This document shows positions 1 through 64,000 of a stretch of 64,000 nt of DNA, piece by piece. The stretch is from an uncultured Candidatus Saccharibacteria bacterium. Its GTDB lineage: Bacteria; Patescibacteriota; Minisyncoccia; Phycocordibacterales; VMEP01. The translations under genes were made by a program, and so were the position numbers. Location of the stretch: NCBI GenBank assembly GCA_964579635.1, contig CAZOFV010000002.1, positions 1,371 to 65,370 of the forward strand, in the 5' to 3' direction. Within the stretch, counting starts at the first letter, position 1. The number at the start of each line of letters is the position of its first letter. The notes under the pieces were generated by a model. That model worked only from the letters and a program-made list of their open reading frames with translations. It did not search any database and was not told the DNA's origin.

Positions 1-18
1 AACAGTGAAGTTAAAGAT

Positions 19-603
19 TTGGCACAAAATCCTAATACTCAAATAGCCGCAAAGGTAAACCCACCACAACAAGGCGACCATATTAAAGGAGATATTTCAA
101 AAGCAAAGGTTGTTTTAATTGAATACTCTGATCTTGAATGTCCTTTCTGTAAACGCTTCCAACCAACAGCAACACAAATAATTTCAGAATACGGGGATAA
201 GGTTGCTTTAGTTTACCGACATTTTCCTCTTGATGTTTTACACAAAAAAGCCCGCAAAGAAGCCGAGGCTTCAGAGTGCGCATGGGAACAAGGTGGTGAT
301 GTAGCGTTCTTTAAGTATATTGAACGTATATACGAAATAACCCCAGCAAATGACGGCCTTGATCAAGCAGAACTTCCAAAAATTGCTCAAGAATTAGGTC
401 TTGATGTACAAAAATTCAACACGTGTTTATCTAGCGGAAAATTTGCAACGATAGTTGAAGAACAACTACAAAGTGGTGTGAAGGCAGGTGTTACAGGAAC
501 ACCAACAACTTTTGTTTTAAATCAAAAAGGTGATCAAGAATCTATTGTCGGTGCACAACCAATAGAAACTATCAAACAAACTATCGACAGGTTGCTTAAA
601 TAG
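19..603 (+). CDS. DsbA-family thiol:disulfide oxidoreductase (thioredoxin fold). The N-terminus may lie before the window start.
   Basis: CPFC active-site motif in a thioredoxin-like context (SDLECPFCKRF). The ORF opens 18 nt from the window edge. Followed by a hairpin terminator. Confidence 0.7.
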   Translation: MAQNPNTQIAAKVNPPQQGDHIKGDISKAKVVLIEYSDLECPFCKRFQPTATQIISEYGDKVALVYRHFPLDVLHKKARKEAEASECAWEQGGDVAFFKYIERIYEITPANDGLDQAELPKIAQELGLDVQKFNTCLSSGKFATIVEEQLQSGVKAGVTGTPTTFVLNQKGDQESIVGAQPIETIKQTIDRLLK

Positions 604-620
604 TAAAAATTTATACTAAC

Positions 621-657
621 AAAAAAACCCCAAGGAATCACCTTGGGTTTTTTTTGT
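621..657. terminator. Bidirectional rho-independent terminator
   Basis: A-run, then CCCCAAGG-aatca-CCTTGGG hairpin, then T-run. Sits between the convergent dsbA-like gene and the suf operon. Confidence 0.6.
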
Positions 658-665
658 TTTTCAGC

Positions 666-971
666 TTAGCTACTTAGCCCCAACATTGCCTTCAATTCGT
701 CACTGGGTTGCCACGCTGGCTCAAAGGTTATTTCAACTCGAGCTTCTCCTTTATTTAAAGAATTCACCGCACTCTCAACAGCCTCAATAAGCTCATTGGC
801 AAATGGACACAATGGAGATGTTAATGTCATTAAAACCTCAATCCCCTCCTCGTCAATCTTTATTTTATAAATAAGCCCAAGGGTCCAGACATCAATACCA
901 AGCTCTGGATCTTTAACTGTCTTTAATTTATCTACAACTTCTTTTTCAGTAATTTTTTCCATATTATTCAA
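666..971 (-). CDS. sufT: DUF59/MIP18-family Fe-S cluster assembly protein (SufT-like)
   Basis: About 100 aa with the DUF59 pattern (TSPLCPF...). Last gene of the suf operon; overlaps the sufC stop by 8 nt. Confidence 0.65.
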   Translation of the reverse strand: MNNMEKITEKEVVDKLKTVKDPELGIDVWTLGLIYKIKIDEEGIEVLMTLTSPLCPFANELIEAVESAVNSLNKGEARVEITFEPAWQPSDELKAMLGLSS

Positions 972-1692
972 ATCCTTTCTCTTTAAGGTTTACGATAATC
1001 TCAATGCCACCGGCTCGTTCAATCTTCCCGTCTTTCATCACATAAACCATATCAGGTTTTATATACTCCAAAACGTTTGGGTGGTGTGTCACTAAAATAA
1101 AACCCATTCCCTCATCTGCAAGAATTTTTATCGCCCCAAAAACTTTTTTCAACGCATCAATATCAACACCGGAATCAATCTCATCAAGTAAAGCAAACTT
1201 TGGCTTAAGGATACTAAGTTGGAGAATTTCGCTTAACTTTTTCTCGCCACCCGAAAGCCCTTTGTTTACAGAACGCTTGAGAAATTCTTCAGGCACACCA
1301 ATTTTTTGCGCCATGCCGGATGCTTCTTTATAGAAATCCATCATGCTTTGGTTCTCTTTAGTTAAATCTTTTTTTGCTTGATAAAGGAAACTTGCAAGTG
1401 GTACGCCTGAAATTTCTGGTAAATGTTGCATTGAAAGGAACAAGCCTTCTTTTGCCTTTTTTTCTGGAGATAAATGCGTAATGTCAGTATCGCCAAGTTT
1501 TATGCTTCCACTCGTTACTTCGTATTTGGGATGGCCCATAATAGCGTTTAAGAAACTAGACTTACCAGAACCGTTTGGCCCCATGAGAATAACAATCTCT
1601 CCCTGTTTAACAGAGATTGAAACATCTGTTGCGACAACCTTACCCTCTTTTGTCGTAACACTTAAATTATTGATTTCTAGTCTATTTTCCAT
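964..1692 (-). CDS. sufC: Fe-S cluster assembly ATPase SufC
   Basis: Walker A GPNGSGKSS, ABC signature LSGGEKK, Walker B LLDEIDSG. Start placed at an internal ATG that overlaps the sufU stop by 11 nt (ATGGAAAATAG), suggesting translational coupling. The ORF track extends to 1737. Confidence 0.85.
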   Translation of the reverse strand: MENRLEINNLSVTTKEGKVVATDVSISVKQGEIVILMGPNGSGKSSFLNAIMGHPKYEVTSGSIKLGDTDITHLSPEKKAKEGLFLSMQHLPEISGVPLASFLYQAKKDLTKENQSMMDFYKEASGMAQKIGVPEEFLKRSVNKGLSGGEKKLSEILQLSILKPKFALLDEIDSGVDIDALKKVFGAIKILADEGMGFILVTHHPNVLEYIKPDMVYVMKDGKIERAGGIEIIVNLKEKGFE

Positions 1693-2068
1693 ATTTTGTA
1701 ATACCATCTGATAATGCCTCATATGGTAAAAGCGCACAACGGGTGCGAGTGTGGCTTATTGGCACACCCAAAAGAGAATACATAATCCCAGGAGCCATTA
1801 ACTTCACCTCTGATAATTTCATTCCTTTTAATTTATCTGTAAAAAGAGATGCTCCCGCCAAACTTATCGCGCAACCATCACCTTGAAAAGTTGCCTCCTC
1901 AATAATCTCTCCCGCCTCATCTAATCGAACTGAGAAGATAAGGTTATCGCCACAGTTGGCGTTCTTTCCAACACCCTTAAATGTTGCATCGGAAAGAGCA
2001 CCGCGGTTATGTGGGTGACGATAGTGTTCCATTATGTTTTCTCGATAAAGTTCTTCTTCGAAGCTCAT
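1682..2068 (-). CDS. sufU: SufU/IscU-like Fe-S scaffold (NifU N-terminal domain)
   Basis: Conserved Cys motifs (NCGDNL, GDGCAIS) and a histidine in the C-terminal part. Lies between sufS and sufC. Confidence 0.8.
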   Translation of the reverse strand: MSFEEELYRENIMEHYRHPHNRGALSDATFKGVGKNANCGDNLIFSVRLDEAGEIIEEATFQGDGCAISLAGASLFTDKLKGMKLSEVKLMAPGIMYSLLGVPISHTRTRCALLPYEALSDGITKYGK

Positions 2069-2079
2069 GTTGATTTTTA

Positions 2080-3303
2080 TTATTTTTTAAAAAACTCTTG
2101 CGCTTTTTTAACACTTGATACTAAAGCATCAATATCTTCCTTTGTATTATAAAGATAAATACTTGCTCGCACAGTTGCTGGAACCCCAAGTGTTTTTACG
2201 AATGGTAATGCACAGTGATGTCCACCACGCACAGCAACATTATCACGCCCCAAAAACTCAATCACATCATGAGGATGTGCTCCTTCAACTGTGAAAGAAA
2301 CAATTCCAACATTTTTTTCAACGTCTTGTCCTGCAAAAATCTTAACTCCATCAATTTCCTTAAGTTTCTCTATTGTATAAATGGTTAATTCTTCGGTATG
2401 CTTTTTTATACTTTCAAGACCAACTTCAGTTAGATATTTCACCGCTTCGGACATTCCAATAGCTCCCGAAATATTAGGTGTTCCTGCTTCAAACTTTTCT
2501 GGGGCAGAAACAAACTCTGCTTTTTCTAAATCTACGTCAGTGACAATTCCTCCACCAAAAAACGACGGGTTTAATTTTTCACCAAGCTCGCCCCTTAGAT
2601 AAAGTGCGCCAATTCCTGTTGGTCCGCACATTTTGTGTCCAGAAAAAAACATTGCGTCACAATCTAACTCTTTTACAGAAACTAGAGTGTGTCCAACAGC
2701 TGCCGTCGCATCAACAACAACCAATGCTCCCGCCTTATGCGCAATTTGAGATATGTATAAGATGTCGTTAATCGCCCCTGTTACATTGCTTGCAAGCGTA
2801 ACCCCAACAATCTTTGTTCTATTGGTTATAAGTGATTCCACAGATTTATAATTAAGTCTGTAGTTTTCGTCCACGTTTATATATTTTAAATTAAGTTTTT
2901 TTCGTCTTGCGAGTTCTTGTAAAGGCAGAAGCATTGCGTGATGTTCCATTATTGAAACAACAACTTCATCTCCTTCTTTTAAGTCTAGTGATTGTTCAAA
3001 AGAATACGCGAGCATATTGGCTGATGCTGTTGCACCGGCAGTGAAAACAATTTCATTTTGATTGGCACCAACAAACCCAGCAACAGTCGCCCTTGCACCT
3101 TCATACGACTCACTCGCTTTTTCACTTAAAGCATATGCTCCACGATGAACATTGCTCCTAAAATTCCTATAATATTCGTCCATTGCAGAAATTACACATT
3201 CTGGAGTTTGAGAAGAAGCTGCCGAATCTAGGTAGTGCAAAGTAGCCTCTTTTGAGGCTTTAAAAATTGGAAAATCTGCCTTTATTTTCTTTATATCAAA
3301 CAT
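2080..3303 (-). CDS. sufS: Cysteine desulfurase SufS (class V aminotransferase)
   Basis: PLP-lysine motif SGHKMCGPTG, catalytic Cys loop RGGHHCA, about 400 aa. Confidence 0.9.
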   Translation of the reverse strand: MFDIKKIKADFPIFKASKEATLHYLDSAASSQTPECVISAMDEYYRNFRSNVHRGAYALSEKASESYEGARATVAGFVGANQNEIVFTAGATASANMLAYSFEQSLDLKEGDEVVVSIMEHHAMLLPLQELARRKKLNLKYINVDENYRLNYKSVESLITNRTKIVGVTLASNVTGAINDILYISQIAHKAGALVVVDATAAVGHTLVSVKELDCDAMFFSGHKMCGPTGIGALYLRGELGEKLNPSFFGGGIVTDVDLEKAEFVSAPEKFEAGTPNISGAIGMSEAVKYLTEVGLESIKKHTEELTIYTIEKLKEIDGVKIFAGQDVEKNVGIVSFTVEGAHPHDVIEFLGRDNVAVRGGHHCALPFVKTLGVPATVRASIYLYNTKEDIDALVSSVKKAQEFFKK

Positions 3304-3336
3304 AAATATCGCACAATTATGACATATTTTGTTGTT

Positions 3337-3365
3337 ATTGACAACTTACCTATATTACGGTTAAA
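3337..3365 (+). promoter_or_regulatory. Candidate sigma70-like promoter TTGACA-N17-TTAAAT driving the antisense small ORF
   Basis: Exact TTGACA, a 17-nt spacer, then TTAAAT, about 45 nt upstream of the GTG start at 3411. Confidence 0.4.
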
Positions 3366-3410
3366 TCAAGGAAGTTACTTAGTCCCATCAACCAAACAAG
3401 AGGAGTTCTC

Positions 3411-3629
3411 GTGCATACATACTTTGTCTCGTTTTCTGTAGTGCGCACCGGCCAACCATCATACCCCGTCAACAGGATTCTCAAACGCAAAGCACCAATC
3501 GTTCTGAATTCGATGGCCGACAAGCTGAGGTTGGAAGACAGTCTGCTCAAAAATTTCTACCGCGGACACACGCGGTATGCCGGCGACAGGTGTGTGCTCT
3601 TTTCCATCCAGCGTCTGCCGCTCGCGTAA
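3411..3629 (+). CDS. GC-rich orphan small protein (72 aa) encoded antisense within the suf operon gap
   Basis: SD AAGAGGAG lies 5 nt before a GTG start; a strong terminator follows. The sequence is GC-rich compared with its neighbours. No recognisable domain. Confidence 0.45.
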   Translation: MHTYFVSFSVVRTGQPSYPVNRILKRKAPIVLNSMADKLRLEDSLLKNFYRGHTRYAGDRCVLFSIQRLPLA

Positions 3630-3655
3630 GGTCCGCGCCAGCAAACAGTCAAACC

Positions 3656-3685
3656 AAAAGCCTCCCTCGGGAGGCTTTTTATTTC
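3656..3685. terminator. Rho-independent terminator (best on the + strand, usable in both directions)
   Basis: GCCTCCC-tc-GGGAGGC hairpin followed by TTTTTATTT. Located between sufD and sufS. Confidence 0.6.
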
Positions 3686-3761
3686 AACGAAAGAGGAGTG
3701 CGTGGACTAGTAATATCGTACACAGCATCCGAACGACGTTAAATCAAATGGTAAATACCAT

Positions 3762-4445
3762 TTATATTTCTAAAAATCCATCTACTAAAAGTTTATAGGC
3801 GTTTCCCTCATCAAGTCCGCGCGACATTGGATAAAACAACTCATCACGAGAAATATCTTTTATGGAAAGTGAATGAGAACAACGAACATCATTACTTGCA
3901 ATATCAAGAGATGGAATTGCGTCAACGCGAGCTTCTTCAGACAAAATCAAAAATGAAGCTGATTCCTCCCCTTTTGCCTCTATGTCTTTACCCATCGCGA
4001 TATCACTTCTGTAAATTACGTGTGCCTTATCTTTAAGAACTCCACGCACGTCAATTTTTGAAATAGTGTGTGATGCCATGTGATAAACCTTGTGATATAC
4101 ATCAACCTCCGATTCACCCACTAAATCATAAGAACTGGTTATCGAAGCTTTAGCACCACGACCGGCTAAAATAATGTGAATATCATTTTTACTAACAACC
4201 TGATTCTTAGAAGATTCAACATATTCAAATGTCGCCCCTTCGCCAACATAAACAATAAGAAGTTTTGATTGAGATAAATTATTTTCTAATTTTGTTGTTT
4301 CGTTTGATGCCACTTCAATTACTTTCCCACCCTTTGCGACGATAGATAAAAACTCCTCCGAAAAAGGAGAGGCTATTTTGAGTCCGTATTTAAAAGCGTT
4401 CGGCTCAACATAAGTATTTAAAATTTCTTTAACGTTATTTTTCAT
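3762..4445 (-). CDS. sufD: Fe-S cluster assembly protein SufD (short form)
   Basis: 227 aa SufB/D-family C-terminal beta-helix region, directly downstream of sufB. Confidence 0.75.
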   Translation of the reverse strand: MKNNVKEILNTYVEPNAFKYGLKIASPFSEEFLSIVAKGGKVIEVASNETTKLENNLSQSKLLIVYVGEGATFEYVESSKNQVVSKNDIHIILAGRGAKASITSSYDLVGESEVDVYHKVYHMASHTISKIDVRGVLKDKAHVIYRSDIAMGKDIEAKGEESASFLILSEEARVDAIPSLDIASNDVRCSHSLSIKDISRDELFYPMSRGLDEGNAYKLLVDGFLEI

Positions 4446-4450
4446 ATTGC

Positions 4451-5800
4451 TTAACCAACACTTCCCTCCATCTCAAGCTCAATCAACTTATTAAGCTCAA
4501 TTGCGTATTCAAGTGGCATGGCCTTAACGATAGGCTCCAAAAAACCGCCAACAATAAGGCGTTCTGCTTCTCTCTCAGAAAAACCGCGTGAACGTAGATA
4601 AAACACCTCATCGTCCCCTAGTCGTCCAACTTTTGCTTCGTGAGAAATATTAACCCTCTTATTATCGTTCTTCGTTGATGGGTATGTATTAGAAACTGAT
4701 TTATCATCCAAAATTAATGCATCACAAACAACAGATGACACCGCGCCTGTTGCGCGCTTCCCTATTTGCACAAACCCGCGATAAGTAGAGATACCGCCAT
4801 CTTTAGAAACTGATTTAGAACGAATCGTAGAAACTGTATCCCTCGCCAAGTGTAGCGCTTTTGCACCTGTGTCTTGATTCTGCCCCTCACCGGCAAGTAC
4901 GATTCCTAAACTATCTGCTTTTGCTCTTGCTCCCAAAAGAACAGACGATGGATAAAGCATCGTCACACATGAACCCATATTGCCGTTGACCCACTGCATT
5001 TCTCCGTCTTCATATACCATCGCTTTTTTGGTGTTTAGGTTGTAGGTGTTGCGTGACCAATTCTCAATACTTAAATATTTTACTTTCGCCCCTTTCATCA
5101 CAAAAACTTCCACACAGCCAGCATGAAGCGATGACGATGTGTATCGTGGAGCAGAACATCCTTCGATGTATTCAATCTCTGAACCTTCGTCGGCGATAAT
5201 TAATGTGTGTTCAAACTGGCCAGCAGATGGGCGGTTCATTCTAAAATACGCTTGCAAAGGCAAGCCAACTTTCACCCCTTTGGGAACATAAATAAAAGTG
5301 CCACCGCTCCAAACGGCACCGTGGAGCATGGTGAACTTATGATCAGAAGATGGCACGCAGTCGGTCATAAAATATTTTTCAACAAGCTCTGGATATTTTT
5401 GCACAGCCACATCCATATTCTCAAAAATAACCCCCTTATCAGCAAGTGATTTTTGAAGATTGTGATAAACAATCCCTGAATCATATTGAGCACCAACCCC
5501 ACCTAAATATTCGCGTTCAGCTTTTGGAATTCCGAGCTTTTCAAAAGTGTCAGTTATTTCTTTAGGGAGTTCTTTCCAGTCAGTAGTTTCCTCAACAGAA
5601 GGGTCAATGTAATAAACAAGATCGTCTAAATTGAGCCCTGATAGCGATGGACCCCAATTTGGGATAAGTGTCTCTTTCCACAAAGAAAAGGCCTCTAGGC
5701 GCTTTTTTAGCATCCAAGCGGGCTCATTCTTACTCTCCGAAATATGGCGCACAAGCGCTTCAGAAAGTCCTTTATTAACCATCTTTTCATCTATTGACAT
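4451..5800 (-). CDS. sufB: Fe-S cluster assembly protein SufB
   Basis: 449 aa, characteristic SufB conservation throughout. First gene of the operon. Confidence 0.9.
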   Translation of the reverse strand: MSIDEKMVNKGLSEALVRHISESKNEPAWMLKKRLEAFSLWKETLIPNWGPSLSGLNLDDLVYYIDPSVEETTDWKELPKEITDTFEKLGIPKAEREYLGGVGAQYDSGIVYHNLQKSLADKGVIFENMDVAVQKYPELVEKYFMTDCVPSSDHKFTMLHGAVWSGGTFIYVPKGVKVGLPLQAYFRMNRPSAGQFEHTLIIADEGSEIEYIEGCSAPRYTSSSLHAGCVEVFVMKGAKVKYLSIENWSRNTYNLNTKKAMVYEDGEMQWVNGNMGSCVTMLYPSSVLLGARAKADSLGIVLAGEGQNQDTGAKALHLARDTVSTIRSKSVSKDGGISTYRGFVQIGKRATGAVSSVVCDALILDDKSVSNTYPSTKNDNKRVNISHEAKVGRLGDDEVFYLRSRGFSEREAERLIVGGFLEPIVKAMPLEYAIELNKLIELEMEGSVG

Positions 5801-5876
5801 TGCGACAAATTATATTGTATTATCACGCCAGTTGCAAATTTGATTTAACCCAAACAAAAAGAGGAGGAGAGCTGTC

Positions 5877-6119
5877 ATGAATACTGACTGTGCCAAAGAA
5901 AATGTTTTGAAGGACAACGAGGAATTCGTCGCCTTTCTTCACGAAAACGCGCGTAAAGAAAAAATTCCCGCCACCTGCGACAAGTTGTGGCTCGCCAATG
6001 TTTGGCGGAACAACAGGGGTCTTTTCGCAAACCTCTTCGTTCTGTACACAGGGAAAGCCGTTCTTGTCCCGCAAATCGACTCGTTCTTCCAGCAAGCCGC
6101 CGAGTCGTACAAGGGCTAG
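5877..6119 (+). CDS. GC-rich orphan small protein, paralog 1 (80 aa)
   Basis: SD AAGAGGAGGA before the ATG. Shares the ATCDK and C-terminal FFQQAAESYKG motifs with the downstream paralog. Followed by a hairpin terminator. Confidence 0.6.
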   Translation: MNTDCAKENVLKDNEEFVAFLHENARKEKIPATCDKLWLANVWRNNRGLFANLFVLYTGKAVLVPQIDSFFQQAAESYKG

Positions 6120-6135
6120 CCTTTCCCTTCAACAA

Positions 6136-6165
6136 AAAGTCCCGCATTGTGCGGGGCTTTTCTAA
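6136..6165 (+). terminator. Rho-independent terminator of paralog 1
   Basis: CCCGCA-ttg-TGCGGG hairpin followed by GCTTTTCT. Identical to the copy after paralog 2. Confidence 0.6.
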
Positions 6166-6243
6166 TATTAACGTTTCCAAAAAACGTGATAGTATCACTG
6201 TAGCCGTAACTTCAATCAAATAAACTTAGAAGGAAAACATCAA

Positions 6244-6489
6244 ATGAATACCGCTAGTGTTGCCCCAACAAATGTACTGGAAGACAACAAAGAATTCGTC
6301 GCCTATCTTCACGCGCACTCCAGGGGAAGAAATGTTCCCGCAACCTGCGACAAGTCGTCATTATCCGATTATTGGCAAGGCAATAGACGCTTTTTCGTGG
6401 AAACATTCACAAGCTGTACCGGCAAGGCCGTCAACATCAAGAACATTCGCGAATTCTTCCAGCAAGCCGCCGAGTCGTACAAGGGCTAG
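6244..6489 (+). CDS. GC-rich orphan small protein, paralog 2 (81 aa)
   Basis: SD AGAAGGAAAA before the ATG. About 40% identity to paralog 1, with the last 11 codons and 3' UTR identical. A candidate promoter TTAACG-N16-TAGTAT overlaps the palindrome GTGATAGTATCAC (6186-6198). Confidence 0.6.
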   Translation: MNTASVAPTNVLEDNKEFVAYLHAHSRGRNVPATCDKSSLSDYWQGNRRFFVETFTSCTGKAVNIKNIREFFQQAAESYKG

Positions 6490-6505
6490 CCTTTCCCTTC
6501 AACAA

Positions 6506-6535
6506 AAAGTCCCGCATTGTGCGGGGCTTTTCTAA
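6506..6535. terminator. Rho-independent terminator shared by paralog 2 (+) and bcp (-)
   Basis: Same CCCGCA-ttg-TGCGGG hairpin as at 6136-6165. Confidence 0.6.
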
Positions 6536-6538
6536 TTA

Positions 6539-6997
6539 TTATTTTGTTGCGTCAGCAAGTACTTCGCCAGCATGTTCTTTTGGTTTTACTTCTTCGTAAA
6601 CTTTCTTAATTTTTCCATCTTCACCTATCAAAAAAGAGACACGGTTTGTACCTTCGTATTCACGCCCCATAAATTTTTTCTTTCCCCAAACTTCATATTT
6701 ATTCACAACTTCTTTTTTCTCGTCTGAAAGTAACGGGAATGGTAAATTATACTTTTCACTAAACTTCTTGTGGCTCTTAGTCGAATCAACAGAAATACCG
6801 AAAACAACAATTCCCATTTTTTTGAAATCATCATAACTATCGCGAATAGTACAGGCCTCAGTGGTACACCCCGGAGTATCATCTTTTGGATAAAAATAAA
6901 CCAAAACCATCTTTCCTTTATGGTCCGACAATTTATGGAGATTACCTTCTCCGTCTAGAAGTTCAAAGTCCGGAGCAACTTGTCCTTGTTTTAACAT
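6539..6997 (-). CDS. bcp: Peroxiredoxin Bcp (AhpC/TSA family thiol peroxidase)
   Basis: Peroxidatic Cys motif PGCTTEAC, 152 aa thioredoxin fold. Confidence 0.85.
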   Translation of the reverse strand: MLKQGQVAPDFELLDGEGNLHKLSDHKGKMVLVYFYPKDDTPGCTTEACTIRDSYDDFKKMGIVVFGISVDSTKSHKKFSEKYNLPFPLLSDEKKEVVNKYEVWGKKKFMGREYEGTNRVSFLIGEDGKIKKVYEEVKPKEHAGEVLADATK

Positions 6998-7022
6998 CCG
7001 TTTATTTTACCACTTCTCAAAA

Positions 7023-8288
7023 CTAATAGTTACGTAATCTGTCCGCCTTCTCGTGCTGGCGAATTTTTTCATGAACCTTAGCTTCAATCTGACGAATACG
7101 CTCACGGGTCACTCCAAACTCCTGTCCAACTTCTTCAAGAGTATGCATCACCCCGTCAACAAGACCGTGTCTCATTTCAAGAATTTTTCTCTCTTTTGGA
7201 GAAAGATCATCTAAAATTTCTTTAACTTGATCGGAAAGAATACGGCGCGAAGATTCTTGCGCTGGTGAAAGAATCGTTTCATCGGCGATAAATTCCCCAA
7301 GAGTTGATTTGTCTTCATCATCTCCAATTGGCTTTTCAAGCGAAACGGTATCTTGGTTGATGTTTTCAATCATGTGAATTTTTTCCACATCAATTCCCAT
7401 CTCTGTTGCGATTTCTTCTGGAAGTGGGTCACGTCCTAAATCTTGAGATAAGCGTCGTGATACTTGTTTATATTTTGCGATTGTTTCCACCATGTGCACC
7501 GGAATACGAATCGTTCTTGATTGGTCAGCAAGTGCACGTGTAATCGCCTGGCGAATCCACCATGTTGCATACGTTGAGAATTTGAACCCTTTAGTCCAGT
7601 CAAACTTATCAACCGCCTTATGTAGACCAAGATTGCCTTCCTGGATAAGGTCAAGAAGTGTTAAGTCTGAGCTACGACCAACGAATTTTTTAGCAATGGA
7701 AACAACGAGTCTTAAGTTTGCTCTCCAGAGCAAATCTCTTGCCTCCTTATCACCCTTTTCGATACGTCGAGCATATTCCTTTTCTTCGTTTGCGGAAAGG
7801 AGTGGGTATTGTCCAATCTCTCTAAGATACATCTGAATTGCATCATAAGAAGATGACTCACGACCATAACCTCTTTTTTCTAAAATTTCTTTGGCATCAA
7901 CATCAAGCAAGTTCCCTCCTTCAAGAACGTCTATTCCAGCACTACCAAAACGCTCGTAAAGTTCATCCAAAAACAAAATATTATTTTCAACGTTTGGAAA
8001 TTCTTTTAAAATTTCGTCATAAGTAATAAAACCTCGCTTCTTACCTTTAGCGATAAGAATGTCAGCTTTATCAACCAAAAGATCATGCTTTGTCTTTTTA
8101 ACAGGCTTTGCTGGCTTTTTCTCCTTAATCGGCTTTTTTACCTTAGCCACCTTTGGCTTCTTTGCTGCGACCTTCTTTTTTGAAGCAGGCTTTTTTACCA
8201 CCTTTTTCTTAAGTGGCTTCTTTGTTTTTTTAACCGTTACTTTTGGTTTTTTTGCCTTTGCTTTAGTTTTTACTTTTGTTTTTGCCAT
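7023..8288 (-). CDS. rpoD: RNA polymerase sigma-70 factor RpoD with a lysine-rich N-terminal extension
   Basis: Regions 2-4 conserved ([10 protein letters not shown]..., the [14 protein letters not shown] 2.4 region, and region 4.2 HTH). About 65 N-terminal residues are K/A/P-rich. Confidence 0.9.
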
Positions 8289-8303
8289 ATTTTTTAAATT
8301 ATT

Positions 8304-10016
8304 TTACTGCCGACTATTTTTTAAATTATTTATATTTTTTGAAATTTCCTGACATTCTTTAAATAATTCCCCCGCTTTTTCAACATCCCCACTGTCTTCC
8401 TTTTCTTTTAATTTTCTCATCCTATCTTTAAATTTTTCTTCCAGACAATCTAATTCTAAGTTTGTGAAAAGTTCATCTATTTCCCTATTTAATTTTTTCT
8501 CATCATTATAATTATTTTCAAAAACCAAAATCATCTTTTCCTTCTCCTCCGGAGGAACAAGATCTATTTCCATCAAATCATAGTTGCGAGCAAGAATGTC
8601 ATATCGTTCCCTTAATTTTTTAGGGTCGATTATTGGATTTTTCACCCCTTCTTGCCACGACGTAATGCCGGCTATGGTAGCACGAATTTTATTAAGGCGC
8701 GATATATTTGGCTTTTCAACTCCTTTTGTTAAGTCTTCAATAGCTGGTGTATTTGGCAATTTTTTGACTTCTTCCCAAACGTGCTCTTCTGCAACCTTTA
8801 GTTCGTTTGCGACTTTACCAACAAAATGAGCTTGGTCGATTTTATTTGATATCTCAGCAATGTATGGAATAACTTTTTTTCCAACCTCTCTTCTAAAGGC
8901 CGGTTCATCTAATTTTTTTTCACGAATAGAAGTTAAAACGAAATCAACAATATGATGAGCTTCGCTAACAACCTTATTCCATCCATCTTTATCTTTCGCA
9001 ATCAAATCAGCCGGATCAACATCTTTTGGCAATCGTGCTACTTTCACATCAATCCCGAGTGATATCGCAAGACGAAAAGCTCGCTCAGAAGCATTTAATC
9101 CAGCATCATCACCATCAAGCGCAACAATTAAACTGTCGGAAAATCGCTTCATCATTTGAAGATGGTCAGCGGTGAGCGCGGTGCCGGAAAGAGCAACGGT
9201 ATTAAATGTTCCAGCCTGATGAGCCATCAATAAGTCCATCTGGCCTTCAACCAAAATAACAGTATTGCTTTGAAGCATAGCCCTTTTCGCTTTGTCATAT
9301 CCATAAAGAACACTTGATTTGTGATAAAGCGGAGTCTCTGGTGTATTAACATATTTCGCAGCCTCTCCTTTACTTGGTGCGTCAAAAATTCTTCCAGAAA
9401 AACCAACTATACGACCAATCGTATTTGAAAGTGGAAACATAATTCTTCCACGAAAACGATCGTAGTAGCCACGATTACCCATTATTGAGAGCCCCGCTTT
9501 TTCAATTTCTTCGTCGGTAAAGCCCTTACTTTTTAAAACGTCGTACAATGTTGACCAATTTGTATCTGCGTAACCTAACCGCCAATCGGCGATTGTTCCA
9601 ACATTAAGTCCACGTTTTGTAAGATATTCTTTTGCGCTTGGATTAGCACCTAAACTATTCTCGAAAAATCGCGTTGCTTCTTCAAGCACGCTATATAATC
9701 TTTCGTATTCACTTTTAAGTTTTGGATCAACAGCGCGTAACTCTACACCAGCCTTATCGGCTAAAGTTTTAAGTGCCGAAGCGAAATCAACCCCCTCGAT
9801 TTCTTCTACGAAACTGAAAATATCTCCCCCTCGATTACAACCAAAACAATGATATGTGCCACGCGCAGGTGAGATAAAGAAAGATGGTGTACGTTCATTG
9901 TGAAATGGACATCGCGCTTTGTAATTACTCCCGGCTTTCTCGAGTTTTATATACGACAAAGCAACATCAGTAATTGAGAGTCTTTCTTTTATTTGTTCAA
10001 CTGGTGTTGTGGACAT
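8304..10016 (-). CDS. dnaG: DNA primase DnaG
   Basis: CHC2 zinc finger (CPFHNERTPSF...CFGC), TOPRIM domain (EGQMD, DGDDAG). Confidence 0.9.
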   Translation of the reverse strand: MSTTPVEQIKERLSITDVALSYIKLEKAGSNYKARCPFHNERTPSFFISPARGTYHCFGCNRGGDIFSFVEEIEGVDFASALKTLADKAGVELRAVDPKLKSEYERLYSVLEEATRFFENSLGANPSAKEYLTKRGLNVGTIADWRLGYADTNWSTLYDVLKSKGFTDEEIEKAGLSIMGNRGYYDRFRGRIMFPLSNTIGRIVGFSGRIFDAPSKGEAAKYVNTPETPLYHKSSVLYGYDKAKRAMLQSNTVILVEGQMDLLMAHQAGTFNTVALSGTALTADHLQMMKRFSDSLIVALDGDDAGLNASERAFRLAISLGIDVKVARLPKDVDPADLIAKDKDGWNKVVSEAHHIVDFVLTSIREKKLDEPAFRREVGKKVIPYIAEISNKIDQAHFVGKVANELKVAEEHVWEEVKKLPNTPAIEDLTKGVEKPNISRLNKIRATIAGITSWQEGVKNPIIDPKKLRERYDILARNYDLMEIDLVPPEEKEKMILVFENNYNDEKKLNREIDELFTNLELDCLEEKFKDRMRKLKEKEDSGDVEKAGELFKECQEISKNINNLKNSRQ

Positions 10017-10120
10017 AGATAATAAGTTAAAAGTTTATACAGTTTGTAAAGTTGAAAGTAACACCGTGTGTATTAACTTTATAGACTTTTTACTTTATAA
10101 ACTTTACGAACTTACGCACC

Positions 10121-13100
10121 TTACTCCTCACTCTCCTCTTCTTCAACTTCTACTTTGTCTTTTGCCTTAAAGCCTGTTCCAGCTGGAATCAATCGTCCAA
10201 CAATTACGTTCTCTTTCAAACCACGAAGATCGTCAACCTTACCGCGAACTGCCGAATTAATAAGAACACGAGTGACGTTCTGGAATGATGCTGATGAAAG
10301 CCAGCTCTTTGTTGAAAGAGCAACTTCTGTAATACCGAGGATAACAGATTCGCCTTCAGCGACATCGCCACCAGCTTCTTTAGTTCTTGCGTTTTCAAGA
10401 GCAAATTCCATATTTTCAACAAGCTCACCAACAGTAAATGACGTGTCGGCGCTTTCTTTAATTCGTTTTCGAGAAAACATCTGGCGGATAATAATTTCTA
10501 TGTGCTTACGAGAAATAGATGCTCCTTGTAATTCGTAGATATTATTTATCTCCTTAATGACATATTCTTCAGCAGCTTCTCGTCCACCGTATTTATAGAG
10601 TTCTGCCAAATCTGCCGAACCGTCAGTGATAATGTCTCCTTTCTTTATTTTACTACCAACCTTAACCAAAGGACTTCGTCTGAAAGGTGCAACAAATTCA
10701 ACTTCGCCAACCTTTCCTTTTTTAACATCGTCTTCATCAAGTAGAACCTTGATTACTTTTTCACGTCCAACATCGTTTATTTCAATTACTTCTCCATTAA
10801 CACTTGAAACGATTGCTGGGTTCTTAGGAATTCGACGTTCGAAAATTTCTTCAACACGAGGAAGACCCATCGTAATATCGACTCCAGCAACACCTCCAGC
10901 GTGGAACGTACGCATTGTTAGCTGTGTACCAGGCTCACCAATAGCTTGGGCGGCGATAATACCAACAGCTTCACCTTTTTCAACCATTCTGTTTCTTGCG
11001 AGGTCTAATCCGTAACACATGCGACAAATACCATGAAGTGTCTTACAGGTAAGAGGTGTCCTAACAAAAACTTCTGTTATACCAGCGGCTTCGATTTTCA
11101 AAGCATCGCTCTTTAAAATCAAATGACCCTTCTTGTATAAGACTTCACCCTTCTCATCTTTAATTTCAGTTGCCAAAATACGTCCACGAATACTCTTAGA
11201 GATTGGAACTTCAATTCCAGAAAGAGTTTCTTTGGTGATTCTCTTTGTTTCTTTTGTACCACAATCGTCTTCTGTAATAACAGAGTCTTGCGCAACGTCA
11301 ACAAGCTTTCTTGTTAAGTATCCTGCCTTTGCAGTGTTAAGAGCGGTGTCGGCCAAACCTTTACGTGCACCGTGAGTAGTCGTGAAGTATTCAATAGGTG
11401 AAAGACCTTCTTTGTATGACGGGATAATTGGGAAGTCGATTGTTCGTCCAGCAGTGTTGATAATAAGACCTTTCATTCCAGACATCTGACTAAGCTGGGT
11501 CAAAGAACCTCTAGCACCTGAAGTCACCAAATCGTGAGCTGAACCGTTTCTGTCGAGAGTCTCAGGAACAAGTTTATCGAGTTCACCTTTAACACCCTGC
11601 CAAATTTCAATTGTCTTCCTGTATCTTTCTTCTTCAGCAAGCAAACCTTCGTTGAACTGACTTAAGACATCTTCAACTTTCTTTCTTCCTATATCAACAA
11701 TTTCTTTCTTTCTTGGGTGAACCTTAACGTCATCCATTCCCCATGTAGTTCCAGAAACTGTAGCGTACTTGTATCCGAATGTTTTAATCTTATCCAAAAT
11801 TGCTGGTGTTTTTTCTATACCGTATCGAGCAATCAATTCATCAACCAATGCTGCGAGTTTCTTAATGTTTATTTCCTCGTTTATATAAGGAAGATCTTTA
11901 GGCAAAATTGAGTTAAAAAGAAGACGACCGACAGATGTTTCAAAAAGTTTACCCTCAAACTGTGCATACTTTGGACTATCTGTTGGTAAAACCTTAATCT
12001 TTGAACGGAAGGCTACGATATCAAAATCGTATGACATGATTGCATTGTTTGGAGTTGGGAAAGCCTTTCCTTCACCTTTCTCTCCATCGACAACTTTGGT
12101 CATCCAATAACAACCAAGCACGATATCAAGCTTTGGGTTAACAATTGGATCACCGTTTCCTGGCTTCAAAAGGTTTTTGTTTGCTGCCATCAAATCCCCC
12201 GCTTCCTGTTGAGCTTCTTTAGAAAGTGGAACGTGAACGGCCATCTGGTCACCGTCGAAGTCTGCGTTGAATGCTGTACAAACAAGTGGATGCACTTGAA
12301 TTGCGTTTCCTTCAATAAGGACTGGGTGAAAAGCCTGAATACCTAAGCGGTGAAGTGTAGGAGCACGGTTTAGAAGAACGTACTTTCCTTTAATTACCTC
12401 TTCAAGAATTGCCCAAACCTCTGGCACTCCTTCGTCTATTAAACGGCCAGCTCCACGAATGTTGTAGGCAAGCTCTCGTTCAAGAATTTTAGAAATCACG
12501 AATGGACGGAATAATTCAAGCGCCATGTGTTTTGGCAAACCACACTGATCAAGTTTCAATTGTGGACCAACGACGATAACAGAACGTCCTGAATAATCTA
12601 CACGCTTACCCAAAAGGTTTTGACGGAAGAGACCCTGCTTTCCTTTTAGATTGTCTGAAAGTGATTTAAGTGAACGACGTTGAGATTGATTCATTGCCAT
12701 CGCTTCTGATTGTCGACGAATAGAGTTATCGATAAGTGAATCAACAGCTTCCTGCAAAATACGTTTTTCGTTACGCAAAATAACATCTGGTGCGCCAATT
12801 TCAATAAGCTTTCGCAAACGATTGTTTCGGTTGATAACACGACGGTAAAGATCGTTAACATCAGATGTTGCATGTCGTCCTCCTTCAAGAGCAACCATTG
12901 GACGTAGTGCTGGTGGAATAACTGGAATCACTGTTAAGAACATCCAGTCAGGGCGAACGTTTGAATTAATCATTGCACGAATAAGAGAAAGTCTCTTTTC
13001 GGTTTTTTCTCTTTCAATTGCTGTTGTTTTCTTTGTATTATTCGTGAGTTCGTTTTCAAGCTTCTTCAAATCTAGGTTTTTGAATAGATTAAAGATTGCC

Positions 13101-13747
13101 TCTGCTCCGATTGTTGCCTCAAAGACTGAACCGTATTTCAAGGCGTAGCGGTGATAAGTCGCCTCATCAACAACTTTTCCTACAACAATTTCATTAACTT
13201 CTTTCTTTGCAGTAGAAAGCATCTCTTTGATTTTCTCGCGAGAAGCTTCGTCTGTCATTGATTTAACTTTTGCTTTATATTCTGATTCTAGGTTTTTGAT
13301 AACCTTATCTTTTTCTTCGTCGTTAACCTTAGTGATGATGTAACCAGCAAAATAAATAACCTTTTCAAGATCAGTAACTGGCACGTTCATCAAAAGACTC
13401 ATTCTTGATGGCACACCGCGCAAAAACCAAATATGAGCAACAGGACTTGCGAGCTCGATATGCCCCATTCTTTCACGTCGAACAATAGAGCGAGTAACCT
13501 CAACTCCACATTTCTCACAGACAATATCCTTATAACGAATACGTCGATATTTTCCACAGTAACACTCGAAGTCTTTTTCTGGTCCGAATATACGTTCATC
13601 AAAAAGACCACCGCGCTCAGAACGACCGGTTCTGTAGTTGATTGTTTCCGGTTTCGTTACCTCGCCATATGACCATTCTCTTATTTTGTCCGGAGACGAA
13701 ACTGAGAGAGAAATCGCATCGAAATCTGTTGTATCAAATGTTTTCAT
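10121..13747 (-). CDS. rpoC: DNA-directed RNA polymerase beta' subunit
   Basis: 1208 aa, NADFDGD catalytic motif, zinc-binding Cys clusters. Confidence 0.95.
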
Positions 13748-13760
13748 ATGTTTATTTTAA

Positions 13761-16700
13761 TTAATTACGGCGTCTTTTTTTAAGTTCAACATCAAGGGCC
13801 AATCCACGTAGGTAATTCAACATAACCGTAAAGGAAGCTGGAGCGTTTGGCGCCTTAACATCCTCGCCCTTGATAATAGAATCGAACGTCTGTGAACGAC
13901 CGACGATATCGTCTGATTTAACTGTAAGCATTTCACGAAGTGTGTGTGATGCTCCGTATCCTTCAAGTGCCCACACTTCCATTTCACCAAAACGCTGACC
14001 TCCACCTTGAGCTTTACCTCCCAATGGCTGTTGGGTAATGAGCGAGTACGGTCCGATGGAGCGCATGTGAATCTTATCTTCCACCATGTGGTGAAGCTTC
14101 ATGATATACATGTATCCGAGTGCGATTTCCTGATCAAACGAATCACCTGTGCGACCATCATAAAGTTTAACTTTACCAGTCTCTGAAAAACCAGCTTTCT
14201 TAAGTTCGTCACGAATTTCCTGGTCTGTTGCACCTTGGAAAGGAGGAACTATTGCCTGATAATTTAGTGTGTTTGCTGCAAGACCCATGTGAAGTTCCAA
14301 AATCTGACCTAGGTTCATACGAGAAGGAACTCCAAGTGGTGTCAAAATAACATCAATAGGTGTGCCGTCTTCCATGTATGGCATATCCTGCTCTGGCAAG
14401 ATAAGAGAAATAACACCTTTGTTTCCGTGGCGACCTGCTAGTTTATCTCCAACAGAGATGTTTCTAAGCTGTGCGACTTCAATGTGAATTCTTTTAATGA
14501 TTCCACTATCAAGTGAATCACCACTATCACGAGAGAAAACCTTTACACCAACAATACGTCCACGCTTGCCGTGTTCCATACGAAGTGAAGTGTCTTTAAC
14601 ATCACGTGCTTTTTCACCGAAGATAGAACGCAAAAGTCTTTCTTCTGGAGTAAGTTCTGATTCACCTTTTGGAGTAATCTTTCCAACCAAAATATCGTTA
14701 GGGCGAACTTCTGCACCAATACGGATAATTCCATCAATATCAAGATCTTTCAATTTTGCTTCACCAACGTTTGGAATATCACAAGTTGTGACCTCGGGCC
14801 CAAGCTTTGTATCACGAACATTCACAACGAACTCTTCAATGTGGATACTTGTGAACTTGCTGTCTTTGACCAATCTTTCTGAAAGGATAATAGCGTCTTC
14901 GTAGTTCGAACCGTCCCAAACCATAAAGCCAACCAAGACGTTTTGACCTAGTGCTACTTGTCCATGATCAGACGATGATGTGTCAGCCAATATTTCACCC
15001 TTCTTAACACGCTGTCCAACTGAGACTACTGGACGCTGATGGAAAACGCTAAAGTCGTTTGTTCTTGAGTAGTTAACTAAAGTATATTCTTTTTCTTTTC
15101 CAGATTTTGTTCCATCTACTTTAACCTTCTTTGCATCAACATAAGTAACAGTTCCCTCTTCTTCTGCAAGAACTAAACGACCTGTGTAATAAGCAACGGA
15201 GTGTTCCATACCTGTAGCAACAAGTGGAGCTTCTGGGATAATACAAGGTGTTGCCTGCTTCTGCATGTTAGAACCCATGAGTGCACGACCGGCGTCATCG
15301 TGTTCCAAGAAAGGAATAAGTGAAGTTGCAACAGAGAAAGGTTGTGTTGTTGAAACGTCGATATAATCAACGTCGTTTTTATCAACCATACCAGGTTCTG
15401 TTTTAATACGAGCTTCTACTTTCTTTTCTGTAATGTTCCCGTCAGCGTCATAATGAATACCAGCATGAGCAATAACACTTCCTTCTTCTTCAAGAGCGTT
15501 TAGGTAAACAATTTCTTTTGTAATCTTTCCGTTCTTAACCTTAACGTAAGGAGTTTCAATAATGCCGAAATTATTAATTCGAGCGTGTGTCGACAACTGC
15601 AAAATAAGACCGATGTTTTGGCCTTCTGGTGTATGGATAGGACAAACACGACCGTAGTGGGAAGTGTGCACGTCACGAACTTCAAGACCAGCTCTTTCAC
15701 GAGTAAGACCTCCTGGCCCAAGTGCTGAAAGTCTTCGTAAGTGTTCTATTTCATCCAAAACGTTACCCTGACTCATGAATTGAGAAAGTTGGTTTGTGGT
15801 GAAGAATTCTTTTATACGAGCTTGCAGTGGACGTTGATTAACTATCTGAATTGGAAGAGTTGTCTCGGCATCAATAGTAGACATTCTGTCTTGGATATTT
15901 CTCTTCATTTGAGCCATACCAACACGAATCTTTGCTTGAAGCATTTCTCCAACATATCGAACACGTCTTAATCCTAAGTGATCAATATCGTCAGCTTCAG
16001 ATCCTGGAGTGTTATTTAAGTTAGTGATGTGTTCAACAATAAGAACAACATCTTCAAGTGAAAGTGTGCGACGAGCAAGCGCAACTTCTTTCATGTCCAA
16101 ATCAAATCTCTGGTTAAAACGAAAACGTCCAACAGGAGAAAGATCATATCTCTCTTCGCTAAAAATTGACGAGATAAATTCACGAGCATTATCTGCTGTT
16201 GCAAGATCGCCATCACGAAGACGTTTATAAATTTCTATGTATGAATCATCAAGGGTTTTAGCTGGGTCCTTCTCAAGAAGAGCTGTAACCATTTCCTGCA
16301 TTTCTTTACTAAACTTATTTATGATCTCTTTGTCGCTCTTTGTTCCAAAAACACGTAGTAATGATGCAACTGGGAACTTCCTCTTTCTGTCGATACGAAC
16401 AAAGATACCTTCAGCATCAGATTCTATTTCAATCCAAACACCACGTGATGGGATTATTTTTGCACCAAAAAAACGCTTGCCTTTAATATCTTGGTCGTTA
16501 AAGAAAACGCCGAAGCTTCTAGCAAGCTGAGGAACAATAACACGCTCGACACCGTTAATGATGAAGGTGCCGTGAGAAGTCATAAGAGGAAAATCTGCCA
16601 TGAAGATTTCCTGCTCTTTAACAGTGTTAAAAGTCTTGTTCTTTAGTTTGATTGTTGCACGAAGAGGAGCTTCGTAAGAAAGCTTATTTGCCTTAGCAAA

Positions 16701-16979
16701 ATATTCATTATGTTTTGGCTCACTTAAGAAAAAAGAAGTGAACTCAAGATCAAACTTTTTATCAGAATAATCTTTTATTGGAGAGAATTCCTTAAATATT
16801 TCTTTTAGACCTTTTTCTAAAAGCCATTTATACGATGCGACCTGATTTTCAATCAAGTCTGGCATTTCAGCCAATGGTTTTTTCCATGCGGAAAAATGTT
16901 TCTGCTCACGACCGGCACCACTCAATCTTCCCGAAGACCTAGGAAGAATTGCATCCTGGACACGCAATTGTTTTGCCAT
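13761..16979 (-). CDS. rpoB: DNA-directed RNA polymerase beta subunit
   Basis: 1072 aa with conserved beta-subunit blocks. Immediately upstream of rpoC. Confidence 0.95.
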   Translation of the reverse strand: MAKQLRVQDAILPRSSGRLSGAGREQKHFSAWKKPLAEMPDLIENQVASYKWLLEKGLKEIFKEFSPIKDYSDKKFDLEFTSFFLSEPKHNEYFAKANKLSYEAPLRATIKLKNKTFNTVKEQEIFMADFPLMTSHGTFIINGVERVIVPQLARSFGVFFNDQDIKGKRFFGAKIIPSRGVWIEIESDAEGIFVRIDRKRKFPVASLLRVFGTKSDKEIINKFSKEMQEMVTALLEKDPAKTLDDSYIEIYKRLRDGDLATADNAREFISSIFSEERYDLSPVGRFRFNQRFDLDMKEVALARRTLSLEDVVLIVEHITNLNNTPGSEADDIDHLGLRRVRYVGEMLQAKIRVGMAQMKRNIQDRMSTIDAETTLPIQIVNQRPLQARIKEFFTTNQLSQFMSQGNVLDEIEHLRRLSALGPGGLTRERAGLEVRDVHTSHYGRVCPIHTPEGQNIGLILQLSTHARINNFGIIETPYVKVKNGKITKEIVYLNALEEEGSVIAHAGIHYDADGNITEKKVEARIKTEPGMVDKNDVDYIDVSTTQPFSVATSLIPFLEHDDAGRALMGSNMQKQATPCIIPEAPLVATGMEHSVAYYTGRLVLAEEEGTVTYVDAKKVKVDGTKSGKEKEYTLVNYSRTNDFSVFHQRPVVSVGQRVKKGEILADTSSSDHGQVALGQNVLVGFMVWDGSNYEDAIILSERLVKDSKFTSIHIEEFVVNVRDTKLGPEVTTCDIPNVGEAKLKDLDIDGIIRIGAEVRPNDILVGKITPKGESELTPEERLLRSIFGEKARDVKDTSLRMEHGKRGRIVGVKVFSRDSGDSLDSGIIKRIHIEVAQLRNISVGDKLAGRHGNKGVISLILPEQDMPYMEDGTPIDVILTPLGVPSRMNLGQILELHMGLAANTLNYQAIVPPFQGATDQEIRDELKKAGFSETGKVKLYDGRTGDSFDQEIALGYMYIMKLHHMVEDKIHMRSIGPYSLITQQPLGGKAQGGGQRFGEMEVWALEGYGASHTLREMLTVKSDDIVGRSQTFDSIIKGEDVKAPNAPASFTVMLNYLRGLALDVELKKRRRN

Positions 16980-17253
16980 ATTATTTTTTATCTCGTAAAG
17001 CGACCAACACTCTCATTACAGCGTAGGTCACTGCGCGAAACGGTTACGCAAAAAGAAAATGAAAGCAAGGAAAATCCCGCCCCTTTTCTAGGACACCTGA
17101 TAATTTTCTTCAATTTTCATCGAGAAGAGATTCCCGAATCTTCGCACTCCCAGGGGCGTAACTCAATCAAAAACTGGTTAAAGACAGTATACCTGAAGCA
17201 AAAACACTGTCAAACTTTTCTAATTTACAAAGAGCCACCGCCTTTTAGGGGTT

Positions 17254-17886
17254 TTATTCCCCTTTCTTCCATTTCTCAATATTAGCTTGATGACCTGAAA
17301 GCAAGACTTTTGGCACTTTATAATTTTTCCCTTTATATTTTAAAATTTCTGGACGAGTATAAACTTCGCTTGATGAAATTCTATTCTCTTCAACAGAATC
17401 GAAAGTGTTGAGCACTCCTTTGATCTGACGAGAAACAGTGTCTATCAAAACCATCGCTGGCAATTCTCCGCCAGTGAGAACGTAATCCCCAATTGAAACT
17501 TCTTCTGCTTTTAGAATTTTTTTCACACGGCCATCAATTCCTTCATATCGTCCTGACACTAAAATTATTTCTTTATTTTTTTTCAAAAGATTTCGAGCGT
17601 ATTCATTGGTCAATTTTTTACCAGCTGGTGAAAAAATAATCACCTTAGTTTTTTTCTTCCCACGAGCTTTGCCAATAGCGGTCAAAATAGGTTGCGCTTC
17701 CATGACCATTCCAGGACCACCACCATATGGTCGCCCATCTACTCTCCCCCATTTATTCTCCGTGTAATCACGAGGGTTATAAAACTTAACCGATATTTTC
17801 TTATCTGTTATGGCGCGCCCAATAATCGACTCTTTTAAATACGAGTCGAACATGCTTGGGAAAAGTGTTATTACTTGAAATTTCAT
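17254..17886 (-). CDS. trmD: tRNA (guanine37-N1)-methyltransferase TrmD
   Basis: SPOUT/TrmD conservation (ITLFP, GRYEGID). Confidence 0.9.
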   Translation of the reverse strand: MKFQVITLFPSMFDSYLKESIIGRAITDKKISVKFYNPRDYTENKWGRVDGRPYGGGPGMVMEAQPILTAIGKARGKKKTKVIIFSPAGKKLTNEYARNLLKKNKEIILVSGRYEGIDGRVKKILKAEEVSIGDYVLTGGELPAMVLIDTVSRQIKGVLNTFDSVEENRISSSEVYTRPEILKYKGKNYKVPKVLLSGHQANIEKWKKGE

Positions 17887-17910
17887 ATGCTTGTTCTATC
17901 ACGATAACAT

Positions 17911-17945
17911 AAAAGAAAAAAGCCCCGCGTTCGCAGGACTTTTGT
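17911..17945 (-). terminator. Rho-independent terminator downstream of the GC-rich orphan at 17953-18180
   Basis: On the minus strand, a CCTGCG-aa-CGCGGG hairpin followed by TTTTTTCTTTT. Confidence 0.5.
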
Positions 17946-17952
17946 CGCATGA

Positions 17953-18180
17953 CTAGTCATCTGGGGAGACAACACATCCATGGGCCGAATGCCTGCCCAG
18001 TGGGTGCTTCTCTACCAATTCGCCGAGGGTTTCGAAATAATCTTTTGACACTTGCGAATTTTCCGTCCTCTTTGCAAGAGGCTTGATTTCTCCATCTTCC
18101 TCGATACTTCTAAGCGGATCATCATGCTTGCGCCCCGGGGTTGCTTCGTAAATATCGGCCATCAAGGTCATTCGCGCCAT
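17953..18180 (-). CDS. GC-rich orphan small protein (75 aa) sitting where rimM usually lies
   Basis: SD AAAAGGAGAAAA before the ATG (18180). GC-rich. Flanked by hairpin terminators. No recognisable domain. Confidence 0.5.
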   Translation of the reverse strand: MARMTLMADIYEATPGRKHDDPLRSIEEDGEIKPLAKRTENSQVSKDYFETLGELVEKHPLGRHSAHGCVVSPDD

Positions 18181-18225
18181 CACGTTTTCTCCTTTTCGTT
18201 GATCTAAACTATTAACATCATAAAC

Positions 18226-18257
18226 AAAAACCGCCCTATATCAAGGGCGTTTTTTGT
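18226..18257. terminator. Bidirectional terminator after the KH-domain gene
   Basis: AAAAACCGCCCT-atatcaa-GGGCGTTTTTTG. Confidence 0.6.
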
Positions 18258-18275
18258 TTCTTCCTAATCTCCTAA

Positions 18276-18605
18276 TTACAAATCTTTAATGTCCTCCATC
18301 ACCGACTCAACAGTATTTAGAGTAACCCCGCTGTCGTATGGTCTTGGCGCTCCGCCTGCAGGTTCGTTTATCTTCAAATTAACACGTGCGTTATTTTTCA
18401 TTCCAACAACACGAAGAAGTGTTCTTATTGCCTTTGCGGTATTTCCTTTGCGACCGATAATTTTACCCATATCTGCTGGATTCAAATCAAGAGTCAAAAG
18501 CACACCCATCTGATCAATCACTCTTCCTATCTTCACATCGTCTGGAAAATCAACCAACGCTTTTACAACATATTCTAAAAATTCCTTATCTTTCTCCATA
18601 TTCAT
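18276..18605 (-). CDS. KH-domain RNA-binding protein (YlqC/UPF0109-like)
   Basis: GxxG KH loop (IGRKGNTAKAIR). Canonical position between rpsP and trmD. Confidence 0.8.
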   Translation of the reverse strand: MNMEKDKEFLEYVVKALVDFPDDVKIGRVIDQMGVLLTLDLNPADMGKIIGRKGNTAKAIRTLLRVVGMKNNARVNLKINEPAGGAPRPYDSGVTLNTVESVMEDIKDL

Positions 18606-18707
18606 TTCAGTAAATTATTTTTAAAAAGTAGTTCAATTAAAATGCTCTACTAAATCAATTGTAAAACTTAGATTGTCTTGGGTCAATGAACATTGTTTAA
18701 ACAAGTC

Positions 18708-18752
18708 ACAATAAAAAAGACCCTGCATCTCTGTATAAGCAGATGCAGGGTC
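18708..18752 (-). terminator. Rho-independent terminator of the 190-aa GC-rich orphan
   Basis: GACCCTGCATCT...AGATGCAGGGTC hairpin with a T-run on the minus strand. Confidence 0.55.
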
Positions 18753-18792
18753 CGTCTCCTGCCTGAAATTCTAAACTCTCAAGACCCGAGTG

Positions 18793-19365
18793 CTAATTTG
18801 CGCGCAACGCAGCAGGATCATTGTCGTCCCAGAAGTCGAGACCGAGCCAGTCGCTGAACCAGTACCACCTGCTGCCACTCCGGCCGAGGTAACGAACGTA
18901 CAGACTATCACCGGGGTGGCGGTAGATCGTGCCCCAGAAGAACACATACTTGCCTTTCCATTCCTCGGGAATGAGGTGCGGATGAGCGAGCAGGTAGTCA
19001 AGGATATTCGCGTTTAAGACAGGCTTGCTGACGAGTTCCTTACGGAGCTTGTTGCCTTCCATCATTTTGCCGTTCTGCTGTCCTTCGGCAAGAAAAAGTT
19101 CGATCTGTGAGGCATCAAACTTGAACTGTCCGCCCTTCTGATGCTCTTCGACTTTCCAGCCATCAGGAACGAAAGGGGCAGCATCGCAGTCGATGGTGTG
19201 TTCTACCTGCGTGATAGTGGCGTAGCCGAGCCGCACTTGTCGCACCCTGGCGAGATTACCCCCAGTTGCAAGCCAGTCGAGATCGGCGACATCGGGAATG
19301 CCGTTGCGAAGAAGAGCTTGTTTGATTTTGTAGGCAAGTCCAACATCGAGTGTGATATCACTCAT
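18793..19365 (-). CDS. GC-rich orphan protein (190 aa from the ATG at 19365; the ORF track starts at an upstream TTG)
   Basis: SD AAAGGAG lies 6 nt before the ATG. About 55% GC. W-rich C-terminus (SRWYWFSDWLGLDFWDD). Inserted between rpsP and the KH gene. No recognisable domain. Confidence 0.55.
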   Translation of the reverse strand: MSDITLDVGLAYKIKQALLRNGIPDVADLDWLATGGNLARVRQVRLGYATITQVEHTIDCDAAPFVPDGWKVEEHQKGGQFKFDASQIELFLAEGQQNGKMMEGNKLRKELVSKPVLNANILDYLLAHPHLIPEEWKGKYVFFWGTIYRHPGDSLYVRYLGRSGSRWYWFSDWLGLDFWDDNDPAALRAN

Positions 19366-19430
19366 TAGAGTCTCCTTTGCGACATCGAGTCTGTGAGTAG
19401 ACAAATAGTCGCTTTAATGCCAGCGGGCTT

Positions 19431-19500
19431 TCTTCGGTGCGAAGGTTTGCCATAGCAGAGAATGGCCTAGTGGTTAAAGCCGCTTTCTGCTATGGCAAAC
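19431..19500 (-). promoter_or_regulatory. Structured 5' leader or operator of the 190-aa orphan
   Basis: A perfect 15-bp inverted repeat, GTTTGCCATAGCAGA (19445-19459) and TCTGCTATGGCAAAC (19486-19500), separated by 26 nt. An adjacent CTTCG-gtg-CGAAG hairpin lies 70-135 nt upstream of the start. Confidence 0.4.
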
Positions 19501-19577
19501 ATAAGCTAAGAATCAAAGAACTATATTGGTATAAAAACATGTGTTTGTAATAAAGTCAAACATACATAATATTAAAA

Positions 19578-19613
19578 ACAAAAAAGCTGTCCTTTCTAGG
19601 ACAGCTTTTTTGA
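19578..19613. terminator. Bidirectional terminator after rpsP
   Basis: AGCTGTCCT-ttct-AGGACAGCT hairpin flanked by an A-run and a T-run. Confidence 0.65.
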
Positions 19614-19628
19614 GATAGAAAATTCAAA

Positions 19629-20108
19629 TTATGCAGCTGGTGCTTCTTCTGCCGGAGCTTCAACAACCACTTCTGCTTGCGCTGGGGTTTCTGCTACTAC
19701 CTCCGCCTGTGCTTCAACTGGAGCCTCTTCCACTACCGGTACTTCAGCTGGAATTTCTTCAGGAGCAGGAGTTGCGACTGGTGCTGGTGTAGGGGCTGCG
19801 GGAGCTTCTGCTTTAGCTGGTTCGTCTTTTTTGATAGGACTTTTCTTAGGCAAAACGTTTCTTTTCTTTCCATCAATAATTTTTTTCTCAACTAGGAAAT
19901 TATGCATTGTGTCTGAAGGCAAAGCTCCATGTGACATCCAATGCAAAACGCGATCAGCCTTAACAATGAAGTTGCCGAGCTTAGGTTCATAAGAACCGAT
20001 GACCTCAACGAAATTACCCGTCTTTGGGCTTTCGCGATGATCAACAACAACCACGCGGAAGTGCGGGCTGTTCTTTCGTCCTATTCTTTGTAACCTAATT
20101 TTTAACAT
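19629..20108 (-). CDS. rpsP: 30S ribosomal protein S16 with an Ala/Pro/Glu-rich C-terminal tail
   Basis: N-terminus MLKIRLQRIGRKNSPHFRVVV. The ORF track starts 12 codons earlier. The C-terminal low-complexity region (APAAPTPAPVATPAPEE...) explains the local GC rise. Confidence 0.85.
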   Translation of the reverse strand: MLKIRLQRIGRKNSPHFRVVVVDHRESPKTGNFVEVIGSYEPKLGNFIVKADRVLHWMSHGALPSDTMHNFLVEKKIIDGKKRNVLPKKSPIKKDEPAKAEAPAAPTPAPVATPAPEEIPAEVPVVEEAPVEAQAEVVAETPAQAEVVVEAPAEEAPAA

Positions 20109-20165
20109 GCAGGCAATACTAATAGAAATGGCCCGATAGGTCAAGCTTATTTTTTTAGCTTTTGT

Positions 20166-20241
20166 CTTTAAAAACGCGCATAAAACTTTGCTAAGTTTTT
20201 GCTATGCTCGTGCCGTCGCACTGCGCAATGTTTTTAAAAAC
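20166..20241. promoter_or_regulatory. Conserved structured element, copy 1 (upstream of rpsP)
   Basis: Outer inverted repeat CTTTAAAAAC/GTTTTTAAAAAC, core AAAACTTTGCTAAGTTTTT, inner hairpin GTGC-cgtc-GCAC, then TGCGCAA. Sits just upstream of a predicted rpsP promoter TTGACC-N17-TAGTAT. Confidence 0.45.
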
Positions 20242-20353
20242 AAAAGCAGGGACTAGAAAAGACAAGAATATCCTATCCAAGAGCACCCCCCTTAAAGGTT
20301 CTAATCACCCAATCTAACCAATTTTGGCCACTTTTGTGTTATGATTTGAACCC

Positions 20354-22339
20354 ATGAAAAAGCATACCGATAAACATCATAAAGTAGAGCACAAAAAGGC
20401 TCCTGTGAAAGAACACGCCCAAAAGCACCACGAACATACCGTTGAAGGCACTATCACTGTCAGTTTCAAAGGTATTGGTTTTGTTCGCATTGAAGGAGAA
20501 GATGAATCAATAGAAGTCTCTGCTAATTCACTAAATACTGCGCTTCACGGCGACCGAGTTAAGGTTTCCGTTCACGGCAAAGGACGCAACGGACAACCAC
20601 AAGGTGAAGTTATTGAAATCCTACTTAGGGCAAGATCTGGCTTTGCTGGCACCATAGAAAAAGACCGCGACGTCTATTACCTTATTCCACAAGACCAGCG
20701 TGTTTATGTTGACCTTGTTATTCCAAAAGATGATTTAGGAGAAGCAAAAGAAGGAGATAAGGTTTTTGCCGCATTCATTGAGTGGACCGATCCAAAGAAA
20801 AATCCTGTTGGTAAGGTTCTCCGTGTTTTGGGTAGACCAGGAGAACACGAGGCAGAAATGGTTGCTATCGTTTTGGAATCTGGTTTTGATACTGGTTTTC
20901 CAAAAGAAGTTGAGGACGAATCAAAAAAGCTTGAAGAAAAAGGTATTACTGAAGATGATTTAAAAGGTCGTCGTGATTTTCGCAACACTACAACATTCAC
21001 CATTGACCCAGAAGACGCCAAAGACTTTGATGACGCCATCTCAATTCAAGATTTAGGTAACAATGTTTATGAAATCGGTGTGCATATTGCTGATGTTTCC
21101 CATTATGTTCGCCCAGGAACCGAAATTGATAAAGAAGCGATGAAACGCACAACTTCTATATACCTCGTCGACCGCACAATTCCAATGCTTCCGGAAGGAC
21201 TTTCTAATGGATTATGTAGTTTAAATGCAAACGAAGACAAACTGACTTTTAGCGCCGTTTTTAAAATTGATATGCAGGGGAAAATATCTGACTATTGGTT
21301 TGGTCGCTCTGTTATAAAATCAAATAAACGCTTTACCTACGAAAATGCCCAGGAAACTATCGATCGTGGTTCTGGAGAATATTTTGAAGAACTCGTAATT
21401 TTAAATAAGATTGCCAAAAAATTAAAACAAAAACGCTTTGACGAAGGTGCCATTTCTCTTGAACAAGAAGAAGTGCGTTTTAAGTTGGATGAAACCGGGC
21501 GCCCTGTATCTATTTATAAAAAAGTTCGTGGTGATACTCATAAACTCGTTGAGGAATTTATGCTACTTGCCAACCGCGAGGTTGCCTCATTTGTCGCCAA
21601 AAAACACGAAAATGAAGATGGTGTTTTCGTTTACCGTATTCACGACGAACCAAATACAGAGCGTATCCAAAACCTCGCAATATTCGTTAAAAGCTTGGGC
21701 TATGACCTAAAAATGACCGATGGGAAAACGACACCAAGAGATATAAATAATCTTCTAGAAAAACTTGAAGGCACAAGTGTAAAAGACATGATTCAGACCG
21801 CCGTTGTCCGCTCAATGGCAAAAGCAATTTACACAACTCAAAACATTGGCCACTTTGGCTTAGGTTTTGAGTTCTATACACATTTCACATCTCCTATCCG
21901 TCGTTATCCAGACACCATGGTCCACAGACTTTTAGCACGATACTTAAACAACGAAAAAATAGACGCAAAAGAATGGAAGTTCTACGAAAGAATGTCTACC
22001 TTTTCATCACAACGAGAAAAAGAAGCATCTGATGCTGAGCGTGGCTCAATCAAATATAAACAAGTGGAATATATGTCAGAACGCATTGGGCAGATTTTTG
22101 ACGGCGTAATTTCTGGAGTTACTGAGTGGGGTTTCTACGTTGAAGAAAAAGAAACGAAATGTGAGGGTATGGTTCCGCTACGAACATTAAACGACGACTT
22201 CTATAATTTTGAAGAAAAACGCTACCGCTTGGTTGGAGAAAAAACAAAAAAAATATATTCTCTCGGAGATAAAATAAAATTCAAAGTTGAAAAAACAGAC
22301 CTTGGAAGAAAAACTATTGATTACTCTTTAGTAAGTTAG
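20354..22339 (+). CDS. rnr: Ribonuclease R (RNB family 3'-5' exoribonuclease)
   Basis: RNB catalytic domain conservation, C-terminal S1 domain, His/Lys-rich N-terminus. Confidence 0.88.
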   Translation: MKKHTDKHHKVEHKKAPVKEHAQKHHEHTVEGTITVSFKGIGFVRIEGEDESIEVSANSLNTALHGDRVKVSVHGKGRNGQPQGEVIEILLRARSGFAGTIEKDRDVYYLIPQDQRVYVDLVIPKDDLGEAKEGDKVFAAFIEWTDPKKNPVGKVLRVLGRPGEHEAEMVAIVLESGFDTGFPKEVEDESKKLEEKGITEDDLKGRRDFRNTTTFTIDPEDAKDFDDAISIQDLGNNVYEIGVHIADVSHYVRPGTEIDKEAMKRTTSIYLVDRTIPMLPEGLSNGLCSLNANEDKLTFSAVFKIDMQGKISDYWFGRSVIKSNKRFTYENAQETIDRGSGEYFEELVILNKIAKKLKQKRFDEGAISLEQEEVRFKLDETGRPVSIYKKVRGDTHKLVEEFMLLANREVASFVAKKHENEDGVFVYRIHDEPNTERIQNLAIFVKSLGYDLKMTDGKTTPRDINNLLEKLEGTSVKDMIQTAVVRSMAKAIYTTQNIGHFGLGFEFYTHFTSPIRRYPDTMVHRLLARYLNNEKIDAKEWKFYERMSTFSSQREKEASDAERGSIKYKQVEYMSERIGQIFDGVISGVTEWGFYVEEKETKCEGMVPLRTLNDDFYNFEEKRYRLVGEKTKKIYSLGDKIKFKVEKTDLGRKTIDYSLVS

Positions 22340-22401
22340 ATTTGCCTAAAATAATTAAGTTGAGTTATATTAAAATCTGTTGTTTTTAGGAGAAAGCTAG
22401 C

Positions 22402-22626
22402 ATGGATGTTATCGCACCTTCAGGAGATGGATTTTGCCCAGCGTGTCACGGGGATGCCATTTATTTCAAACAACTCGACGAAGAAAGGATGGGTAAAGAT
22501 ATTCAGATAACCCGTCTTTATCACTGTGTTTGTGGTTATAAAGCGAAAGTTGTAATCAATGGCCGAAACATACTCTCTTGCAAGAACCCATCTCCGCAAG
22601 AAATAGAGTCTCTGCACGCTTCGTAA
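22402..22626 (+). CDS. GC-rich orphan zinc-ribbon protein (74 aa)
   Basis: SD TAGGAGAAAG before the ATG. CPAC...CVCG cysteine pairs. Shares a terminator with the convergent orphan. Confidence 0.5.
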   Translation: MDVIAPSGDGFCPACHGDAIYFKQLDEERMGKDIQITRLYHCVCGYKAKVVINGRNILSCKNPSPQEIESLHAS

Positions 22627-22639
22627 AAAAGCACCAAAC

Positions 22640-22670
22640 AAAAACCCGCCAGTTGGCGGGTTTTATTATT
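22640..22670. terminator. Bidirectional terminator shared by the convergent Zn-ribbon orphans
   Basis: AAAACCCGCCA-gt-TGGCGGGTTTT. Confidence 0.65.
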
Positions 22671-22684
22671 TATGCCACGAATGG

Positions 22685-22975
22685 CTAAATTGTGAACGGA
22701 GTATTCATCATTTCTATGAATTCTTTTTCTCCGACCTTAGGAACATCATCTCCCGCATGAAGATACTGCCTGCCACACTTACGACAAGCCGCAGTGCGAT
22801 AAAGGAATGCCCCGTTAAACCAGCCGGAAACTTCGCGCACAACATCCCCACCGCAATTTTCCGCCTTGCACTTATTGCCAAGGAAGGGAGTATTTTCTTC
22901 CCGGAATACCTTCCTGGCCTTAAAAAACCTGGCCAAGTTTTCCTCAGACAGCTCAGGAAAATTTCTATTGCCCAT
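22685..22975 (-). CDS. GC-rich orphan zinc-ribbon protein (96 aa)
   Basis: SD GGAGGG before the ATG. CKAENC...CRKC cysteine pairs. GC-rich. Confidence 0.5.
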   Translation of the reverse strand: MGNRNFPELSEENLARFFKARKVFREENTPFLGNKCKAENCGGDVVREVSGWFNGAFLYRTAACRKCGRQYLHAGDDVPKVGEKEFIEMMNTPFTI

Positions 22976-23058
22976 GATTAGTCCCTCCAGTTATCAAACC
23001 AAACCTGTCTTTAAGATATATACGCTAAACAATCAAGTCAACCTTATCTAAATGATTA

Positions 23059-25347
23059 TTATTTCGCCACAGCGACAGCTTCTTCAAATTTAACGGAAAG
23101 TAGTCTCGAAGCCGCGTCCCCTGCTGTTGTAATTCCATAAAGCACTCCTGCGCGAGACATTGTTTCTCTATTGTGAGTGATAACAACTAATTGCGAATGT
23201 TTAGCAAGATTCTCCAGCATATCTGCATATTTACGTGAGTTTGCTTCATCAAGCGCCGCGTCGGTTTCATCAAGAACAAGAAATGGTGGAGGATTAACCT
23301 GAGAGACAGCAAAGATAAGCGCGATTGAGGTTAAAGCTCTTTCCCCTCCCGAGAGCATCTGTAAATCACGAATTTTTTTCTGTGGAAGATTTACTTTAAT
23401 ATCAATTCCATATTTAACATCTTCGTCTTCAGACGCTTCATCATAAAGTTCTTCACCTGTGTCTGGGTCAAAACCGATACTTTTTTGTTTTCTTTTCTCC
23501 TCAATGATTGAGAGTGTGGCTGACCCTCCATCAAACATTAATTTAAAGAATTCATCAAACTGTTTATTTATCTTTTCTATCCCTTCAGAGAACTGATTAT
23601 TTAATTTATCACGAAGGTTTGTGATAAGCGCCTCAATATCTTCTGCGCTTCTCTTTAAGTCACCAATTTCGCGTTCAAGGAAAGTATCTCTCTCAGATAC
23701 CTCTTGATATTCTCTCATAAGTTCCGCACCACCAGCAGCACCCATATCTTCAAGGCGAATCTTCATCCTCTCCATTTTCTTTCGACGATCTTCTTGTATC
23801 TCACGTGGTTCAGACATTAAAGAAGACTCGTCAATTTCAAATGTTTGATATCGCATCGAATCATTACCAATCAAAACTTTCGCCTCCTCAATTTCCGTCT
23901 TCATCATTTCTTCGTCGCGTAAAACAGAATGTTCCTTTGAAGAAAGTACGTCCAACTTAGAAACACATTCACTTCTGTGGGCAGATAGTTCATATAATTT
24001 TCGCTCGTGTTCATGTGACAAATCTTTGTCTTTTTCAAGCTCACTCTTCGCTTTCATATACTCAAGATTGAGAGAATTTTCCTCACCTTCTTTTTTCAAA
24101 ATATCCTCTTCGACTGAAACACACTCACTACGTAACCGAGCAAAATCCTCTTCAGAAAAGATAACTCTTTGTGGAATATTCTCACGAAGAATTACCAAAA
24201 AATCACTAGTTAATTGTTTTAAAGAAGCAAAAAGTGTTCTTATTGCCAAAATATCGTTAATCGTCTCCCCTTCAGATAACAAAGAATTAACTCTCTCAGC
24301 GAAAGAACGAACTCTAGAAACAGGAATTTGTGCGCCTTCTTCTTCTTGGACGTTTGATTCAGCTTCTTTTTTTCTCTCCTCTTCAATTTCTATTCTCCCT
24401 TCAAGTCGTCCAAGCTTTCTTGATAACTCATCTTTATCACGACGAATAGCGCGGAGTCCTTCTTCAAACCTGCGCAAACTAGAAAGCGTCTCTAAGTTCC
24501 TTTCTCTTGAAGCAAGAGAATCTTTAATGCTCCCAATCATTTTTTCAACATCACGAAGAGTGTTGGTTAAAACACTCTTTTCTTTCCCTATTTTTTCTTT
24601 TTCGCGCGTAAGGTAAAACTCTTCACGCTTTAAATATTCCGCATAAAGACTTGATAATTCAACACGGAGCTCTTCTGCTTTTTCAACCTTCTCAACCTGT
24701 TTCTTTAAAAATTTTATATGGGGAGCGATTTCACGACGAAGTGATTCGGCTTTTTCTGTATTTTCACGAGTACGTTCTAATTTTTTTTCACCATCGCTTA
24801 TTTTCCATTGGTATATTTTTAGACCAAGCGCTTCTTCGATCATCGTACGGCGCTCAATGATATTCGCATTCAAAATTCTATCTGCTTCGCCTTGTGAAAT
24901 AATATGATGTCCTGATGCTCCAATATTAACCGAAGCTAAGAGTTCAATAATATCTCGAAGGCGAACCTGTGAACCGTTTATTAAATATTTATTTGTCCCG
25001 TCACGATATACCTCACGAGTAATTGTAATTTTATCAAAATTTAAATTTATATCTCCAGACAGCTCACCCTCAAGAGAAAACATTCTCTTTGAGTTATCAA
25101 AAGTAATGGAAACATGGGCTCGGTTCATTACTGGAATTGCCTTTGAACCGTTAAAAATCATGTCCTCTCCTTTTTTACCGCGGAGAGATTTGAGAGACTG
25201 TTCGCCCAAAACAAAACGAATTGATTCTGCGATATTTGATTTACCAGAACCATTAGGTCCAACAATTGATGTGATTGGGGCGGAAAATTCAAGCTCGCTT
25301 TTTTTAGCGAACGATTTAAAACCGGAAAGTTCAAGGCTCTTCAACAT
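23059..25347 (-). CDS. smc: SMC-family chromosome segregation ATPase (unusually short, 762 aa)
   Basis: Walker A GPNGSGKSN, long coiled coil, ABC signature LSGGERALT, Walker B LVLDETDAALD. Confidence 0.75.
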   Translation of the reverse strand: MLKSLELSGFKSFAKKSELEFSAPITSIVGPNGSGKSNIAESIRFVLGEQSLKSLRGKKGEDMIFNGSKAIPVMNRAHVSITFDNSKRMFSLEGELSGDINLNFDKITITREVYRDGTNKYLINGSQVRLRDIIELLASVNIGASGHHIISQGEADRILNANIIERRTMIEEALGLKIYQWKISDGEKKLERTRENTEKAESLRREIAPHIKFLKKQVEKVEKAEELRVELSSLYAEYLKREEFYLTREKEKIGKEKSVLTNTLRDVEKMIGSIKDSLASRERNLETLSSLRRFEEGLRAIRRDKDELSRKLGRLEGRIEIEEERKKEAESNVQEEEGAQIPVSRVRSFAERVNSLLSEGETINDILAIRTLFASLKQLTSDFLVILRENIPQRVIFSEEDFARLRSECVSVEEDILKKEGEENSLNLEYMKAKSELEKDKDLSHEHERKLYELSAHRSECVSKLDVLSSKEHSVLRDEEMMKTEIEEAKVLIGNDSMRYQTFEIDESSLMSEPREIQEDRRKKMERMKIRLEDMGAAGGAELMREYQEVSERDTFLEREIGDLKRSAEDIEALITNLRDKLNNQFSEGIEKINKQFDEFFKLMFDGGSATLSIIEEKRKQKSIGFDPDTGEELYDEASEDEDVKYGIDIKVNLPQKKIRDLQMLSGGERALTSIALIFAVSQVNPPPFLVLDETDAALDEANSRKYADMLENLAKHSQLVVITHNRETMSRAGVLYGITTAGDAASRLLSVKFEEAVAVAK

Positions 25348-25382
25348 GATATTTGATACGAAGTATAGCCTATTTAAAACTT

Positions 25383-25416
25383 AAAAAAAATGGGCCCCGC
25401 GTGATGCGGGGCCCTT
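25383..25416 (-). terminator. Rho-independent terminator of the 220-aa orphan
   Basis: GGGCCCCGC-gtgat-GCGGGGCCC hairpin followed by a T-run on the minus strand. Confidence 0.6.
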
Positions 25417-25434
25417 CAAGGCGAAAACAAACTA

Positions 25435-26094
25435 CTAAAACTTGGGGATACGCTCCCCGACGACAATTGCACCATCGAGCGGTTCCGGCGTCGGGAAATG
25501 ATGAACGTTCTTCATTCCCTTCGGTATGAACGGGTCGCGCCCTTGAACGACGCGCCATTCATGAGTCGGGAAACGTCCGACTTCGGTCTCGCGCGGGAGA
25601 ATGAACAGGTCTAGGTAGAGATATTTCCTGCCATCTTCGCAACGCTTCATCCAGACTTGCGCATTGCAAACCACCTTTTCTCCGGCAAACGGTCCCGGAT
25701 TATGGGGGTGGTAAACGTGAATGTTCATCACGCCGCCTTTCACTGGGCGGAAAAAGCGAAGATAGTCATTACCCCCGTTCACCCCGGCCTTGTACTCCGC
25801 CATGTCCGGAATCTTCACCGAAAACAGCGCCTTTGCGTCAGACCACAACAGCTCGCGAGAAGCGACGCCATCGGACGAAACAACCTTCTTCGGCATTGGT
25901 GCCGGCGCGGGTGCCACTACCGCTTTGGCTTGGTCGGCCTTTTGCGCCACCTTGCCGTTTCCCTTCTTGGCTTTTTCTGCCCTTTCGTTTTTTGCCTTTT
26001 TGACCTCCTCGATCTTCTGGGCTCTTGCCTTCGAAGCCACTTTCGGAAAAAACATCCCGAGCTGTTCGGCCATGCCAACGTGCTGTCCACTCAT
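25435..26094 (-). CDS. GC-rich orphan protein (220 aa) with a Lys/Ala-rich N-terminal region and an unknown C-terminal domain
   Basis: SD CTAAGGAGGAAAACC before the ATG (26094). The ORF track starts earlier at a TTG. No recognisable domain. Confidence 0.5.
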   Translation of the reverse strand: MSGQHVGMAEQLGMFFPKVASKARAQKIEEVKKAKNERAEKAKKGNGKVAQKADQAKAVVAPAPAPMPKKVVSSDGVASRELLWSDAKALFSVKIPDMAEYKAGVNGGNDYLRFFRPVKGGVMNIHVYHPHNPGPFAGEKVVCNAQVWMKRCEDGRKYLYLDLFILPRETEVGRFPTHEWRVVQGRDPFIPKGMKNVHHFPTPEPLDGAIVVGERIPKF

Positions 26095-26187
26095 GGTTTT
26101 CCTCCTTAGGAAAAATGTTTGAAAATACAACGATCAATAATGCTCTTAAGATTAAAGCATTTTTATGCTAATTTGTCAAACAAAAAA

Positions 26188-26898
26188 TTATTTTAGCCAG
26201 CCTTTTTTCTTTAAAGCACCTTCCGCCGCTTTTTGTTCAGCCTCTTGTTTTGATTTACCAGAACCATCCACAATTAATTCTTTAGAAAGAAAAACCCCGA
26301 CAGTAAACCGCTTATCATGATCTGGTCCAGATTCAGATAACACTTTGTAAACCGGAGTAATACCAAAATGCTCCTGTGCTTTTTCTTGAAAAACGCTTTT
26401 AGCATCACGCCATGAACCCTTCTCCAAAATCTCTTTCATTTCTGGAAACAAAAACTCCTCAACAAAATCGTTTGATTTTTCATAACCTTGATCAAGATAA
26501 AGCGCACCCAAAAACGACTCAAAAGTATTCGCCAAGATATCCTGCCTTGCCTTACCAGTATCTTTTGATTCCCCTTTTGAAAGAAGCAGGAATTCATTCA
26601 TTCCAAGTTTTTCCGCAACCATAGAAAGAGTGACTGCATTCACAAGTGCCGCGCGATACGAAGTTAAATCCCCTTCATTTTTATCTGGATAATTTTTATA
26701 CAAATAATTTGTGGTAATAAGCTCAAGAACAGCATCACCTAAAAATTCCAAACGTTCATTATGATGAATTCCAACCTTTGGGTTTTCGTTTAAATATGAA
26801 CGATGAATAAACGCCTGCTTTAATAGGTTTTTATCTTTAAAGTTAACACTTACCTTTTTTTCAAACTTTGAGAAATCAATCATGTTTCTTGAGAACAC
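26188..26898 (-). CDS. rnc: Ribonuclease III
   Basis: ERLEFLGDAVLE signature, C-terminal dsRBD. Confidence 0.9.
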   Translation of the reverse strand: MFSRNMIDFSKFEKKVSVNFKDKNLLKQAFIHRSYLNENPKVGIHHNERLEFLGDAVLELITTNYLYKNYPDKNEGDLTSYRAALVNAVTLSMVAEKLGMNEFLLLSKGESKDTGKARQDILANTFESFLGALYLDQGYEKSNDFVEEFLFPEMKEILEKGSWRDAKSVFQEKAQEHFGITPVYKVLSESGPDHDKRFTVGVFLSKELIVDGSGKSKQEAEQKAAEGALKKKGWLK

Positions 26899-26986
26899 GA
26901 ATCATGGAACATGTAACAAAATAATTGTTCAAAATTCCATAACTACGTTCGAATTACTTTCTAATATTCAAACATTAAAACTATCT

Positions 26987-27886
26987 TTATTTCTTCAAAA
27001 GAACGCCTACTGCTTTTGTGATGATTGGCACAATATCATCATAAAGATTCAAAGAAGGAACTTCCGTTACAGGGAACCATCTTGAATCATCGAGTCCGCC
27101 AACTTTCTCTGTTGTAAGTGTGACAACCGGCGATTCAGCAAGATAATAACAAACCTGCTTCCTTAGCCTACCTTTTTCTGGGTCAGTTGCAAGATACTCA
27201 TTATCTCCAATTTTTTCTTTAACTGTAACTGGAATTCCAAGCTCTTCTTTGGTTTTTCGATTAACCGCTTCTTCGTCGGTCTCGCCTTCTTGCAGATGAC
27301 CCTTAGCAAGCGTCCAGTGTCCAAAAATATCGTGAACCAAAGCAAGCTGTAAAACACCGTTTCCCCAACCAAAAACAATTGCACCAATTAATTTATCAAT
27401 TGGGAGTTTTTCTATGTCTTCCGGGTCTTTGCTGTGTTTATTTTTACTCGTATCATCTTTTCCTGGTTCGCCCAACTCTTTATAGACCGCACCCAAAACT
27501 CCATTAACAAATTTTCCACTATTCTCTCCGCCAAAAGATTTTGCCAATTCAATTGCTTCGTTGATTGCAACCTTTGGTGGAACCTCGAGTCTATCTGCAA
27601 AAAGAAGCTCAAAGAGCCCTAAACGTAAGATATTTCTATCAACTGCTGCAATTCGATCAATCGGCCAAGCTGGTGCCGCTTTTTCTATAATGTCGTCTAG
27701 TGTTTTTGTACGAGAAGCAATATTGACGGAAAGTGTACGCATAAAATCTGCGTCACTTGTTCCTGGGGCAAATTCTTCAATATTTCTTTTTAAGGTGTCT
27801 TCTAGAGTATTTTCCGGCTGGCCATTAAAATCCCACTCAAAGAGGGTTTGGAGAACTATTGACCGTGAAAGGTGCCTATTAGCCAT
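26987..27886 (-). CDS. nusB: NusB antitermination factor fused to a C-terminal NUDIX hydrolase domain
   Basis: N-terminal about 140 aa NusB fold. C-terminal Nudix box GHWTLAKGHLQEGETDEEAVNRKTKEELGI. Confidence 0.75.
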   Translation of the reverse strand: MANRHLSRSIVLQTLFEWDFNGQPENTLEDTLKRNIEEFAPGTSDADFMRTLSVNIASRTKTLDDIIEKAAPAWPIDRIAAVDRNILRLGLFELLFADRLEVPPKVAINEAIELAKSFGGENSGKFVNGVLGAVYKELGEPGKDDTSKNKHSKDPEDIEKLPIDKLIGAIVFGWGNGVLQLALVHDIFGHWTLAKGHLQEGETDEEAVNRKTKEELGIPVTVKEKIGDNEYLATDPEKGRLRKQVCYYLAESPVVTLTTEKVGGLDDSRWFPVTEVPSLNLYDDIVPIITKAVGVLLKK

Positions 27887-27913
27887 ACCGTAATGGTACG
27901 AGATGAGAAAACG

Positions 27914-28138
27914 TTATTTTACCGCCGAAGCTTTCTTAGCCTTCTTTTCTTTCTTCGCTATCTTTTTGTTTACATCAAGTACCTGGCGACCACGGTAAGT
28001 ACCGCAGTTCGGGCAGACCCGATGCGTAAGGTGCGGTGCCGCACATTTCTCGCACTTAGATAACGAACCCCCCACTAATGCGTGGTGGGAACGGCGATTG
28101 CGGGTGTGAGCCCGCGTGTGTCTCATTCGTACAACCAT
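27914..28138 (-). CDS. rpmF: 50S ribosomal protein L32
   Basis: RRSHHAL...CxxC...[13 protein letters not shown] zinc-ribbon signature. Confidence 0.85.
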
Positions 28139-28195
28139 AACTTGCGTAGTATTACAAAAAGAGACAAAAAAGTAAAGGTTTCATTTTTAAACACA

Positions 28196-28277
28196 CACCA
28201 CTAAAATACACGCGTAAAATTCTGCTGAATTTTCGCTCTGCTCGATTCGTCAATCTGCGCAAGGTATTTTAGTGGTG
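28196..28277. promoter_or_regulatory. Conserved structured element, copy 2 (upstream of rpmF)
   Basis: Outer inverted repeat CACCACTAAAATAC/GTATTTTAGTGGTG, core AAAATTCTGCTGAATTTT, inner hairpin GATT-cgtc-AATC, then TGCGCAA. Confidence 0.45.
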
Positions 28278-28311
28278 TATGCGGGGTACGGAATACGTAA
28301 AATTTATCTAA

Positions 28312-28947
28312 TTAAGAAGAAAAACCTGTATTTTTAAGGAAACTCCGGCGGTGGATTTTGGTGATGCCATGTTTTTTAATCGCCAAGTAATGTGCCTTAG
28401 TGCCATATCCTTTATGTCTTTCAAAACCATATTGTGGAAACTTCTTGGCAAATCGCACCATTAATCGGTCGCGGGTTACCTTTGCAACAACTGAGGCAAT
28501 AGAAATAATCTGCACCAAATCATCTCCGTGGATTATTGTTTTTTGGTTTTTATATTCTTTAGGCGCTTTCAATCCCCCATCAAGAAATATCTGCGCATAC
28601 TCTGGTTTAACCTTAAGATTTGAAAGAGATTTATCAAGCGCGCTTTGTATAGAAAAAACTATTCCCTTTTTATCGATAATTGTTGGTGTGGTAAAAGAAA
28701 CAGAAAATTTTATATCGCCACACATTTGCGCCAATTTTATTTTCTTAAACCACTCTTCTCTTTTTTTCTCTGAAAGTTTCTTTGAATCTCGTATTCCTTT
28801 GAATTCTTTTTTTAGCCGAGAATTATATACAGCCGAATTTATGGCCACGGCGCCGACAGCCACCGGCCCTGCCAACGGCCCTCGCCCTACTTCATCGATA
28901 CCGACAATAAATTTTTGTTTTTTAGCCACACAATTCTTCATATCCAC
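28312..28947 (-). CDS. rnhB: Ribonuclease HII
   Basis: GIDEVGRGPLAGPVV motif, 211 aa. Confidence 0.9.
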   Translation of the reverse strand: MDMKNCVAKKQKFIVGIDEVGRGPLAGPVAVGAVAINSAVYNSRLKKEFKGIRDSKKLSEKKREEWFKKIKLAQMCGDIKFSVSFTTPTIIDKKGIVFSIQSALDKSLSNLKVKPEYAQIFLDGGLKAPKEYKNQKTIIHGDDLVQIISIASVVAKVTRDRLMVRFAKKFPQYGFERHKGYGTKAHYLAIKKHGITKIHRRSFLKNTGFSS

Positions 28948-28980
28948 ATAATATCAGAGTATTATCTTGCCTCTGCTATA

Positions 28981-31900
28981 ATGGGCAAACTTAATGACAT
29001 GGAGAAAAATTTTGTTCATCTTCACACCCACTCGCACTATTCCCTCTTAGACGGATTAAGTAAGGTTGATGCAATGGTAAAACGCGCCCAAGAACTCAAA
29101 ATGCCGGCGCTTGCTCTCACCGACCACGGCAACATGTATGGAGCAATTGAATTCTATAAGCTCTGTAAGACACACGGAATAAAACCAATCATTGGTGTTG
29201 AGGCGTATATCGCCGAGCGGACACGTTTTGATAAAGAACCAAATATCGATTCAAAAAGGTACCACCTTACTCTTCTCGCCAAAAACGAAAAAGGGTACAA
29301 AAATCTTTTAAAACTCGTTAGTCGCGCAAACCTCGAAGGCTATTATTACAAACCGAGAATGGATAAGGAGCTTCTTCGTGAACACAGCGAGGGAATTATT
29401 TGTCTCTCTGGATGTTTTGGTGGTGAACTTTCCCGCGCACTATCAGCACACAACGATGAAAAAGCGCGCACAATAATCGCTGAGTATCAAGATATTTTTG
29501 GTAAAGAAAATTATTTCCTTGAAATAATGGCTCACGTAAAAATGGATGGGGCAAAAGAAGTTCGCGATAAAATTGTTGCGCTTGGGCGAGAATTAAACAT
29601 TCCGCTTGTCGCCACTCACGACTCACACTATTTAGACGAAGATGACCATAAAGCACATGATACTTTACTTGCTGTGCAAACAGGGTCTGACACTACTGAT
29701 GCCAATCGTCTCACATTCGGAGACGACAACTTTTCTTTAATAGATGCTAAAAAAGCATATGAACTTTTTAAAGATATCCCCGACGCTGTTGAAAACACTG
29801 TACGTATCGCTGAAATGTGCGACATAGAAATTGAGCTCGGAAAATGGGTTTTCCCAGACATAAAACTTCCAGAGAGAAGTTCAAATTATGACGAGGAGTT
29901 AAAGAATATAACCTACGAAGGTCTTATTAGACGCGAACTTGAGAGAACTCCAGAAGTTGAAGGGCGCATAGAATATGAGTTAAAAATTATTAAAGATAAG
30001 GGATATGCGCCATATTTCTTGGTTGTGGCCGACCTTCTCCGCTTCGCGGCTGAAAATAAAATCTTCACAAACATTAGAGGCTCTGTCGCGGGCTCTATTG
30101 TCACGTACCTAACGGGAATTACTAAAGTTAATCCACTTGAGTACAAGCTTCCATTTGAACGTTTCCTAAACCCAGAACGCCCATCAGCACCCGATATTGA
30201 TATGGACTTCGCCGACAATCGTCGCGATGAAATGATTGAGTATGTAAAGCAAAAATATGGCGCTGATAAGGTTGCACAAATTGGAACGTTTGGAACCATG
30301 ATGGCGCGCGGAGCCGTGCGTGATGTTGCAAGAGCACTCGGATATCCGTATGCAACAGGCGACCGTCTTTCTAAATTAATCCCAATGGGATCCCAAGGTT
30401 TTCCGATGACAATAGAAAACGCCCTTAAAATAACCCCAGAGCTTAAGGCTATTTATAAAAACGAGAAAGATGCAAAAGAAATAATAGACTTAGCAAAAAA
30501 ACTCGAAGGTTGTGTGAGGCATGTTTCAGTGCACGCCGCTGGAGTTGTTATCTCACCTACCCCCCTCACTGATTTTACTCCACTACAGTTTGACCCAAAG
30601 GGTGGAAAGATTATTACTCAATACGATATGTATGTCGTTGAAGATGTTGGTCTTCTAAAATTCGACTTCCTTGGAATTAGAAACCTTTCTATTTTAGGGA
30701 GAGCTGTTGATTTGGTTAAAAAACTTTACGACGAAGACGTTGATATCGAACGCATACCTCTTGATGACAAATTAACGTTTGAGCTTTTAGCCCGTGGCGA
30801 GACCGAAGGGTTATTCCAATTAAATGGTGACGGAATGACTCGCTACTTAAAGGAGCTGAAGCCAACCACCATCCACGACATTAACGCCATGGTCGCCCTC
30901 TATCGCCCAGGTCCTATGGTTTCTATTCCGGATTACATCGCAAGAAAACGAAACCCAGCCTTAATTAAATATCCAGACCCAAGACTAAAAGATATTTTAA
31001 AAGAGTCCTATGGTGTTATCGCCTACCAAGACGACGTTCTTTTGACCGCAATCACGCTTGCTGGATATTCGTGGCTCGAAGCCGACAAGCTCCGCAAAGC
31101 CATGGGTAAAAAAATTCCAAAAGAAATGGCTGCACAAGAAGAAAAGTTTATTTCTGGTTGTGTTGATAAAGGATTGAAACCTGAAAAAGCGCTTGAAATT
31201 TGGAAATTAATTGAGCCATTTGCCGCTTATGGTTTTAACAAAGCACACGCCGCAAGCTACGGTCGTGTCTCTTATCAAACGGCGTATATGAAGGCACACT
31301 ACCCCGCTCCTTATATGGCAGCGATACTTTCTGCTGAATCTGGTGATATTGATAAAGTCGCAGAAATCATTACAGAGTGTAAGCATATGAACATCAGTGT
31401 ATTACCACCAGACGTTAACGAAAGCTTCGGCGACTTTACTGTGGTGAAAAACGAAAACGGAGTAGAGGAAATACGTTTCGGTTTAATTTCAACAAAAAAT
31501 CTCGGGATTGATATTGCCGAAGCGATAATCACCGAAAGAAAACTAAACGGAAAATATGTTTCGTTTGCTGATTTTCTAACACGCGTTAAACATAAAAACC
31601 TAAACAAAAAATCTCTTGAAGCTCTTATCAAATCTGGAAGTATGGATAAGCTTGGTGAACGAGGACAATTTCTTGCGAACATGGAAGAAGCGCTCGAATT
31701 TGCGCACGCAGCAAGCCATATGGATAGTGCGCAAACATCACTCTTCGGGGGAATGGCATCCGAACCAGAAGCAACAATAAATTTAAAGGAAGCAGAGCCA
31801 GCAAAGAAAAGTGACATGCTTGCTTGGGAAAAAGAATTGCTTGGTCTTTATATTTCTGGGCACCCACTTGACCAATGGAAAGAAAAATTAAACGGCCGTG

Positions 31901-32187
31901 ACATGACAGTATCAAAACTTAAAGCAACATACAAAGAAGGAATGCTTGCTGTTGTTGCCGGTATCATTGAAGAATCAAAAGAAGTTATAACCAAAACAAA
32001 CGACCGTATGGCATTCTTAAAAATATCCGACTTTACCGGCACAATGGAAGCTGTTGTCTTCCCCAAACTATACAAAGATGTGAAAGATTTATGCGTACCT
32101 GATAAATGTGTTGTTGCTCGCGGTCGCATATCAAAAAGAAACGACGAAACAAGTTTGATTATCGAAGAAATAAAAGAGCTGAAGTAA
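28981..32187 (+). CDS. dnaE: DNA polymerase III alpha subunit
   Basis: PHP domain (HLHTHSHYS), polymerase core and OB fold. The start is uncertain (ATG at 28981 or 28999; the track gives 28915). Confidence 0.9.
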   Translation: MGKLNDMEKNFVHLHTHSHYSLLDGLSKVDAMVKRAQELKMPALALTDHGNMYGAIEFYKLCKTHGIKPIIGVEAYIAERTRFDKEPNIDSKRYHLTLLAKNEKGYKNLLKLVSRANLEGYYYKPRMDKELLREHSEGIICLSGCFGGELSRALSAHNDEKARTIIAEYQDIFGKENYFLEIMAHVKMDGAKEVRDKIVALGRELNIPLVATHDSHYLDEDDHKAHDTLLAVQTGSDTTDANRLTFGDDNFSLIDAKKAYELFKDIPDAVENTVRIAEMCDIEIELGKWVFPDIKLPERSSNYDEELKNITYEGLIRRELERTPEVEGRIEYELKIIKDKGYAPYFLVVADLLRFAAENKIFTNIRGSVAGSIVTYLTGITKVNPLEYKLPFERFLNPERPSAPDIDMDFADNRRDEMIEYVKQKYGADKVAQIGTFGTMMARGAVRDVARALGYPYATGDRLSKLIPMGSQGFPMTIENALKITPELKAIYKNEKDAKEIIDLAKKLEGCVRHVSVHAAGVVISPTPLTDFTPLQFDPKGGKIITQYDMYVVEDVGLLKFDFLGIRNLSILGRAVDLVKKLYDEDVDIERIPLDDKLTFELLARGETEGLFQLNGDGMTRYLKELKPTTIHDINAMVALYRPGPMVSIPDYIARKRNPALIKYPDPRLKDILKESYGVIAYQDDVLLTAITLAGYSWLEADKLRKAMGKKIPKEMAAQEEKFISGCVDKGLKPEKALEIWKLIEPFAAYGFNKAHAASYGRVSYQTAYMKAHYPAPYMAAILSAESGDIDKVAEIITECKHMNISVLPPDVNESFGDFTVVKNENGVEEIRFGLISTKNLGIDIAEAIITERKLNGKYVSFADFLTRVKHKNLNKKSLEALIKSGSMDKLGERGQFLANMEEALEFAHAASHMDSAQTSLFGGMASEPEATINLKEAEPAKKSDMLAWEKELLGLYISGHPLDQWKEKLNGRDMTVSKLKATYKEGMLAVVAGIIEESKEVITKTNDRMAFLKISDFTGTMEAVVFPKLYKDVKDLCVPDKCVVARGRISKRNDETSLIIEEIKELK

Positions 32188-32225
32188 CATTTGGTAAAAT
32201 CAATAAAATTGCTATTATTGCCTTT

Positions 32226-33965
32226 ATGACAGAAGAAAAACTACAAAACCTAAGACACTCCCTCGCCCACCTCTTGGCGGCAGCTGTTAAAGAGATTTAC
32301 CCTGACGCACTACCGGCAATCGGGCCAGCTATCGAAAATGGTTTCTATTATGACTTTGAATTTAAAACTCCAATTAGCGACACAGACCTTCCAAAGATTG
32401 AGAAGGAAATGCGTAAGATTTTAAAAGGGTGGGAAGAGTTTGAAGGACACGAAGTCAGTGAATCCGAAGCTACTGAGGTTTTTTCAGGGAACCCATACAA
32501 ACTTGAGTTAATTAACGAGATTAATCAACGCAGCGAAAAACTAACCATATATGCATCGGGGAATTTTACCGACCTATGTCGTGGCGGTCATGTTGATGAT
32601 GCAAAAAAAATAAACGAGGACGCTTTCGCTCTCACCCACACTGCTGGCGCTTACTGGCGTGGAAATGAAAAAAACAAAATGTTGACTCGTATCTACGGTC
32701 TCGCATTTACCACAAAAGAAGAACTCGACTCATATATCGTGATGCAAGAAGAAGCCAAAAAGCGCGATCATCGTAAGCTCGGCAAAGAACTTGAGCTCTT
32801 CACTTTAATAGACGAAGTTGGTGCTGGGCTTCCCCTCTTTTACCCTAAAGGTGCAATTCTACGTCGTTTAATTGAAGGATATATAACAGAAGAACAAGAA
32901 AAACGTGGATATCTACCAATATGGATTCCACACATCACAAAAGGGAAACTTTATGAAATATCCGGGCACTTGGATAAATATGATGCGATGTACAGCCCAA
33001 TGAAAGTTGATGAAATTGATTACTATCTAAAGCCAATGAATTGTCCGCACTTCATGATGCTTTATAAATCTCTTCCTCACTCATATCGCGAACTACCTCT
33101 TCGTTACACCTCAACCACAACAAACTATCGCTATGAAAAATCTGGTGAGCTTTCAGGCCTTACCCGCGTTCGCTCGTTAACACAAGATGATTGCCATGTA
33201 TTCTGCGAAAGCGATCAAATTGAAACGGAAATAAGCACCATGGCTGAAATGATTGGTGAGACATATAAAGCTTTTGGATTCAAAGATTTTTGGGTACGCA
33301 TCTCTCTTCGAGATTCTAAAAATAAAGAAAAATATCTTGGTGATGATGCGGTTTGGGAAAAGGCCGAAAATGCCTTGCGCTCAGTTATCGGAAACACAGG
33401 CTGGAATTATAAAGAAGCTGAAGACGAAGCCGCTTTTTACGGACCAAAACTAGACTTTATGTTTAAAGATGTTTTAGGACGTGAGTGGCAACTTTCAACA
33501 ATTCAACTAGACTTCAATCTCCCTAAAAAATTTGACCTTGAATACACCGACAAAGAAGGTAAAAAATCTCAACCTGTTGTTATTCATCGTGCAATTTTAG
33601 GTTCAACAGAACGCTTTATGGGAATCTTAATTGAACATTATGGCGGAGCATTTCCTCTTTGGCTCTCACCTGTACAAGTTGTCGTAATTCCTATTGGTGA
33701 AAAACAAGAAGAGTATGCGCAAAATATTAACCGTTTACTTAAAGAAGCTGGCATAAGAACAGAGATTGATTCAACAAACGAAACTCTTGGAAAAAAGATA
33801 CGCAATGCTAAAACAAGCAAAACTCCTTACTTCCTTGTTATTGGTGACAAAGAAATGGAAAACAACACAGCAACACTAGAAAGCCGTGACGCCGGACAAA
33901 TTGGTGCATTTTCGGCTGAGGAAATACTTAAAAAGTTACAGGAGGAAATTAAGGAGAAAAAATAA
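32226..33965 (+). CDS. thrS: Threonyl-tRNA synthetase
   Basis: Class II aaRS motifs plus the ThrRS editing/TGS region. Start chosen at MTEEKLQNL; the track ORF begins 40 codons earlier. Confidence 0.88.
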   Translation: MTEEKLQNLRHSLAHLLAAAVKEIYPDALPAIGPAIENGFYYDFEFKTPISDTDLPKIEKEMRKILKGWEEFEGHEVSESEATEVFSGNPYKLELINEINQRSEKLTIYASGNFTDLCRGGHVDDAKKINEDAFALTHTAGAYWRGNEKNKMLTRIYGLAFTTKEELDSYIVMQEEAKKRDHRKLGKELELFTLIDEVGAGLPLFYPKGAILRRLIEGYITEEQEKRGYLPIWIPHITKGKLYEISGHLDKYDAMYSPMKVDEIDYYLKPMNCPHFMMLYKSLPHSYRELPLRYTSTTTNYRYEKSGELSGLTRVRSLTQDDCHVFCESDQIETEISTMAEMIGETYKAFGFKDFWVRISLRDSKNKEKYLGDDAVWEKAENALRSVIGNTGWNYKEAEDEAAFYGPKLDFMFKDVLGREWQLSTIQLDFNLPKKFDLEYTDKEGKKSQPVVIHRAILGSTERFMGILIEHYGGAFPLWLSPVQVVVIPIGEKQEEYAQNINRLLKEAGIRTEIDSTNETLGKKIRNAKTSKTPYFLVIGDKEMENNTATLESRDAGQIGAFSAEEILKKLQEEIKEKK

Positions 33966-34032
33966 TCCTTCGCTAGACCCTGTTATTAAAGTGTGTTAGC
34001 TTTACTCTCAGTTAATCAAAAGGGGGTGCAAA

Positions 34033-34239
34033 ATGACTGTTCCTAAGAGAATCTTTGAAGACACGTGGGTGAAGGGAAATTTCCTGATCCCGGCAGACAA
34101 GAGCGTTCGGACTGAACTGCGACAACAGCTCGAAAACTACTCGCGCGCCGGCGTCATGTTCGTACCAGGAAACGAGGAGGTGCGATCAATCCTGAAAGCG
34201 CGTATTGCCGCAATTGATGCCTACGATACCGTGAGATAA
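34033..34239 (+). CDS. GC-rich orphan small protein (68 aa)
   Basis: SD AAAGGGGGTG before the ATG. GC-rich. A hairpin terminator follows. Confidence 0.5.
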   Translation: MTVPKRIFEDTWVKGNFLIPADKSVRTELRQQLENYSRAGVMFVPGNEEVRSILKARIAAIDAYDTVR

Positions 34240-34256
34240 GAAATACTCACACCCAA

Positions 34257-34292
34257 ACAAAAAAACAGCCGAAACTTATCGGCTGTTTTTAA
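34257..34292. terminator. Bidirectional terminator between the orphan and gyrB
   Basis: AAACAGCCGA-aactta-TCGGCTGTTTTT. Confidence 0.6.
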
Positions 34293-34316
34293 TTTAAATA
34301 CAACAACAAGAACAAA

Positions 34317-36365
34317 CTAAACGTCTAGATTTGCCATCTTGGCATTAGACTGGATGAATGACTTACGTGATGGAACATCAGAACCCATTAGTGTCACGAA
34401 TACTTTTTCCGCATCAGCAGCATCATCGATTGTAACTTGCTTTAATACGCGCTTATCTGGATCCATAGTTGTTTCCCATAATTCCTCTGGGTTCATTTCT
34501 CCAAGACCTTTATATCTCTGAATGGAAACTTTTGCTTCGCGCTTCTTTGTTTTTTCCTCAACCTCTTCTTCCGTCTCAACTTCTCCTTCTTCTAAGACCT
34601 CCTCAATTTCTTCTATAGAAACATCTTTACCGACTATTTTAAGTTTTTCCTCGTCGGAATATGCATACTTAATATCTTTACCTTTCTTTATTTTATAAAG
34701 CGGTGGTTGGGCAATATACAAAAATCCTCCATCAATAACTGGCTTAAAATATCTAAAGAATAACGTCAATAAAAGAGTACGGATGTGTGCACCGTCAACG
34801 TCGGCATCGGTTGCGATTATAATTTTATGATAACGAAGTTTTGATAAATCAAAAGTATCACCAATAGCAGTTCCCATTGCGATAACAAGGGATTTAATTT
34901 CATTTGAGGTAAGCATCTTATCAATTCGAGAGCGCTCAACATTCAAAATTTTTCCCTTTAATGGAAGGATCGCTTGTGTGCGTCTATCGCGACCCTGTTT
35001 AGAAGAACCACCTGCAGAATCTCCCTCAACGATAAATATTTCTGCTTCCTCTGCGTTTCTTGTCTGACAATCAGCAAGCTTCCCTGGTAAAGTCATCCCT
35101 TCAAGCGCACCCTTACGAAGAACGCTATCTTTAGCCGCCTTAGCTGCCTTTCGCGCCTTAAGCGCCAATAACACCTTATTTAGAATATCGCGCGCGTCAT
35201 CAGGGTTTTCCTCAAGGAAGTAGTTAAATGCTTCGCCGAAGACGGTTGCCACAGCACCCTGAGCTTCAACGCTACCCAATTTTGCTTTTGTTTGACCTTC
35301 AAACTGAATCTCACGCAATTTAACAGAGACGACAGCTGTTATTCCTTCGAGAACATCTTCCCCTGTTAGATTCTCTTCTTTTTCTTTAATTATATTGTTC
35401 TTTCTCCCATATGAATTTAAAACACGAGTAAGAGCGGTTTTAAAACCAGTTATATGTGTTCCACCTTCTGGGTTATAAGTATTGTTAGCGTATGGAATTA
35501 TTTTAGGAGTTATGTCGTCAACGTATTGAAGCGCAACTTCCACATGAACCCCATCTGCTTCTTTTTCGGTATAAAAAATATTTTTATGAACTGGCTTTTG
35601 TGTTTGATTATGAAACTTAACAAGTGAAAGCAAGCCTCCTTCAAAAAAGAAGCTCATAGATGGAACTTCAAGCCCTAATTCTTCAAAATAAAATACCTCG
35701 CTATCATCAATCTTTCCTTCGTATAACCGAGCGTCAATAACCCCAATGCGAAGACCTTTCACTAAGTAAGCCTGACCACGCATGTGGTTCACTACTGTGT
35801 TCCATTCAAATTTTATTTCTTTAAATATTTCTTTGTCTGGTTCAAAAGTTACAATAGTTCCATTTAGTTTAGAACTTCCAAATTTTTTAACCGCTGCTTT
35901 TTTTACACCCTGTTTGTATTCCTGGAAATGTTTTCCTCCATCGCGATGCACTTCAACTTTTGCGTAAACAGATAATGCGTTAACAACAGAAGCTCCCACT
36001 CCGTGTAAACCTCCAGAAACTTTATATCCTTCACCACCAAACTTTCCTCCAGCGTGGAGAGTTGTCATAACTGTTTCAAGAGCGGAAACTTTTGTCTTCT
36101 TGTGAATCTCAACTGGAATACCACGACCATTATCCGCAACGCGAATACGATTACCAGGCAAAAGCACGACTTCAATATGATCAGCAAAACCACCCATCGC
36201 CTCGTCGCGTGAGTTATCAAAAATTTCCCAAATTAAGTGGTGGAGACCATCGATACCGGTTGTACCAATATACATTCCGGGACGTTTTCGTACCGGCTCT
36301 AGTCCTTCCAAAACTGTAATATCTTGGGCGTCGTAGTGGTGTCCGTTTCCTTTCTTTTCAGCCAT
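34317..36365 (-). CDS. gyrB: DNA gyrase subunit B
   Basis: GHKL ATPase and TOPRIM domains (EGDSAGGS, PLKGKILNVE). Confidence 0.9.
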   Translation of the reverse strand: MAEKKGNGHHYDAQDITVLEGLEPVRKRPGMYIGTTGIDGLHHLIWEIFDNSRDEAMGGFADHIEVVLLPGNRIRVADNGRGIPVEIHKKTKVSALETVMTTLHAGGKFGGEGYKVSGGLHGVGASVVNALSVYAKVEVHRDGGKHFQEYKQGVKKAAVKKFGSSKLNGTIVTFEPDKEIFKEIKFEWNTVVNHMRGQAYLVKGLRIGVIDARLYEGKIDDSEVFYFEELGLEVPSMSFFFEGGLLSLVKFHNQTQKPVHKNIFYTEKEADGVHVEVALQYVDDITPKIIPYANNTYNPEGGTHITGFKTALTRVLNSYGRKNNIIKEKEENLTGEDVLEGITAVVSVKLREIQFEGQTKAKLGSVEAQGAVATVFGEAFNYFLEENPDDARDILNKVLLALKARKAAKAAKDSVLRKGALEGMTLPGKLADCQTRNAEEAEIFIVEGDSAGGSSKQGRDRRTQAILPLKGKILNVERSRIDKMLTSNEIKSLVIAMGTAIGDTFDLSKLRYHKIIIATDADVDGAHIRTLLLTLFFRYFKPVIDGGFLYIAQPPLYKIKKGKDIKYAYSDEEKLKIVGKDVSIEEIEEVLEEGEVETEEEVEEKTKKREAKVSIQRYKGLGEMNPEELWETTMDPDKRVLKQVTIDDAADAEKVFVTLMGSDVPSRKSFIQSNAKMANLDV

Positions 36366-36466
36366 ATTTTAAGGGTTAAATCAAAAAAGCGCCTTCGCTT
36401 TGTTACAGAAAAGTATATCAGAAAATGGCCTAAAATGAAAGCTTTTTAAGGGGAAAGTAAGGTGAA

Positions 36467-37006
36467 TTATGGCTTGAAAAATATGGCCATTCTACGCCAA
36501 TCGTGCTTAAACGACTTGATATCCACAAAGAGGTCTTTTCCTTGTTCTTTAGAGAGTGATTCTGGCTCATTAAAGTAAAACCCTGTGAGTTGCCCTTTCC
36601 TTTCAGGAAACTCAACTCCATCATTTTCTTCGTATCCCGTTAACACCACCATGTGAAATTTTGTCTGACCGAGAGTGTATTTTGAAACTGAAACAATTAC
36701 AGGGCGACCATCTTTGAGCTCGTCGTGTATTTTTTGCAAACCCAAAATCTCTCCAATCTTCTCACCCCTTTCAGAAACTAATCCATGTTCTTTGGCTATC
36801 TTCACAAAATAATCGTGGAACCACCCTGATGGTCCATACCCCCCGTCACTCTTCCCTTTTTCACACATTTCCAAAAGTGATAGTGTTTTTTTGTGATGAT
36901 AATCAAGAACCATTTTCAAACACGTCATGCCACAAGCCCTCGGCATCCAATATGGATTGTCGTTTACATCTAAAAATTGAGAGTAGTATGGTACGTTTAA
37001 TTTCAT
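36467..37006 (-). CDS. Papain-like cysteine peptidase, C39-like domain
   Basis: VPYYSQ...ACGMTCLKMVL catalytic-Cys context typical of Peptidase_C39_2. Confidence 0.55.
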   Translation of the reverse strand: MKLNVPYYSQFLDVNDNPYWMPRACGMTCLKMVLDYHHKKTLSLLEMCEKGKSDGGYGPSGWFHDYFVKIAKEHGLVSERGEKIGEILGLQKIHDELKDGRPVIVSVSKYTLGQTKFHMVVLTGYEENDGVEFPERKGQLTGFYFNEPESLSKEQGKDLFVDIKSFKHDWRRMAIFFKP

Positions 37007-37027
37007 TATGATGCTATAAGTTTTATT

Positions 37028-39373
37028 CTATCTCACCTGCCAACCATCTTTATTGTTAAGAGCGTTCGTTACACGATTCATAATTTCATCAAGCTCTACA
37101 TCACTAAGCGTTTTTTCTTGTGATAGAAATACTAAATGGAAAGCGTAAGAAATTTTGCTATCCTTTTCAAACTTATCAAACATCTCTATTCGCGTAAGTA
37201 AACTACCTGCCTCGCTTTTAATAATTTCTTTAACAGCATCTTCTTCTGTTCCACTACCCACAAACACCGCGATATCGCGAAGCGCAAATGGATAAGGAGA
37301 AACTGTTTTATAGCTTACGCCTGACAAAAATTGATAAGTTGATACTTCGTGCTCTTTTGGATCTTCGAGTTTTTCGATTACTGCATCAAAATCAATCTCT
37401 GCGATACAAGGCTTTTCTTCGTAATTAACATTCTTTGAAACATCCACCCCAAGAGTTTCCCCTATTTCTTTAACGATACTTTTTGCTTCCTCCCCAAAAT
37501 TGTCTTTCTTTGTGCCCCCACCAAAAGCAAATGCCAATTTTTTAATTTCACTGTTTTTGGTAAAAACATTACCAAATTCAAAAATCTTAATTACCTTCTG
37601 CCCAAGAAGCGGAGCATTGTGAACATTTAATTTAAGAGATTCTTCCATCCCTTTTCGTAAACTTATGCGTATTTTTTCCTTATCTCCTGCAAGACCTTTT
37701 ATTATTGAAACCTCACCCTCGCTTCCAAAGGTGTAAGTCATCACCTCAGAAAATCCGTGATTGAGCAATATTTCGCGAATTTTATCTTCATAATACATGC
37801 GTTTATGGACCAAACCAACACGAGCAAGTTTTGGCAGTACCGGAACTAATTTTTCATAACCCAAAATACGCCCTATTTCTTCTGCGAGGTCCTCTTTAAT
37901 GCGAAGGTCTAATCTTTCGGATGGAACATTTACGACATATCTTTCTTCTTTTAAATTTTCTACTACTCTTCCGTATCCAACTATTTTTCTTGTTGCCGAA
38001 AACTCTTCAATGCTTTCTATTACAACCTTCCCGTGCACTCTTGTAGAGTGAACAATTTTCCCATCTTCCAGATACATACCAACATGATCAACCCCTTCAG
38101 GAACTTTAGTTCCTCTTAAAAATTCTACTGATTCAAAATAAATCTTTCCTTCGCCAGAATTCGCAAACACTAAATCTCCGAACTTTAATTCTTCTAATTT
38201 TATTCTTTCCGAAAAAACATATTTATCAACGGAAATACTCGGCATCCAAATACCTTTATATAAATAACTAACCAAGGAAGAACAATTAAAAGCGTGGGGG
38301 GCATCTTCGCGCATACTTGAGGGGTTTTTGTATGGCACCCCAACAACAGCCTTATACGTTTCTGTTATGTAATTTTCAGGAATTATTTTTTCAAAAGAAA
38401 AAGAAAGTCTTCTAAGAGTGCTCTCAACATCGTTATTGGTACATGTTGTACCTAGAATCATATTCAGTTCGGAAAGCGAAATTCCCACATGATATTTAGT
38501 ATCCTTGCGAGGATACACATCTATTGCGACACTCCCTTCCGCATCTTTGCATAATTCCTTAATTAAATTCGCTGTCATATACAAACCCTCTTCTATGAGA
38601 GAGTTGGCAATGCCATTTTCAAAACGCTTGGATGCATCTGTGTGAAGACCATATCTCTGTGAAGTTTTTCTAATCAAACTTGGATAAAAATTGGCACTTT
38701 CAAGAATAATACTTGTTGTATCTTTGTTTATACCACTATGTTTTCCACCTTTTATTCCAGCAAGACCAAGAGCTTTTTCATCGTCGGCAATCACAAGAGT
38801 TTTCTCGTCAAGTGCTAATTCTTTATCGTCAAGCGTGATGAGCACCTCCCCGTTATTCGCAAAACGAGTGCCGAGTGTTCCTTTTATGCTTCTTGTGTCA
38901 TAAGCGTGTATTGGCTTATTAAGTGCGAATTGCACGTAATTAGTGACATCAACGATGTTATTTATACTTCTCTGCCCTATGGCCTCAAGGCGCGTTTTTA
39001 ACCACTCTGGGCTTTCTTCGACAACTACCCCATCAATCCGCACGCTCATAAATCTTGGGCAAAACTTAGCATCACTAACTGAAAGTACGGGGGCAGGAAT
39101 TGAAGAATTTATGAGATCATCCCGCTTTTTCATTCGCGCACCTTCTTTAAACATAAGGCCCAAATCAGCACACAACTCACGAGCCATGCCACGATGTCCT
39201 AGCGCATCGTGTGCGCGATTTGGAAGAACTTTAATATCGTAAACAGTGTCGTTAGGCAAAGAAATAACCTCTTCCACCTCAAATGATTTTTTATTCAAAG
39301 TATCAACAACAACCTCATTTTCTGGAAGAGTTTCGACGATATAATCTTGTAACCACTGTTTAGAGAATTTCAT
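37028..39373 (-). CDS. pheT: Phenylalanyl-tRNA synthetase beta subunit
   Basis: 781 aa; B3/4, B5 and FDX-ACB domain order. Confidence 0.88.
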   Translation of the reverse strand: MKFSKQWLQDYIVETLPENEVVVDTLNKKSFEVEEVISLPNDTVYDIKVLPNRAHDALGHRGMARELCADLGLMFKEGARMKKRDDLINSSIPAPVLSVSDAKFCPRFMSVRIDGVVVEESPEWLKTRLEAIGQRSINNIVDVTNYVQFALNKPIHAYDTRSIKGTLGTRFANNGEVLITLDDKELALDEKTLVIADDEKALGLAGIKGGKHSGINKDTTSIILESANFYPSLIRKTSQRYGLHTDASKRFENGIANSLIEEGLYMTANLIKELCKDAEGSVAIDVYPRKDTKYHVGISLSELNMILGTTCTNNDVESTLRRLSFSFEKIIPENYITETYKAVVGVPYKNPSSMREDAPHAFNCSSLVSYLYKGIWMPSISVDKYVFSERIKLEELKFGDLVFANSGEGKIYFESVEFLRGTKVPEGVDHVGMYLEDGKIVHSTRVHGKVVIESIEEFSATRKIVGYGRVVENLKEERYVVNVPSERLDLRIKEDLAEEIGRILGYEKLVPVLPKLARVGLVHKRMYYEDKIREILLNHGFSEVMTYTFGSEGEVSIIKGLAGDKEKIRISLRKGMEESLKLNVHNAPLLGQKVIKIFEFGNVFTKNSEIKKLAFAFGGGTKKDNFGEEAKSIVKEIGETLGVDVSKNVNYEEKPCIAEIDFDAVIEKLEDPKEHEVSTYQFLSGVSYKTVSPYPFALRDIAVFVGSGTEEDAVKEIIKSEAGSLLTRIEMFDKFEKDSKISYAFHLVFLSQEKTLSDVELDEIMNRVTNALNNKDGWQVR

Positions 39374-39378
39374 AATAC

Positions 39379-40212
39379 CTAAAATTGATTAACCACCCGA
39401 AGGTCTCCGTTATACAATAACCTCACGTCATCAATTCCGTATTTAAGCATCACCATGCGATCAATACCGCAACCAAAAGCAAAACCGCGGTATTCGCGAG
39501 GATTAATACCGCCTGCTTCAAGCACACGAGGATGAACCATCCCCGCGCCACCTATTTCTATCCAACCCGTACTTTTGCAAACATTGCACGATACATTTTC
39601 GCCCTTGCATTTAAAACATTGCATGTCGAACTCATTTCCCGGCTCGACGAAAGGAAAATACGATGAACGAAGTCTGATTACAATATCTGTTTCAAAAAAT
39701 TCCGAAAAAAGTTTCTGCATCACCCCAACCATCATTGAAAGAGATGCGTCCTTAGCAACATAAAAACCTTCGATTTGATAAAACTGTGCTTCGTGTGTCG
39801 CATCTGTTGCTTCGTTACGAAAAACTTTTCCAGGGCAACAAATTGCAAGTGGAAAATCGCGACCTTCCGCCACATACTTTTCCATCGCCCGAATCTGCAT
39901 GTTGCTTGTATGGGTGCGAAGAACATATCCGACATCTTCGCCATGCTTATTTTTACCCCTCATGTCTTTAATCCAAAAAGTATCCTGCATATCACGGGCT
40001 GGGTGATCACCAGGAACATTTAGTGCGTCAAAGTTATGCCACTCATTTTCAAGCTCCGGACCATCAACGGTGTCAAAACCCATTTTTGAGAAAATGCTTG
40101 AGATGCGGTTAATCGCAATAGTTATCGGGTGTATATGTCCTAAACCAAGCTTTGCTTGGTCGGGCGAACTTCCATTAGGAAGTTTTAGTCCTCTTTCTTC
40201 TTTAGATAGCAT
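39379..40212 (-). CDS. pheS: Phenylalanyl-tRNA synthetase alpha subunit (short N-terminus)
   Basis: Class II core motifs (FRNE, GFAFGCGIDR). Confidence 0.9.
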   Translation of the reverse strand: MLSKEERGLKLPNGSSPDQAKLGLGHIHPITIAINRISSIFSKMGFDTVDGPELENEWHNFDALNVPGDHPARDMQDTFWIKDMRGKNKHGEDVGYVLRTHTSNMQIRAMEKYVAEGRDFPLAICCPGKVFRNEATDATHEAQFYQIEGFYVAKDASLSMMVGVMQKLFSEFFETDIVIRLRSSYFPFVEPGNEFDMQCFKCKGENVSCNVCKSTGWIEIGGAGMVHPRVLEAGGINPREYRGFAFGCGIDRMVMLKYGIDDVRLLYNGDLRVVNQF

Positions 40213-40254
40213 AATTCTCTGATTATAGCCAAACAGAGTCCTTAAACAAAGTCT

Positions 40255-41193
40255 TTATGGTAGTTCTAGGCTATAAAACCGCCCCTCTTTATTTTTTATA
40301 AAATATTCCCCATTTGAAGATATTCTAATTTTTGACTGAGGATCGATAAAAACAGGTCGCAAATCTTCCATTTTTGAACCAATATTTAATTGTAGGGCAA
40401 ATATTCCAGATGGCATTTCCATTAAAACAACATCTGTTCTTCCTGGGTAAAATTCAATGTTTGAAATCTTCTCATCACTTCTAAAAATAGCCGTTGTTGT
40501 GGCAACAGTAGAAGTGGAAACATGGAAAAAATATGGTGCATCTGAAACATTTCCTATCCAAGAAGCCAACACAACATTATCTTTCAAGTACACAATACTT
40601 TTACCAGAAACTAAAGTATCATCTGCTCTATCGATATTAAACTTCTCGTAAATATTTTCCGTCGCCAAAATCTCTTTCTTTTCTTCAACTTTAGTTAGTT
40701 TCTTTTTTTCAAAAAGTGCTTTTACTTCTAAATATTCCGTAGTACTTGTTGCAATTTTTATCGTTTCTTTTGTTGTCGTCGAAACAATATCTTTTGGCTT
40801 ACTAAACTGTGTGATTTCCTTCAAAATAAATTTCTCGGGAGAAAGAAAAGAGTAGTTTTCGGTAACAATCTTTGGATAAACAACTATATTTTTTTTCCAA
40901 GAATAATATCCTTCTTTTTTAACCTCTATAGAATATGAGCCAACCTTTAAATCTTGGACAAAAAACGACCTAGATAAAAATCCGAGTGTGTCGTTAAACT
41001 TACCATTTATATACAAATTAGATCCCGAAGGACTTAAGTAAACTGATATTCCACCAGTTTTAGAAATTATTCCCTCACCAAATCTATAACCAGTTGTGTA
41101 TAAAACCAAAACAGGGACGGCTATCAAAAAGATAATAATTGATAAGTAAAAAAACATATTTCTACTTTTAACTGAAAGTGGTTTTATTGGCAT
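40255..41193 (-). CDS. Membrane-anchored PEGA-domain protein
   Basis: N-terminal TM helix. PEGA-like motif (VGSYSIEVKKEGYYSW). Confidence 0.45.
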   Translation of the reverse strand: MPIKPLSVKSRNMFFYLSIIIFLIAVPVLVLYTTGYRFGEGIISKTGGISVYLSPSGSNLYINGKFNDTLGFLSRSFFVQDLKVGSYSIEVKKEGYYSWKKNIVVYPKIVTENYSFLSPEKFILKEITQFSKPKDIVSTTTKETIKIATSTTEYLEVKALFEKKKLTKVEEKKEILATENIYEKFNIDRADDTLVSGKSIVYLKDNVVLASWIGNVSDAPYFFHVSTSTVATTTAIFRSDEKISNIEFYPGRTDVVLMEMPSGIFALQLNIGSKMEDLRPVFIDPQSKIRISSNGEYFIKNKEGRFYSLELP

Positions 41194-41196
41194 ATT

Positions 41197-42810
41197 TTAA
41201 ATGTTAGCATTTTTTGCCTTACTAAAAACCTTTATTTCTCCACGATGTTTAGGTGTAACCCAAAATCCCATATAACGACCAAGCATCAATCTTGTCTGAG
41301 CTTCAAGTCCTGGGATGGCGCCAAATATTGTTATCGTGACCGGAACTAAAACCCATTGAATGATCATGAAAAAATTATCTCTCCATGTCCTATTCAGCGG
41401 ACGTAGTGGTAAGAAAGAATAAGAAATTGCTGCTGTAAGAAAAAGACCAAGCATAGAGAGAACCATCAAATCCCTTGTAATTATTGGGAGATTATATGAA
41501 AGAATCGTCTGATTAAAAATATTTCCGCCAATCATAACTGGTAACCAACCAAGTAAAAATATTATCAATGGATTCGTAGAGAGCGACCAATATCCTTCAA
41601 GTTGAACTAAAGAAATTTTTATCTTCTGCGCCAAAGGAATTCTTTTATTTTTAAAAAAATTCATAAGAATATAAGGAACATTCTCTGAACCATAAGCCCA
41701 ACGGCGATGTTGTTTGTAAACATTCTTCATTGTCTGCCACAAAGTTGGCGCCAAATTAGCGTCCATGGAAACAGGGTACGCAATAGAAACTATTTCATAT
41801 TTACCGTCGTGGGCAACCAAAAGGTTCCAAAAAATTCTTGAATCTTCAGAAACCATATTCTTCTGCCAATATCCCACTTCATAAAGAGTTTTAAATGAAA
41901 CAGCGTGAGATGAGAAAGTAACAAGTTTTTCCGGTCTTTCCTGTTGAATCATTTGCCAAAAAGTAGAAGACATCGCAGCAACACGAGAAGGAGCAGGTGC
42001 ATCCCAGATATTATTGTTATACAAAGGAACTGGCTGGAAAGATGATTGATATGGTCTTTCGCAGGTCAAAAAATGCCAAGTAAGGCATGTGAAATAATTC
42101 GGATAAACCACTGTGTCACTATCAAAAGCAGACACTAAAACATCTTCATAAGAAATATTTTTTGCGTCTAGAATTAATTTACGGGCCATCTCGGCCATGT
42201 AAGATATGTTTGACCCCTTACCCGCCATCTCACCAAAAACCCCATCTGGATGAATTGTGAGCAAAACATCATAAAACTTATCTTTATATTTTGAGATAAT
42301 TGCCTCCCCTCGGGCGATTGCCTCTTTACCCGCCTTCTCTTCCGCCCCCAAAACAACAATAAGCTTCTTTAGGTCATAGTTTGATTCAAATAACTTTTCA
42401 ACAGTATTGTTAAGAACTTGTTCACTCTCATCATAATAAGGAAGAACGATCATGTGATAAACATGTTCATATTTAAGATGAGAAAGCATTAGAGACCAAT
42501 CCGCTTTTAAGTTGTGCTTAATTCTTTTCCAATTATAACGGAGGTGATAAGAAAGGTGGGCTGTTTTCAAAACCCAATACACATCAAACGCAATAATAAA
42601 TACTGCCGCTACTGTTGGTGCAAAAATGGAAAAAATAATTATCGCTAGAATTGTCCCCCAAGCCATAAGCCCGGGAATCATTTCAAAAAATCTATAAAGG
42701 CGGTAGTCTTCTTTAGAAAGATCAGTAGCACGACCCACATGAAAATAAGGAGTATTAATTGACTCCTTATTCACCAAAGAGATATTAAGTTTTTTTTCTT
42801 CTCCTTCCAT
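41197..42810 (-). CDS. Family-2 processive glycosyltransferase (BcsA/PgaC-like, multi-TM)
   Basis: D,D,D residues and the Q(H)RRW motif (VYKQHRRWAYG), N- and C-terminal TM helices. Confidence 0.7.
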   Translation of the reverse strand: MEGEEKKLNISLVNKESINTPYFHVGRATDLSKEDYRLYRFFEMIPGLMAWGTILAIIIFSIFAPTVAAVFIIAFDVYWVLKTAHLSYHLRYNWKRIKHNLKADWSLMLSHLKYEHVYHMIVLPYYDESEQVLNNTVEKLFESNYDLKKLIVVLGAEEKAGKEAIARGEAIISKYKDKFYDVLLTIHPDGVFGEMAGKGSNISYMAEMARKLILDAKNISYEDVLVSAFDSDTVVYPNYFTCLTWHFLTCERPYQSSFQPVPLYNNNIWDAPAPSRVAAMSSTFWQMIQQERPEKLVTFSSHAVSFKTLYEVGYWQKNMVSEDSRIFWNLLVAHDGKYEIVSIAYPVSMDANLAPTLWQTMKNVYKQHRRWAYGSENVPYILMNFFKNKRIPLAQKIKISLVQLEGYWSLSTNPLIIFLLGWLPVMIGGNIFNQTILSYNLPIITRDLMVLSMLGLFLTAAISYSFLPLRPLNRTWRDNFFMIIQWVLVPVTITIFGAIPGLEAQTRLMLGRYMGFWVTPKHRGEIKVFSKAKNANI

Positions 42811-43021
42811 AAAATTTATAAACTAACACAAAAGACAAAATCTTCTGCACCATGTACCAAGAGTGCCTTTATAGCTTTACTCGAAGCCTACTTTATCAAA
42901 AATTCCAAGCCAATGAAAGCCCTTGAAACACCTCACCCTGTTCATGAAAAAAGACGTAAATATAGACTCTATAAGTGCTGAAATTTCCCACTAAAACAAA
43001 CAAGAAAAGAGAGGTTAATAT

Positions 43022-43684
43022 TTAGACCTTATCAGTAAACACAACAAGTCTCCTAGAATAACTTTTATCTATTTTGTTCCAAACTCCCCCACAAGTAATA
43101 AGGTTGAGGTGTGATTTACCATCATTTGAAAAAAATACTTCGTCTGTATTCGCTTTTTGGTCATAGCTTTGGATTTCTGTTACTACGAAAGTAGCGGTGA
43201 CCATGTTTTCATCCTGAACATATATCTTGTCTCCCTTCTGTAATTTATTTAAATCATCAAACACTGCTGGCTCACTGTTTTTCCAACCATAATGACCAAC
43301 AATAACAGAACTACCCTCTTCTCCCGGGCGTGGGCCCAAATTAAACCAAGCGGCGGCCGTTGGTGTTGTTGGGGCATCCACTGCTCCCTGTGGCGTAACT
43401 CCAACACCAACAAGACTTGTGTTAATGTTAAGTTTTGGAATTTTAAGATTCGTGGGAATACCGATTTTACTTTGTTCTAAAAAAACACTACTTTGGTTAA
43501 ATTCACTTGATTTTGCTTCGGTAAAATTTTTAGTATTCTGGTCGCCAGTAAATGTTGATATTTTTTTATAATAACCATTATCATCTATCCCCTCGAACAT
43601 AAAAAAGACAGTGGTCATTAAAAAAATAACTCCAATAATACCTAAACCAAATAGTAGCCACTTCATTAAAATTTTTGATTGCAT
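43022..43684 (-). CDS. Sortase-family transpeptidase
   Basis: N-terminal TM, then His (VGHYG), Cys (NLITCGG) and Arg in sortase order. Confidence 0.6.
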   Translation of the reverse strand: MQSKILMKWLLFGLGIIGVIFLMTTVFFMFEGIDDNGYYKKISTFTGDQNTKNFTEAKSSEFNQSSVFLEQSKIGIPTNLKIPKLNINTSLVGVGVTPQGAVDAPTTPTAAAWFNLGPRPGEEGSSVIVGHYGWKNSEPAVFDDLNKLQKGDKIYVQDENMVTATFVVTEIQSYDQKANTDEVFFSNDGKSHLNLITCGGVWNKIDKSYSRRLVVFTDKV

Positions 43685-43776
43685 ATTTTTTTAATTAAAC
43701 AAAGAAGGCCCCGCAAAAGCGGGGCCTTCTCCGCTCTTGGATCAAGCGCCTACGTTAATTTATAAATGTAATTAAC

Positions 43777-45654
43777 CTAAACTTTCTTCTTTCTCATAAC
43801 AACAACAAACGGAGCTATCGCTAAAAATAAAACAGCAAATAGTTTAGCGATATCCCATCCATTAATTACACCCTCTGGTGGAAATCCTGTATTAGGAAAT
43901 CCAATCGAAGCTCCCACAACAACAGTGGCTGAAGAAAAATCAACAGCAGTCAAACCATTAGCGTGACCAATTGCTGTGCCGATATTTGTGGTCGTTTTAG
44001 TAAGGTTGGTTTGGCAAGTAAAAGACCATGTTTCATTACTCTCAAGTAGATTATTTTTATTTATATCTCCGGGATGTCCCACGACTCTACTAGGTAAACC
44101 AGTACACTTATCGTCAGTGATACCAACATCACTCAATGCGACAGTACCTGGATTGGTCACTGTGTAAGAGTATGTAACTGCCCCACCACCAACTGGAAGT
44201 GTGAACACGTTAGGCCTTTTTACTAAATGTATTAGTGGTGGTGTCGACGATACCCCAACAACAACAGTTGCGCTTGCTGTGTCGTATGTATCCCAACCAT
44301 TATAGAAACCACGAGCAGTAGTTGTATTTGTTTCTGTTTGAGTAACTATCTTAGTACAACGGTATATCCAAGTTTCAGACAAACCAAGCCATGAATCTTT
44401 ATTAAGATCTCCTGAAATATACTCCACTGCACTACATTTATTATCCTTAACCCATACATTACTCATTGCGACTGGACCTATGTTTGTTACCGTATAAGTG
44501 TAAGCAACAGTTCCTGATCCATTTGGCAAAGAAAGTGGGCTTGGTATTTTTGTGACATTTATAAGTGGTAGTGGTGAAAAAGTGCTACCGCCGGTAGTAG
44601 ATACTGGTGCTGGAGGAGGAGGCGTGTCAGTGTTTGTTATTGTACAAGTTTTATTATCACCAAATGAAAGTGTCACACTACCGCTTGAATTACAGTCCCC
44701 ACTGAAAATTGCGGTATAAGATGAATTTACGTTTTCACTTACTACATAAGTACCAGGAGAAAGTGTGTAGGCAGTCCCTAGTGTTGAGACTCCAACCTGA
44801 GGACTTCCAGAAACATCTACACCGGCACTCTTTACATGTATCGTAAAATCAGAAGAAACAGCGGTTCCGCCACTTGAATTAATTACTGTTTTAACAACGC
44901 GAAGAGTAGTAGGTACTGTGATGGTGTTTGAGTCTGTTGTAACAGTGTGACCAAACGCCAACACTCTTCCTAACAAATTTGCAAAATGTCCCAAGGTAAC
45001 ACCAGTAGAACCAAGAGCATCAGCAATAATATTTCCAACAAAAGTAGGTGTTGGTGATGTTGCAGAATTTGCCCCAATCGATGCAAGACCAGTAGGGGTC
45101 CAGAACACATCAGAGGCGCTGGCACCATTTGCCAAAACAACCTTAGAATTGGCTCCCGTAGTAAGCGCCCCGCCTGACCTGAAGATATATGTTCCAGGGC
45201 CATCTAAGGTCACTGTTGTGCTTAAAGCTATGTCCATAGTGCCACTACTAGAGTAACAGCCTGGGGTGTATGTCCCAGACAAAACGACATTAACACCAAG
45301 AGATGTACATGCCTGGTTATTCAAATCTACCAAAGCTGTTGCTTGAGCTGCTCCGTTTGTACAAGGAGTGACAGCTTGGCTCAACGGGGTAACAGTAATA
45401 CCGTTAATCGATACAGGTGGTGTGTCTGGTGGTGTGGTATAACAAACACCGCCATTGATAGCGGTTTCTAAACCAGTATTTAAGGAGTTAGTCCAAGTAC
45501 TAGAAACAATGCCGTATGTGCCAACAGCCCCAAGAGCTGGTGTTGATGCGGCAAAAACACCAACCGGTCCAATTAAACCAATCATTGATAAAATCCCCAC
45601 TATTGCTACTATCGAATTTTTATTAAAATTTTTCATATATTTTTTATTATCCAA
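43777..45654 (-). CDS. Surface protein with DUF11 repeats and a C-terminal sorting signal (predicted sortase substrate)
   Basis: Signal/TM at the N-terminus. Repeated TYTVTN(I/P)G...DDKC modules. C-terminus FPNTG, then a hydrophobic stretch and RKKKV. Confidence 0.65.
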   Translation of the reverse strand: MDNKKYMKNFNKNSIVAIVGILSMIGLIGPVGVFAASTPALGAVGTYGIVSSTWTNSLNTGLETAINGGVCYTTPPDTPPVSINGITVTPLSQAVTPCTNGAAQATALVDLNNQACTSLGVNVVLSGTYTPGCYSSSGTMDIALSTTVTLDGPGTYIFRSGGALTTGANSKVVLANGASASDVFWTPTGLASIGANSATSPTPTFVGNIIADALGSTGVTLGHFANLLGRVLAFGHTVTTDSNTITVPTTLRVVKTVINSSGGTAVSSDFTIHVKSAGVDVSGSPQVGVSTLGTAYTLSPGTYVVSENVNSSYTAIFSGDCNSSGSVTLSFGDNKTCTITNTDTPPPPAPVSTTGGSTFSPLPLINVTKIPSPLSLPNGSGTVAYTYTVTNIGPVAMSNVWVKDNKCSAVEYISGDLNKDSWLGLSETWIYRCTKIVTQTETNTTTARGFYNGWDTYDTASATVVVGVSSTPPLIHLVKRPNVFTLPVGGGAVTYSYTVTNPGTVALSDVGITDDKCTGLPSRVVGHPGDINKNNLLESNETWSFTCQTNLTKTTTNIGTAIGHANGLTAVDFSSATVVVGASIGFPNTGFPPEGVINGWDIAKLFAVLFLAIAPFVVVMRKKKV

Positions 45655-45796
45655 AAAACAGCGCCATGTTATTAATAATTAAAACGCGCTATTTATATGG
45701 CTTATTATTAGATGTAATTGTCTTACGTAATGATGCCGTCGTAATAGCGAAAGTATTACACTCAAATTTAAAAACAATTTTTAAATTGAAACGAAA

Positions 45797-45826
45797 AATA
45801 ACCTAATTTTTACAATTAGGTTATTT
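45797..45826 (-). terminator. Terminator downstream of the two-component operon
   Basis: AATAACCTAATT-tttaca-AATTAGGTTATTT hairpin. Confidence 0.5.
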
Positions 45827-45874
45827 AAAATTCCTTTCAGTAACTGAATTAAACGCTTCTGGTTAAAATATATT

Positions 45875-46384
45875 TTACTTCTTAGAAACCTTTAAAAGCA
45901 CTTCATTTATATCACTGATAATTTCATCGAGTCGATGGTCAGATTTAACATAGTATTTACTTACCCCCGAACTAACATAGGATTTTATTGTCTTAGGACT
46001 TGCAGCGTTTGATACAACAAAGACTGGTATTTTACTCCACCTTCCGCCGTTAGCTTTAAATTTTTTAACAAAATCAAGACCATCTTCTTTCCCTAGTAAA
46101 TGATGGTCAAGCCAAATAGCATCTACCTTCTCTAACCTTTCAAGATAATCAAGAGCCTGTTTAATACTACTGACTGTTATTGCTCCCAAGCCATTTTTAT
46201 CTAGATTTGCATTAAAAGCCTCTTCAACACTACGCGCAACAATTACCCCAAAACCACTTTTCTTTAGTTTTGCGTTTACCACTTCAAGCAACGCCCGATC
46301 ATCTTCTATGACCAGGATTGTTTTACCCTTATCTGTGGTGATTCTTTTTTCAGTACTAACCTCTTTTAATATTTTTTTAATCAT
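45875..46384 (-). CDS. Response-regulator receiver protein with an uncharacterised C-terminal extension
   Basis: Receiver-fold acidic pocket (LVIEDD...). 169 aa. Confidence 0.65.
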   Translation of the reverse strand: MIKKILKEVSTEKRITTDKGKTILVIEDDRALLEVVNAKLKKSGFGVIVARSVEEAFNANLDKNGLGAITVSSIKQALDYLERLEKVDAIWLDHHLLGKEDGLDFVKKFKANGGRWSKIPVFVVSNAASPKTIKSYVSSGVSKYYVKSDHRLDEIISDINEVLLKVSKK

Positions 46385-46421
46385 GTTGTTTTTTGTGCAT
46401 TAACTATAAGTACTGATAAAT

Positions 46422-47783
46422 CTATTTCGCATTCTCTTTCCCCCGTTTTTTAGGCCCTAGAAGAGGTAGCGTCACGTAAAAAATAGTACCCTTCTCACCC
46501 TCCCCAAAAGACTTAAACCAAACTTTCCCCCCAGAATTTTCAACAATCGACTTTACAATATAAAGGCCTAATCCCGTCCCGTCGGTATCTTTATCTCTAA
46601 CATTATCTGCCCTAAACAACTTGGTGAATATTTTATCTTGTTGGTTTTTTGGTATGCCATAACCATTATCAATAACCTTCAGAAGAACATTATTTTTTTC
46701 AGCCGACGAAATTGATATATTTATTTTTCCACCTTCGGGCGTATACTTTACCGCGTTTGATAAAATATTCTGTACTACCATTCGTAAATGCTTTGGGTCG
46801 GCGTGCATAACTCCAATATTTTTTTCAAACGAAAAAGAAAACGAGATTTTTCTAGCATTAATTTGGGGTTTCTGTTCGTCTATCACACTTTGCGCAAGTT
46901 TGGTTATATCTATTGATTCTGGTTCAACTATAAACGTCCCCAACTCAAGCGAGGAAACATCTAAAAGGGCATTTACCAATTCAACCATACGTTGGTTACT
47001 ACGATAAACCTCGTCGAGATATTTTTTTTGTTTTTCGTTCAACTCCCCAACATCTCCAGCTAAAAGCATTTCCGCGTACCAATTAACCGTAGATAGCGGG
47101 GTACGAAGCTGGTGGCTAGCAAGGGAAACGAATTCTGTTTTAGCTTTATCGATTTCTCTTTCAGAGGTTATATCTCTAAAAATCTTAATTGCTCCTATAA
47201 CCTTACCCTTAAAAATTACTGGGGTTGCCATGATGGCCACCGGAAACTTTGTTTTATCTTTCCTTCTGTAGTAATAAGTTGAAAGAGAAGTAGTTGTATT
47301 ATTGCTCAAAACTGTCTTTGCTTGATACTGTTCTAACGCGACAGGTAACCCTTTTTCGTTTTCGAAAACAACAACCTCGGAAAAAACCTTTCCTATTGTT
47401 TCATTGCTTTTTTTACCAAACAACTTTTCAGCTGTTTTGTTCATAATAATAACAACCCCTTTTTCATCTGTAACAAGAAGTCCGTCACCAATTGATAACA
47501 ATATTGCCTCTTCTTTCACCCTAGCCATTTCAAGGTCCTTGGTGCGTTCAAAAACCTTACGCTCCAATGTTTCGTGTGACTTCTTAAGTTTTTCTGCTGT
47601 TACTACAAGCTTACGTCTAACTACCTCTTTCTCTCGTGCAGTAATAGCAAGTTTCTTTGCCGTTACAGCAAGCTCTCTTGCTGTAACGGCAAGCTTACGT
47701 CGAACAACCTCTTTTTCTTTAGCTAAAACTTTAAGGTTACGAATTATTTCATTGGAAACGGAGGTGATGATATTTTTTTTCAT
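46422..47783 (-). CDS. Cytoplasmic sensor histidine kinase (heptad-repeat N-terminus, PAS, HisKA, HATPase_c)
   Basis: H-box SHQLRTPLS, N/G boxes (DNGYGIP, GTGLGLYIVK). N-terminal (E/K)LAVTA(R/K) tandem repeats. Confidence 0.85.
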   Translation of the reverse strand: MKKNIITSVSNEIIRNLKVLAKEKEVVRRKLAVTARELAVTAKKLAITAREKEVVRRKLVVTAEKLKKSHETLERKVFERTKDLEMARVKEEAILLSIGDGLLVTDEKGVVIIMNKTAEKLFGKKSNETIGKVFSEVVVFENEKGLPVALEQYQAKTVLSNNTTTSLSTYYYRRKDKTKFPVAIMATPVIFKGKVIGAIKIFRDITSEREIDKAKTEFVSLASHQLRTPLSTVNWYAEMLLAGDVGELNEKQKKYLDEVYRSNQRMVELVNALLDVSSLELGTFIVEPESIDITKLAQSVIDEQKPQINARKISFSFSFEKNIGVMHADPKHLRMVVQNILSNAVKYTPEGGKINISISSAEKNNVLLKVIDNGYGIPKNQQDKIFTKLFRADNVRDKDTDGTGLGLYIVKSIVENSGGKVWFKSFGEGEKGTIFYVTLPLLGPKKRGKENAK

Positions 47784-47790
47784 AAAGTAT

Positions 47791-48174
47791 TTAAATCTCC
47801 AATATTTCTTCTATCTTCTTCACAATAGCATGTAGTTTCCAATCAGACTTTATTAAATAATGAGTTAACTTATGAGCTAACATTTCATCCGCAACCTGCT
47901 CGTTGGGGCCACTTAAATTAGTCAGAATAATAACCGGGACTTTTCCTCCCCACATATCTTCTCTAATATTTTTTAGTGCCGTTACCCCATCCATCTCCGG
48001 CATAATAAGGTCGAGTAAAATAAGGTCTGGGTGCTTCAAAAACGCGAGAGCCACTCCCTCTTTTCCATTTCTAGCCTCGATTGGTAGAAAATTTTTAGCT
48101 AATAGTATATCTACCATGGCACCACGAAGGCTTTTTTCATCCTCAATTATTAATATCGTTTTTTGTTTTTTCAT
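47791..48174 (-). CDS. Single-domain CheY-like response regulator
   Basis: ILIIEDE...LILLDLIMP...K motif pattern. 127 aa. Confidence 0.8.
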   Translation of the reverse strand: MKKQKTILIIEDEKSLRGAMVDILLAKNFLPIEARNGKEGVALAFLKHPDLILLDLIMPEMDGVTALKNIREDMWGGKVPVIILTNLSGPNEQVADEMLAHKLTHYLIKSDWKLHAIVKKIEEILEI

Positions 48175-48299
48175 AATATTTTCTCTACACTAGGGAGCCG
48201 AGTGAGAACGTAAACCATTACAACAAAACAAAAAAGACCCTGAGAAAAGATATTCTCAGGGTCCTCTTTGTTAAACTTTCTCTAAGCTTTTCTATATTG

Positions 48300-49058
48300 T
48301 TAATTTGTATAGAAGGAAGCTGGGGAGGTTATGCTTGTGTTATTAGACGAATCTAATACCTCAACCAAATAGAAGTAATTTGTATTTGGGGTCAAACCAC
48401 TTATTCCTACAACTTGAGATGTTCGAGCAACACCATCGTATTGAGCCAAAGTACCACTTACACTTGGTTCAACAAAATTGACTCCAGTTTGATCAAAGGT
48501 GTTATTAAGTCTAATTGGTGATGTACTGTAATAAACCTTACCTCTTGCCAAATCATTAGTAGTCCAGCTAATCGTAGCGCTGTTACTATTTTTACTAACA
48601 TTTAAGCTTGTGATAATTGGAGCAGCTGAATCACCGCTAACACCCATATTAGCCATCTGAAGGTTAAGAACAGGTAACGTTGCAGGACCAACACGACCAA
48701 CGGGTGAAATTCCATTATGTGACTGGAATCTCGCTACAGCGGCTTTTGTTAACTGGCCAAAATAACCAGTAACAAGACCTTCTGGATAAAATGCAGGATC
48801 TGCCGCCAAAAAAGTCTGAAGAGCAGAAACATCTGAACCACTAACACCAACCTCCAATTGGCGATTGAGTGTATCTGCACGCGCAAACAAGGGAGCACTA
48901 ATAATCAACACTGCTGACAAAATTATTCCCGCTTCAAAAAGAAAACGGCTTAATACTTTTGTGTAATTTATAGTTTTAGTCATATTTTTATTTTTATTAT
49001 TATTAATTTTACTATTAATTTCGCCCTCTTTTAAAAAGGGCCTTCGACCACAAACCAA
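48300..49058 (-). CDS. Secreted protein with a peptidoglycan-binding domain and a FN3-like domain
   Basis: PG_binding_1-like segment (VSALQTFLAADPAFYPEGLVTGYFGQLTKAAVARFQ). N-terminal TM/signal. Confidence 0.55.
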   Translation of the reverse strand: MVCGRRPFLKEGEINSKINNNKNKNMTKTINYTKVLSRFLFEAGIILSAVLIISAPLFARADTLNRQLEVGVSGSDVSALQTFLAADPAFYPEGLVTGYFGQLTKAAVARFQSHNGISPVGRVGPATLPVLNLQMANMGVSGDSAAPIITSLNVSKNSNSATISWTTNDLARGKVYYSTSPIRLNNTFDQTGVNFVEPSVSGTLAQYDGVARTSQVVGISGLTPNTNYFYLVEVLDSSNNTSITSPASFYTN

Positions 49059-49118
49059 CCCACCTGTGATAAATGACGTTTCTGTGTTTAATTTATTACG
49101 TGTTGTAATAAATTAATA

Positions 49119-49556
49119 CTACAAGTGCTTTTTAATATTTTTCCAAAAACGGCTTGTTTCGTTCCTGAGCATTTTTTCTTCTGCAACGGAAAGCTTCTTC
49201 GCTTTAACGTAATTTTTTACGCCTTCATCAACAAAAGCATCGTATTGTTTTTCACCAACTTTCTTTAATTTTTTTACACGTGGTGACATATATCGATAAA
49301 AATCACCGGGAAGTTTCTTGATGTCCTCACGTAATTTCTTTCCAGACTCTGGTGCGAGAAGCATCCCCGCCGCAACACCAAGGACCGCGCCAACTAAAGC
49401 TCCTTCTAAAAGTTTCTCTTTTTTACTAACGACCGAATTCTTTGTATTCTTTTTATTTATTATTTTTTTCATATTACTAAAAATTGAATTATCTATTAAC
49501 CATTTGATAAAAACCTTAAGAATTATTTGTAACTTACATCTTTTTAGCCGAACCAA
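49119..49556 (-). CDS. YtxH-like protein
   Basis: GAxxGxxxGxLLAPESGKKLR motif. The start is likely an internal ATG near 49472. Confidence 0.5.
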   Translation of the reverse strand: MVRLKRCKLQIILKVFIKWLIDNSIFSNMKKIINKKNTKNSVVSKKEKLLEGALVGAVLGVAAGMLLAPESGKKLREDIKKLPGDFYRYMSPRVKKLKKVGEKQYDAFVDEGVKNYVKAKKLSVAEEKMLRNETSRFWKNIKKHL

Positions 49557-49821
49557 TGTTACTTGTCTTTTTTATTTTCCGAGAGCGATCTTTCAAGAAA
49601 AATGAAAATATCGGCAATTCAGAAAACCTATCAACAATGTCGTTTATTCTTTCAACTGCGTCAGATGATATTTGATTGAGGTTTGATGAAAATTTTTCAA
49701 GCTCTCTTAATATACGTATCATCGGAACAACAATAAAAACAAACAGAACACCGACCGTGATAACCGCGACAGAAACAACAAAGTTAAAAGTTATTTCTGA
49801 AAAAATAAATACTGTTTCCAT
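49534..49821 (-). CDS. Small membrane protein (DUF948-like)
   Basis: N-terminal TM followed by a coiled region. Pairs with the YtxH gene. Confidence 0.35.
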   Translation of the reverse strand: METVFIFSEITFNFVVSVAVITVGVLFVFIVVPMIRILRELEKFSSNLNQISSDAVERINDIVDRFSELPIFSFFLKDRSRKIKKTSNIGSAKKM

Positions 49822-50004
49822 GATAATAACGCCGACTAAAGCAGTAATTTATTACAATTGATATAAAGTAATATATGTGTTATTATTTAAGTAATAAATT
49901 TCCTTATTTTCTCTATTACGTAACTTTTGAGTAACTACTAAAACACTGCAAAATACCCCTTTTAAGCGGGAAAACCTACTGAATTACAAGACACGGTGTA
50001 ATAA

Positions 50005-50035
50005 CACTGTAATAAAGACCTCCTCTATTACGTCT
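50005..50035 (+). promoter_or_regulatory. ECF-type promoter candidate TGTAATA-N16-CGTCT upstream of the sigma factor
   Basis: CGTC-type -10 and an AAC-containing -35, 19 nt before the ATG. The motif recurs at 49944-49955 and 50573-50603. Confidence 0.4.
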
Positions 50036-50053
50036 TAATCTATAACAACTAAC

Positions 50054-50569
50054 ATGAAACCTAAACAAAAAGCTCAACAACAAAGAGCGTTAACTTCAGC
50101 GCACCGAGAATACGGAAAAGGGCTTAATTCTTACGCATTTTTTAAAACAAACAGCCATGAAATTGGCGAGGATTTAGTGCAAGACACATTCATGAAAACA
50201 TGGGCCTACCTTATTAAAGGTGGGAAAATTGATGTAATGAAGGCATTTCTTTATCACGTCCTTAACAATCTAATAGTGGATGAATATCGCAAACACAAAG
50301 CAACCTCACTGGATGTTCTTATTGAAAAAGGGTTTGATCCTGGAAATAACGAATCCTTAGAACTACTTACAAACTCTTTAGACAGCAAGGCAGCTATCTT
50401 ATTAATACAACAACTTCCAGAAGCATACAGAAAAGTAATGACCATGAGATACGCCCAAGATCTTTCACTTAAGGAAATATCACTTATAACAGGGAAAACA
50501 AAAAACGCTGTCGCTGTTCAACTACACCGAGGACTTGAAAAATTTAAAATATTATACGGCCACGCATAA
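50054..50569 (+). CDS. ECF-family RNA polymerase sigma factor
   Basis: Region 2 (DLVQDTFMKTW) and region 4 HTH (LSLKEISLITGKTKNAVAVQLHRGL). Confidence 0.8.
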   Translation: MKPKQKAQQQRALTSAHREYGKGLNSYAFFKTNSHEIGEDLVQDTFMKTWAYLIKGGKIDVMKAFLYHVLNNLIVDEYRKHKATSLDVLIEKGFDPGNNESLELLTNSLDSKAAILLIQQLPEAYRKVMTMRYAQDLSLKEISLITGKTKNAVAVQLHRGLEKFKILYGHA

Positions 50570-50572
50570 AAA

Positions 50573-50603
50573 CACTGTAATAAAATAAACCACGTTACGT
50601 CAT
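50573..50603 (+). promoter_or_regulatory. Second ECF-type promoter candidate (CACTGTAATAAA-N-CGTCA) downstream of the sigma gene
   Basis: Same CACTGTAATAAA word as upstream of the sigma gene. Followed by a 43-aa hydrophobic ORF. Confidence 0.35.
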
Positions 50604-50631
50604 TAATGTATTACAGGTAATTTTTAAAAAC

Positions 50632-50763
50632 ATGCTTCAAACAATTATTATAGTGCTACTAATCCTTTGGTTGCTTGGCTTTAGTTTTAATTTCGGCGGT
50701 GAACTAATCCATACACTACTTGTTATTGTAGTCATTGCGCTTATTGTCAGATTATTTTACTGA
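50632..50763 (+). CDS. Tiny hydrophobic ORF (43 aa, two TM-like segments) downstream of the ECF sigma
   Basis: Not in the ORF track (under 60 aa). ATG at 50632; entirely hydrophobic. Confidence 0.25.
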   Translation: MLQTIIIVLLILWLLGFSFNFGGELIHTLLVIVVIALIVRLFY

Positions 50764-50833
50764 TTAAAATTTCAGTATTCATAAAAAAAGAGACTGTGTT
50801 ATATAACACAGTCTCTTTTTTTATGAATTTATT

Positions 50834-50907
50834 GGAGCCGCCTCTCGGATTTGAACCGAGGACCCTCGCTTTACAAAAGCGACGCTCTACCACTGAGCTA
50901 AGGCGGC
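50834..50907 (-). tRNA. tRNA-Thr (anticodon UGU), CCA encoded
   Basis: Minus-strand cloverleaf: acceptor GCCGCCT/AGGCGGC, D-arm GCTC-AGTGGTA-GAGC, anticodon stem TCGCT/AGCGA with loop TTTGTAA, T-arm CTCGG-TTCAAAT-CCGAG, then TCCA. Confidence 0.85.
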
Positions 50908-50923
50908 AATTATTTCTTAAAAA

Positions 50924-51322
50924 CTAAACGACTTTATCAGCCTCTCCGTTTCTAAAACTATCTTTGTGTTCAGATATGTCTTTTAAGAAAAAAGAAGCTG
51001 TTCCTTTTTCACTATCTCCGTTATTAATTGACGGAACAGACACAGAAAAATGCTCTACCCTCTCATCAATAAATTTTTTTGCTATTTTATAAAAATTTAT
51101 TAATAAACGGGAAACAATAACTGAAACTTTTTGCAATTTACTAAGAACGAAAGATGATATTTTATTGAGTGTCTTTTCCCATTCAAAAACAGAAAAAATC
51201 TCCATTATCTCATACTCTTCTCCTGCTACTACCCTGCCTTTCCTTATACTCCATACTCTAGCAAAAACCATACCAGAAATTGCTATTGCAAAAACCAAGG
51301 AGAATATAAACGGTAAAAGCAT
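50924..51322 (-). CDS. Hypothetical membrane protein
   Basis: N-terminal TM helix. No recognisable domain. Confidence 0.35.
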   Translation of the reverse strand: MLLPFIFSLVFAIAISGMVFARVWSIRKGRVVAGEEYEIMEIFSVFEWEKTLNKISSFVLSKLQKVSVIVSRLLINFYKIAKKFIDERVEHFSVSVPSINNGDSEKGTASFFLKDISEHKDSFRNGEADKVV

Positions 51323-51334
51323 ACCTACAATATA

Positions 51335-51928
51335 CTACACACTTGAAGAAAAACGTGCAAAGCGAGTCACTTCAATTCTCTCGCCAAACTTCTGAACAGC
51401 CTCATCTACCAAAGCCCCAACGGTAACATCACCATTCTTCACAAATGGCTGTTCGAGCAAAGCACGCTCTGCAAAATAAGTGTTCAATTTTCCAGAAACA
51501 ACCTTCTCCTTAACAGCTGGGTCGGTCTTACCAGAAGCCACTGCTTCTTCTTCAAAAACCTTTTTTAAATCGTTAATCGTTTCCTCAGAAACTTCTTCAC
51601 GGCTAACAAACTCTGGGTTTGCTGCGGCAATATGCATAGCTATATCATAAGCAAGTTTTTTAAACTCTTCGTTCTTAGAAACGAAATCTGTTTCAGAAGA
51701 AAGTAAAACCATAGAGCCAACAGCTCCACCAAGATGAATATACGACTGAATAGTTCCAGCCCCCAAAGTTCTGTCTCCTTTTTTACCAGCAATATCTTTA
51801 CTTTTACGCTTTAAGATTTCAATTGCTTTTTCTTTGTCACCCTGAGCTTCCTCAAGAGCTTTTTTACACTGCATAACAGACACACCGGTCATGTCACGCA
51901 ATTCCTTAACTTGATCCATCGTTACCAT
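51335..51928 (-). CDS. tsf: Elongation factor Ts
   Basis: N-terminal UBA-like VKELRDMTGVSVMQCKKAL. Confidence 0.9.
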   Translation of the reverse strand: MVTMDQVKELRDMTGVSVMQCKKALEEAQGDKEKAIEILKRKSKDIAGKKGDRTLGAGTIQSYIHLGGAVGSMVLLSSETDFVSKNEEFKKLAYDIAMHIAAANPEFVSREEVSEETINDLKKVFEEEAVASGKTDPAVKEKVVSGKLNTYFAERALLEQPFVKNGDVTVGALVDEAVQKFGERIEVTRFARFSSSV

Positions 51929-51956
51929 GGTTTAAATAAAGAGCTTATGAATAAAT

Positions 51957-52670
51957 TTACTTAACAACCTCACGCATAAGAGCACCTTCCTGATATGCGT
52001 TTACGATACTTTCAACAAAAAGTTTAATACTTGAAGTTGAAGCATCGTTACCAATAATTGGATATGTGATAACTGAAACATCACAATCTGAGTTTGAGAT
52101 ACTAACAACCGGAACCTTAACATTTTTTGCTTCTGCAATTGCAATTGTTTCCTTTTTAGAATCAACAACAAACATTGCACCCGGCATAGCTTTTAAAGAA
52201 ATCAAACCAAAGAAATATCGATTAAGTCTTCCTAATTCTAAATCAATAACCAAGCGTTCCTTTTTTGTATAGCGAGCAATTGTTCCTTTTTCTTTTTCAT
52301 CATTAATCTGAAGAAGTCTTTCAACGCGCTTTCTGATTTCTGGGAGGTTGGTCAAAGTGCCACCAATCCAACGCTCTGTAACAAATGGCATATCAATCGA
52401 CTGTGCTGCTTCTTTTACTATATCTCGAGCTTCTGGTTTAGAACCAACAAAAATAATTTGCTTTCCTTGTTTTCCTAGTTCTCTAACAAAATCACATGCT
52501 GTTTCAAGCATTTGAGTGGTTTTTTCAAGATCTATAACATCAGAATGATTTTTTGAACCTAATAGAGCCTTTTTGACTGAAGGATGACGTCTTGTACGAG
52601 AATAACCAAAATGAGCCCCTGCCTTAAGCAATGCTTCCATATTTGGTGTTTCTTTAGTGTTTTTCTGCAT
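51957..52670 (-). CDS. rpsB: 30S ribosomal protein S2
   Basis: S2 family conservation. Upstream of tsf. Confidence 0.9.
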   Translation of the reverse strand: MQKNTKETPNMEALLKAGAHFGYSRTRRHPSVKKALLGSKNHSDVIDLEKTTQMLETACDFVRELGKQGKQIIFVGSKPEARDIVKEAAQSIDMPFVTERWIGGTLTNLPEIRKRVERLLQINDEKEKGTIARYTKKERLVIDLELGRLNRYFFGLISLKAMPGAMFVVDSKKETIAIAEAKNVKVPVVSISNSDCDVSVITYPIIGNDASTSSIKLFVESIVNAYQEGALMREVVK

Positions 52671-52767
52671 ATTTTAAATTATCGGGGCCTAAACCCCGTA
52701 GAAGTTCCTATACTAACAAAAAGGTCTATTTGAAGCAACCCATAACCACCAAAATCATTGGTGGTGC

Positions 52768-53757
52768 TTAATCTTCGTCTCCCCCGCCCTCTCCAACTTT
52801 CGGTAACACTCCATCAAACTTTTCAAATGTTCTTATTATTGGATCAAGATTACCAGCAAGTATTCCTTCAATATTATGCCAAGACTGTTTAATTCGATGA
52901 TCTGTAATACGATCTTGAAGAACATTATATGTGCGAATTTTTTCTGAACGATCACGAGTCCCGATTTGGCTTTTCTTTTCAGCAGAAAGCTTGTTGAATT
53001 CTTCTTCTTCTTTCATCATAGAAAGGCGCGCCGAAAGCATTTCAAAAGCTTTTTCGCGATTTTTTAACTGACTCCTCTCACTCTGACAACGCACCGCAAC
53101 TCCTGTTGGTTTATGAATAAGACGAACGGCTGTTTCAACTTTGTTAACATTTTGCCCTCCAGCACCACCGGAACGAGAAAGCTCCATCTCCACGTCACTT
53201 GGAGATATTGTAAAAGAAAAACGAGTACGTATTGGCAAAACAGAAACAGAAGCTGTCGATGTGTGTACTCGACCAGATTTTTCTGTCGCAGGAATTCTTT
53301 GAACTCGGTGAACTCCGGTCTCAAACTGAAGTGCTTCATAAGCACCCTTACCCTTCACTTCAAATGACGCATCTTTATATCCACCAAGCTCACTTCGAGA
53401 TTCATCAAGTCTTGTCACAGACCAATTACGCGATATAGCATATCGCTCATACATGGTAGTTAATTCTTCCGCAAAAAGCGCAGCCTCTTCCCCACCCGCT
53501 CCAGCGTAAACTTCCAAAATTGCTCCAGTTGGTTTAGCGACTTCCTCTTTTTCTGAATCAAAAATTGTTTCTATTTGTTTTTCTATTGTTTCTTTTTGCT
53601 CACTAATTCTTTTTAGGTCTTCCTCTGCAAGTTCACTCATTGACGGATCGTTCTCTACCATCGTGCGAACATCTTCTTCTTCTTTAAGCAACTTCTCAAA
53701 CTGTGTCGCAAGATATGCGGTTTTAGAATTTTTTTTAGCGCTCTCAAGATCTTCCAT
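52768..53757 (-). CDS. prfA: Peptide chain release factor 1
   Basis: GGQ motif ([13 protein letters not shown]) and the RF1-type PAT tripeptide ([14 protein letters not shown]). Confidence 0.85.
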
Positions 53758-53814
53758 AATTTTTTTAGAAAAAGAAAAAACAGCAATTATCTCGCTGTTT
53801 TTCTTACTGATTAT

Positions 53815-54048
53815 CTAAGACTTCTTAGCTACTTTCTTAACTGGTTCCGCTGCTGCTCTTCGCTTCTTGAATCTTTCAACGCGACCAGCGGTATCGATAA
53901 CCTTTTCGTTACCTGTATAGAATGGGTGGCAAGAACTACAAATTTCAACGTTTATCTCTGGCAAGCCAGAAGAAACGACATATGTCGCTCCACAGGCGCA
54001 AGTGGCCTTGATTTCATCGTTATATTTAGGATGGATATCTTTCTTCAT
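53815..54048 (-). CDS. rpmE: 50S ribosomal protein L31
   Basis: MKKDIHPKY... with CxCG...C..CHPFYTG. Confidence 0.9.
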   Translation of the reverse strand: MKKDIHPKYNDEIKATCACGATYVVSSGLPEINVEICSSCHPFYTGNEKVIDTAGRVERFKKRRAAAEPVKKVAKKS

Positions 54049-54104
54049 AAGCCCGTACTTTACTAGAAAGCGCTCAAATTTGCAAATGTGTCTTTTTCAC
54101 TTTT

Positions 54105-54183
54105 CCTTTTTAAAAACACGATAAAATTCTGCTGAATTTTTCTCTACTCGCGCTCATCGCGCTCCGTAAGGTTTTTAAAAAGG
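54105..54183. promoter_or_regulatory. Conserved structured element, copy 3 (upstream of rpmE)
   Basis: Outer inverted repeat CCTTTTTAAAAA/TTTTTAAAAAGG, core AAAATTCTGCTGAATTTTT, inner hairpin GCGC-tcatc-GCGC, then TCCGTAA. Sits upstream of the predicted rpmE promoter TTGCAA-N17-TAAAGT. Confidence 0.45.
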
Positions 54184-54224
54184 AAAAGTCTAGATTTTTT
54201 AAGAAAAATCAGGGTAAAAATGAA

Positions 54225-55640
54225 CTACACCCCCTTCAAGAAATCAATATTGGCCTGAATATCTTCAGCTTTTTGCAAAACCTGTGTCCCATAAAAAGAG
54301 TTGGCTGGTCTTTGGTTATCACATCTCCTGCCAGAATAATACCTACAGGCTGCGTTTCTTTCAGCGCTATAACTACCACTCACCGCCCCAAGGTCTGACA
54401 GATAAATTGCTGTTGCCGTAAACGAGTGTTCTGGATTCCATGGATTTGCTTCATTTTGAGAAACACCAACAGCGCTTGCTATACGCTTCTTGAAAAGTTC
54501 CCATGTTGAAGGAATAAATTGTGAAGGACCCATTCCCCCACCATAACCGCGAGAAGACGACCACGTAGCCTTAGGAGGACATGATACTGGTGTAATTTTC
54601 CAATCCAAATTTAATCTATTTGTAATATCTTTAAACGGTTCTGTATCTCTTGGTGATTTCATTACTTTCTCAAAAAATGTCCCCGTATTTTTACCAACAC
54701 CATCACCTGTATCAAGACTAGATAAAATACATGAGCCCTGGTTTTTACCAAGATCAGATTCTTGGGTGAGGATTGCTAAGATAAGCGCTGGTCTAATGCC
54801 GGTCTTTTCGCTGGCAAAATTTGCATACTCAAGAGCTTTGGCGAAAGGAATTCCTTCACTATCGCGAAGCTTAAAAAGAGCTGCCCTGATTTGTGCGGCC
54901 CTTTTCTGCCTTTCACTCAACACAGCCTGATACCCACTTGCTTCAGTTTTTGTAATAGCTAGAAGTTTTTTCTTTTCAGATTCTGTTTGAGCAATTGTTT
55001 TTTTCTTCACCTCTACAACATATTTTGCATCAGCTTCTTCGTTTTTTTGTTTATCTAATTTTTGGCGCTCTTCTTCGGTAATAGCCTTAACTTCTCGTAC
55101 GTTAGTAAAATGTTCCTTCATTTCATTTTTTATTGAATCGTAAGAATCAATATCCTGAAAAAACTCCGAGACACTTTCCTCAGAGAAAAATACTTCAGCT
55201 AAAGTTTTGGAATCTATCTCATTTGTTTTTCTTATAATCTGTGCGAGTGACCTGCGCCCATCATCAAGTTTTCCTTCGAGAGTTTTAATTTTTTTACTTT
55301 TATCAGCGATTTGTGTGCCAAGTTTTGAAATAGCTATATTTTTTTGCCTTATCATTAATTCCGCTTCTTTTATTTTTGCGGTAAGGATAGAGATATCTCC
55401 TTGGATAGTGTTAGCTTTCTGCCTGGTGTCATCTAAAATTTTCTGCCAATTACCAATTTCTTTCTGCAGAGCATCGTATTCAGCCTGAAGTTTTGCCTCT
55501 TGTTGTGCCACCTGATCTGCCGATTGAGCACTAACAATAAACCCAGGTACTAGAAAAATACCAAACAAAACTATCACTAAAACTAATTTATTAAAGAAAA
55601 TATTAAATTTCATATAGGAAACTAAAAAACCAAGGAACAC
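54225..55640 (-). CDS. Membrane-anchored coiled-coil protein with a C-terminal lytic-transglycosylase-like (SLT-like) domain
   Basis: N-terminal TM, about 250 aa coiled coil. C-terminal ILTQESDLG and GGMGPSQF motifs. Confidence 0.45.
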   Translation of the reverse strand: MFLGFLVSYMKFNIFFNKLVLVIVLFGIFLVPGFIVSAQSADQVAQQEAKLQAEYDALQKEIGNWQKILDDTRQKANTIQGDISILTAKIKEAELMIRQKNIAISKLGTQIADKSKKIKTLEGKLDDGRRSLAQIIRKTNEIDSKTLAEVFFSEESVSEFFQDIDSYDSIKNEMKEHFTNVREVKAITEEERQKLDKQKNEEADAKYVVEVKKKTIAQTESEKKKLLAITKTEASGYQAVLSERQKRAAQIRAALFKLRDSEGIPFAKALEYANFASEKTGIRPALILAILTQESDLGKNQGSCILSSLDTGDGVGKNTGTFFEKVMKSPRDTEPFKDITNRLNLDWKITPVSCPPKATWSSSRGYGGGMGPSQFIPSTWELFKKRIASAVGVSQNEANPWNPEHSFTATAIYLSDLGAVSGSYSAERNAACRYYSGRRCDNQRPANSFYGTQVLQKAEDIQANIDFLKGV

Positions 55641-55743
55641 TTCGCTCCTATCTATATATTCTATCTCAACAGACTAATTGAAGCCACCGCCATAAATTAA
55701 AAAAGAAGACCTTAAGTCTTCTTTTTTAAAAAAAATATTTAGA

Positions 55744-56385
55744 TTATTTTTCTTCTTCGCTAGATTCTTCTTCTTTCTTCCCTTTCTTTTCAACTTCAAT
55801 TGAAGAAAGATCAATTGATGCGACTGGTGTCTCTTCTTCTTTTGCTGCTTCTGAAACCAAAGCAACGATTTCCTCTCCTTTAGTTATAGCCGTAACACCT
55901 TTTGGCATAACGATATCTTTAACTGTGATATGCCCATCAATAGCTGTAAGGGTGGAAATATCGACATTAATATTGTGTGGAAGATCTTGTGGAAGAGCTT
56001 CAACTTCAATTTCATGCAAAACCTTAACCAAAATACCTCCCAAATCTTTAACTGCAGGAGATTCACCGATAAACTCAAGATGAACCTCAACTTGGGTCTT
56101 TTTGTCTTTTTCAACTACGTAAAAATCAACATGAACAGGTTCGTGACGGATTGGCTCATACTGGACATCGTGTACCAAAACATCAGTATTACCGCTTGCT
56201 CCCTTTAGACGAACGATGGAAGACTCCCCTGCATCTTTCAAAACTTTTTTAAACTGGACCTTATCTATAAAGAATGAAGTCGATTTTGCTTTTGGTCCGT
56301 AGAAAACAGCAGGAATACGCCCGCTTTTTCTTACGTCTGCGAGATTTGCCTTAACATCTCTTTCTTCTATTTCTAGTTCAAACAT
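55744..56385 (-). CDS. rplY: 50S ribosomal protein L25 (Ctc form)
   Basis: L25 N-domain plus a Ctc C-domain and acidic tail. Start chosen at MFELEIEERD. Confidence 0.85.
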   Translation of the reverse strand: MFELEIEERDVKANLADVRKSGRIPAVFYGPKAKSTSFFIDKVQFKKVLKDAGESSIVRLKGASGNTDVLVHDVQYEPIRHEPVHVDFYVVEKDKKTQVEVHLEFIGESPAVKDLGGILVKVLHEIEVEALPQDLPHNINVDISTLTAIDGHITVKDIVMPKGVTAITKGEEIVALVSEAAKEEETPVASIDLSSIEVEKKGKKEEESSEEEK

Positions 56386-56453
56386 GGCGGACATTATACA
56401 CAACCAAATAAAATTGTGAAGCCTTTAAATAATAGATATTTTTTAGGTGAAAA

Positions 56454-57320
56454 TTAAACACTACTAAACATCGTTATGTAATTTTTTACGAAATTTTTAA
56501 GATCCTCAACAACGGATGCATCGTATTTATATGGAGCAACCTCGTTTTTCTCTATACTTTCATCTATAGCCTCTTTTGTTGATTTCTGATAAAGAACCCT
56601 CATCTCCGTACTAATGTGGATAATTCTTATTCCAGCACGAATAGCTTCTTTAAAGTCTTCCGGAGATATTCCAGAACCACCATGTAAAACAAGCGGTGTT
56701 TTAATGGCATTTTTTAGATCTTTAATCGCTTCTATATTTAGCGCCGGATTTCCAATACCTTTAATAAACCCGTGGATGTTTCCGACCGACGGCGCAAACA
56801 AATCTATACCAGTAGCATTTATAAAATTTTCGGCTTCTTCTTTTTTTGTAAAGTTCTTCAAATCAATTCCTTCAGGAATAGCGTCTATCACTTGTGACGA
56901 AGTCCCAATGTAACCAACTTCTGCTTCAACAAGAACGTCTTTACCACTAGCACGAGCATAATCAACACATCTTTTTGTAATTTCGATATTCTCTAAAAGA
57001 GACAATTTTGCTCCATCAAAAATAACGGCGTCGAAACCGGCGTCAATCGCTTCTTTAGTACGTTCAAACGAATAAGAATGGTCTGCGTTCAAAAAAATCG
57101 GAAAATCATATTCTTCTCGCAGGCTACGAACCAAAGCAACAACTTGTTCGACTCCAATATAATCTCTCTCCCCCTCAGAAACACCGACAATAACGGGCAT
57201 ATTCAATTCTTTTGCCGCTTCAAAAACACCTTTTAACATCTCCAAATTTGAAATATTAAAATGACCAATTGCGATACCTTTCTCGTCAGCTTCTTTAATA
57301 ACCTCGCGTAGTGATTTCAT
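56454..57320 (-). CDS. fba: Class II fructose-bisphosphate aldolase
   Basis: Class II FBA conservation (GHFNISN, LHGGSG). Start placed at MKSLREVIKEA. Confidence 0.85.
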   Translation of the reverse strand: MKSLREVIKEADEKGIAIGHFNISNLEMLKGVFEAAKELNMPVIVGVSEGERDYIGVEQVVALVRSLREEYDFPIFLNADHSYSFERTKEAIDAGFDAVIFDGAKLSLLENIEITKRCVDYARASGKDVLVEAEVGYIGTSSQVIDAIPEGIDLKNFTKKEEAENFINATGIDLFAPSVGNIHGFIKGIGNPALNIEAIKDLKNAIKTPLVLHGGSGISPEDFKEAIRAGIRIIHISTEMRVLYQKSTKEAIDESIEKNEVAPYKYDASVVEDLKNFVKNYITMFSSV

Positions 57321-57421
57321 TTGAAAATTATTATAACACGCAGTTTTTCTTAGCACATCTTGCTATAATTTTACACCATAAATGCTTTCACTCCGCCATC
57401 TAAAAATGTTAAAATAAACAC

Positions 57422-58411
57422 ATGGCCTTCGACATCATCGCAATTGGAGATACAGTTATCGACGACTTTATTCGTCTTAGTGATTCTTCTAACAGTAAAG
57501 TAGACGAGGAAAAAAATCTCCTTTGTATCCCGTTTCGAAACAAAGTTCCTTTTGAATTTTCAAAATTAGTTTCAGCTGTTGGCAACAGTCCAAACGCGGC
57601 GGTCTCTGGGGCAAGGCTTGGATTAAAAACCGCCATCGTCACAAACGTTGGACACGACTCAAACGGAAAACTTTGTATAGATACTTTTAGAAAAGAGTTA
57701 GTCTCCACTGATTTTATCCGCCAACACGATGGCAAAAAAACCAACTATCACTACGTTTTGTGGCTTGAAAATGACAGAACAATTTTAATAAAACATGAAG
57801 AATTCCCTTATGAATTACCACTTTTTGAACCACCTAAGTGGCTTTATCTAAGCTCCCTTGGCGAGCACTCTCTTTCTTTCCATAAAAAAATTGCTGATTA
57901 TTGCAACGAAAATCCGCGTGTTAAATTAGCCTTTCAACCAGGTACATACCAAATGAAATTTGGGCACGAATCGTTGCGTCACATATACGAACGTTCTGAT
58001 TTTTTTATTTGTAATATCGAGGAAGCACAATTAATTTTAAACACCAGCGAAAACGATAAGAAGAAATTGCTCTCTGCAATGCGAGAGCTTGGACCAAAAA
58101 TTGTTGTCTTAACGGATGGACCGCTCGGCGCATACCTTTCATACGCAGACGAAAATTGGTTTATTCCGTTATACCCAGACCACAGAGAAGCATATGAACG
58201 AACCGGTGCGGGAGACGCCTTTGCTTCAACGTTCGTATCTGCCCTTGCATTGGGGAAAAGTCCACTTGAAGCATTCACTTGGGCGCCAGTAAACTCAATG
58301 TCTGTTGTACAAAAAATCGGAGCACAGGAAGGATTGCTCTCGCGCGCAAAGCTAGAAGAATTATTAAAGAAGGCCGTCGCCGAAGAAGAGTGGCGCCCAC
58401 AAAAAATATAA
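57422..58411 (+). CDS. PfkB-family carbohydrate kinase
   Basis: Ribokinase-fold motifs including TGAGDAFASTF. Confidence 0.8.
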   Translation: MAFDIIAIGDTVIDDFIRLSDSSNSKVDEEKNLLCIPFRNKVPFEFSKLVSAVGNSPNAAVSGARLGLKTAIVTNVGHDSNGKLCIDTFRKELVSTDFIRQHDGKKTNYHYVLWLENDRTILIKHEEFPYELPLFEPPKWLYLSSLGEHSLSFHKKIADYCNENPRVKLAFQPGTYQMKFGHESLRHIYERSDFFICNIEEAQLILNTSENDKKKLLSAMRELGPKIVVLTDGPLGAYLSYADENWFIPLYPDHREAYERTGAGDAFASTFVSALALGKSPLEAFTWAPVNSMSVVQKIGAQEGLLSRAKLEELLKKAVAEEEWRPQKI

Positions 58412-58418
58412 TATTTAA

Positions 58419-59432
58419 CTACGACTTTAATCTACGAGCTAAAAATAAGACGTCGCTGACGGCTTTTTTAATTGAGGAGACTCCCATTTCGTAATGCTCT
58501 ATAAGCTCTTCTGGTTTTCCAGATTGTCCAAATAAATCTTTAACACCAACAAATTTTATTGGAGTTGGAAATTCTGCAGATAAAAACTCAGAAACAGTAC
58601 CACCCATCCCACCGGCAATCTGATGCTCTTCTACGGTTACAATCGCGCGATACTTTCGGGCAAATGAAAGGACGGCTTCTTTATCAAGTGGTTTTATTGT
58701 CGCAAGATTCATAACACCAACCGAAATTCCTTCGGCCTCAAGTAGGCGCGCAGAAATGAGAGCTTTATGAACAAGACCTCCACAAGCAATAATCCCAACT
58801 TTCTTATCATAAGAATTTTCGGTTTCGTAAAAAATTTGAGCTTTACCAATCTCAAACGGGGTATCTTCGGTTGTGACTATTGGAGTTTTTTCTCTTGCAA
58901 GACGTATATAAACTGGACCATCAAACTTTGCCGAAGCGATTGTCGCTTTTTTTGCTTCAATAGAATCACATGGCACAATCACCGTCATTCTTGGAATAAC
59001 GCGTGTTAAAGCTATGTCTTCAACTGCTTGATGTGTTCCACCGTCTGGCCCAACTGAAACTCCAGCATGAGAACCAACTATCTTTGCATTAACGTTGTTG
59101 TAGCAAATTGTCGTGCGAATCTGCTCCCAATTTCTTCCAGGAGAAAACATTGCGTATGATGTAAAAAATGGAATCTTCCCCATCACGGCCATCCCCGAAG
59201 CGACCGCCGCCAAATTTTGTTCAGCAACCCCCATTTCTATAAATCGAGATGGAAATCTTTCTTTAAAAAAGTGCATCTGGGTTGATTCTGTGAGATCGGC
59301 ACACAAACCAACAACCCTATCATCCTGTGTTCCAGCGATGAGTAACCCTTCCCCAAAACCCTTACGAATAGGAGCTTGTTCAACATCCTCATCGAAAAGT
59401 TTTTGATTTAATTTTAAGTTTGAATTAAGCAT
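58419..59432 (-). CDS. Transketolase, C-terminal subunit
   Basis: Split-tkt pyrimidine-binding and C-terminal domains. Confidence 0.85.
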   Translation of the reverse strand: MLNSNLKLNQKLFDEDVEQAPIRKGFGEGLLIAGTQDDRVVGLCADLTESTQMHFFKERFPSRFIEMGVAEQNLAAVASGMAVMGKIPFFTSYAMFSPGRNWEQIRTTICYNNVNAKIVGSHAGVSVGPDGGTHQAVEDIALTRVIPRMTVIVPCDSIEAKKATIASAKFDGPVYIRLAREKTPIVTTEDTPFEIGKAQIFYETENSYDKKVGIIACGGLVHKALISARLLEAEGISVGVMNLATIKPLDKEAVLSFARKYRAIVTVEEHQIAGGMGGTVSEFLSAEFPTPIKFVGVKDLFGQSGKPEELIEHYEMGVSSIKKAVSDVLFLARRLKS

Positions 59433-59442
59433 GCCGATTAAT

Positions 59443-59628
59443 TTATTTATTTTCCCAAAAATAAAAATATATAAAAATAAAAATTGATGGAATAACTGAA
59501 CTTATCACCATACTCATACTTTGATTAGAAAACTGTGTTTGTATGTATACAACAAAAACTATAGTGGCAGTAAAAACAATTGGAATCATGTATTTCATGT
59601 TATTTTTATTATTTTTAATTTGCTTCAT
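59443..59628 (-). CDS. Small hydrophobic ORF (61 aa) between the two transketolase subunits
   Basis: Two TM-like segments. No SD. Weak support. Confidence 0.25.
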   Translation of the reverse strand: MKQIKNNKNNMKYMIPIVFTATIVFVVYIQTQFSNQSMSMVISSVIPSIFIFIYFYFWENK

Positions 59629-60478
59629 TTTCTATTTTCCCGTGCAAGGTTCGAAGCTCTTTCAGCGCCTTCAACCCCTGCTCTTTGTTAGGTGGTACAC
59701 CGTGCCAACGAAAGTCTCTTTCAAAATCAAAAACACCTTTTCCTGGAATTGTATGCGCGATAATAACAGATGGTTTTTCAAAAATCGCACGAGCTTGTTC
59801 CACTGCTTCAATAATCCCCTGGAAACTATGCCCATCAATTTCTTGCACATGCCAACCAAATGATTCCCATTTTTCATGTAGTGGCTCAAGTGGCATTATG
59901 TCCTCGGTAAATCCGTCTATTTGTATATTATTCCTATCGACAATTGCAATAACATTTCGTAGTTTTTCTTTTCCAGCAAGCATCATCGCTTCCCAATTTT
60001 CTCCAGCGTCTAACTCTCCATCGCCCAAAAAACAATAAAAGAAATGTGGTGTAGAACGGCCGTGGTCAATTCTATCTGCAAGCGCCATTCCAACTGCTTG
60101 TGAAAGGCCAGAACCCAAGGGACCCGACGATGTTTCTACAAATGGAAGCCATTCACGGTGCGGATGACCTTGTAATCTTGAACCAAATTTACGTAACGTT
60201 TTTAATTCTTCCATAGGAAAGTAACCAGCGTGCGCGAGGGTCGCATAAAGTATCGGACAAATATGGCCATTGGAAAGTATTAATCTATCGCGTTCATCCC
60301 AATCTGGTCTTTTGGGGTCATGACGCAAAAAACGAAAGTACGCAGCGGTAAAAATATCAGCCATACCTAAAGGTCCCGCTGTGTGACCAGAACCAGCCTC
60401 CATGAGCATATCAATAATAGACTGACGAATTTCATTCGCCTTAAGTTCTAAAAATTTTATTTCTTTGTCAGATAGCAT
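59615..60478 (-). CDS. Transketolase, N-terminal (TPP-binding) subunit
   Basis: GHTAGPLGMADI, GDGELDAGENWEA. Confidence 0.85.
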   Translation of the reverse strand: MLSDKEIKFLELKANEIRQSIIDMLMEAGSGHTAGPLGMADIFTAAYFRFLRHDPKRPDWDERDRLILSNGHICPILYATLAHAGYFPMEELKTLRKFGSRLQGHPHREWLPFVETSSGPLGSGLSQAVGMALADRIDHGRSTPHFFYCFLGDGELDAGENWEAMMLAGKEKLRNVIAIVDRNNIQIDGFTEDIMPLEPLHEKWESFGWHVQEIDGHSFQGIIEAVEQARAIFEKPSVIIAHTIPGKGVFDFERDFRWHGVPPNKEQGLKALKELRTLHGKIENEAN

Positions 60479-61160
60479 TGTTTGCTGTGTTATAAAGATC
60501 CCCTATCGCGCCGTGAGTATTTTCATTTTTGAATATTGCCGAACCTGCAACCAAACGATCCACTCCTGCTTTTACAATTTCTGTAACATTATTCATTCCT
60601 ACTCCACCATCAATACTTATTATAACATCAGGAAATTTTTTTCTGAATGAGGATATCTTTTCAACTACTCTTTTATCAAACGGCTCACCTTGAAGCCCAA
60701 TAGTTGCGATACCCATAAACTGCACAAAATCTATATCGGAAATAAACTCTTCAAGTGTTCCGCTCTCCGTATCGATGTTTATAGCCAGTCCAACCTCTAA
60801 ATCTTTTTCCCGAGCAAGTTTTATTGCTTCCCCAATTTTATCAGTGCTTTCAATATGAAAAATAATTCTTGAAGCGCCAAGCATTACAAAGCGATCAATT
60901 TCTTTCTCCGGATTTTTAATCATCAAATCAAACTCATAATCAATATCTTCCCAATGTGGCAACCCCTCAAACTCAAATTCAAACGCTTTTGCATCAAAAG
61001 AAATATATGGCCATGTTTTACCGCGCACAAAAACTCCGTCCATCACATCTATCTGCACCCAAGGAGCAGAGCCAACAACTCGCGAGATGTGTTCTTCTAA
61101 ATCATTTAAACTGCGGGGCATTACTGCCGGGATAATTTCTATATTAGATTGATTAGACAT
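60468..61160 (-). CDS. rpe: Ribulose-phosphate 3-epimerase-like (TIM barrel)
   Basis: IDVMDG motif and barrel length match. Sits between rpiB and tkt. Confidence 0.7.
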   Translation of the reverse strand: MSNQSNIEIIPAVMPRSLNDLEEHISRVVGSAPWVQIDVMDGVFVRGKTWPYISFDAKAFEFEFEGLPHWEDIDYEFDLMIKNPEKEIDRFVMLGASRIIFHIESTDKIGEAIKLAREKDLEVGLAINIDTESGTLEEFISDIDFVQFMGIATIGLQGEPFDKRVVEKISSFRKKFPDVIISIDGGVGMNNVTEIVKAGVDRLVAGSAIFKNENTHGAIGDLYNTANNAI

Positions 61161-61176
61161 AATTTACTAATACCTA

Positions 61177-61629
61177 CTAGTCTACTAATTTATCTATCTT
61201 CGCAATCCTCCTACTATGCCTTTCTTCTTTTGAAAATTCGGTCTCAAGCCACATTTTAACAGCCTGTTTTGCTTCCTCTTCGCCAACAAAACGCGCTCCA
61301 ATTGAAAGAATATTCGCGTCATTATGCTCACGAGAAAGGCGCACGATTGTCCCCGCTCCACCATAATAAACAACAGCGCGCACACCTTTAAAACGGTTTG
61401 CAACGATTGCTTCACCCTGACCAGAACCACCAATAACTATTCCTTTAACTTCCCCACCTCCGTCTGCAACTTCTTTAGCAACTTCTGAAACATGGTCTGG
61501 ATAATCATCTTCTGGGTCAAAAGAGAAAGGTCCTTCATCTGTCACCTCATATCCAAGGTCAATCAAAAACTGAAAAAGTTTTTCTTTTAAGTCGTATCCT
61601 GCGTGATCACTTCCGAGATAAATTTTCAT
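61177..61629 (-). CDS. rpiB: Ribose-5-phosphate isomerase B
   Basis: MKIYLGSDHAGYDLK... RpiB/LacAB family. Confidence 0.9.
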   Translation of the reverse strand: MKIYLGSDHAGYDLKEKLFQFLIDLGYEVTDEGPFSFDPEDDYPDHVSEVAKEVADGGGEVKGIVIGGSGQGEAIVANRFKGVRAVVYYGGAGTIVRLSREHNDANILSIGARFVGEEEAKQAVKMWLETEFSKEERHSRRIAKIDKLVD

Positions 61630-61632
61630 AGT

Positions 61633-62682
61633 TTAAACAAAAGAAGCCGCTTTAATTACATGTTCAATAAGTGTTTTTGAATACCCCATTTCATTATCGT
61701 ACCAAACAAGAACCTTTACCAAATTTCCACCAACAACCTTCGTAAAAGATAAGTCGGCAATTGCCGCGCGAGTATCTCCAATAATATCAGAAGAAACCAA
61801 TGGCTCTTCTGTTACGGCAAAAATTCCTTTCCATCTTAATTCTTGCGTCGCTTTTTTTAACACCTCATTAATTTCTTCAACAGTTGTGTCTCTCTTTGAA
61901 ATAAAAGTAATATCTGCAATAGAACCAGACACCACTGGAACACGGATAGCGACTCCATCAAATTTTCCATCTAAACTCTTAATAGTTTTTGTCACAGCGA
62001 TGGCCGCGCCCGTTGTTGAAGGAATAATATTTTGTGCGCCAGCACGACCACGGCGAAAATCTTTAACATCAGGAGAATCAACAAGACGTTGAGTCGCTGT
62101 GTAAGCGTGTACTGTGTTTAAAATAGCTTTTTCAATCCCAATAGCATCATCCAAAATCTGAATTACTGGACCGCTAGCGTTTGTAGTGCAAGAAGCGTTG
62201 GAGCTAACCTTGCAAATAGAGAGCTCAACTTCGTTTACGCCCATAAGCACTGTTGCTCCGTTTGGTCCATTCTCTTCCCCGTCTTTTGCTGGAGCTGAAA
62301 TAACAACACGCTTTGCTCCAGCATCAATATGCGCTCTCGCCTTATCAAAACCTTCAAAGACTCCAGTTGATTCAACAACAACATCTATATCAAGATTTCT
62401 CCATGGAAGTTTCGCTGGGTCACGCTCTGCTATAAGTAGAATTTCTTTTACGCCAATTTTTAAATATTTTTCACCGCCTTTATCTAAAATCTCAATCGGG
62501 GTACGACCACGACCATAAACAGTGTCATATCGTAGAAGATAAGCTAAGTTTTCTGCGTCACCTAAATCGTTTATCGCGACAATAGTCATGCGCGAATCAT
62601 TAAGCGCCAATTTCAAAAAAGCTCGCCCAATTCTTCCAAAACCATTTATCGCCACGCGTACATTTTTATCCATATTGTTCAA
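61633..62682 (-). CDS. gap: Glyceraldehyde-3-phosphate dehydrogenase
   Basis: NGFGRIGR Rossmann motif, SNASCTTN catalytic Cys. Confidence 0.95.
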   Translation of the reverse strand: MNNMDKNVRVAINGFGRIGRAFLKLALNDSRMTIVAINDLGDAENLAYLLRYDTVYGRGRTPIEILDKGGEKYLKIGVKEILLIAERDPAKLPWRNLDIDVVVESTGVFEGFDKARAHIDAGAKRVVISAPAKDGEENGPNGATVLMGVNEVELSICKVSSNASCTTNASGPVIQILDDAIGIEKAILNTVHAYTATQRLVDSPDVKDFRRGRAGAQNIIPSTTGAAIAVTKTIKSLDGKFDGVAIRVPVVSGSIADITFISKRDTTVEEINEVLKKATQELRWKGIFAVTEEPLVSSDIIGDTRAAIADLSFTKVVGGNLVKVLVWYDNEMGYSKTLIEHVIKAASFV

Positions 62683-62770
62683 AGATTAATTTCTCCAATT
62701 GTATCAAAACATAGAACGAAAAAATAGCCCGTAAACCTTAACCTCACTTGGAGGTTGAACCTCCAAGTGG

Positions 62771-63457
62771 TTATTCTAATAAAAATTTTTCTAAGTCTTT
62801 CATGTCTTCCTTTCTTTTCCTAATCATTTCTAAAGATGACAAGGAGAATTTCTTGTATTCATCAATATTATTATTAAATTGATCTAAAATAATTTTCTTT
62901 TCACAGATACCTTTAGTATTTTTATCTATATACTCTCCCCAACTAGACCTACTTCCCGCCAACTTGGAGGTTAAACCTCCAAGTTGGTGAACTTTGTTAT
63001 TTAAATTAACGTAGGCACTAAGATGAAGAAGGTATTCATTAGTACCTACGTGAACTGATTTAAATCTACCTTGGAATAAAGCACCACTTCGTTTTTCCTT
63101 TTCATTAAAATACATTGTGTATCCTGTCCCCAGTCGATGCATAAATTTTTCAATCCCCTTTTCTGAAGACTGCATAACTATAAAATGAAAATGGTTTGGG
63201 TTAAGGCAAAAAGCTACGAAATCAACTAATTTTTGACTCCCTTTTCTCAACTTGGAGGTTGAACCTCCAAGTTGAGACTTTTTTATAAAAGAATTTTCAT
63301 AGATACTTCCTATTGGCTCAGAAACATTGAATTCAATCATGCTTTGAAAAAAGCGATTCAAATCTTTTTGATCTGAGAAAATGCTTCGTTTATCTATTCC
63401 CCTATTATAAAGATGATAATATTCACCAGTTACGAACGGAGTTTTTCTATTTGTCAT
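62771..63457 (-). CDS. IS200/IS605-like HuH transposase (REP-associated tyrosine transposase-like)
   Basis: YHLYNRG motif, HuH NHFHFIV, then QGRFKS...LSAYVNLN with the catalytic Tyr. Two in-frame QLGG(S/L)TSKL segments are encoded by the internal hairpins. Confidence 0.6.
   Translation of the reverse strand: MTNRKTPFVTGEYYHLYNRGIDKRSIFSDQKDLNRFFQSMIEFNVSEPIGSIYENSFIKKSQLGGSTSKLRKGSQKLVDFVAFCLNPNHFHFIVMQSSEKGIEKFMHRLGTGYTMYFNEKEKRSGALFQGRFKSVHVGTNEYLLHLSAYVNLNNKVHQLGGLTSKLAGSRSSWGEYIDKNTKGICEKKIILDQFNNNIDEYKKFSLSSLEMIRKRKEDMKDLEKFLLE
62959..62987. repeat. Internal copy of the hairpin repeat (29 bp) within the transposase ORF
   Basis: CCAACTTGGAGGTTAAACCTCCAAGTTGG, translated as QLGGLTSKL. 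Confidence 0.6.
63247..63275. repeat. Internal copy of the hairpin repeat (29 bp) within the transposase ORF
   Basis: TCAACTTGGAGGTTGAACCTCCAAGTTGA, translated as QLGGSTSKL. Confidence 0.6.
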
Positions 63458-63510
63458 ATATAACTGATTATTTTACTACTTGGAGGTTGAACCTCCAAGT
63501 AGTAATGTGG

Positions 63511-64000
63511 CTAGCGAGCTAAGTTATAAAGCTGTTTAATTTCTGTAGCGGAAAGAGCACGGTTATACAAACGCACATCATCTATTTTCCCATTAAATGT
63601 ATACGTTCCGGGGCTAAGGCCCATTCCTCCAATAGCAGCCGGGTAAGTTGCGGGAGAACCAACACCAAGAGTACTGTTCGCCGAATTACTCAAAAGACCG
63701 TCTACATACACACGTAAAACAGCACCATCATAAGAAAAAGCAACATGTCTCCATTTTATATCTATTCCTTGATAAGCAGAGGTAACATATGCGGCTGTGC
63801 TGTTCCATATACCGCCGGTAACTCTACCGTTAGTATATTGCAAATCTATTCCGTTATATGCGCCACAACAATCTCTCGCACTACTATATATATATCCATA
63901 ACTAACCGTCGTTGTTGCCGGATACAACCAAGCAGAAATAGTAAAATTTGCCGGATTTAATGTAGTACTTGTTCCAAGGGTTACATAGGAACCAGAGCTT
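63511..64000 (-). CDS. LamG/concanavalin-A-like lectin domain protein (C-terminal part; the gene continues beyond the window)
   Basis: C-terminal GKIDDVRLYNRALSATEI, typical of LamG-domain proteins. The ORF is open to the window edge. Confidence 0.55.
   Translation of the reverse strand, partial: SSGSYVTLGTSTTLNPANFTISAWLYPATTTVSYGYIYSSARDCCGAYNGIDLQYTNGRVTGGIWNSTAAYVTSAYQGIDIKWRHVAFSYDGAVLRVYVDGLLSNSANSTLGVGSPATYPAAIGGMGLSPGTYTFNGKIDDVRLYNRALSATEIKQLYNLAR

Follow-up and report, generated by a model that had tools for sequence, protein, structure and literature searches.

The 458-nt gap between sufD and sufS in the stretch of DNA analyzed here (64,000 nucleotides, hereafter the window) probably holds an autonomous, inserted single-gene cassette whose coding block has been exchanged between lineages—overall, the best explanation for the features that we describe. 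The gene at its center, ORF72, matches no known family; its known occurrences all lie in a single clade of ultra-small (CPR) bacteria, inside the suf gene cluster and reading against it.

The sufD-sufS gap and its features

Pfam annotation gives the minus-strand gene order sufB-sufD-gap-sufS-sufU-sufC-sufT-like, as an earlier note on this DNA had described. That note had also read the gap as GC-rich and as carrying, on the opposite strand, a promoter, an SD, a GTG-started ORF, and a terminator, and all of these plus-strand elements were recovered at the positions given there. GC content is 46% in the gap and 52.5% over 3411-3690, compared with 38% in sufS, 36% in sufD, and 39% in the whole window. 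Because the ORF, the leader, and the hairpin recur at the equivalent position in five independent assemblies, the features of the gap exceed chance. They are arranged as follows:

666-971, minus strand: sufT-like gene (Pfam)
964-1737, minus strand: sufC (Pfam)
1682-2068, minus strand: sufU (Pfam)
2080-3303, minus strand: sufS, with its ATG at 3303 (Pfam)
666-3303, minus strand: probable downstream transcription unit, sufS-sufU-sufC-sufT-like (Pfam)
3304-3761: sufD-sufS gap, 458 nt
3316-3344, minus strand: predicted sufS (sufSUCT) promoter, -35 TTGTCA at 3344-3339, N17, extended -10 TGtCATAAT at 3324-3316
3338-3366, plus strand: predicted ORF72 promoter, TTGACA at 3338-3343, N17, TTAAAT at 3361-3366 (read from the sequence)
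3373-3410, plus strand: A/C-rich 5' leader (..CCCATCAACCAAACAAGAGGAG..), conserved in five genomes
3398-3405, plus strand: SD AAGAGGAG, 5 nt before the start codon GTG at 3411
3411-3629, plus strand: ORF72, GTG start, 72 codons (homologues, dN/dS, AlphaFold)
3656-3684, both strands: predicted intrinsic terminator, AAAAGCCTCC-CTCG-GGAGGCTTTTT (folding, weak Rfam matches)
3685-3761: 77-nt spacer from the terminator to the sufD stop codon, holding the palindrome ATGGTAAATACCAT (3748-3761)
3762-4445, minus strand: sufD (Pfam)
4451-5800, minus strand: sufB (Pfam)
3762-5800, minus strand: probable upstream transcription unit, sufB and sufD (Pfam and promoter scan)

Comparing suf loci among relatives, as the earlier note had proposed, upheld its view of the cassette as an insertion, at least in the evolutionary sense: the insert is present in five related genomes, whereas in five more distant CPR genomes (L003, L004, L015, L030, and L044) sufD or sufB directly adjoins sufS with no gap, which makes the cassette a clade-specific insertion. 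We propose that the suf operon was contiguous in the ancestor and was entered, in this one Paceibacterota clade, by a single-gene cassette made up of a promoter, an A/C-rich leader with a strong SD, the 72-codon gene, and a bidirectional terminator; the cassette would then have remained at that site. A search of the gap for terminal repeats and mobility genes returned short repeats at chance level only and no ORF of transposase size, and neither a donor pool for ORF72 alleles nor an empty site in a close relative was seen. Three direct repeats (AATATCGCACA, GTTAAATCAA, and AAGAGGAGT, two copies each) were considered as duplication scars and rejected, as they are differently ordered at the two ends, are not retained in L002, and are about as many as chance would give. 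The spacer at 3685-3761 is ~95% conserved in L002 and L085 and is missing from L087 and L089, whose terminators are close to sufD.

The predicted promoters of ORF72 (plus strand) and sufS (minus strand) lie back-to-back, their -35 boxes overlapping with an offset of 1 nt. In the ORF72 promoter region, ATTGACAA and GTTAAATCA are invariant in the alignment of five genomes; both hexamers are unchanged throughout, and the -35 TTGACA and the N17 spacing match consensus. The -10, TTAAAT, instead has T in place of the usually essential A at position 2, which accounts for the absence of this promoter from the list produced by our consensus scan. The earlier description of a near-consensus promoter was therefore right about a site, one that is invariant in five genomes, and overstated in that its -10 lacks the A at position 2. 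The sufS promoter, TTGTCA-N17-TGtCATAAT, scored 10/12 matches plus the TG extension in the same scan and is conserved in all five genomes, with TATAAT rather than CATAAT in L087. Its -10 ends 12 nt ahead of the sufS ATG and no SD was found upstream of sufS, so that the sufSUCT mRNA would be near-leaderless; for sufB, the promoter scan gave TTGCAA-N17-TATAAT, with the -10 ending 8 nt ahead of the ATG. The conserved region ahead of ORF72 also carries CAAACATAAATATCG...ATTGACAA, AGGAG or AGGAA stands 5-9 nt ahead of GTG or ATG in all five genomes, and the intergenic promoter region is conserved even among genomes with saturated synonymous sites.

At the other end of the cassette, the plus-strand hairpin folds at -16.9 kcal/mol (z = -4.5, or about -4.4) and is followed by the tail TTTTTATTT (U run UUUUUAUUU), while the minus-strand hairpin folds at -18.6 kcal/mol (z about -4.4) and is followed by an imperfect tail, TTTTGGTTTG (U run UUUUGGUUUG). 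The terminator scan overlooked this hairpin at 3656-3684 because the stem extension consumed the T run. Equally placed hairpins with differing stem sequences occur in L002, L087, and L089 (stems GCCUCC in the window, GCCCC in L002, GCCCCGCG in L087, and GCCCCC in L089, all folding at -15 to -20 kcal/mol), so that the structure is maintained via compensatory change. Together with weak Rfam matches to terminator-bearing families on both strands, these folds point to a bidirectional terminator that would end the ORF72 transcript on the plus strand and the sufBD transcript on the minus strand. A further terminator-like hairpin on the minus strand inside the ORF (3577-3558) was set aside, as it is not conserved in L002.

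The shared terminator and the conserved sufS promoter within the gap bear out the earlier claim that the cassette splits the operon, and suf in this clade is probably organized as two transcription units rather than one: sufBD transcription would stop at the shared terminator, and transcription of sufSUCT would begin at the extended -10 promoter in the gap, leaving a leader of ~6 nt. Given that the ORF72 and sufSUCT promoters are back-to-back with overlapping -35 hexamers, RNA polymerase bound in one direction should hinder binding in the other, and expression of ORF72 and sufSUCT may thus be coupled by promoter competition.

ORF72 as a protein-coding gene

ORF72 specifies a protein of 72 aa with a pI of 10.4 and a net charge of +8. 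Its homologues come from five independent assemblies of related Paceibacterota (Parcubacteria; L002, L085/L086, L087/L088, and L089) and occupy the equivalent site and strand between sufD and sufS in five related genomes. The five alleles, 72-74 codons long, are 47-75% identical at the amino acid level with zero stops or frameshifts; GTG and ATG start codons interchange at equivalent places in the five-genome alignment, and dN/dS (Nei-Gojobori) is 0.21-0.57 in all ten allele pairs. All alleles are basic (pI 9.7-10.4, net charge +6 to +9), with a conserved hydrophobic core and invariant polar residues at R12, N21, R26, S34, and Q67, and the single Cys is not invariant, being Ala in L087. AlphaFold, with just four sequences as input, gave a beta-beta-alpha-beta model at pLDDT 90 and pTM 0.74. 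L002 does not retain the competing antisense ORFs of the window. Judging from this pattern of conservation, ORF72 is a real small-protein gene under purifying selection and not a non-coding RNA, and the GTG-started 72-aa ORF of the earlier note stands, its frame, length, and SD kept in five genomes with dN/dS below 1. That note had also allowed for a conserved protein-coding gene of known function at this position in relatives; a conserved protein-coding gene is what the relatives have, with no known function attached to it.

Among 1.8 billion representative proteins, all ORF72 homologues found sit between sufD and sufS on the opposite strand. Exhaustive HMMER searching recovered P0001-P0003, a word-indexed protein search with the single ORF72 protein gave no match, and profile searches contributed just P0005, the extra paralogue ORF66 present in L087. 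Two sets of hits were discarded: P0004, a 1663-aa repeat protein, aligned over just 37 residues (E = 4e-5), which we put down to chance or low complexity, and the three loci returned by the metagenome scan (L082-L084) were spurious, each being the reverse complement of a TonB-dependent receptor gene from a high-GC organism. ORF72 matched nothing in Pfam, PHROGs, NCBIfam, or PADLOC, and relaxing Pfam and NCBIfam to E <= 10 still yielded nothing, including no HTH, ribbon-helix-helix (RHH), AbrB, or Rrf2 signature. The phage and viral collections searched (IMG/VR, INPHARED, and PHROGs) held no homologue. A PDB sequence match to HP0242 (E = 0.0017) was rejected, since it arose from a 19-residue stretch double-counted in tandem chimeras and fell to E = 8-14 when counted singly. 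Foldseek comparison of the model with the PDB found nothing below E = 0.6 and no match to a DNA-binding fold, and BFVD gave only weak matches (E 0.01-0.2) to uncharacterized phage proteins. These small beta-beta-alpha-beta proteins (for example, A0A8E6NT80 and A0A7S5RG55) are like ORF72 in size and topology, with TM-scores of 0.5-0.7, but sequence identity is only 4-24% and none is functionally assigned; the fold is simple enough that the likeness could reflect convergent recurrence.

Two readings that deny the protein a role were weighed against this evidence. The earlier note had suggested that the cassette might act as RNA, either in cis as an antisense to suf read-through mRNA that modulates sufSUC or as a structured ncRNA, in which case the ORF would be incidental. 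The Rfam scan that it recommended, run over the whole window at gathering thresholds, placed no known RNA family in the gap, and lowering the cutoff to E <= 10 over 3200-3850 returned matches to the terminator hairpin alone (14-23 bits, against thresholds of 47-55); folding z-scores of the gap are unremarkable (-1.67 on the plus strand and -0.57 on the minus strand), and RNAalifold on the five alleles produced a consensus of -9.5 kcal/mol over 270 columns with an unfavorable covariation term of +1.64, so that folding brought out no structure other than the terminator and the structured form of the idea fails on all three counts. As for the antisense form, the transcript unit of the cassette (about 3373-3684) lies wholly between sufS and sufD, overlaps neither CDS, and could pair with sufD read-through RNA only. 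It would indeed be antisense to any such RNA; the imperfect minus-strand tail makes some read-through plausible, high GC would stabilize the duplex, and the 5' leader is better conserved than the ORF. With no overlap of sufD or sufS, however, and with a predicted bidirectional terminator before sufD and a promoter of its own for sufS in the gap, antisense read-through becomes superfluous, and the overlapping divergent promoters are the more likely route of any coupling to sufSUCT. Conservation of frame, length, start codon, and SD, a dN/dS below 1, and the confident predicted fold also count against an RNA function, which we regard as very unlikely. It is harder still to credit that the ORF is a leftover of foreign DNA without function, one that persists only because suf expression needs the flanking promoter and terminator. 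Its foreign-looking composition, its lack of assignment in every family library, and the fact that gene callers missed it in one assembly would all suit a remnant, but a 219-nt frame under no constraint would have been interrupted or changed in length across synonymously saturated alleles, nor would one expect the dN/dS values, conserved core, and confident fold given above.

Divergence and probable exchange of the coding block

Synonymous divergence shows that the coding block of ORF72 has a history different from that of its flanks. A hypervariable, apparently exchanged block covers ~3414-3640, with sharp edges at the ORF boundaries. Between the window and L002, ORF72 has 63% nucleotide identity versus about 90-93% in the flanks and a dS of 1.49 versus 0.14-0.41 in neighboring genes, an excess of synonymous differences relative to the pooled neighbor pS of 0.26 (binomial, P about 2e-8). 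Between L002 and L089 the relationship is reversed, the ORF72 dS of 0.68 falling below that of sufD (1.13), sufS (1.56), and sufU (2.4), a synonymous deficit relative to a pS of 0.62 (binomial, P about 0.007). At the protein level, L002 ORF72 is 75% identical to L089 and 56% to the window, while the corresponding values for L002 SufS are 82% and 95%; ORF80a, a further orphan of this locus, is not discordant in this way (dS 0.55). This conflict between the genealogy of ORF72 and that of the suf genes, drawn from five alleles with about 50 synonymous sites per pair, indicates, if indirectly, that alleles have been exchanged by homologous recombination. The crossovers would fall in the conserved flanks, leader on one side and terminator on the other, so that the coding block is replaced between lineages and anciently diverged ORF72 alleles may circulate.

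Base composition and the surrounding ORFs were also compared. GC3 is 0.64 in the window allele of ORF72 and 0.59-0.70 across all alleles, against 0.25 in sufS, and at least six more ORFs of the window that are GC3-rich and lack a Pfam match are similarly arranged (four have a strong SD and five an intrinsic terminator), with ORF80a preceded by a similar leader (AACCCAAACAAAAAGAGGAGGAG) at 5848-5871. Upstream of sufB lies a sister slot with its promoter and leader retained; three genomes have ORF80 there, and L088 has an unrelated ORF of 95 aa (ORF95). The motif TTGATTTAAC, tried as an operator, is enriched (5 copies versus 0.58 expected) but was rejected because the sequences upstream of sufB in L089 and L088 do not conserve it.

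The divergence island bears on two further readings of the locus. One holds that it was generated by targeted hypermutation in situ, by a DGR or by local transcription-associated mutagenesis, and not by exchange of old alleles. DGRs are common in CPR bacteria, which together with the sharp edges of the island lends the idea some appeal; yet the window contains no second (template) copy of the region, and the substitution spectrum, with 41 transitions and 41 transversions and with adenines not depleted in unchanged columns (36/137), is not the adenine-specific one of a DGR target. Variation extends over all 72 aa and is not confined to a variable region of lectin type at the C-terminus, the 5' leader, which is transcribed too, is not hypervariable, and hypermutation cannot explain why the ORF72 alleles of L002 and L089 are less diverged than their suf genes, leaving it in our judgment extremely unlikely. 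The other reading is that ORF72 is dedicated to the local control of transcription, both of sufSUCT and of its own gene; it would bind DNA as a small basic protein at the conserved 107-nt promoter region and be an unrelated functional analogue of SufR or IscR. The divergent layout with overlapping -35 boxes would suit this, as would the conservation of the intergenic region despite saturated synonymous sites, the basic pI and invariant polar residues, and strict synteny in five genomes with retention at one site beside that region; moreover, no Rrf2-type regulator adjoins suf in the ORF72 clade, while in L015 and L044 an ORF upstream of suf may be Rrf2-like. Against it, alleles are 47-60% identical though their flanks exceed 90%, and a protein that binds a conserved operator should vary less and would not be expected to be swapped between lineages. 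The absence of HTH, RHH, AbrB, and Rrf2 signatures and of any structural match to a DNA-binding fold points the same way, as does the variable Cys, which leaves no Fe-S sensing site, and no palindrome convincing as a conserved operator was seen. At the sister slot the gene is likewise divergent from sufB in the same layout, but the cargo in L088 is unrelated, which suggests that the layout goes with the slot rather than with a specific regulator. Divergently transcribed suf and isc regulators are known—SufR of cyanobacteria and IscR/Rrf2—and ORF72 resembles them in being a basic protein divergent from a suf unit with overlapping promoters; unlike them, it lacks an HTH (DeoR or Rrf2) domain and Fe-S-ligating cysteines, is 72 aa long versus about 150-220, and has hypervariable alleles that appear to be exchanged between lineages. 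On balance, we think a local regulator unlikely.

Possible function and known systems

Returning to the exchanged cassette, its small basic product may bind nucleic acid. We tentatively place it as a cytoplasmic nucleic-acid binder belonging to the GC3-rich orphan pool, whose role would vary among strains (for instance, in defence or in dealing with mobile elements) and would lie outside Fe-S assembly itself, an assignment that could be right but to which we are not strongly committed. No match to a known defence or TA system was found, PADLOC being empty and the unit being monocistronic in four of five genomes. A bolder version, which strikes us as rather improbable, treats the element as a selfish 'operon hostage-taker': by placing a bidirectional terminator after sufD and providing the sole sufSUCT promoter, back-to-back with its own, it would make the Fe-S genes depend on it, and the dependence of these essential assembly genes would shield it from deletion. 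Its small basic protein would then be a nucleic-acid binder specific to the strain, kept polymorphic by frequency-dependent selection (for example, through defence, anti-defence, or incompatibility), and together with the sufB slot it would represent a new class of recombination-exchanged expression slots in which CPR bacteria might trial orphan genes.

Among known systems, the minimal mobile elements (MMEs) of Neisseria share with the ORF72 slot a fixed position between conserved housekeeping genes (sufD and sufS in five of five genomes), the lack of transposase, integrase, and terminal repeats, an exchange of content through conserved flanks (here inferred from discordant dS), and variable content (ORF66 as an added paralogue in L087; either ORF80 or ORF95 at the sister slot). 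Unlike MMEs, the sufD-sufS slot shows divergent alleles of one family instead of unrelated cassettes, with unrelated cargo at the sister slot only; it also lies inside an operon for which it appears to provide the internal promoter and terminator, and its host is an uncultured CPR bacterium. Phage 'morons', reportedly described by Hendrix and colleagues as autonomous promoter-gene-terminator units of atypical composition between two phage genes, offer a second comparison. ORF72 is likewise a single small gene with its own predicted sigma-70-type promoter and intrinsic terminator, differs in composition from its neighbors (GC3 of 0.64 versus 0.25), and is inserted between genes that are adjacent in relatives; it differs from morons in that it is not in a prophage, its flanks being housekeeping genes (suf, rpoD, dnaG, and rpoC), has no homologue in INPHARED, IMG/VR, or PHROGs, is transcribed against its neighbors, and is stably inherited at one chromosomal site.

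CPR bacteria have many small orphan genes, and ORF72 has unusually clear evolutionary signals: a confident fold, a fixed slot in an essential operon, cross-lineage alleles, and a GC3 bias against an AT-rich background. It is a tractable example of an accessory gene that may have entered and rewired a core operon in reduced genomes, through a terminator and a near-leaderless promoter inside the operon and through divergent promoters that overlap, and for Fe-S biology the point of interest is the probable division of suf into two transcription units in this clade. At present the case is a well-characterized curiosity and not a new principle; its significance would grow if the protein turned out to be linked to suf expression, whether as a regulator or as a conflict factor, and we flag the ORF72/ORF66 family and the sister family ORF80 for functional study. 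The most unusual properties of the gene, its allele swapping and persistent GC3 bias, were out of reach of the earlier note.

The coding gene in the sufD-sufS gap

The gap between sufD and sufS is richer in GC (46%, and 52.5% over 3411-3690) than sufD and sufS (36-38%) or the window (39%), and it carries a 72-codon gene, ORF72, on the strand opposite suf.

Features of the suf locus (suf genes by Pfam)
666-971, minus, sufT-like gene
964-1737, minus, sufC
1682-2068, minus, sufU
2080-3303, minus, sufS
3304-3761, gap of 458 nt between minus-strand genes
3344-3339 and 3324-3316, minus, predicted sufS promoter (TTGTCA, N17, TGtCATAAT)
3338-3343, plus, TTGACA, predicted -35 of ORF72, read directly, followed by a 17-nt spacer
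3361-3366, plus, TTAAAT, putative -10 of ORF72, read directly
3398-3405, plus, Shine-Dalgarno (SD) sequence AAGAGGAG, 5 nt before the GTG at 3411
3411-3629, plus, ORF72, 72 codons, GTG start
3656-3684, both strands, terminator hairpin AAAAGCCTCC-CTCG-GGAGGCTTTTT
3762-4445, minus, sufD
4451-5800, minus, sufB

Direct reading of the sequence and hairpin folding bore out the description of promoter, SD, GTG-started ORF and hairpin in the earlier note. Its "near-consensus" promoter holds for TTGACA and the spacer, but not for TTAAAT, which lacks the A at -10 position 2 and was skipped by a consensus scan. The longest sufC ORF, 257 aa from a GTG at 1737, shares 56 nt with sufU; the true start is probably further downstream, and sufC is called at 243 aa in relatives.

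The alternative that the gap encodes a structured non-coding RNA fails on three counts: Rfam gave no match at gathering thresholds in the gap, with matches at E <= 10 confined to the terminator hairpin; folding z-scores were -1.67 (plus) and -0.57 (minus); and five ORF72 alleles aligned over 270 columns gave a consensus fold of -9.5 kcal/mol in which the covariation term was unfavourable. Across the 64-kb window, the sole Rfam match at gathering threshold was one tRNA (50836-50907, minus).

That ORF72 is a genuine protein-coding gene is instead well supported. At the equivalent position, the related assembly L002 has a GTG-started 72-codon ORF with 56% amino acid identity and zero gaps, and when 1.8 billion representative proteins were searched exhaustively with HMMER, three further homologues (P0001-P0003) emerged, each between sufD and sufS on the strand opposite suf, in independent assemblies (L085/L086, L087/L088 and L089). 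The comparison of related suf loci proposed in the earlier note thus revealed a conserved coding gene at the same site in all four. One homologue carries the NCBI annotation 'Candidatus Paceibacterota'. Alleles span 72-74 aa with conserved SD and start (GTG and ATG being interchangeable), and dN/dS was 0.21-0.57 in all ten allele pairs. P0001 (106 aa; L085 466-786) owes its extra length to a wrongly annotated start, which fuses ORF72 in frame to its translated conserved 5' leader; gene calling on the Logan contig L001 overlooked ORF72 entirely.

Insertion and probable division of the suf operon

Directly next to sufS, or overlapping it, is sufD or sufB in the five CPR genomes examined at greater distance (L003, L004, L015, L030 and L044); the cassette is therefore clade-specific, and its earlier description as an insertion stands. 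The claim that it splits the operon was likewise upheld, by a conserved, predicted minus-strand promoter of sufS itself and by the hairpin between ORF72 and sufD. The 107 nt from the sufS ATG to the ORF72 start are conserved across five genomes despite saturated suf synonymous sites. The predicted sufS promoter has 10 of 12 consensus matches plus a TG extension (its -10 is TATAAT in L087) and ends 12 nt before the ATG with no SD, a spacing that predicts a near-leaderless sufSUCT mRNA. Since the -35 hexamers of ORF72 and sufS overlap with a 1-nt offset, the divergent promoters should compete for RNA polymerase. The hairpin, present in all genomes with differing stem sequences, is stable in both orientations (-16.9 kcal/mol plus, -18.6 kcal/mol minus; z ~-4.4), and hence a bidirectional terminator, at which the transcripts of ORF72 and of sufBD should both stop. 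The proposal that the cassette acts antisense to suf read-through was not upheld.

Several smaller elements occupy this DNA. A palindrome, ATGGTAAATACCAT (3748-3761), directly follows the sufD stop codon within a 77-nt spacer that is kept in L002 and L085 and missing from L087 and L089. The 10-mer TTGATTTAAC occurs five times in the window (0.58 expected; 0 of 100 shuffles reach five), at 3360-3369 (minus), 3738-3747 (minus), 5840-5849 (plus), 13258-13267 (plus) and 36375-36384 (minus); three of the five fall between suf genes, and the one upstream of sufB is not conserved in L089 and L088. A terminator-like hairpin within ORF72 on the suf-sense strand (TACCGCGTGTGTCCGCGGTA then GAAATTTTTG; 3558-3577, minus) is not conserved in L002 and probably due to chance.

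GC3-rich orphans and a second slot

GC3 is 0.59-0.70 in every ORF72 allele, against 0.25 in sufS; maintained across alleles, this bias is no fading trace of recent transfer. At least six other ORFs in the window are GC3-rich and lack a Pfam match; a strong SD precedes four of them, an intrinsic terminator follows five, and these GC-rich orphans form a compositional class of cassettes.

GC-rich ORFs without Pfam match
5877-6119, plus, ORF80a
6244-6489, plus, ORF80b
17953-18183, minus
18793-19404, minus
25435-26130, minus
34033-34239, plus

The last four are 47-54% GC (GC3 0.53-0.63) in a 39% GC genome, several with consensus-like promoters, strong SDs and strong intrinsic terminators. By contrast with the strong SDs of four of the six, the native genes sufB, sufS, sufU, rpoD and ahpC lack an SD and may be translated leaderless or without one; the -10 boxes of sufB (TATAAT) and sufS (TGtCATAAT) end 8-12 nt before the ATG (5800-5838 and 3303-3344, minus).

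ORF80a diverges from sufB with interleaved promoters, the layout of ORF72 and sufS, and its leader resembles that of ORF72 (AACC[C]AAACAA..GAGGAG). Between L088 (5460-5814) and the window (5801-6119), this promoter-leader module is conserved (..CCAGTTGCAA..CCAAACAGAAATAGGAGG), yet what it drives in L088, in place of ORF80, is an unrelated ORF of 95 aa whose N-terminus is hydrophobic: the expression slot is conserved and its cargo has been replaced. From these divergent layouts and the L088 cargo it follows that the clade's suf cluster has two slots, each divergent from one suf transcription unit and hosting exchangeable orphan cargo.

ORF80a and ORF80b are paralogues (80/81 aa, 56% amino acid identity) sharing the motif IPATCDK, the C-terminus FFQQAAESYKG and the same terminator, which forms part of a direct repeat of 88 nt (6082-6169, 6453-6540); one copy occurs in L002, two in L089. 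A recent indel lies beside the suf cluster: 6170-7023, with ORF80b and a Bcp/AhpC-type peroxiredoxin gene (6539-6997, minus), is replaced by 6 nt in L002, and L089 also lacks the peroxiredoxin there.

Probable allele exchange and possible role

L002 (MAG 'Parcubacteria group bacterium LiPW_30') is the closest genome match by SufS (95% amino acid identity); this match and the Paceibacterota annotation above place the window in a CPR bacterium. SufS was also located on a single Logan contig. Nucleotide identity to it is 90-93% across the locus, but 63% in a sharp island at ~3414-3640.

dS at ORF72 and neighbouring genes
Window vs L002: ORF72 1.49 (pS 0.65, saturated); sufS 0.26, sufD 0.41, sufU 0.14
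L002 vs L089: ORF72 0.68; sufS 1.56, sufD 1.13, sufU 2.4

ORF72 thus shows a synonymous excess between the window and L002 (P ~2e-8 vs pooled neighbour pS 0.26) and a deficit between L002 and L089 (P ~0.007 vs pS 0.62). Its L002 allele is 75% identical to that of L089 and 56% to the window's, whereas L002 SufS is 82% and 95% identical, respectively; the neighbouring orphan ORF80a diverges normally (dS 0.55). Relaxed constraint could at most bring dS to the flanks' neutral level, and hypermutation could not make distant genomes more alike; no template copy of the island was found in the window, and substitutions were not adenine-specific. Read most simply, alleles that diverged long ago were swapped between lineages, presumably via homologous recombination in the conserved leader and terminator flanks, following the same logic as the 'minimal mobile elements' of Neisseria (defined in PMC3082526).

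AlphaFold2 predicted, from only four sequences, a beta(2-11)-beta(18-26)-alpha(35-49)-beta(60-69) topology (pLDDT 90, pTM 0.74), and every allele is strongly basic (pI 9.7-10.4, net charge +6 to +9). Charge, size and predicted fold make nucleic-acid binding the most likely activity of the product. Pfam, NCBIfam, PHROGs and PADLOC gave no match, a PDB search none below E = 0.6, and the only BFVD matches were weak ones to small phage proteins, themselves uncharacterised.

We consider it probable that ORF72 forms a self-contained cassette for a small protein and that this cassette divided suf into sufBD and sufSUCT, has a region of competing promoters in common with sufSUCT, and undergoes exchange through recombination. 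Its role is harder to assign. A dedicated suf regulator would fit the divergent layout, conserved intergenic DNA and strict synteny, but seems unlikely given polymorphic, exchanged alleles, variable cargo at the sister slot and neither an Fe-S nor an HTH signature; for the same reasons an accessory role that varies between strains is our tentative preference. Orphan gene cassettes in recombination slots are an already known kind of element; the ORF72 family is new to databases, where its members are labelled just 'hypothetical protein'. In L087/L088, ORF72 is followed immediately, ahead of the terminator, by a distantly related tandem paralogue (ORF66, P0005; L087 3040-3240 = L088 245-445) with a near-neutral pI of 6.1, and on the L087 contig five additional ORFs, of which three are GC3-rich, are inserted between sufD and sufB.

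Follow-up and report, generated by a model that had tools for sequence, protein, structure and literature searches.

Shine-Dalgarno-led, GC-rich gene cassettes, one of them a diversity-generating retroelement-type variable-protein gene, between essential genes of a Paceibacteria genome

Results

Nine small cassettes between essential genes

The window (the whole 64-kb stretch of DNA analysed, 39.1% GC overall) belongs to a Paceibacteria genome (Parcubacteria, CPR), its rpoB showing at most 74% identity to Nomurabacteria/Paceibacterota MAGs. Nine small ORFs (C1-C9, Table 1) were confirmed at the positions and on the strands given in an earlier note on this DNA. Their neighbors are essential chromosomal genes (suf, rpoB/C, rpsP, trmD, smc, rnc, dnaE, thrS, gyrB), and the GC-rich intergenic gaps all fall within 3.3-34.3 kb, with none found at 36-64 kb. 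As the earlier note had stated, the nine proteins lack a recognizable domain (no Pfam, PHROG or PADLOC match for any). Its description of them as orphans applies to C8 (13 homologs) and to C2/C3 (3 homologs only among 5.8 billion proteins), which are genus-restricted, but not to C5, with more than 1,300 homologs, or to C7, whose family spans 95 representative clusters, carries the motif TPLPGNxC..C.G.VV...C..CGR.Y and corresponds to no Pfam family.

Each cassette carries its own signals. An AGGAG/GGAGG-like motif ends 5-8 nt before the start codon in all nine, C3 and C9 having the weakest matches to the consensus, and a GC-rich hairpin followed by a T-run lies 3' of every one, C6 and C7 having a single bidirectional hairpin in common. 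Native genes carry terminators too, so that a terminator alone is not distinctive of the cassettes. C1, C5, C7 and C8 each have a TTGAC(A/T)-17-(-10) box, located 17-50 nt or more ahead of the start codon.

Table 1. Positions of the cassettes and their elements in the window
Feature	Position	Strand	Remarks
C1 cassette	3338-3680	+	between sufS and SufD-like gene
C1 promoter-like	3338-3366	+	TTGACA-17-TTAAAT
C1 SD	3400-3405	+	GAGGAG
C1 ORF	3411-3629	+	GTG start, 72 aa
C1 terminator	3656-3680	+	
C2 cassette	5832-6161	+	between sufB and ahpC/rpoD
C2 SD	5861-5868	+	GAGGAGGA
C2 ORF	5877-6119	+	80 aa
C2 terminator	6135-6161	+	
C3 cassette	6229-6531	+	tandem paralog of C2
C3 SD	6229-6235	+	GAAGGAA, weak
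C3 ORF	6244-6489	+	81 aa
C3 terminator	6505-6531	+	
C4 cassette	17916-18194	-	between KH-domain gene and trmD
C4 SD	18188-18194	-	AAGGAGA
C4 ORF	17953-18180	-	75 aa
C4 terminator	17916-17943	-	
C5 cassette	18713-19559	-	DGR-type variable-protein gene; between rpsP and KH gene
C5 promoter	19528-19559	-	
C5 leader RNA	19379-19499	-	conserved; between promoter and SD
C5 leader P1	19446-19499	-	long hairpin; covariation
C5 leader P2	19418-19445	-	small hairpin and conserved GCCCGCUGGCA; by eye only
C5 leader P3	19379-19412	-	hairpin abutting SD; by eye only
C5 SD	19371-19377	-	
C5 ORF	18793-19365	-	190 aa
C5 VR equivalent	18798-18925	-	last ~42 codons, 3' end
C5 terminator	18713-18756	-	
C6 cassette	22388-22664	+	CxxC Zn-ribbon-like product
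C6 SD	22388-22393	+	AGGAGA
C6 ORF	22402-22626	+	74 aa
C6/C7 terminator	22641-22664	both	bidirectional
C7 cassette	22641-23041	-	between rnr and smc
C7 promoter	23013-23041	-	
C7 SD	22982-22988	-	GGAGGGA
C7 ORF	22685-22975	-	96 aa, Zn-ribbon
C8 cassette	25383-26179	-	between rnc and smc
C8 promoter	26151-26179	-	TTGACA-17-TTTAAT
C8 SD	26100-26107	-	AAGGAGGA
C8 ORF	25435-26094	-	219 aa
C8 terminator	25383-25414	-	
C9 cassette	34020-34290	+	between thrS and gyrB
C9 SD-like	34020-34026	+	AAGGGGG
C9 ORF	34033-34239	+	68 aa
C9 terminator	34261-34290	+	

Initiation signals and composition set the cassettes apart

Duplex energies with the anti-SD average -9.7 kcal/mol for the cassettes (n=9) and -1.2 kcal/mol for native genes (n=48); both values use an assumed anti-SD (CACCUCCUUU), no rRNA occurring in the 64-kb window or in any of the related loci retrieved. 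A GGAG/GAGG/AGGA motif precedes eight of the nine cassettes versus 3 of 48 native genes, which bears out the earlier view that native genes lack an SD. Conversely, a TANNNT box ends 5-10 nt before the start codon in 18 of 51 native genes (10.6% at random positions) and in none of the nine cassettes. This spacing fits leaderless mRNAs, and many core genes, which have no SD, look leaderless on this evidence. The cassettes form a class distinct in composition and in initiation signals, in line with one of the possibilities raised earlier, and the pattern is echoed across 80 other Paceibacteria loci, where a strong SD stands before 19-31% of ORFs with excess GC3 (above the local median by >0.15) but before only ~6% of ordinary ones, in a survey resting on crude longest-ORF gene calls. 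The dichotomy is not universal, since at least one Paceibacteria contig (L188) has SDs on ordinary genes as well.

The nine ORFs have 43-55% GC and a GC3 of 0.37-0.65, compared with a GC3 of 0.20-0.39 in native ORFs of at least 120 aa. The 50-55% GC estimated previously describes seven cassettes acceptably (at least 49%) and is too high for C6 (43%, GC3 0.37) and C7 (46%, GC3 0.49), where enrichment is mild. The shift occurs at every degenerate codon class (cassettes versus native: C at NNY 0.54 versus 0.33, G at NNR 0.51 versus 0.31, C+G at four-fold sites 0.60 versus 0.25), giving a codon usage that looks foreign, with codons such as CTG and CGG that native genes seldom use. Outside the ORFs, the cassette gaps have 36.6% GC, versus 32.9% in other intergenic DNA; the excess sits in the ORFs and not in the non-coding DNA around them.

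The cassettes are coding genes inherited at fixed junctions

Across three congeners the core proteins keep 81-100% identity, and orthologs of C1, C2/C3, C4, C6, C7, C8 and C9 occupy the same slots in congeneric genomes, the C7, C8 and C9 slots being conserved to the most distant congener (core dS ~1.2-2). This argues against horizontal acquisition as recent insertions, which the earlier note had entertained. Identities are 30-40% for C4, 90% for C6 (L083/L089), 94%, 91% and 66% for C7, 87%, 79% and 65% for C8, and 76% (L183) and 63% (L181) for C9, while C1 and its L186 ortholog share about half of their residues (by eye) with the frame conserved, an ATG start, and promoter and SD kept. SD and raised GC are retained in orthologs of C4, C7, C8 and C9, and the SD in copies of C1 and C2/C3. 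Syntenic orthologs of similar composition therefore exist within the genus, but the composition conserved is the anomalous one, so that the anomaly is real and heritable.

For C4, C6, C7, C8 and C9 dN/dS is 0.13-0.40 (C9: 0.23-0.40), versus 0.02-0.05 in smc, rnc and rnr. Judged from these alignments, the cassettes are real coding genes whose proteins diverge several times faster than their neighbors. In AT-rich genomes a GC-rich island is often a structured RNA, and the exact C1 and C3 proteins are absent from the public protein collection (not recorded there as called products), as might be expected of GC-rich non-coding RNAs, spurious ORFs or assembly chimeras. Such an artefact is nonetheless largely refuted and scarcely credible given dN/dS well below 1, conserved frames, ORFs without excess RNA structure over synonymous shuffles (z -0.8 to +1.4), no Rfam match to the cassettes at gathering score in the window, and arrangements that recur in independent assemblies. 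Chimerism in particular is excluded because the order rpsP-C5-KH-C4-trmD recurs on independent Logan assemblies from other sequencing runs and in congeneric genomes.

Occupancy of the slots is variable. Every congener inspected at the C4 slot (L083/L089, L183, L185) has an occupant there, an ORF of 106 aa or 64 aa with 30-52% identity to C4, next to trmD copies that are 99.5-100% identical. Between rpsP and KH, the window and L185 have C5, L083 has an unrelated 199-aa ORF, and the slot is vacant in L183; between dnaE and rnhB, both L083 and L183 have an occupant but the window has none. L183 also lacks C6, the flanking genes there lying only 77 nt apart. C2 and C3 are paralogs with 56% amino acid identity whose final 83 nt are 100% identical, and L186 has three tandem copies of this type versus two in the window, with conserved N- and C-termini and terminators, a variable middle and near-identical ends. 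In C6/C7 dS is 0.09-0.16 versus 0.46-0.75 in flanking genes (C6: 0.16 versus 0.46 in its neighbors). The identical C2/C3 3' ends and the low C6/C7 dS relative to the flanks are apparent signs of recombination.

C5 belongs to a family of DGR targets

Homology places C5 among the variable proteins encoded by diversity-generating retroelements (DGRs) of Patescibacteria. Paired variable-region and template repeats (VR/TR) are present at 19 of 35 C5-family loci, the VR stretch being repeated 300-400 nt downstream (16 loci measured), and 248 of 261 VR/TR mismatches in those 16 loci fall at adenines of the downstream copy (TR). RVT_1 and bAvd genes lie downstream of the targets in relatives. The predicted fold of the family resembles a C-type lectin, with no transmembrane or other recognizable domain. 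Between C5 and its same-slot L185 ortholog the VR equivalent differs at ~40% of positions and the rest of the ORF at ~8% (by eye). Unlike the targets in relatives, C5 has no TR, Avd or RT within the 64 kb of the window; none was found in ~100 kb of congeneric sequence either, so that C5 may have ceased to be an active target and be only a relic. Alternatively, C5 may still be diversified by a template outside the window.

C5, the only one of the nine to which this comparison applies, fits through its family the Patescibacteria-restricted DGR clade 2 of Roux et al. (2021; PMC8144416), who report that CPR targets, like C5, have no recognizable domain. The C-terminal VR with its downstream TR, the adenine-specific mismatches and, in relatives, the adjacent bAvd and RVT_1 genes agree with such DGR targets as well. 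The C5 type differs in a conserved structured 5' leader without Rfam match, and in a GC-rich, SD-led target whose family RT and Avd are neither; neither feature was found in the parts of the DGR literature searched. At six DGR loci the GC of the target greatly exceeds the background, and the adjoining RT is at or below it and without SD (L168: target 0.556, RT 0.262, background 0.35). The GC-rich/SD signature is intrinsic to the DGR target gene.

A conserved leader precedes C5-type genes

The leader lying between the C5 promoter and SD folds with z = -5.65. In its P1 hairpin 97% of cells are paired and 16 of 20 pairs show compensatory changes, with none of 500 shuffles as good. With a covariance model (R1) the window copy scores 86.6 bits; ~70 copies were found, each on the same strand as the C5-family gene it precedes, and the model matches C5-type genes only. 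No Rfam match was obtained at gathering score in the window or at E <= 0.1 in four homologous loci. The leader accompanies at least three unrelated ORF families, two of them having a VR-like C-terminus, and in one congener it stands ahead of an unrelated ORF at the slot of C5. The earlier note had missed both the homology of C5 to DGR variable proteins and its structured leader. In its length (~150 nt), its position between a consensus promoter and the SD, the covariation and the conserved internal-loop nucleotides of its long hairpin, and its terminal hairpin at the SD, the element is like riboswitch-type leaders; unlike riboswitches, it has no known ligand, protein partner or switch, no Rfam match, and goes with several unrelated ORF families. 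We infer that it regulates translation or transcription.

C2/C3, being tandem, diversified small paralogs whose ends are conserved, resemble immunity-gene arrays, and together with the fast evolution, the variable presence and the C5-like domain found in phages they lend some color to the earlier idea of one dispersed system of scattered toxin/immunity, anti-defence or defence genes. We consider this very unlikely: no defence or toxin family is matched by any of the nine (PADLOC, Pfam, PHROG), C2 and C3 are the only two similar to each other, there is no common sequence or leader (R1 being confined to C5-type genes), distributions lie far apart (>1,300 homologs versus 3) and no partner toxin genes are nearby.

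Origin of the GC excess

Singly acquired genes from GC-richer donors (CPR phages, plasmids, other bacteria), bringing SD and terminators along and ameliorating slowly, would account for the shift toward native-rare codons at all degenerate classes, the patchy presence and the genus restriction of C8 and C2/C3. Polarised third-position changes in C8 (22 GC->AT versus 9 AT->GC, with per-site rates like those of native genes) also look more like a once-foreign sequence ameliorating slowly than like a composition being maintained, and the C5 core domain is present on IMG/VR contigs, one of which (54% GC) encodes RecT-like, DnaC-like, GroES and GroEL-like products (translations read by eye). Against this, the GC3 of C8 is nearly unchanged across syntenic orthologs (0.64, 0.61, 0.61, 0.60), some cassettes being syntenic to core dS ~1.2-2, and in DGR loci the target alone is GC-rich beside host-like RT and Avd. 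Of 64 C5-family loci, in hosts of ~28% to 56% GC, 53 have a gene GC-richer than its flanks, and the family thus tracks the host and not one fixed donor. Searches for viral homologs of C8, C7 and C2 found none, the nine have no PHROG matches, no integrase is among the identified window genes, and the gaps are AT-rich outside the ORFs. On balance a foreign origin appears rather unlikely.

The slot swapping between conserved flanks, the identical 83-nt 3' end of C2 and C3, the near-identical ends of the three L186 copies, and the C6/C7 dS 3-5 times below the flanks could instead mark a recombination hot-spot, in which frequent exchange or conversion between strains and paralogs, through GC-biased gene conversion (gBGC) and, in DGR targets, repeated cDNA-mediated replacement, keeps the ORFs GC-rich. 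G and C are both raised at synonymous sites, and GC3 in the C5 family climbs 5'->3' toward the VR (0.58, 0.71, 0.71, 0.78). However, the polarised C8 changes show no AT->GC excess, C8 dS is ordinary, GC is not raised in the UTRs that the conserved flanks enclose, and how strong gBGC is in bacteria is a matter of debate. We regard this explanation as improbable.

Discussion

The nine ORFs are probably a lineage-specific accessory layer of the Paceibacteria genome, made of autonomous units mostly inherited at fixed junctions, and we hold this reading with some reserve. Each unit would run from a sigma-70-type promoter through an SD-bearing leader and a small ORF to an intrinsic terminator, in a gap between essential genes. 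The cassettes would be neither one system nor fresh insertions, and their proteins, which evolve several-fold faster than the neighbors, would be under relaxed purifying selection. Slots appear to be emptied, filled, duplicated or swapped now and then, probably by homologous recombination via the conserved flanks. In C5 the last ~40 codons correspond to the region rewritten from the TR in relatives by adenine-specific mutagenic reverse transcription, and its mRNA would begin with the conserved leader ending in a hairpin against the SD.

Like phage morons, the cassettes are single-gene units with their own promoter and terminator and a deviant composition, placed between genes without disrupting them; unlike morons, they adjoin essential chromosomal rather than prophage genes, are syntenic across the genus and lack PHROG matches. 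Integron gene cassettes resemble the nine in being small single-ORF units, mostly promoter-proximal and of unknown function, that differ from strain to strain. The nine, however, are scattered instead of arrayed and carry a promoter and terminator apiece, and no integrase accompanies them among the identified window genes.

SD-poor initiation is found in Bacteroidota, and leaderless-rich lineages include Actinobacteria and Deinococcus. Host core genes are like those of such lineages in having no SD and an AU-rich upstream region or a -10 box abutting the start; unlike in those lineages, a minority class here keeps strong conserved SDs and consists of GC-rich, fast-evolving accessory genes. The core genes, often with a -10 box 6-9 nt before the start, would yield leaderless mRNAs, and GC-rich ORFs may depend on the SD for want of access to the leaderless or unstructured AU-rich route. 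Since the core genes use this different route, two initiation modes would coexist in the genome, the SD mode marking its accessory genes.

Nine GC-Rich Genes Carry Their Own Initiation Signals

All nine ORFs that an earlier note had singled out by eye as GC-rich cassettes (C1-C9) are present where it placed them, and the cassette observation is confirmed and statistically strong. The window has a GC content of 39.1%, and the enrichment claimed for the nine (50-55%) holds over a wider range of 43-55%, C6 and C7 being enriched only mildly. Computed gene by gene, GC at third codon positions (GC3) is 0.37-0.65 in the nine ORFs versus 0.20-0.39 in native ORFs. The shift touches every degenerate codon class, including codons that native genes avoid; CTG accounts for 13 of 62 leucine codons in the cassettes versus 24 of 1,549 in native genes. 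The excess sits in the ORFs themselves, the non-coding parts of cassette gaps having 36.6% GC versus 32.9% in other intergenic DNA, and GC-rich gaps are restricted to 3.3-34.3 kb of the window.

Positions of the cassettes and of other features in the window and in homologous loci (L-numbers)
Feature	Sequence	Position	Strand
C1	window	3411-3629	+
C2	window	5877-6119	+
C3	window	6244-6489	+
ahpC	window	6539-6997	
rpoB	window	13761-16979	-
C4 slot	window	17887-18275	
C4	window	17953-18180	-
CTTTG-type word runs (weaker)	window	18757-18792	
C5	window	18793-19365	-
C5 variable region	window	18798-18925	
C5 leader RNA	window	19379-19499	
Similarity upstream of rpsP	window	20143-20235	
C6	window	22402-22626	+
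C7	window	22685-22975	-
C8	window	25435-26094	-
rpmF	window	27914-28138	
Similarity upstream of rpmF	window	28192-28284	
C9	window	34033-34239	+
rpmE	window	53817-54047	-
Element upstream of rpmE	window	54091-54166	
IS200-like/Y1 transposase region	window	62746-63517	
Y1 transposase gene	window	62771-63457	-
Copy of rpmE-upstream element	L083	14570-14644	
Junction without ahpC	L186	8246-8304	
CTTTG-type word runs	L168	6558-6650	
RNA-like start (example)	L113	~6690-6760	

The nine ORFs are real genes. Measured against orthologs, dN/dS is 0.13-0.17 for C8, 0.21-0.30 for C7, 0.30 for C6, 0.23-0.40 for C9 and about 0.27 for C4; it is 0.02-0.05 for smc, rnc and rnr. C1, at first doubtful, has a congener ortholog in the same frame with promoter and Shine-Dalgarno sequence (SD) conserved. 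RNA structure within the cassette ORFs shows no excess over synonymous-codon shuffles (z of -0.8 to +1.4), and Rfam searches of the window at the gathering threshold and of four homologous loci at E <= 0.1 returned only tRNA and one chance miRNA match.

An SD-like motif precedes all nine, as had been noted, and ends 5-8 nt before the start; its duplex energy with an assumed anti-SD averages -9.7 kcal/mol versus -1.2 kcal/mol in 48 native genes. Native starts had been described as lacking SDs, and a core SD motif indeed occurs in 3 of the 48 versus 8 of the 9 cassettes. No rRNA is present in the window, nor a 16S 3′ end in any fetched homologous locus. The SDs of C1, C4, C7, C8 and C9 are kept in orthologs while adjacent UTR bases vary. 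The terminators that had been reported are likewise found, a GC-rich hairpin with a T-run following every cassette (one is common to C6 and C7), and clear promoters of the form TTGAC(A/T)-17-(-10) lie well upstream of C1, C5, C7 and C8. Of 51 native genes, 18 have a TANNNT box whose end lies 5-10 nt ahead of the start codon, compared with 10.6% of random positions and none of the nine cassettes, and this spacing in native genes is the signature of leaderless mRNAs. The contrast in SD energy and motif, together with the leaderless-type native starts, supports the earlier suggestion that the cassettes form a separate class of genes using an initiation mode of their own. In a set of 80 Paceibacteria loci anchored on rpoB (with crude gene calls) a strong SD lies ahead of ~6% of ordinary ORFs versus 19-31% of ORFs with a GC3 excess >0.15, and instances were seen in other lineages; on at least one contig (L188) ordinary genes carry SDs as well. 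The literature searches gave no account of how Patescibacteria use SDs or leaderless starts.

The GC trait also occurs in a native gene without an SD, rpmF (L32), which has 52% GC and a GC3 0.24 above the local median, and whose mRNA has a more stable fold than synonymous shuffles (z = -2.5). In the L026 locus rpmF shows a GC3 excess too.

Cassette Slots Are Conserved or Turned Over among Congeners

The rpoB of the window reaches no more than 74% identity, with counterparts in Nomurabacteria, Paceibacterota and Parcubacteria MAGs, so that the host is an uncultivated member of the Paceibacteria of the candidate phyla radiation (CPR). Gene identities, taken from Pfam marks on syntenic relatives, give a rough order along the window of sufC, nifU, sufS, a SufD-like gene, sufB, ahpC, rpoD, dnaG, rpoC, rpoB, trmD, a KH-domain gene, rpsP, rnr, smc, rnc, nusB/NUDIX, rpmF, rnhB, dnaE, thrS and gyrB. 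The exact C5 protein with the same neighbours was found on Logan contigs of SRR13723393 and SRR13723397.

Three congeners were ordered by rising distance, namely L083/L089 (Parcubacteria LiPW_30 and a near-identical contig), L183/L186 (one JGI contig) and L181, with core proteins 95-99.5%, 92-100% and 81-94% identical to those of the window, respectively. In the same order, same-slot orthologs of C8 are 87, 79 and 65% identical and those of C7 94, 91 and 66%; C9 has same-slot orthologs of 76 and 63% identity, and the proteins in the C4 slot, with lengths of 106 or 64 aa, share 30-52% identity with C4. The congener occupants of the C4, C7, C8 and C9 slots retain a strong SD and raised GC. The GC3 of C8 is 0.64, 0.61, 0.61 and 0.60 across window and congeners, its dS to the most distant congener being 1.24 where core dS is 1.2-2. 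For C1, C2/C3, C4, C7, C8 and C9 the same slot is occupied in every congener examined for each, with GC3 kept where computed. Horizontal acquisition had been proposed as one possibility; as a recent event it is not supported given these same-slot orthologs with their retained SD and raised GC.

C5 and C6 are polymorphic in presence. The rpsP-KH slot is occupied by C5 in the window and in the congener L185; in L083 it contains an unrelated 199-aa ORF, and in L183 it is empty. The dnaE-rnhB slot is empty in the window but filled in L083, by a C5 paralog, and in L183, by a distant relative. L183 lacks C6, and L186 has three copies of C2/C3. Turnover at these junctions extends to genes of native composition, since ahpC, which lies between C3 and rpoD in the window, is absent there in L186, where an M15 peptidase gene is found between sufB and sufD instead.

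Several further features of the region were noted in passing. The C4 slot places a small hypervariable ORF where rimM would be in the canonical operon order rpsP-KH-rimM-trmD, and no rimM was seen in the window or congeners. A seemingly empty gap contains rpmE (ribosomal protein L31), preceded by a ~75-nt element with a GC-rich hairpin (GGAGCGCGATGAGCGCGAG...) of which a 91%-identical copy lies 5′ of the KH gene in L083; it may represent a shared leader or else a small mobile element. A single L083 stretch aligns upstream of both rpsP and rpmF in the window (95% identity over 93 nt to the rpmF-side copy), suggesting from the alignment a shared ribosomal-protein promoter or leader element. Finally, an IS200-like/Y1 transposase gene with a weak PF01797 match, which may encode a REP-associated tyrosine transposase, has on its flanks a perfect palindrome of 23 nt, ACTTGGAGGTT(S)AACCTCCAAGT; two more copies of the palindrome lie in frame within the ORF and encode QLGG(S/L)TSKL.

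Most Cassettes Are Not Orphans, and a Single Dispersed System Is Not Supported

The description of the cassettes as orphans is not supported: most are not unique, C5 having >1,300 homologs, C7 95 representative clusters, C8 13 homologs and C2/C3 3 homologs. The remark on Zn-ribbons was accurate for C6 and C7, which are CxxC Zn-ribbon proteins, the C7 family being a small Zn-ribbon family. Nothing above threshold was returned for the nine proteins by Pfam, PHROGs or PADLOC, nor by Pfam for 30 C7 relatives. C8 combines a disordered Lys/Ala/Glu-rich N-terminus with a beta domain of weak OB-fold resemblance. Apart from the C2/C3 paralogs and the C6/C7 pair, which is convergent, each cassette is a solitary gene, and C2/C3 paralogy is the one sequence link among the nine, which leaves a single dispersed system unsupported. 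A toxin, immunity or anti-defence role finds no PADLOC, Pfam or PHROG match and no conserved gene pair. As to phage morons, the cassettes are not inside a prophage, their essential flanks keep the same order in four congeners and PHROG matches are lacking. IMG/VR scans for C8, C7 and C2 gave no viral relatives; of the cassettes scanned (C2, C5, C7 and C8), C5 alone has its core domain on viral contigs, four in number, without the N-terminal domain, leader or SD, and one of these contigs encodes products resembling RecT, DnaC, GroES and GroEL (by eye from translations). Integron cassettes are arrayed next to intI with attC, whereas the present cassettes have promoters of their own and are scattered over 31 kb.

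C5 Is a Homolog of Retroelement-Diversified Proteins

C5 is a homolog of the variable proteins of diversity-generating retroelements (DGRs), detached from its retroelement. Over 80 metagenome loci the family's GC exceeds that of its flanks by 10 points on average, and by >5 points at 53 of 64 loci; about three-quarters of copies have a strong SD, and the neighbours vary from locus to locus, without fixed position. A repeat of the final ~123 nt of the ORF, the variable region (VR), lies 300-400 nt downstream at 19 of the 35 loci examined; this template repeat (TR) is 81-91% identical to the VR, and in the 16 loci measured, which are relatives and not the window copy, 248 of 261 mismatches fall at TR adenines, typically in AAC codons. 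Downstream of the targets lie a reverse transcriptase (RT; RVT_1, E 1e-24 to 1e-26) and, on the opposite strand, bAvd PF22296 (E 3e-10), an RT of this kind being present in 25 fetched loci. The family fits the Patescibacteria-restricted DGR clade 2, whose targets are without recognisable domains (PMC8144416). DGR variable proteins display their variable residues on a C-type-lectin (or Ig-like) fold; for C5 such a fold is a candidate, and Foldseek of the C5 model against PDB gave no significant match.

In the 64-kb window there is no second copy of the C5 VR (blastn, word size 7), and neither the window nor ~100 kb of congeneric sequence contains a TR, Avd or RT. Compared by eye with its same-slot ortholog in L185, C5 differs at ~8% of positions over the first ~440 nt and at ~40% over the last ~110 nt, hypervariability thus being confined to the VR. 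The L185 protein (P0019) and the L083 paralog have the same VR residues (by eye), as expected if one template serves several targets. The confined divergence and these common residues indicate that DGR-type diversification has acted in the genus, with a template that is probably remote from C5. A DGR-like diversification of the C2/C3 paralogs was rejected, the adenine bias being absent between C2 and C3.

Two further elements were seen in C5-family loci. In L097-L176, ~100-250 nt past the stop, the target terminator is followed by a promoter-like TTGCTAAAAT and a conserved RNA-like start, GGTAGTAGGTGAATACGCGGGCG.TTACGG..CCGCTACCGAATCC, upstream of the TR. This RNA-like start, unmatched in Rfam at E <= 0.1, probably forms the 5′ portion of the DGR template RNA. 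In 3′ UTRs, runs of CTTTG/CTTGG/CTTAG words lie between stop codon and terminator, with six tandem GAGCTCTTT units in L168, and the 5′ leader begins with the same word (GTTCTTTGA); these runs may be an RNA-binding-protein site or a DGR homing element.

A Covarying Leader RNA Precedes C5-Family Genes

Upstream of C5-family genes a consensus promoter is followed by a ~150-nt leader, found between promoter and SD in >25 loci. From 5′ to 3′ its elements are the conserved word AGUUCUUUGA; a long hairpin, P1, whose internal-loop bases are conserved; a second, small hairpin; GCCCGCUGGCA, also conserved; and a last hairpin directly next to the SD. Within P1, 97% of cells are paired and 16 of 20 pairs show compensatory double changes; none of 500 shuffles was as good, and slid controls were at most 50% paired. 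A covariance model of the leader (R1) finds ~70 same-strand copies upstream of family members. The window copy has a folding z of -5.65, and its minimum-free-energy fold suggests alternative pairings (prediction only). No searched copy matched an Rfam family, and the literature searches gave nothing on a leader of DGR targets.

The leader is also found with other ORFs. The rpsP-KH slot of L083 has the promoter, leader and 3′ UTR/terminator of the window C5 type around the unrelated 199-aa ORF, and the dnaE-rnhB C5 paralog is preceded by a variant leader. R1 further matches ahead of another two ORFs, one in L037 and one in L043; the L037 ORF has a VR-like C-terminus and, ~300 nt downstream, a translated template-like copy. 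The arrangement suggests that leader and 3′ UTR together serve as a conserved socket for the expression of exchanged ORFs, and the same leader and 3′ UTR with different ORFs in a sister-species slot suggest a simple exchange route for DGR targets.

Origin of the GC Excess

The SD/GC signature goes with the gene rather than with an island. Six DGR loci each pair a target of much higher GC than background with an adjacent RT that does not exceed background and is without SD (target/RT/background GC of 0.556/0.262/0.35 in L168, 0.570/0.347/0.426 in L119 and 0.455/0.314/0.359 in L170). Translational selection is an unlikely cause of the high GC3, the enrichment including native-rare codons and differing from that of rpsP, rpmF and the KH gene, and selected mRNA structure was not seen in the synonymous-shuffle test.

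A foreign origin of the cassettes fits in part. The codon usage agrees with it, as does a net flux in C8 of 22 GC->AT versus 9 AT->GC polarised changes, numbers that are small and biased by a saturated outgroup, so that this under-powered analysis is suggestive only; however, GC3 is stable across deep orthologs, host-like RT and Avd lie beside GC-rich targets, and the C5-family excess tracks host GC. Biased gene conversion at recombination-prone cassettes also fits in part, being consistent with 83-nt ends that are identical between C2 and C3, low dS in C6 and C7, the slot swaps and a 3′ gradient in which C5-family GC3 climbs towards the VR (0.58, 0.71, 0.71, 0.78), although the C8 substitution spectrum lends it no support. 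As a working idea, we infer that GC-rich ORFs would be unable to use the AU-rich or leaderless route and, barred from it, would depend on an SD, which may be why the two features travel together.

Implications

New here are the DGR identity of C5, the covarying leader without an Rfam family, the exchange socket and the SD/GC signature that marks the target within DGR loci. The broadest reading, which we consider improbable and offer as speculation, would be a two-tier expression system in Paceibacteria, with a leaderless, SD-independent core and a separately controllable regulon of SD-led, GC-rich, fast-evolving genes that includes DGR variable proteins, the leader being a new riboswitch or factor-binding RNA that gates the diversified proteins and doubles as a recombination socket for target-ORF swaps.

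CPR bacteria account for much of bacterial diversity, yet almost nothing is known of their gene regulation and host interaction. The literature searches gave no description of how DGR variable proteins are regulated in uncultivated bacteria, and the leader is a concrete candidate for a new regulatory element tied to such proteins. If the SD/GC signature reliably marks accessory, fast-evolving genes, it would offer a sequence-only route to candidate host- or phage-interaction genes and would point to a second, separately tunable channel of translation initiation.

Follow-up and report, generated by a model that had tools for sequence, protein, structure and literature searches.

The locus described here has features in common with several known systems. 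Concerted tandem arrays, such as tufA/tufB and the orphan cassette arrays, consist of old duplicates in which segments are kept identical by gene conversion, and their copy number shifts through recombination between the repeated flanks. Phage morons are self-contained units of atypical GC content which occupy a spacer where the nearest relative has nothing. The colicin and pyocin Im arrays, together with orphan immunity genes, encode helical proteins of approximately 80-85 residues in tandem copies, with a conserved scaffold, a variable helix and a content that differs between strains. The regulators SufR and IscR are encoded divergently from sufB, with overlapping promoters.

The window, which is the whole stretch of 64,000 nucleotides analysed, contains a tandem pair of small open reading frames, ORF A and ORF B (Table 1). 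Their positions, strand and lengths are as originally predicted, and the motifs EFVA(F/Y)LH, ATCDK and FFQQAAESYKG are all present. The proteins are closer to each other than the approximately 40% identity first claimed, with 45 of 81 positions (56%) identical (E = 4e-31), and A and B are paralogues. The original prediction also held that the two genes end identically. This is correct for the last 11 codons, although the identical 3' UTR is 47 nt long rather than about 55 nt. The repeated block is exactly 83 nt and comprises 36 nt of coding sequence (FFQQAAESYKG and a TAG stop) and the 47 nt of 3' UTR, with the terminator.

Table 1. Positions of the features of the array and its neighbours in the window.
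Feature	Position	Strand	Remarks
sufB (context)	4451-5800	-	Pfam SUFBD_core, E = 3e-74; divergent from copy A
Promoter A	5794-5823	+	TTGACA (5794-5799), 18 nt, TATTAT (5818-5823); 11/12 in consensus scan
Putative sufB promoter	5809-5837	-	TTGCAA (5837-5832), 17 nt, TATAAT (5814-5809); 10/12 in consensus scan
SD of copy A	5861-5869	+	GAGGAGGAG; SD:anti-SD duplex -11.9 kcal/mol
ORF A	5877-6119	+	80 aa, alpha type; orthologues L004, L005, L006 copy c, L009 copy a, L012
83-nt block, copy A	6084-6166	+	Identical to 6454-6536; last 11 codons, stop, pyrimidine-rich tract, terminator
Pyrimidine-rich, anti-SD-like tract	6120-6130, repeated 6490-6500	+	CCTTTCCCTTC; immediately 3' of the stop codon
Intrinsic terminator of copy A	6135-6161	.	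AAAAGTCCCGCA-TTG-TGCGGGGCTTTT; A-tract and T-tract flanks
Promoter B	6168-6195	+	TTAACG (6168-6173), 16 nt, TG-a-TAGTAT (6187-6195); extended -10; read from sequence
Palindrome	6186-6198	.	GTGATAGTATCAC; overlaps extended -10 of promoter B
SD of copy B	6228-6236	+	AGAAGGAAA; weaker than that of copy A
ORF B	6244-6489	+	81 aa, beta type; orthologue L006 copy b (P0004), 69% identical
83-nt block, copy B	6454-6536	+	Identical to 6084-6166
Terminator of copy B	6505-6531	.	Called on both strands; also closes convergent bcp/rpoD transcription
bcp/peroxiredoxin (context)	6539-6997	-	Pfam AhpC-TSA, E = 4e-42; convergent with copy B
rpoD (context)	7023-8288	-	Conserved right-hand neighbour of the array

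Alignment of the two units at the nucleotide level gave 60% identity outside the 83-nt block. The 3' UTRs are 98% and the last 36 nt of coding sequence 100% identical between the copies, compared to 65% for the ORF body. When the alignment columns were shuffled 20,000 times the longest identical run was 38 nt, giving P ≤ 5e-5 for the observed run of 83 nt. Outside the block dS is approximately 1.1, ie the synonymous sites are saturated. An old duplication with a recently homogenised 3' end accords with the tandem duplication and 3' gene conversion that had been proposed for the pair, and the same pattern recurs in related genomes (L001, L009, and copies a and c of L006). A diversity-generating retroelement with A and B as target and template was also considered and rejected, as the differences between the two cover all base types.

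The comparison was extended to 17 family units, drawn from the window and nine related assemblies (L001, L003-L007, L009, L012). A distance tree resolved at least four types that are common to several genomes. The alpha type comprises ORF A, L004, L005 and L006 copy c, to which L009 copy a and L012, which were outside the tree, were added on the basis of their sequence and a low dN to L005. Beta is made up of ORF B and L006 copy b, gamma of L006 copy a and L007 copy a, and delta of L003 copy a and L007 copy b. Since several genomes have the same types, the duplications are older than the split between the genomes. The order of the types is not fixed, being alpha-beta in the window and gamma-beta-alpha in L006. 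Between the window and L001 the dS of sufB is 0.33, yet no close orthologue is found among their cassettes (dS of at least 1). Gain, loss and replacement of cassettes are implied by these two observations. The promoter region proximal to sufB is the same whichever type comes next.

Certain segments are far more alike than the genes which they flank. The internal promoters are 88-99% identical, whether L001 is compared with the window or its own copies with each other; the upstream flanks of L001 copies b and c are 99% identical, and the 3' UTRs of the L001 paralogues 92-98%. The common 3' sequence is particular to each genome: ...GAGTCGTACAAGGGCTAGCCTTTCCCTTCAAC... is present in both copies of the window, TAGCCCTTCCCCGCCCA... 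in all three copies of L001 and GAAGCCTATCAAGGCTAG(C/T)TCTCTTCCGTCCCAACC in both copies of L009, and copies a and c of L006 likewise have a 3' sequence in common. Thus, within a genome the identity of these segments exceeds that between orthologues of different genomes, and the flanking paralogous sequence has diverged, as in homogenised tandem paralogues. The pattern indicates recurrent gene conversion, probably seeded in the most conserved segment. Homogenisation of the 3' end is lacking in L006 copy b and in L007, so that it happens in episodes and is not imposed by a constant constraint. Part of the 3' identity could be due to selection for the C-terminal motif and for the terminator. Against a reading by selection only, the synonymous and spacer positions at which the paralogues of one genome agree have other letters in other genomes. 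The alternative description of the pair as a repeat-bounded module is loosely apt, in that there are repeats, namely the terminators and promoters of the units themselves, but no mobile-element boundary. An assembly artefact is unlikely because the same architecture is present in independent assemblies (L001/L002, and the three data sets behind L009/L010/L011).

The sense frame is the sole frame of the six that is open in all 17 units. For pairs of orthologues dN/dS is 0.12-0.2 overall, with values of 0.03-0.18 in the core (residues 11-43) and 0.2-0.9 in the variable residues 44-69. The ratio for sufB in the same genomes is 0.02. Paralogue pairs, the synonymous sites of which are saturated, gave 0.15-0.4. 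AlphaFold2 predicted the same four helices and a disordered N-terminus for ORF A (pLDDT 89.2, pTM 0.78, from an alignment of 4 sequences) and ORF B (pLDDT 89.9, pTM 0.79, 18 sequences). The family proteins are predicted to be soluble and without a signal peptide, and have pI values from 4.8 to 9.2. With a clear coding signature and confident models, A and B are true protein-coding genes. GC-rich sequence in an AT-rich genome can give long ORFs in several frames, and the mRNA folds stably, so the region might instead specify structured RNAs, or its open frames might be a by-product of GC richness. That reading is largely refuted by the single open frame, the dN/dS values well below 1 and the structural models, and a search of Rfam 15 over positions 5700-6600 gave no match at the gathering score (best 16-19 bits, against 42-57 needed; E of at least 0.18); we consider it extremely improbable. 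Antisense or dual coding was rejected as well, the antisense frames containing stops in most units.

Searches of protein and structure libraries gave no relatives outside the family. Neither A nor B has a match in Pfam or NCBIfam at E ≤ 1, and for 16 family members Pfam gave no consistent match (best E = 0.078, one member each). There was no match for A or B in PHROGs (best E = 0.23), none in PADLOC, and none in a profile search of the PDB sequences, where the best was ribonucleotide reductase R2 at E = 0.62. Foldseek found nothing below E = 2.7 in the PDB with either model, and no match in BFVD (best E = 1.8). A scan of the IMG/VR viral contigs yielded no relative, and the spacer sequence, looked for by exact match, was not found in the GTDB representative genomes. 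A profile search of all 1.84e9 cluster representatives returned 3 family members, and 17 family clusters were found among 5.8e9. The exact sequence of ORF B is absent from a collection of 15 billion proteins and is therefore apparently unannotated in the source record.

Among the sequences searched, the family is confined to one clade of Parcubacteria/Paceibacterota; one locus belongs to 'Parcubacteria group bacterium LiPW_30' and another member is labelled Candidatus Paceibacterota. In all loci long enough to judge, sufB and rpoD enclose the family, which is encoded on the other strand from these two genes. There is one copy in L004, L005 and L012, two in the window, L007/L008 and L009/L010/L011, and three in L001 and L006. 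The short contig L003 has two copies with the terminator of a preceding unit at its start, so that its array probably holds at least 3. The SufB proteins of the family genomes fall into two 90% clusters, which are 99% and 94% identical to the SufB of the window. The next SufB is only 81% identical and belongs to the outgroup L013, in which rpoD is followed by sufB on the same strand across a spacer of 146 nt that contains no small gene. Hence the family is an insertion into this spacer that is specific to the clade.

The pair had been described as sitting in a divergent gap between sufB and bcp, two genes of Fe-S and oxidative-stress functions. ORF A is indeed divergent from sufB, whereas bcp is convergent with ORF B. 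Furthermore, bcp is found at the border of the array only in the window (it is absent there in L001, L004, L005, L009 and L012), and the conserved neighbour is rpoD; the functional framing finds no support other than position. A link to Fe-S or redox chemistry, suggested by the position and by conserved His, Cys, Asp and Glu residues, would be held with low confidence. In a more distant lineage of Parcubacteria, L014 (SufB 78% identical), a protein of 75 residues with sub-threshold winged-helix similarity is encoded divergently from sufB. Homology of the family to the small genes beside sufB in L014 was rejected (hhalign probability 0.1%). Small genes in this position are thus, by sequence comparison, not unique to the clade, but they are not homologous.

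Each family unit is made up of a sigma-70-like promoter, a leader of approximately 45 nt with a strong Shine-Dalgarno (SD) site, the ORF, and a terminator with A- and T-tract flanks; every copy is therefore predicted to be an autonomous unit. The SD sites and promoter-like boxes that had been reported upstream of both ORFs were recovered. The -35 box of promoter A overlaps the start codon of sufB (5800-5798, minus strand), and the promoter segment is kept in L001, L004, L005, L006, L007, L009 and L012. Promoter B scores 8/12, under the threshold of the consensus scan, but has the TG of an extended -10; it aligns with promoter A and is 88% identical to the internal promoters of L001. For the hairpin of copy A the terminator scan called the minus strand only (6155-6141). 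A reading on the plus strand is supported by its identity to the terminator of copy B, which was called on both strands, and the A- and T-tracts on its two sides make it probably bidirectional.

Immediately after the stop codon nearly all terminator-bearing units have a pyrimidine tract similar to that of the window, although it is short in L012 (TCTTCGCC). The tract can pair with the SD region of its own unit (-8 to -17 kcal/mol). Specific covariation of SD and tract was rejected, because a unit's own pairings are no better than cross pairings, as was readthrough of the stop codon into the tract, the type of stop and the downstream frame not being conserved. The palindrome at promoter B had been put forward as an operator. 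Most of it is the extended -10 element, its parts being the TGn, the hexamer TAGTAT of the -10 box and a CAC that is conserved. Only the window and its close relative L001 have it in perfect form; in L009 copy b it takes a 5-1-5 form and in L003, L006 and L007 it is absent, and a role as operator is weakly supported. The spacers of the internal promoters also contain an inverted repeat, ACGTTT-5-AAACGT (GTTTTCGAAAAC in L009 copy b), which could be a candidate binding site.

The putative sufB promoter lies inside the 5' UTR of copy A and leaves 8 nt between its -10 box and the sufB ATG. As there is also no SD before sufB, the gene is apparently leaderless or nearly so. The predicted start site of each of the two transcripts sits at the -35 box of the other, which would make simultaneous occupancy by two polymerases implausible. 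We put the odds that the promoter of copy 1 interlocks with that of sufB in this manner at about even. The interlocked segment of approximately 45 nt is kept in all sufB-proximal copies and is accounted for by the two overlapping promoters and sufB codons 1-3; no conserved inverted repeat of the operator kind was found in it across the loci compared. Internal copies keep the plus-strand promoter. All of them have lost the minus-strand -10 and most the minus-strand -35 (TTGCAA is retained in L009 copy b and L006 copy c), which is expected if the whole unit was duplicated and the relic of the sufB promoter then decayed.

Since copy 1 points away from sufB in every case and the two predicted promoters overlap, it could be asked whether the family is a small metal- or thiol-sensing factor which acts at these promoters in the manner of SufR or IscR. 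The conserved polar residues (His, Cys, Asp, Glu and Tyr) and the weak winged-helix similarity of the unrelated L014 protein in the same position are in keeping with such a sensor. However, Pfam detected no helix-turn-helix or winged-helix domain in the family, the pI is far from constant, the single conserved Cys is lost in L001 copy a, and the one palindrome is specific to a lineage. A regulator of a core operon is also not expected to occur as one to three divergent, shuffled paralogues. A sensor or regulator of suf is therefore regarded as unlikely.

Composition sets the family apart from its surroundings, with a GC3 of 0.60-0.65 compared to approximately 0.3 in the neighbouring genes. A set of 35 AT-rich housekeeping genes has essentially no SD, and in many of them a hexamer resembling a -10 box lies 6-9 nt upstream of the ATG. 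With a canonical anti-SD assumed, the mean SD:anti-SD energy was -0.85 kcal/mol for these genes and -9.6 kcal/mol for six small GC-rich ORFs (Mann-Whitney p = 7e-5). A literature search found nothing on leaderless or SD usage in CPR/Patescibacteria or on tandem small proteins in Parcubacteria. The GC richness and the strong SD, together with the autonomous promoter-gene-terminator architecture and the absence of the units from the nearest outgroup, might reflect a foreign origin, the genes being moron-like arrivals from an unsampled phage or other donor that have persisted. On the other hand, no homologue was found in IMG/VR or BFVD, nor outside the clade in the protein collections searched, and purifying selection shows that the host uses the protein. 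GC3 is also high (approximately 0.6) across lineages with saturated synonymous sites, and is therefore maintained and not the fading signal of an import; biased gene conversion or selection could be responsible for its upkeep. We consider a persisting foreign import doubtful.

Other GC3-rich orphan ORFs occur in the window at 3411-3629, 17953-18183, 18793-19404, 22685-22975, 25435-26130 and 34033-34239, none of the six with a Pfam match. The four small ones with inspected flanks (those starting at 3411, 17953, 22685 and 34033) each have a GC-rich terminator in addition to a strong SD, and those at 3411-3629 and 22685-22975 also have a -35 box of the TTGAC type.

It is conceivable, though we give it little credence, that the array is the clearest example of a class of GC-rich orphan micro-genes with sigma-70-type promoters, SD sites and terminators of their own, a separate translational regime, a role as accessory factors in conflict or stress, and a promoter switch against suf. 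Were this so, each such gene would stand with a long leader, strong SD and GC-rich terminator among AT-rich, SD-less and leaderless-looking housekeeping genes. The SD and the anti-SD-like pyrimidine tract after the stop would make a separate translational regime possible, the strain-variable four-helix proteins would be accessory factors in symbiont-host or phage conflict or in stress, and the interlocked promoters would switch their expression against the suf operon.

The conserved positions of the protein (ORF A numbering) are N14, L21, H22, R26, P31, C34-D35-K36, L39, W43 and F54, followed by T58, F70, A74, A75, E76, Y78 and G80, and the variable parts are residues 44-69 and the N-terminus. 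Among the residues of the conserved scaffold are a few polar ones that could serve as ligands of a metal or as contacts to a partner. One paralogue, L001 copy a, has no Cys34, and this loss, together with the range of pI, speaks against both a metal site common to all members and a role in DNA binding. Tentatively, and at rather long odds, the family is assigned as a small cytoplasmic binding or accessory protein. Its scaffold would be formed by N14, H22, R26, P31, C34-D35-K36, W43, E76 and Y78, and the variable face (residues 44-69) would set the partner specificity.

A more specific proposal is that the locus is a polymorphic conflict locus, encoding immunity-, antitoxin- or anti-defence-like binders whose variable helix-3 face tracks a diversifying partner. 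This would explain the turnover of cassettes from strain to strain, and agrees with the one to three copies in sets that differ between close relatives, the fast evolution of the proteins relative to sufB, the concentration of variation in residues 44-69 and the N-terminus, and the promoter and terminator owned by each unit. It is opposed by the surroundings and by the proteins themselves. None of the loci has a toxin, nuclease or secretion gene next to the array, the position is fixed between two housekeeping genes, PADLOC recognised nothing, the fold search of the PDB matched no immunity protein of the colicin type or any other, and dN/dS between pairs is less than 1 in the variable region too. 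A conflict locus is improbable on this balance.

The best explanation overall begins with an ancestral unit (promoter, leader of approximately 45 nt with strong SD, ORF and bidirectional terminator) which would have been inserted antisense into the rpoD-sufB spacer in one genus-level lineage of Parcubacteria/Paceibacterota. Tandem duplication of the whole unit would then have given arrays of one to three copies, and the old paralogue types would have come and gone, and changed their order, from strain to strain. The 3' end (the last 8-11 codons, pyrimidine tract and terminator) and the internal promoters would have been homogenised repeatedly within each genome by gene conversion, the 83-nt identity in the window being the most recent event. 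Each copy would be transcribed and translated on its own, and RNA polymerase could occupy the promoter of copy 1 or the leaderless-type promoter of sufB one at a time. The genetic part of this account, ie real genes, a clade-specific insertion, tandem duplication and gene conversion, is held with high confidence. For the whole, with expression and a function as a small binding protein included, we estimate a probability of approximately 0.6.

What is new is a family of confidently folded (predicted) orphan proteins from the Candidate Phyla Radiation, without sequence or fold relatives in the libraries searched. Recurrent, segment-limited gene conversion is documented in a very small genome, and the possible division into leaderless housekeeping genes on one side and GC-rich orphans led by an SD on the other bears on the control of translation in reduced bacteria.

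Of the systems mentioned at the outset, the phage morons agree with the array as autonomous units of atypical composition, but the family is chromosomal and flanked by rpoD and sufB, there is no prophage around it, and IMG/VR and BFVD gave no viral homologue. Compared to the Im arrays there is no cognate toxin (the neighbours are only sufB and rpoD, with bcp in addition in the window), no similarity to Im proteins in sequence or by Foldseek against the PDB, and each copy has its own promoter and terminator. SufR and IscR differ in that the family, of approximately 80 residues and in multiple divergent paralogues, has neither a helix-turn-helix or winged-helix match in Pfam nor a set of several Cys cluster ligands, only the one nearly conserved Cys. 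From the concerted tandem arrays the locus differs in that homogenisation is limited to the 3' end and the internal promoters (approximately 75-155 nt), and in that the ORF bodies, at 55-65% nucleotide identity, sort by type across genomes. Taken by itself the tandem pair is an ordinary outcome of duplication and concerted evolution; the family is new to the databases searched, and the phenomenon is familiar.

The genes of the 64-kb window seem to fall into two classes, AT-rich housekeeping genes and orphan genes rich in GC at third codon positions (GC3). The housekeeping genes have a GC3 of about 0.25-0.37 and lack a Shine-Dalgarno (SD) site; many carry a -10-like hexamer 6-9 nt 5' of the ATG and, judged by that hexamer, look leaderless. 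The GC3 of the orphan ORFs is 0.47-0.65, and no Pfam match was obtained for them. All four small orphans whose flanks were inspected combine a strong SD with a terminator rich in GC. With the canonical anti-SD assumed, the SD:anti-SD energy was -9.6 kcal/mol for six small GC-rich ORFs, compared to -0.85 kcal/mol for 35 AT-rich genes (p = 7e-5, Mann-Whitney).

Coordinates of the orphan ORFs and other features in the window and related loci
Feature	Locus	Position	Strand	Remark
GC3-rich orphan ORF, 72 aa	window	3411-3629	+	sufD-sufS spacer; conserved across loci
72-aa ORF counterpart	L004	3541-3759		sufD-sufS spacer
72-aa ORF counterpart	L005	1882-2145		sufD-sufS spacer
72-aa ORF counterpart	L009	5258-5476		sufD-sufS spacer
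GC3-rich orphan ORF	window	17953-18183	-	
GC3-rich orphan ORF	window	18793-19404	-	
GC3-rich orphan ORF	window	22685-22975	-	
GC3-rich orphan ORF	window	25435-26130	-	
Terminator hairpin CCCCGCATCACGCGGGG	window	25395-25411	-	after orphan 25435-26130
GC3-rich orphan ORF	window	34033-34239	+	
Pyrimidine-rich tracts	window	6120-6130, 6490-6500		equivalent tracts in other units of the family
ORF B	window	6244-6489		
bcp/peroxiredoxin	window	6539-6997	-	
79-aa ORF	L003	718-957	+	
rpoB, two calls	L001	17040-20246	-	
rpoB, single ORF	window	13761-16979		1072 aa
~75-aa protein genes	L014	5707-5934, 7607-7831	-	sub-threshold winged-helix similarity

One terminator hairpin is common to an orphan of this set and to the family of about 80-aa proteins encoded between sufB and rpoD. 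The hairpin 3' of orphan 25435-26130 is that of the family's terminator in L004 and L005, two related loci, and the terminator of orphan 17953-18183, AAAAGTCCTGCGAACGCGGGGCTTTTTT, also resembles it. Directly 3' of the stop codon in nearly all terminator-bearing family members lies an anti-SD-like pyrimidine-rich tract, which is absent from the other GC-rich orphans of the window. Its sequence varies among family units (CCTTTCCCTTC, CCCTTCCCCGCCC, CCCCTCCTCC and others). The pairing predicted with the SD region of its own unit, at -8 to -17 kcal/mol, often beats shuffled controls and is not better than cross pairings among family units.

The 72-aa ORF is a second conserved GC-rich orphan, and lies on the opposite strand between a short sufD-like gene and sufS. 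In L013, the nearest outgroup, no more than about 50 nt separate sufD from sufS, and no counterpart lies there. SufD is 418 aa in L013 and 222-232 aa in the family-bearing clade (227 aa in the window), ie the clade's protein is without the N-terminal half.

The exact protein sequence of ORF B, the second family copy in the window, had no match in a collection of 15 billion proteins, which does contain the NCBI-derived ORF A protein; the source record probably lacks an annotation of ORF B. Only in the window genome does bcp separate the array from rpoD, and it is preceded by a leaderless-type sequence (TAAAAT, then 6 nt, then ATG). At the related loci rpoD directly follows the last family terminator, without bcp. 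On the short contig L003 the final family copy has no terminator, and an unrelated 79-aa ORF (MFKTIEEGFAVYK...) starts 6 nt past its stop, an arrangement that points to another variant of this locus. Separately, rpoB in L001 was called as two genes (185 aa and a larger N-terminal part), through an error (frameshift or assembly) or a genuine split; it is a single ORF of 1072 aa in the window and in L009.

Small genes also occur opposite to the suf gene strand in L014, from a more distant Parcubacteria lineage with a SufB 78% identical, where two such genes each encode an unrelated protein of about 75 aa. One gene is upstream of sufB, divergent and equipped with an SD, and the other is inside the sufB-sufD spacer; their products may be suf regulators.
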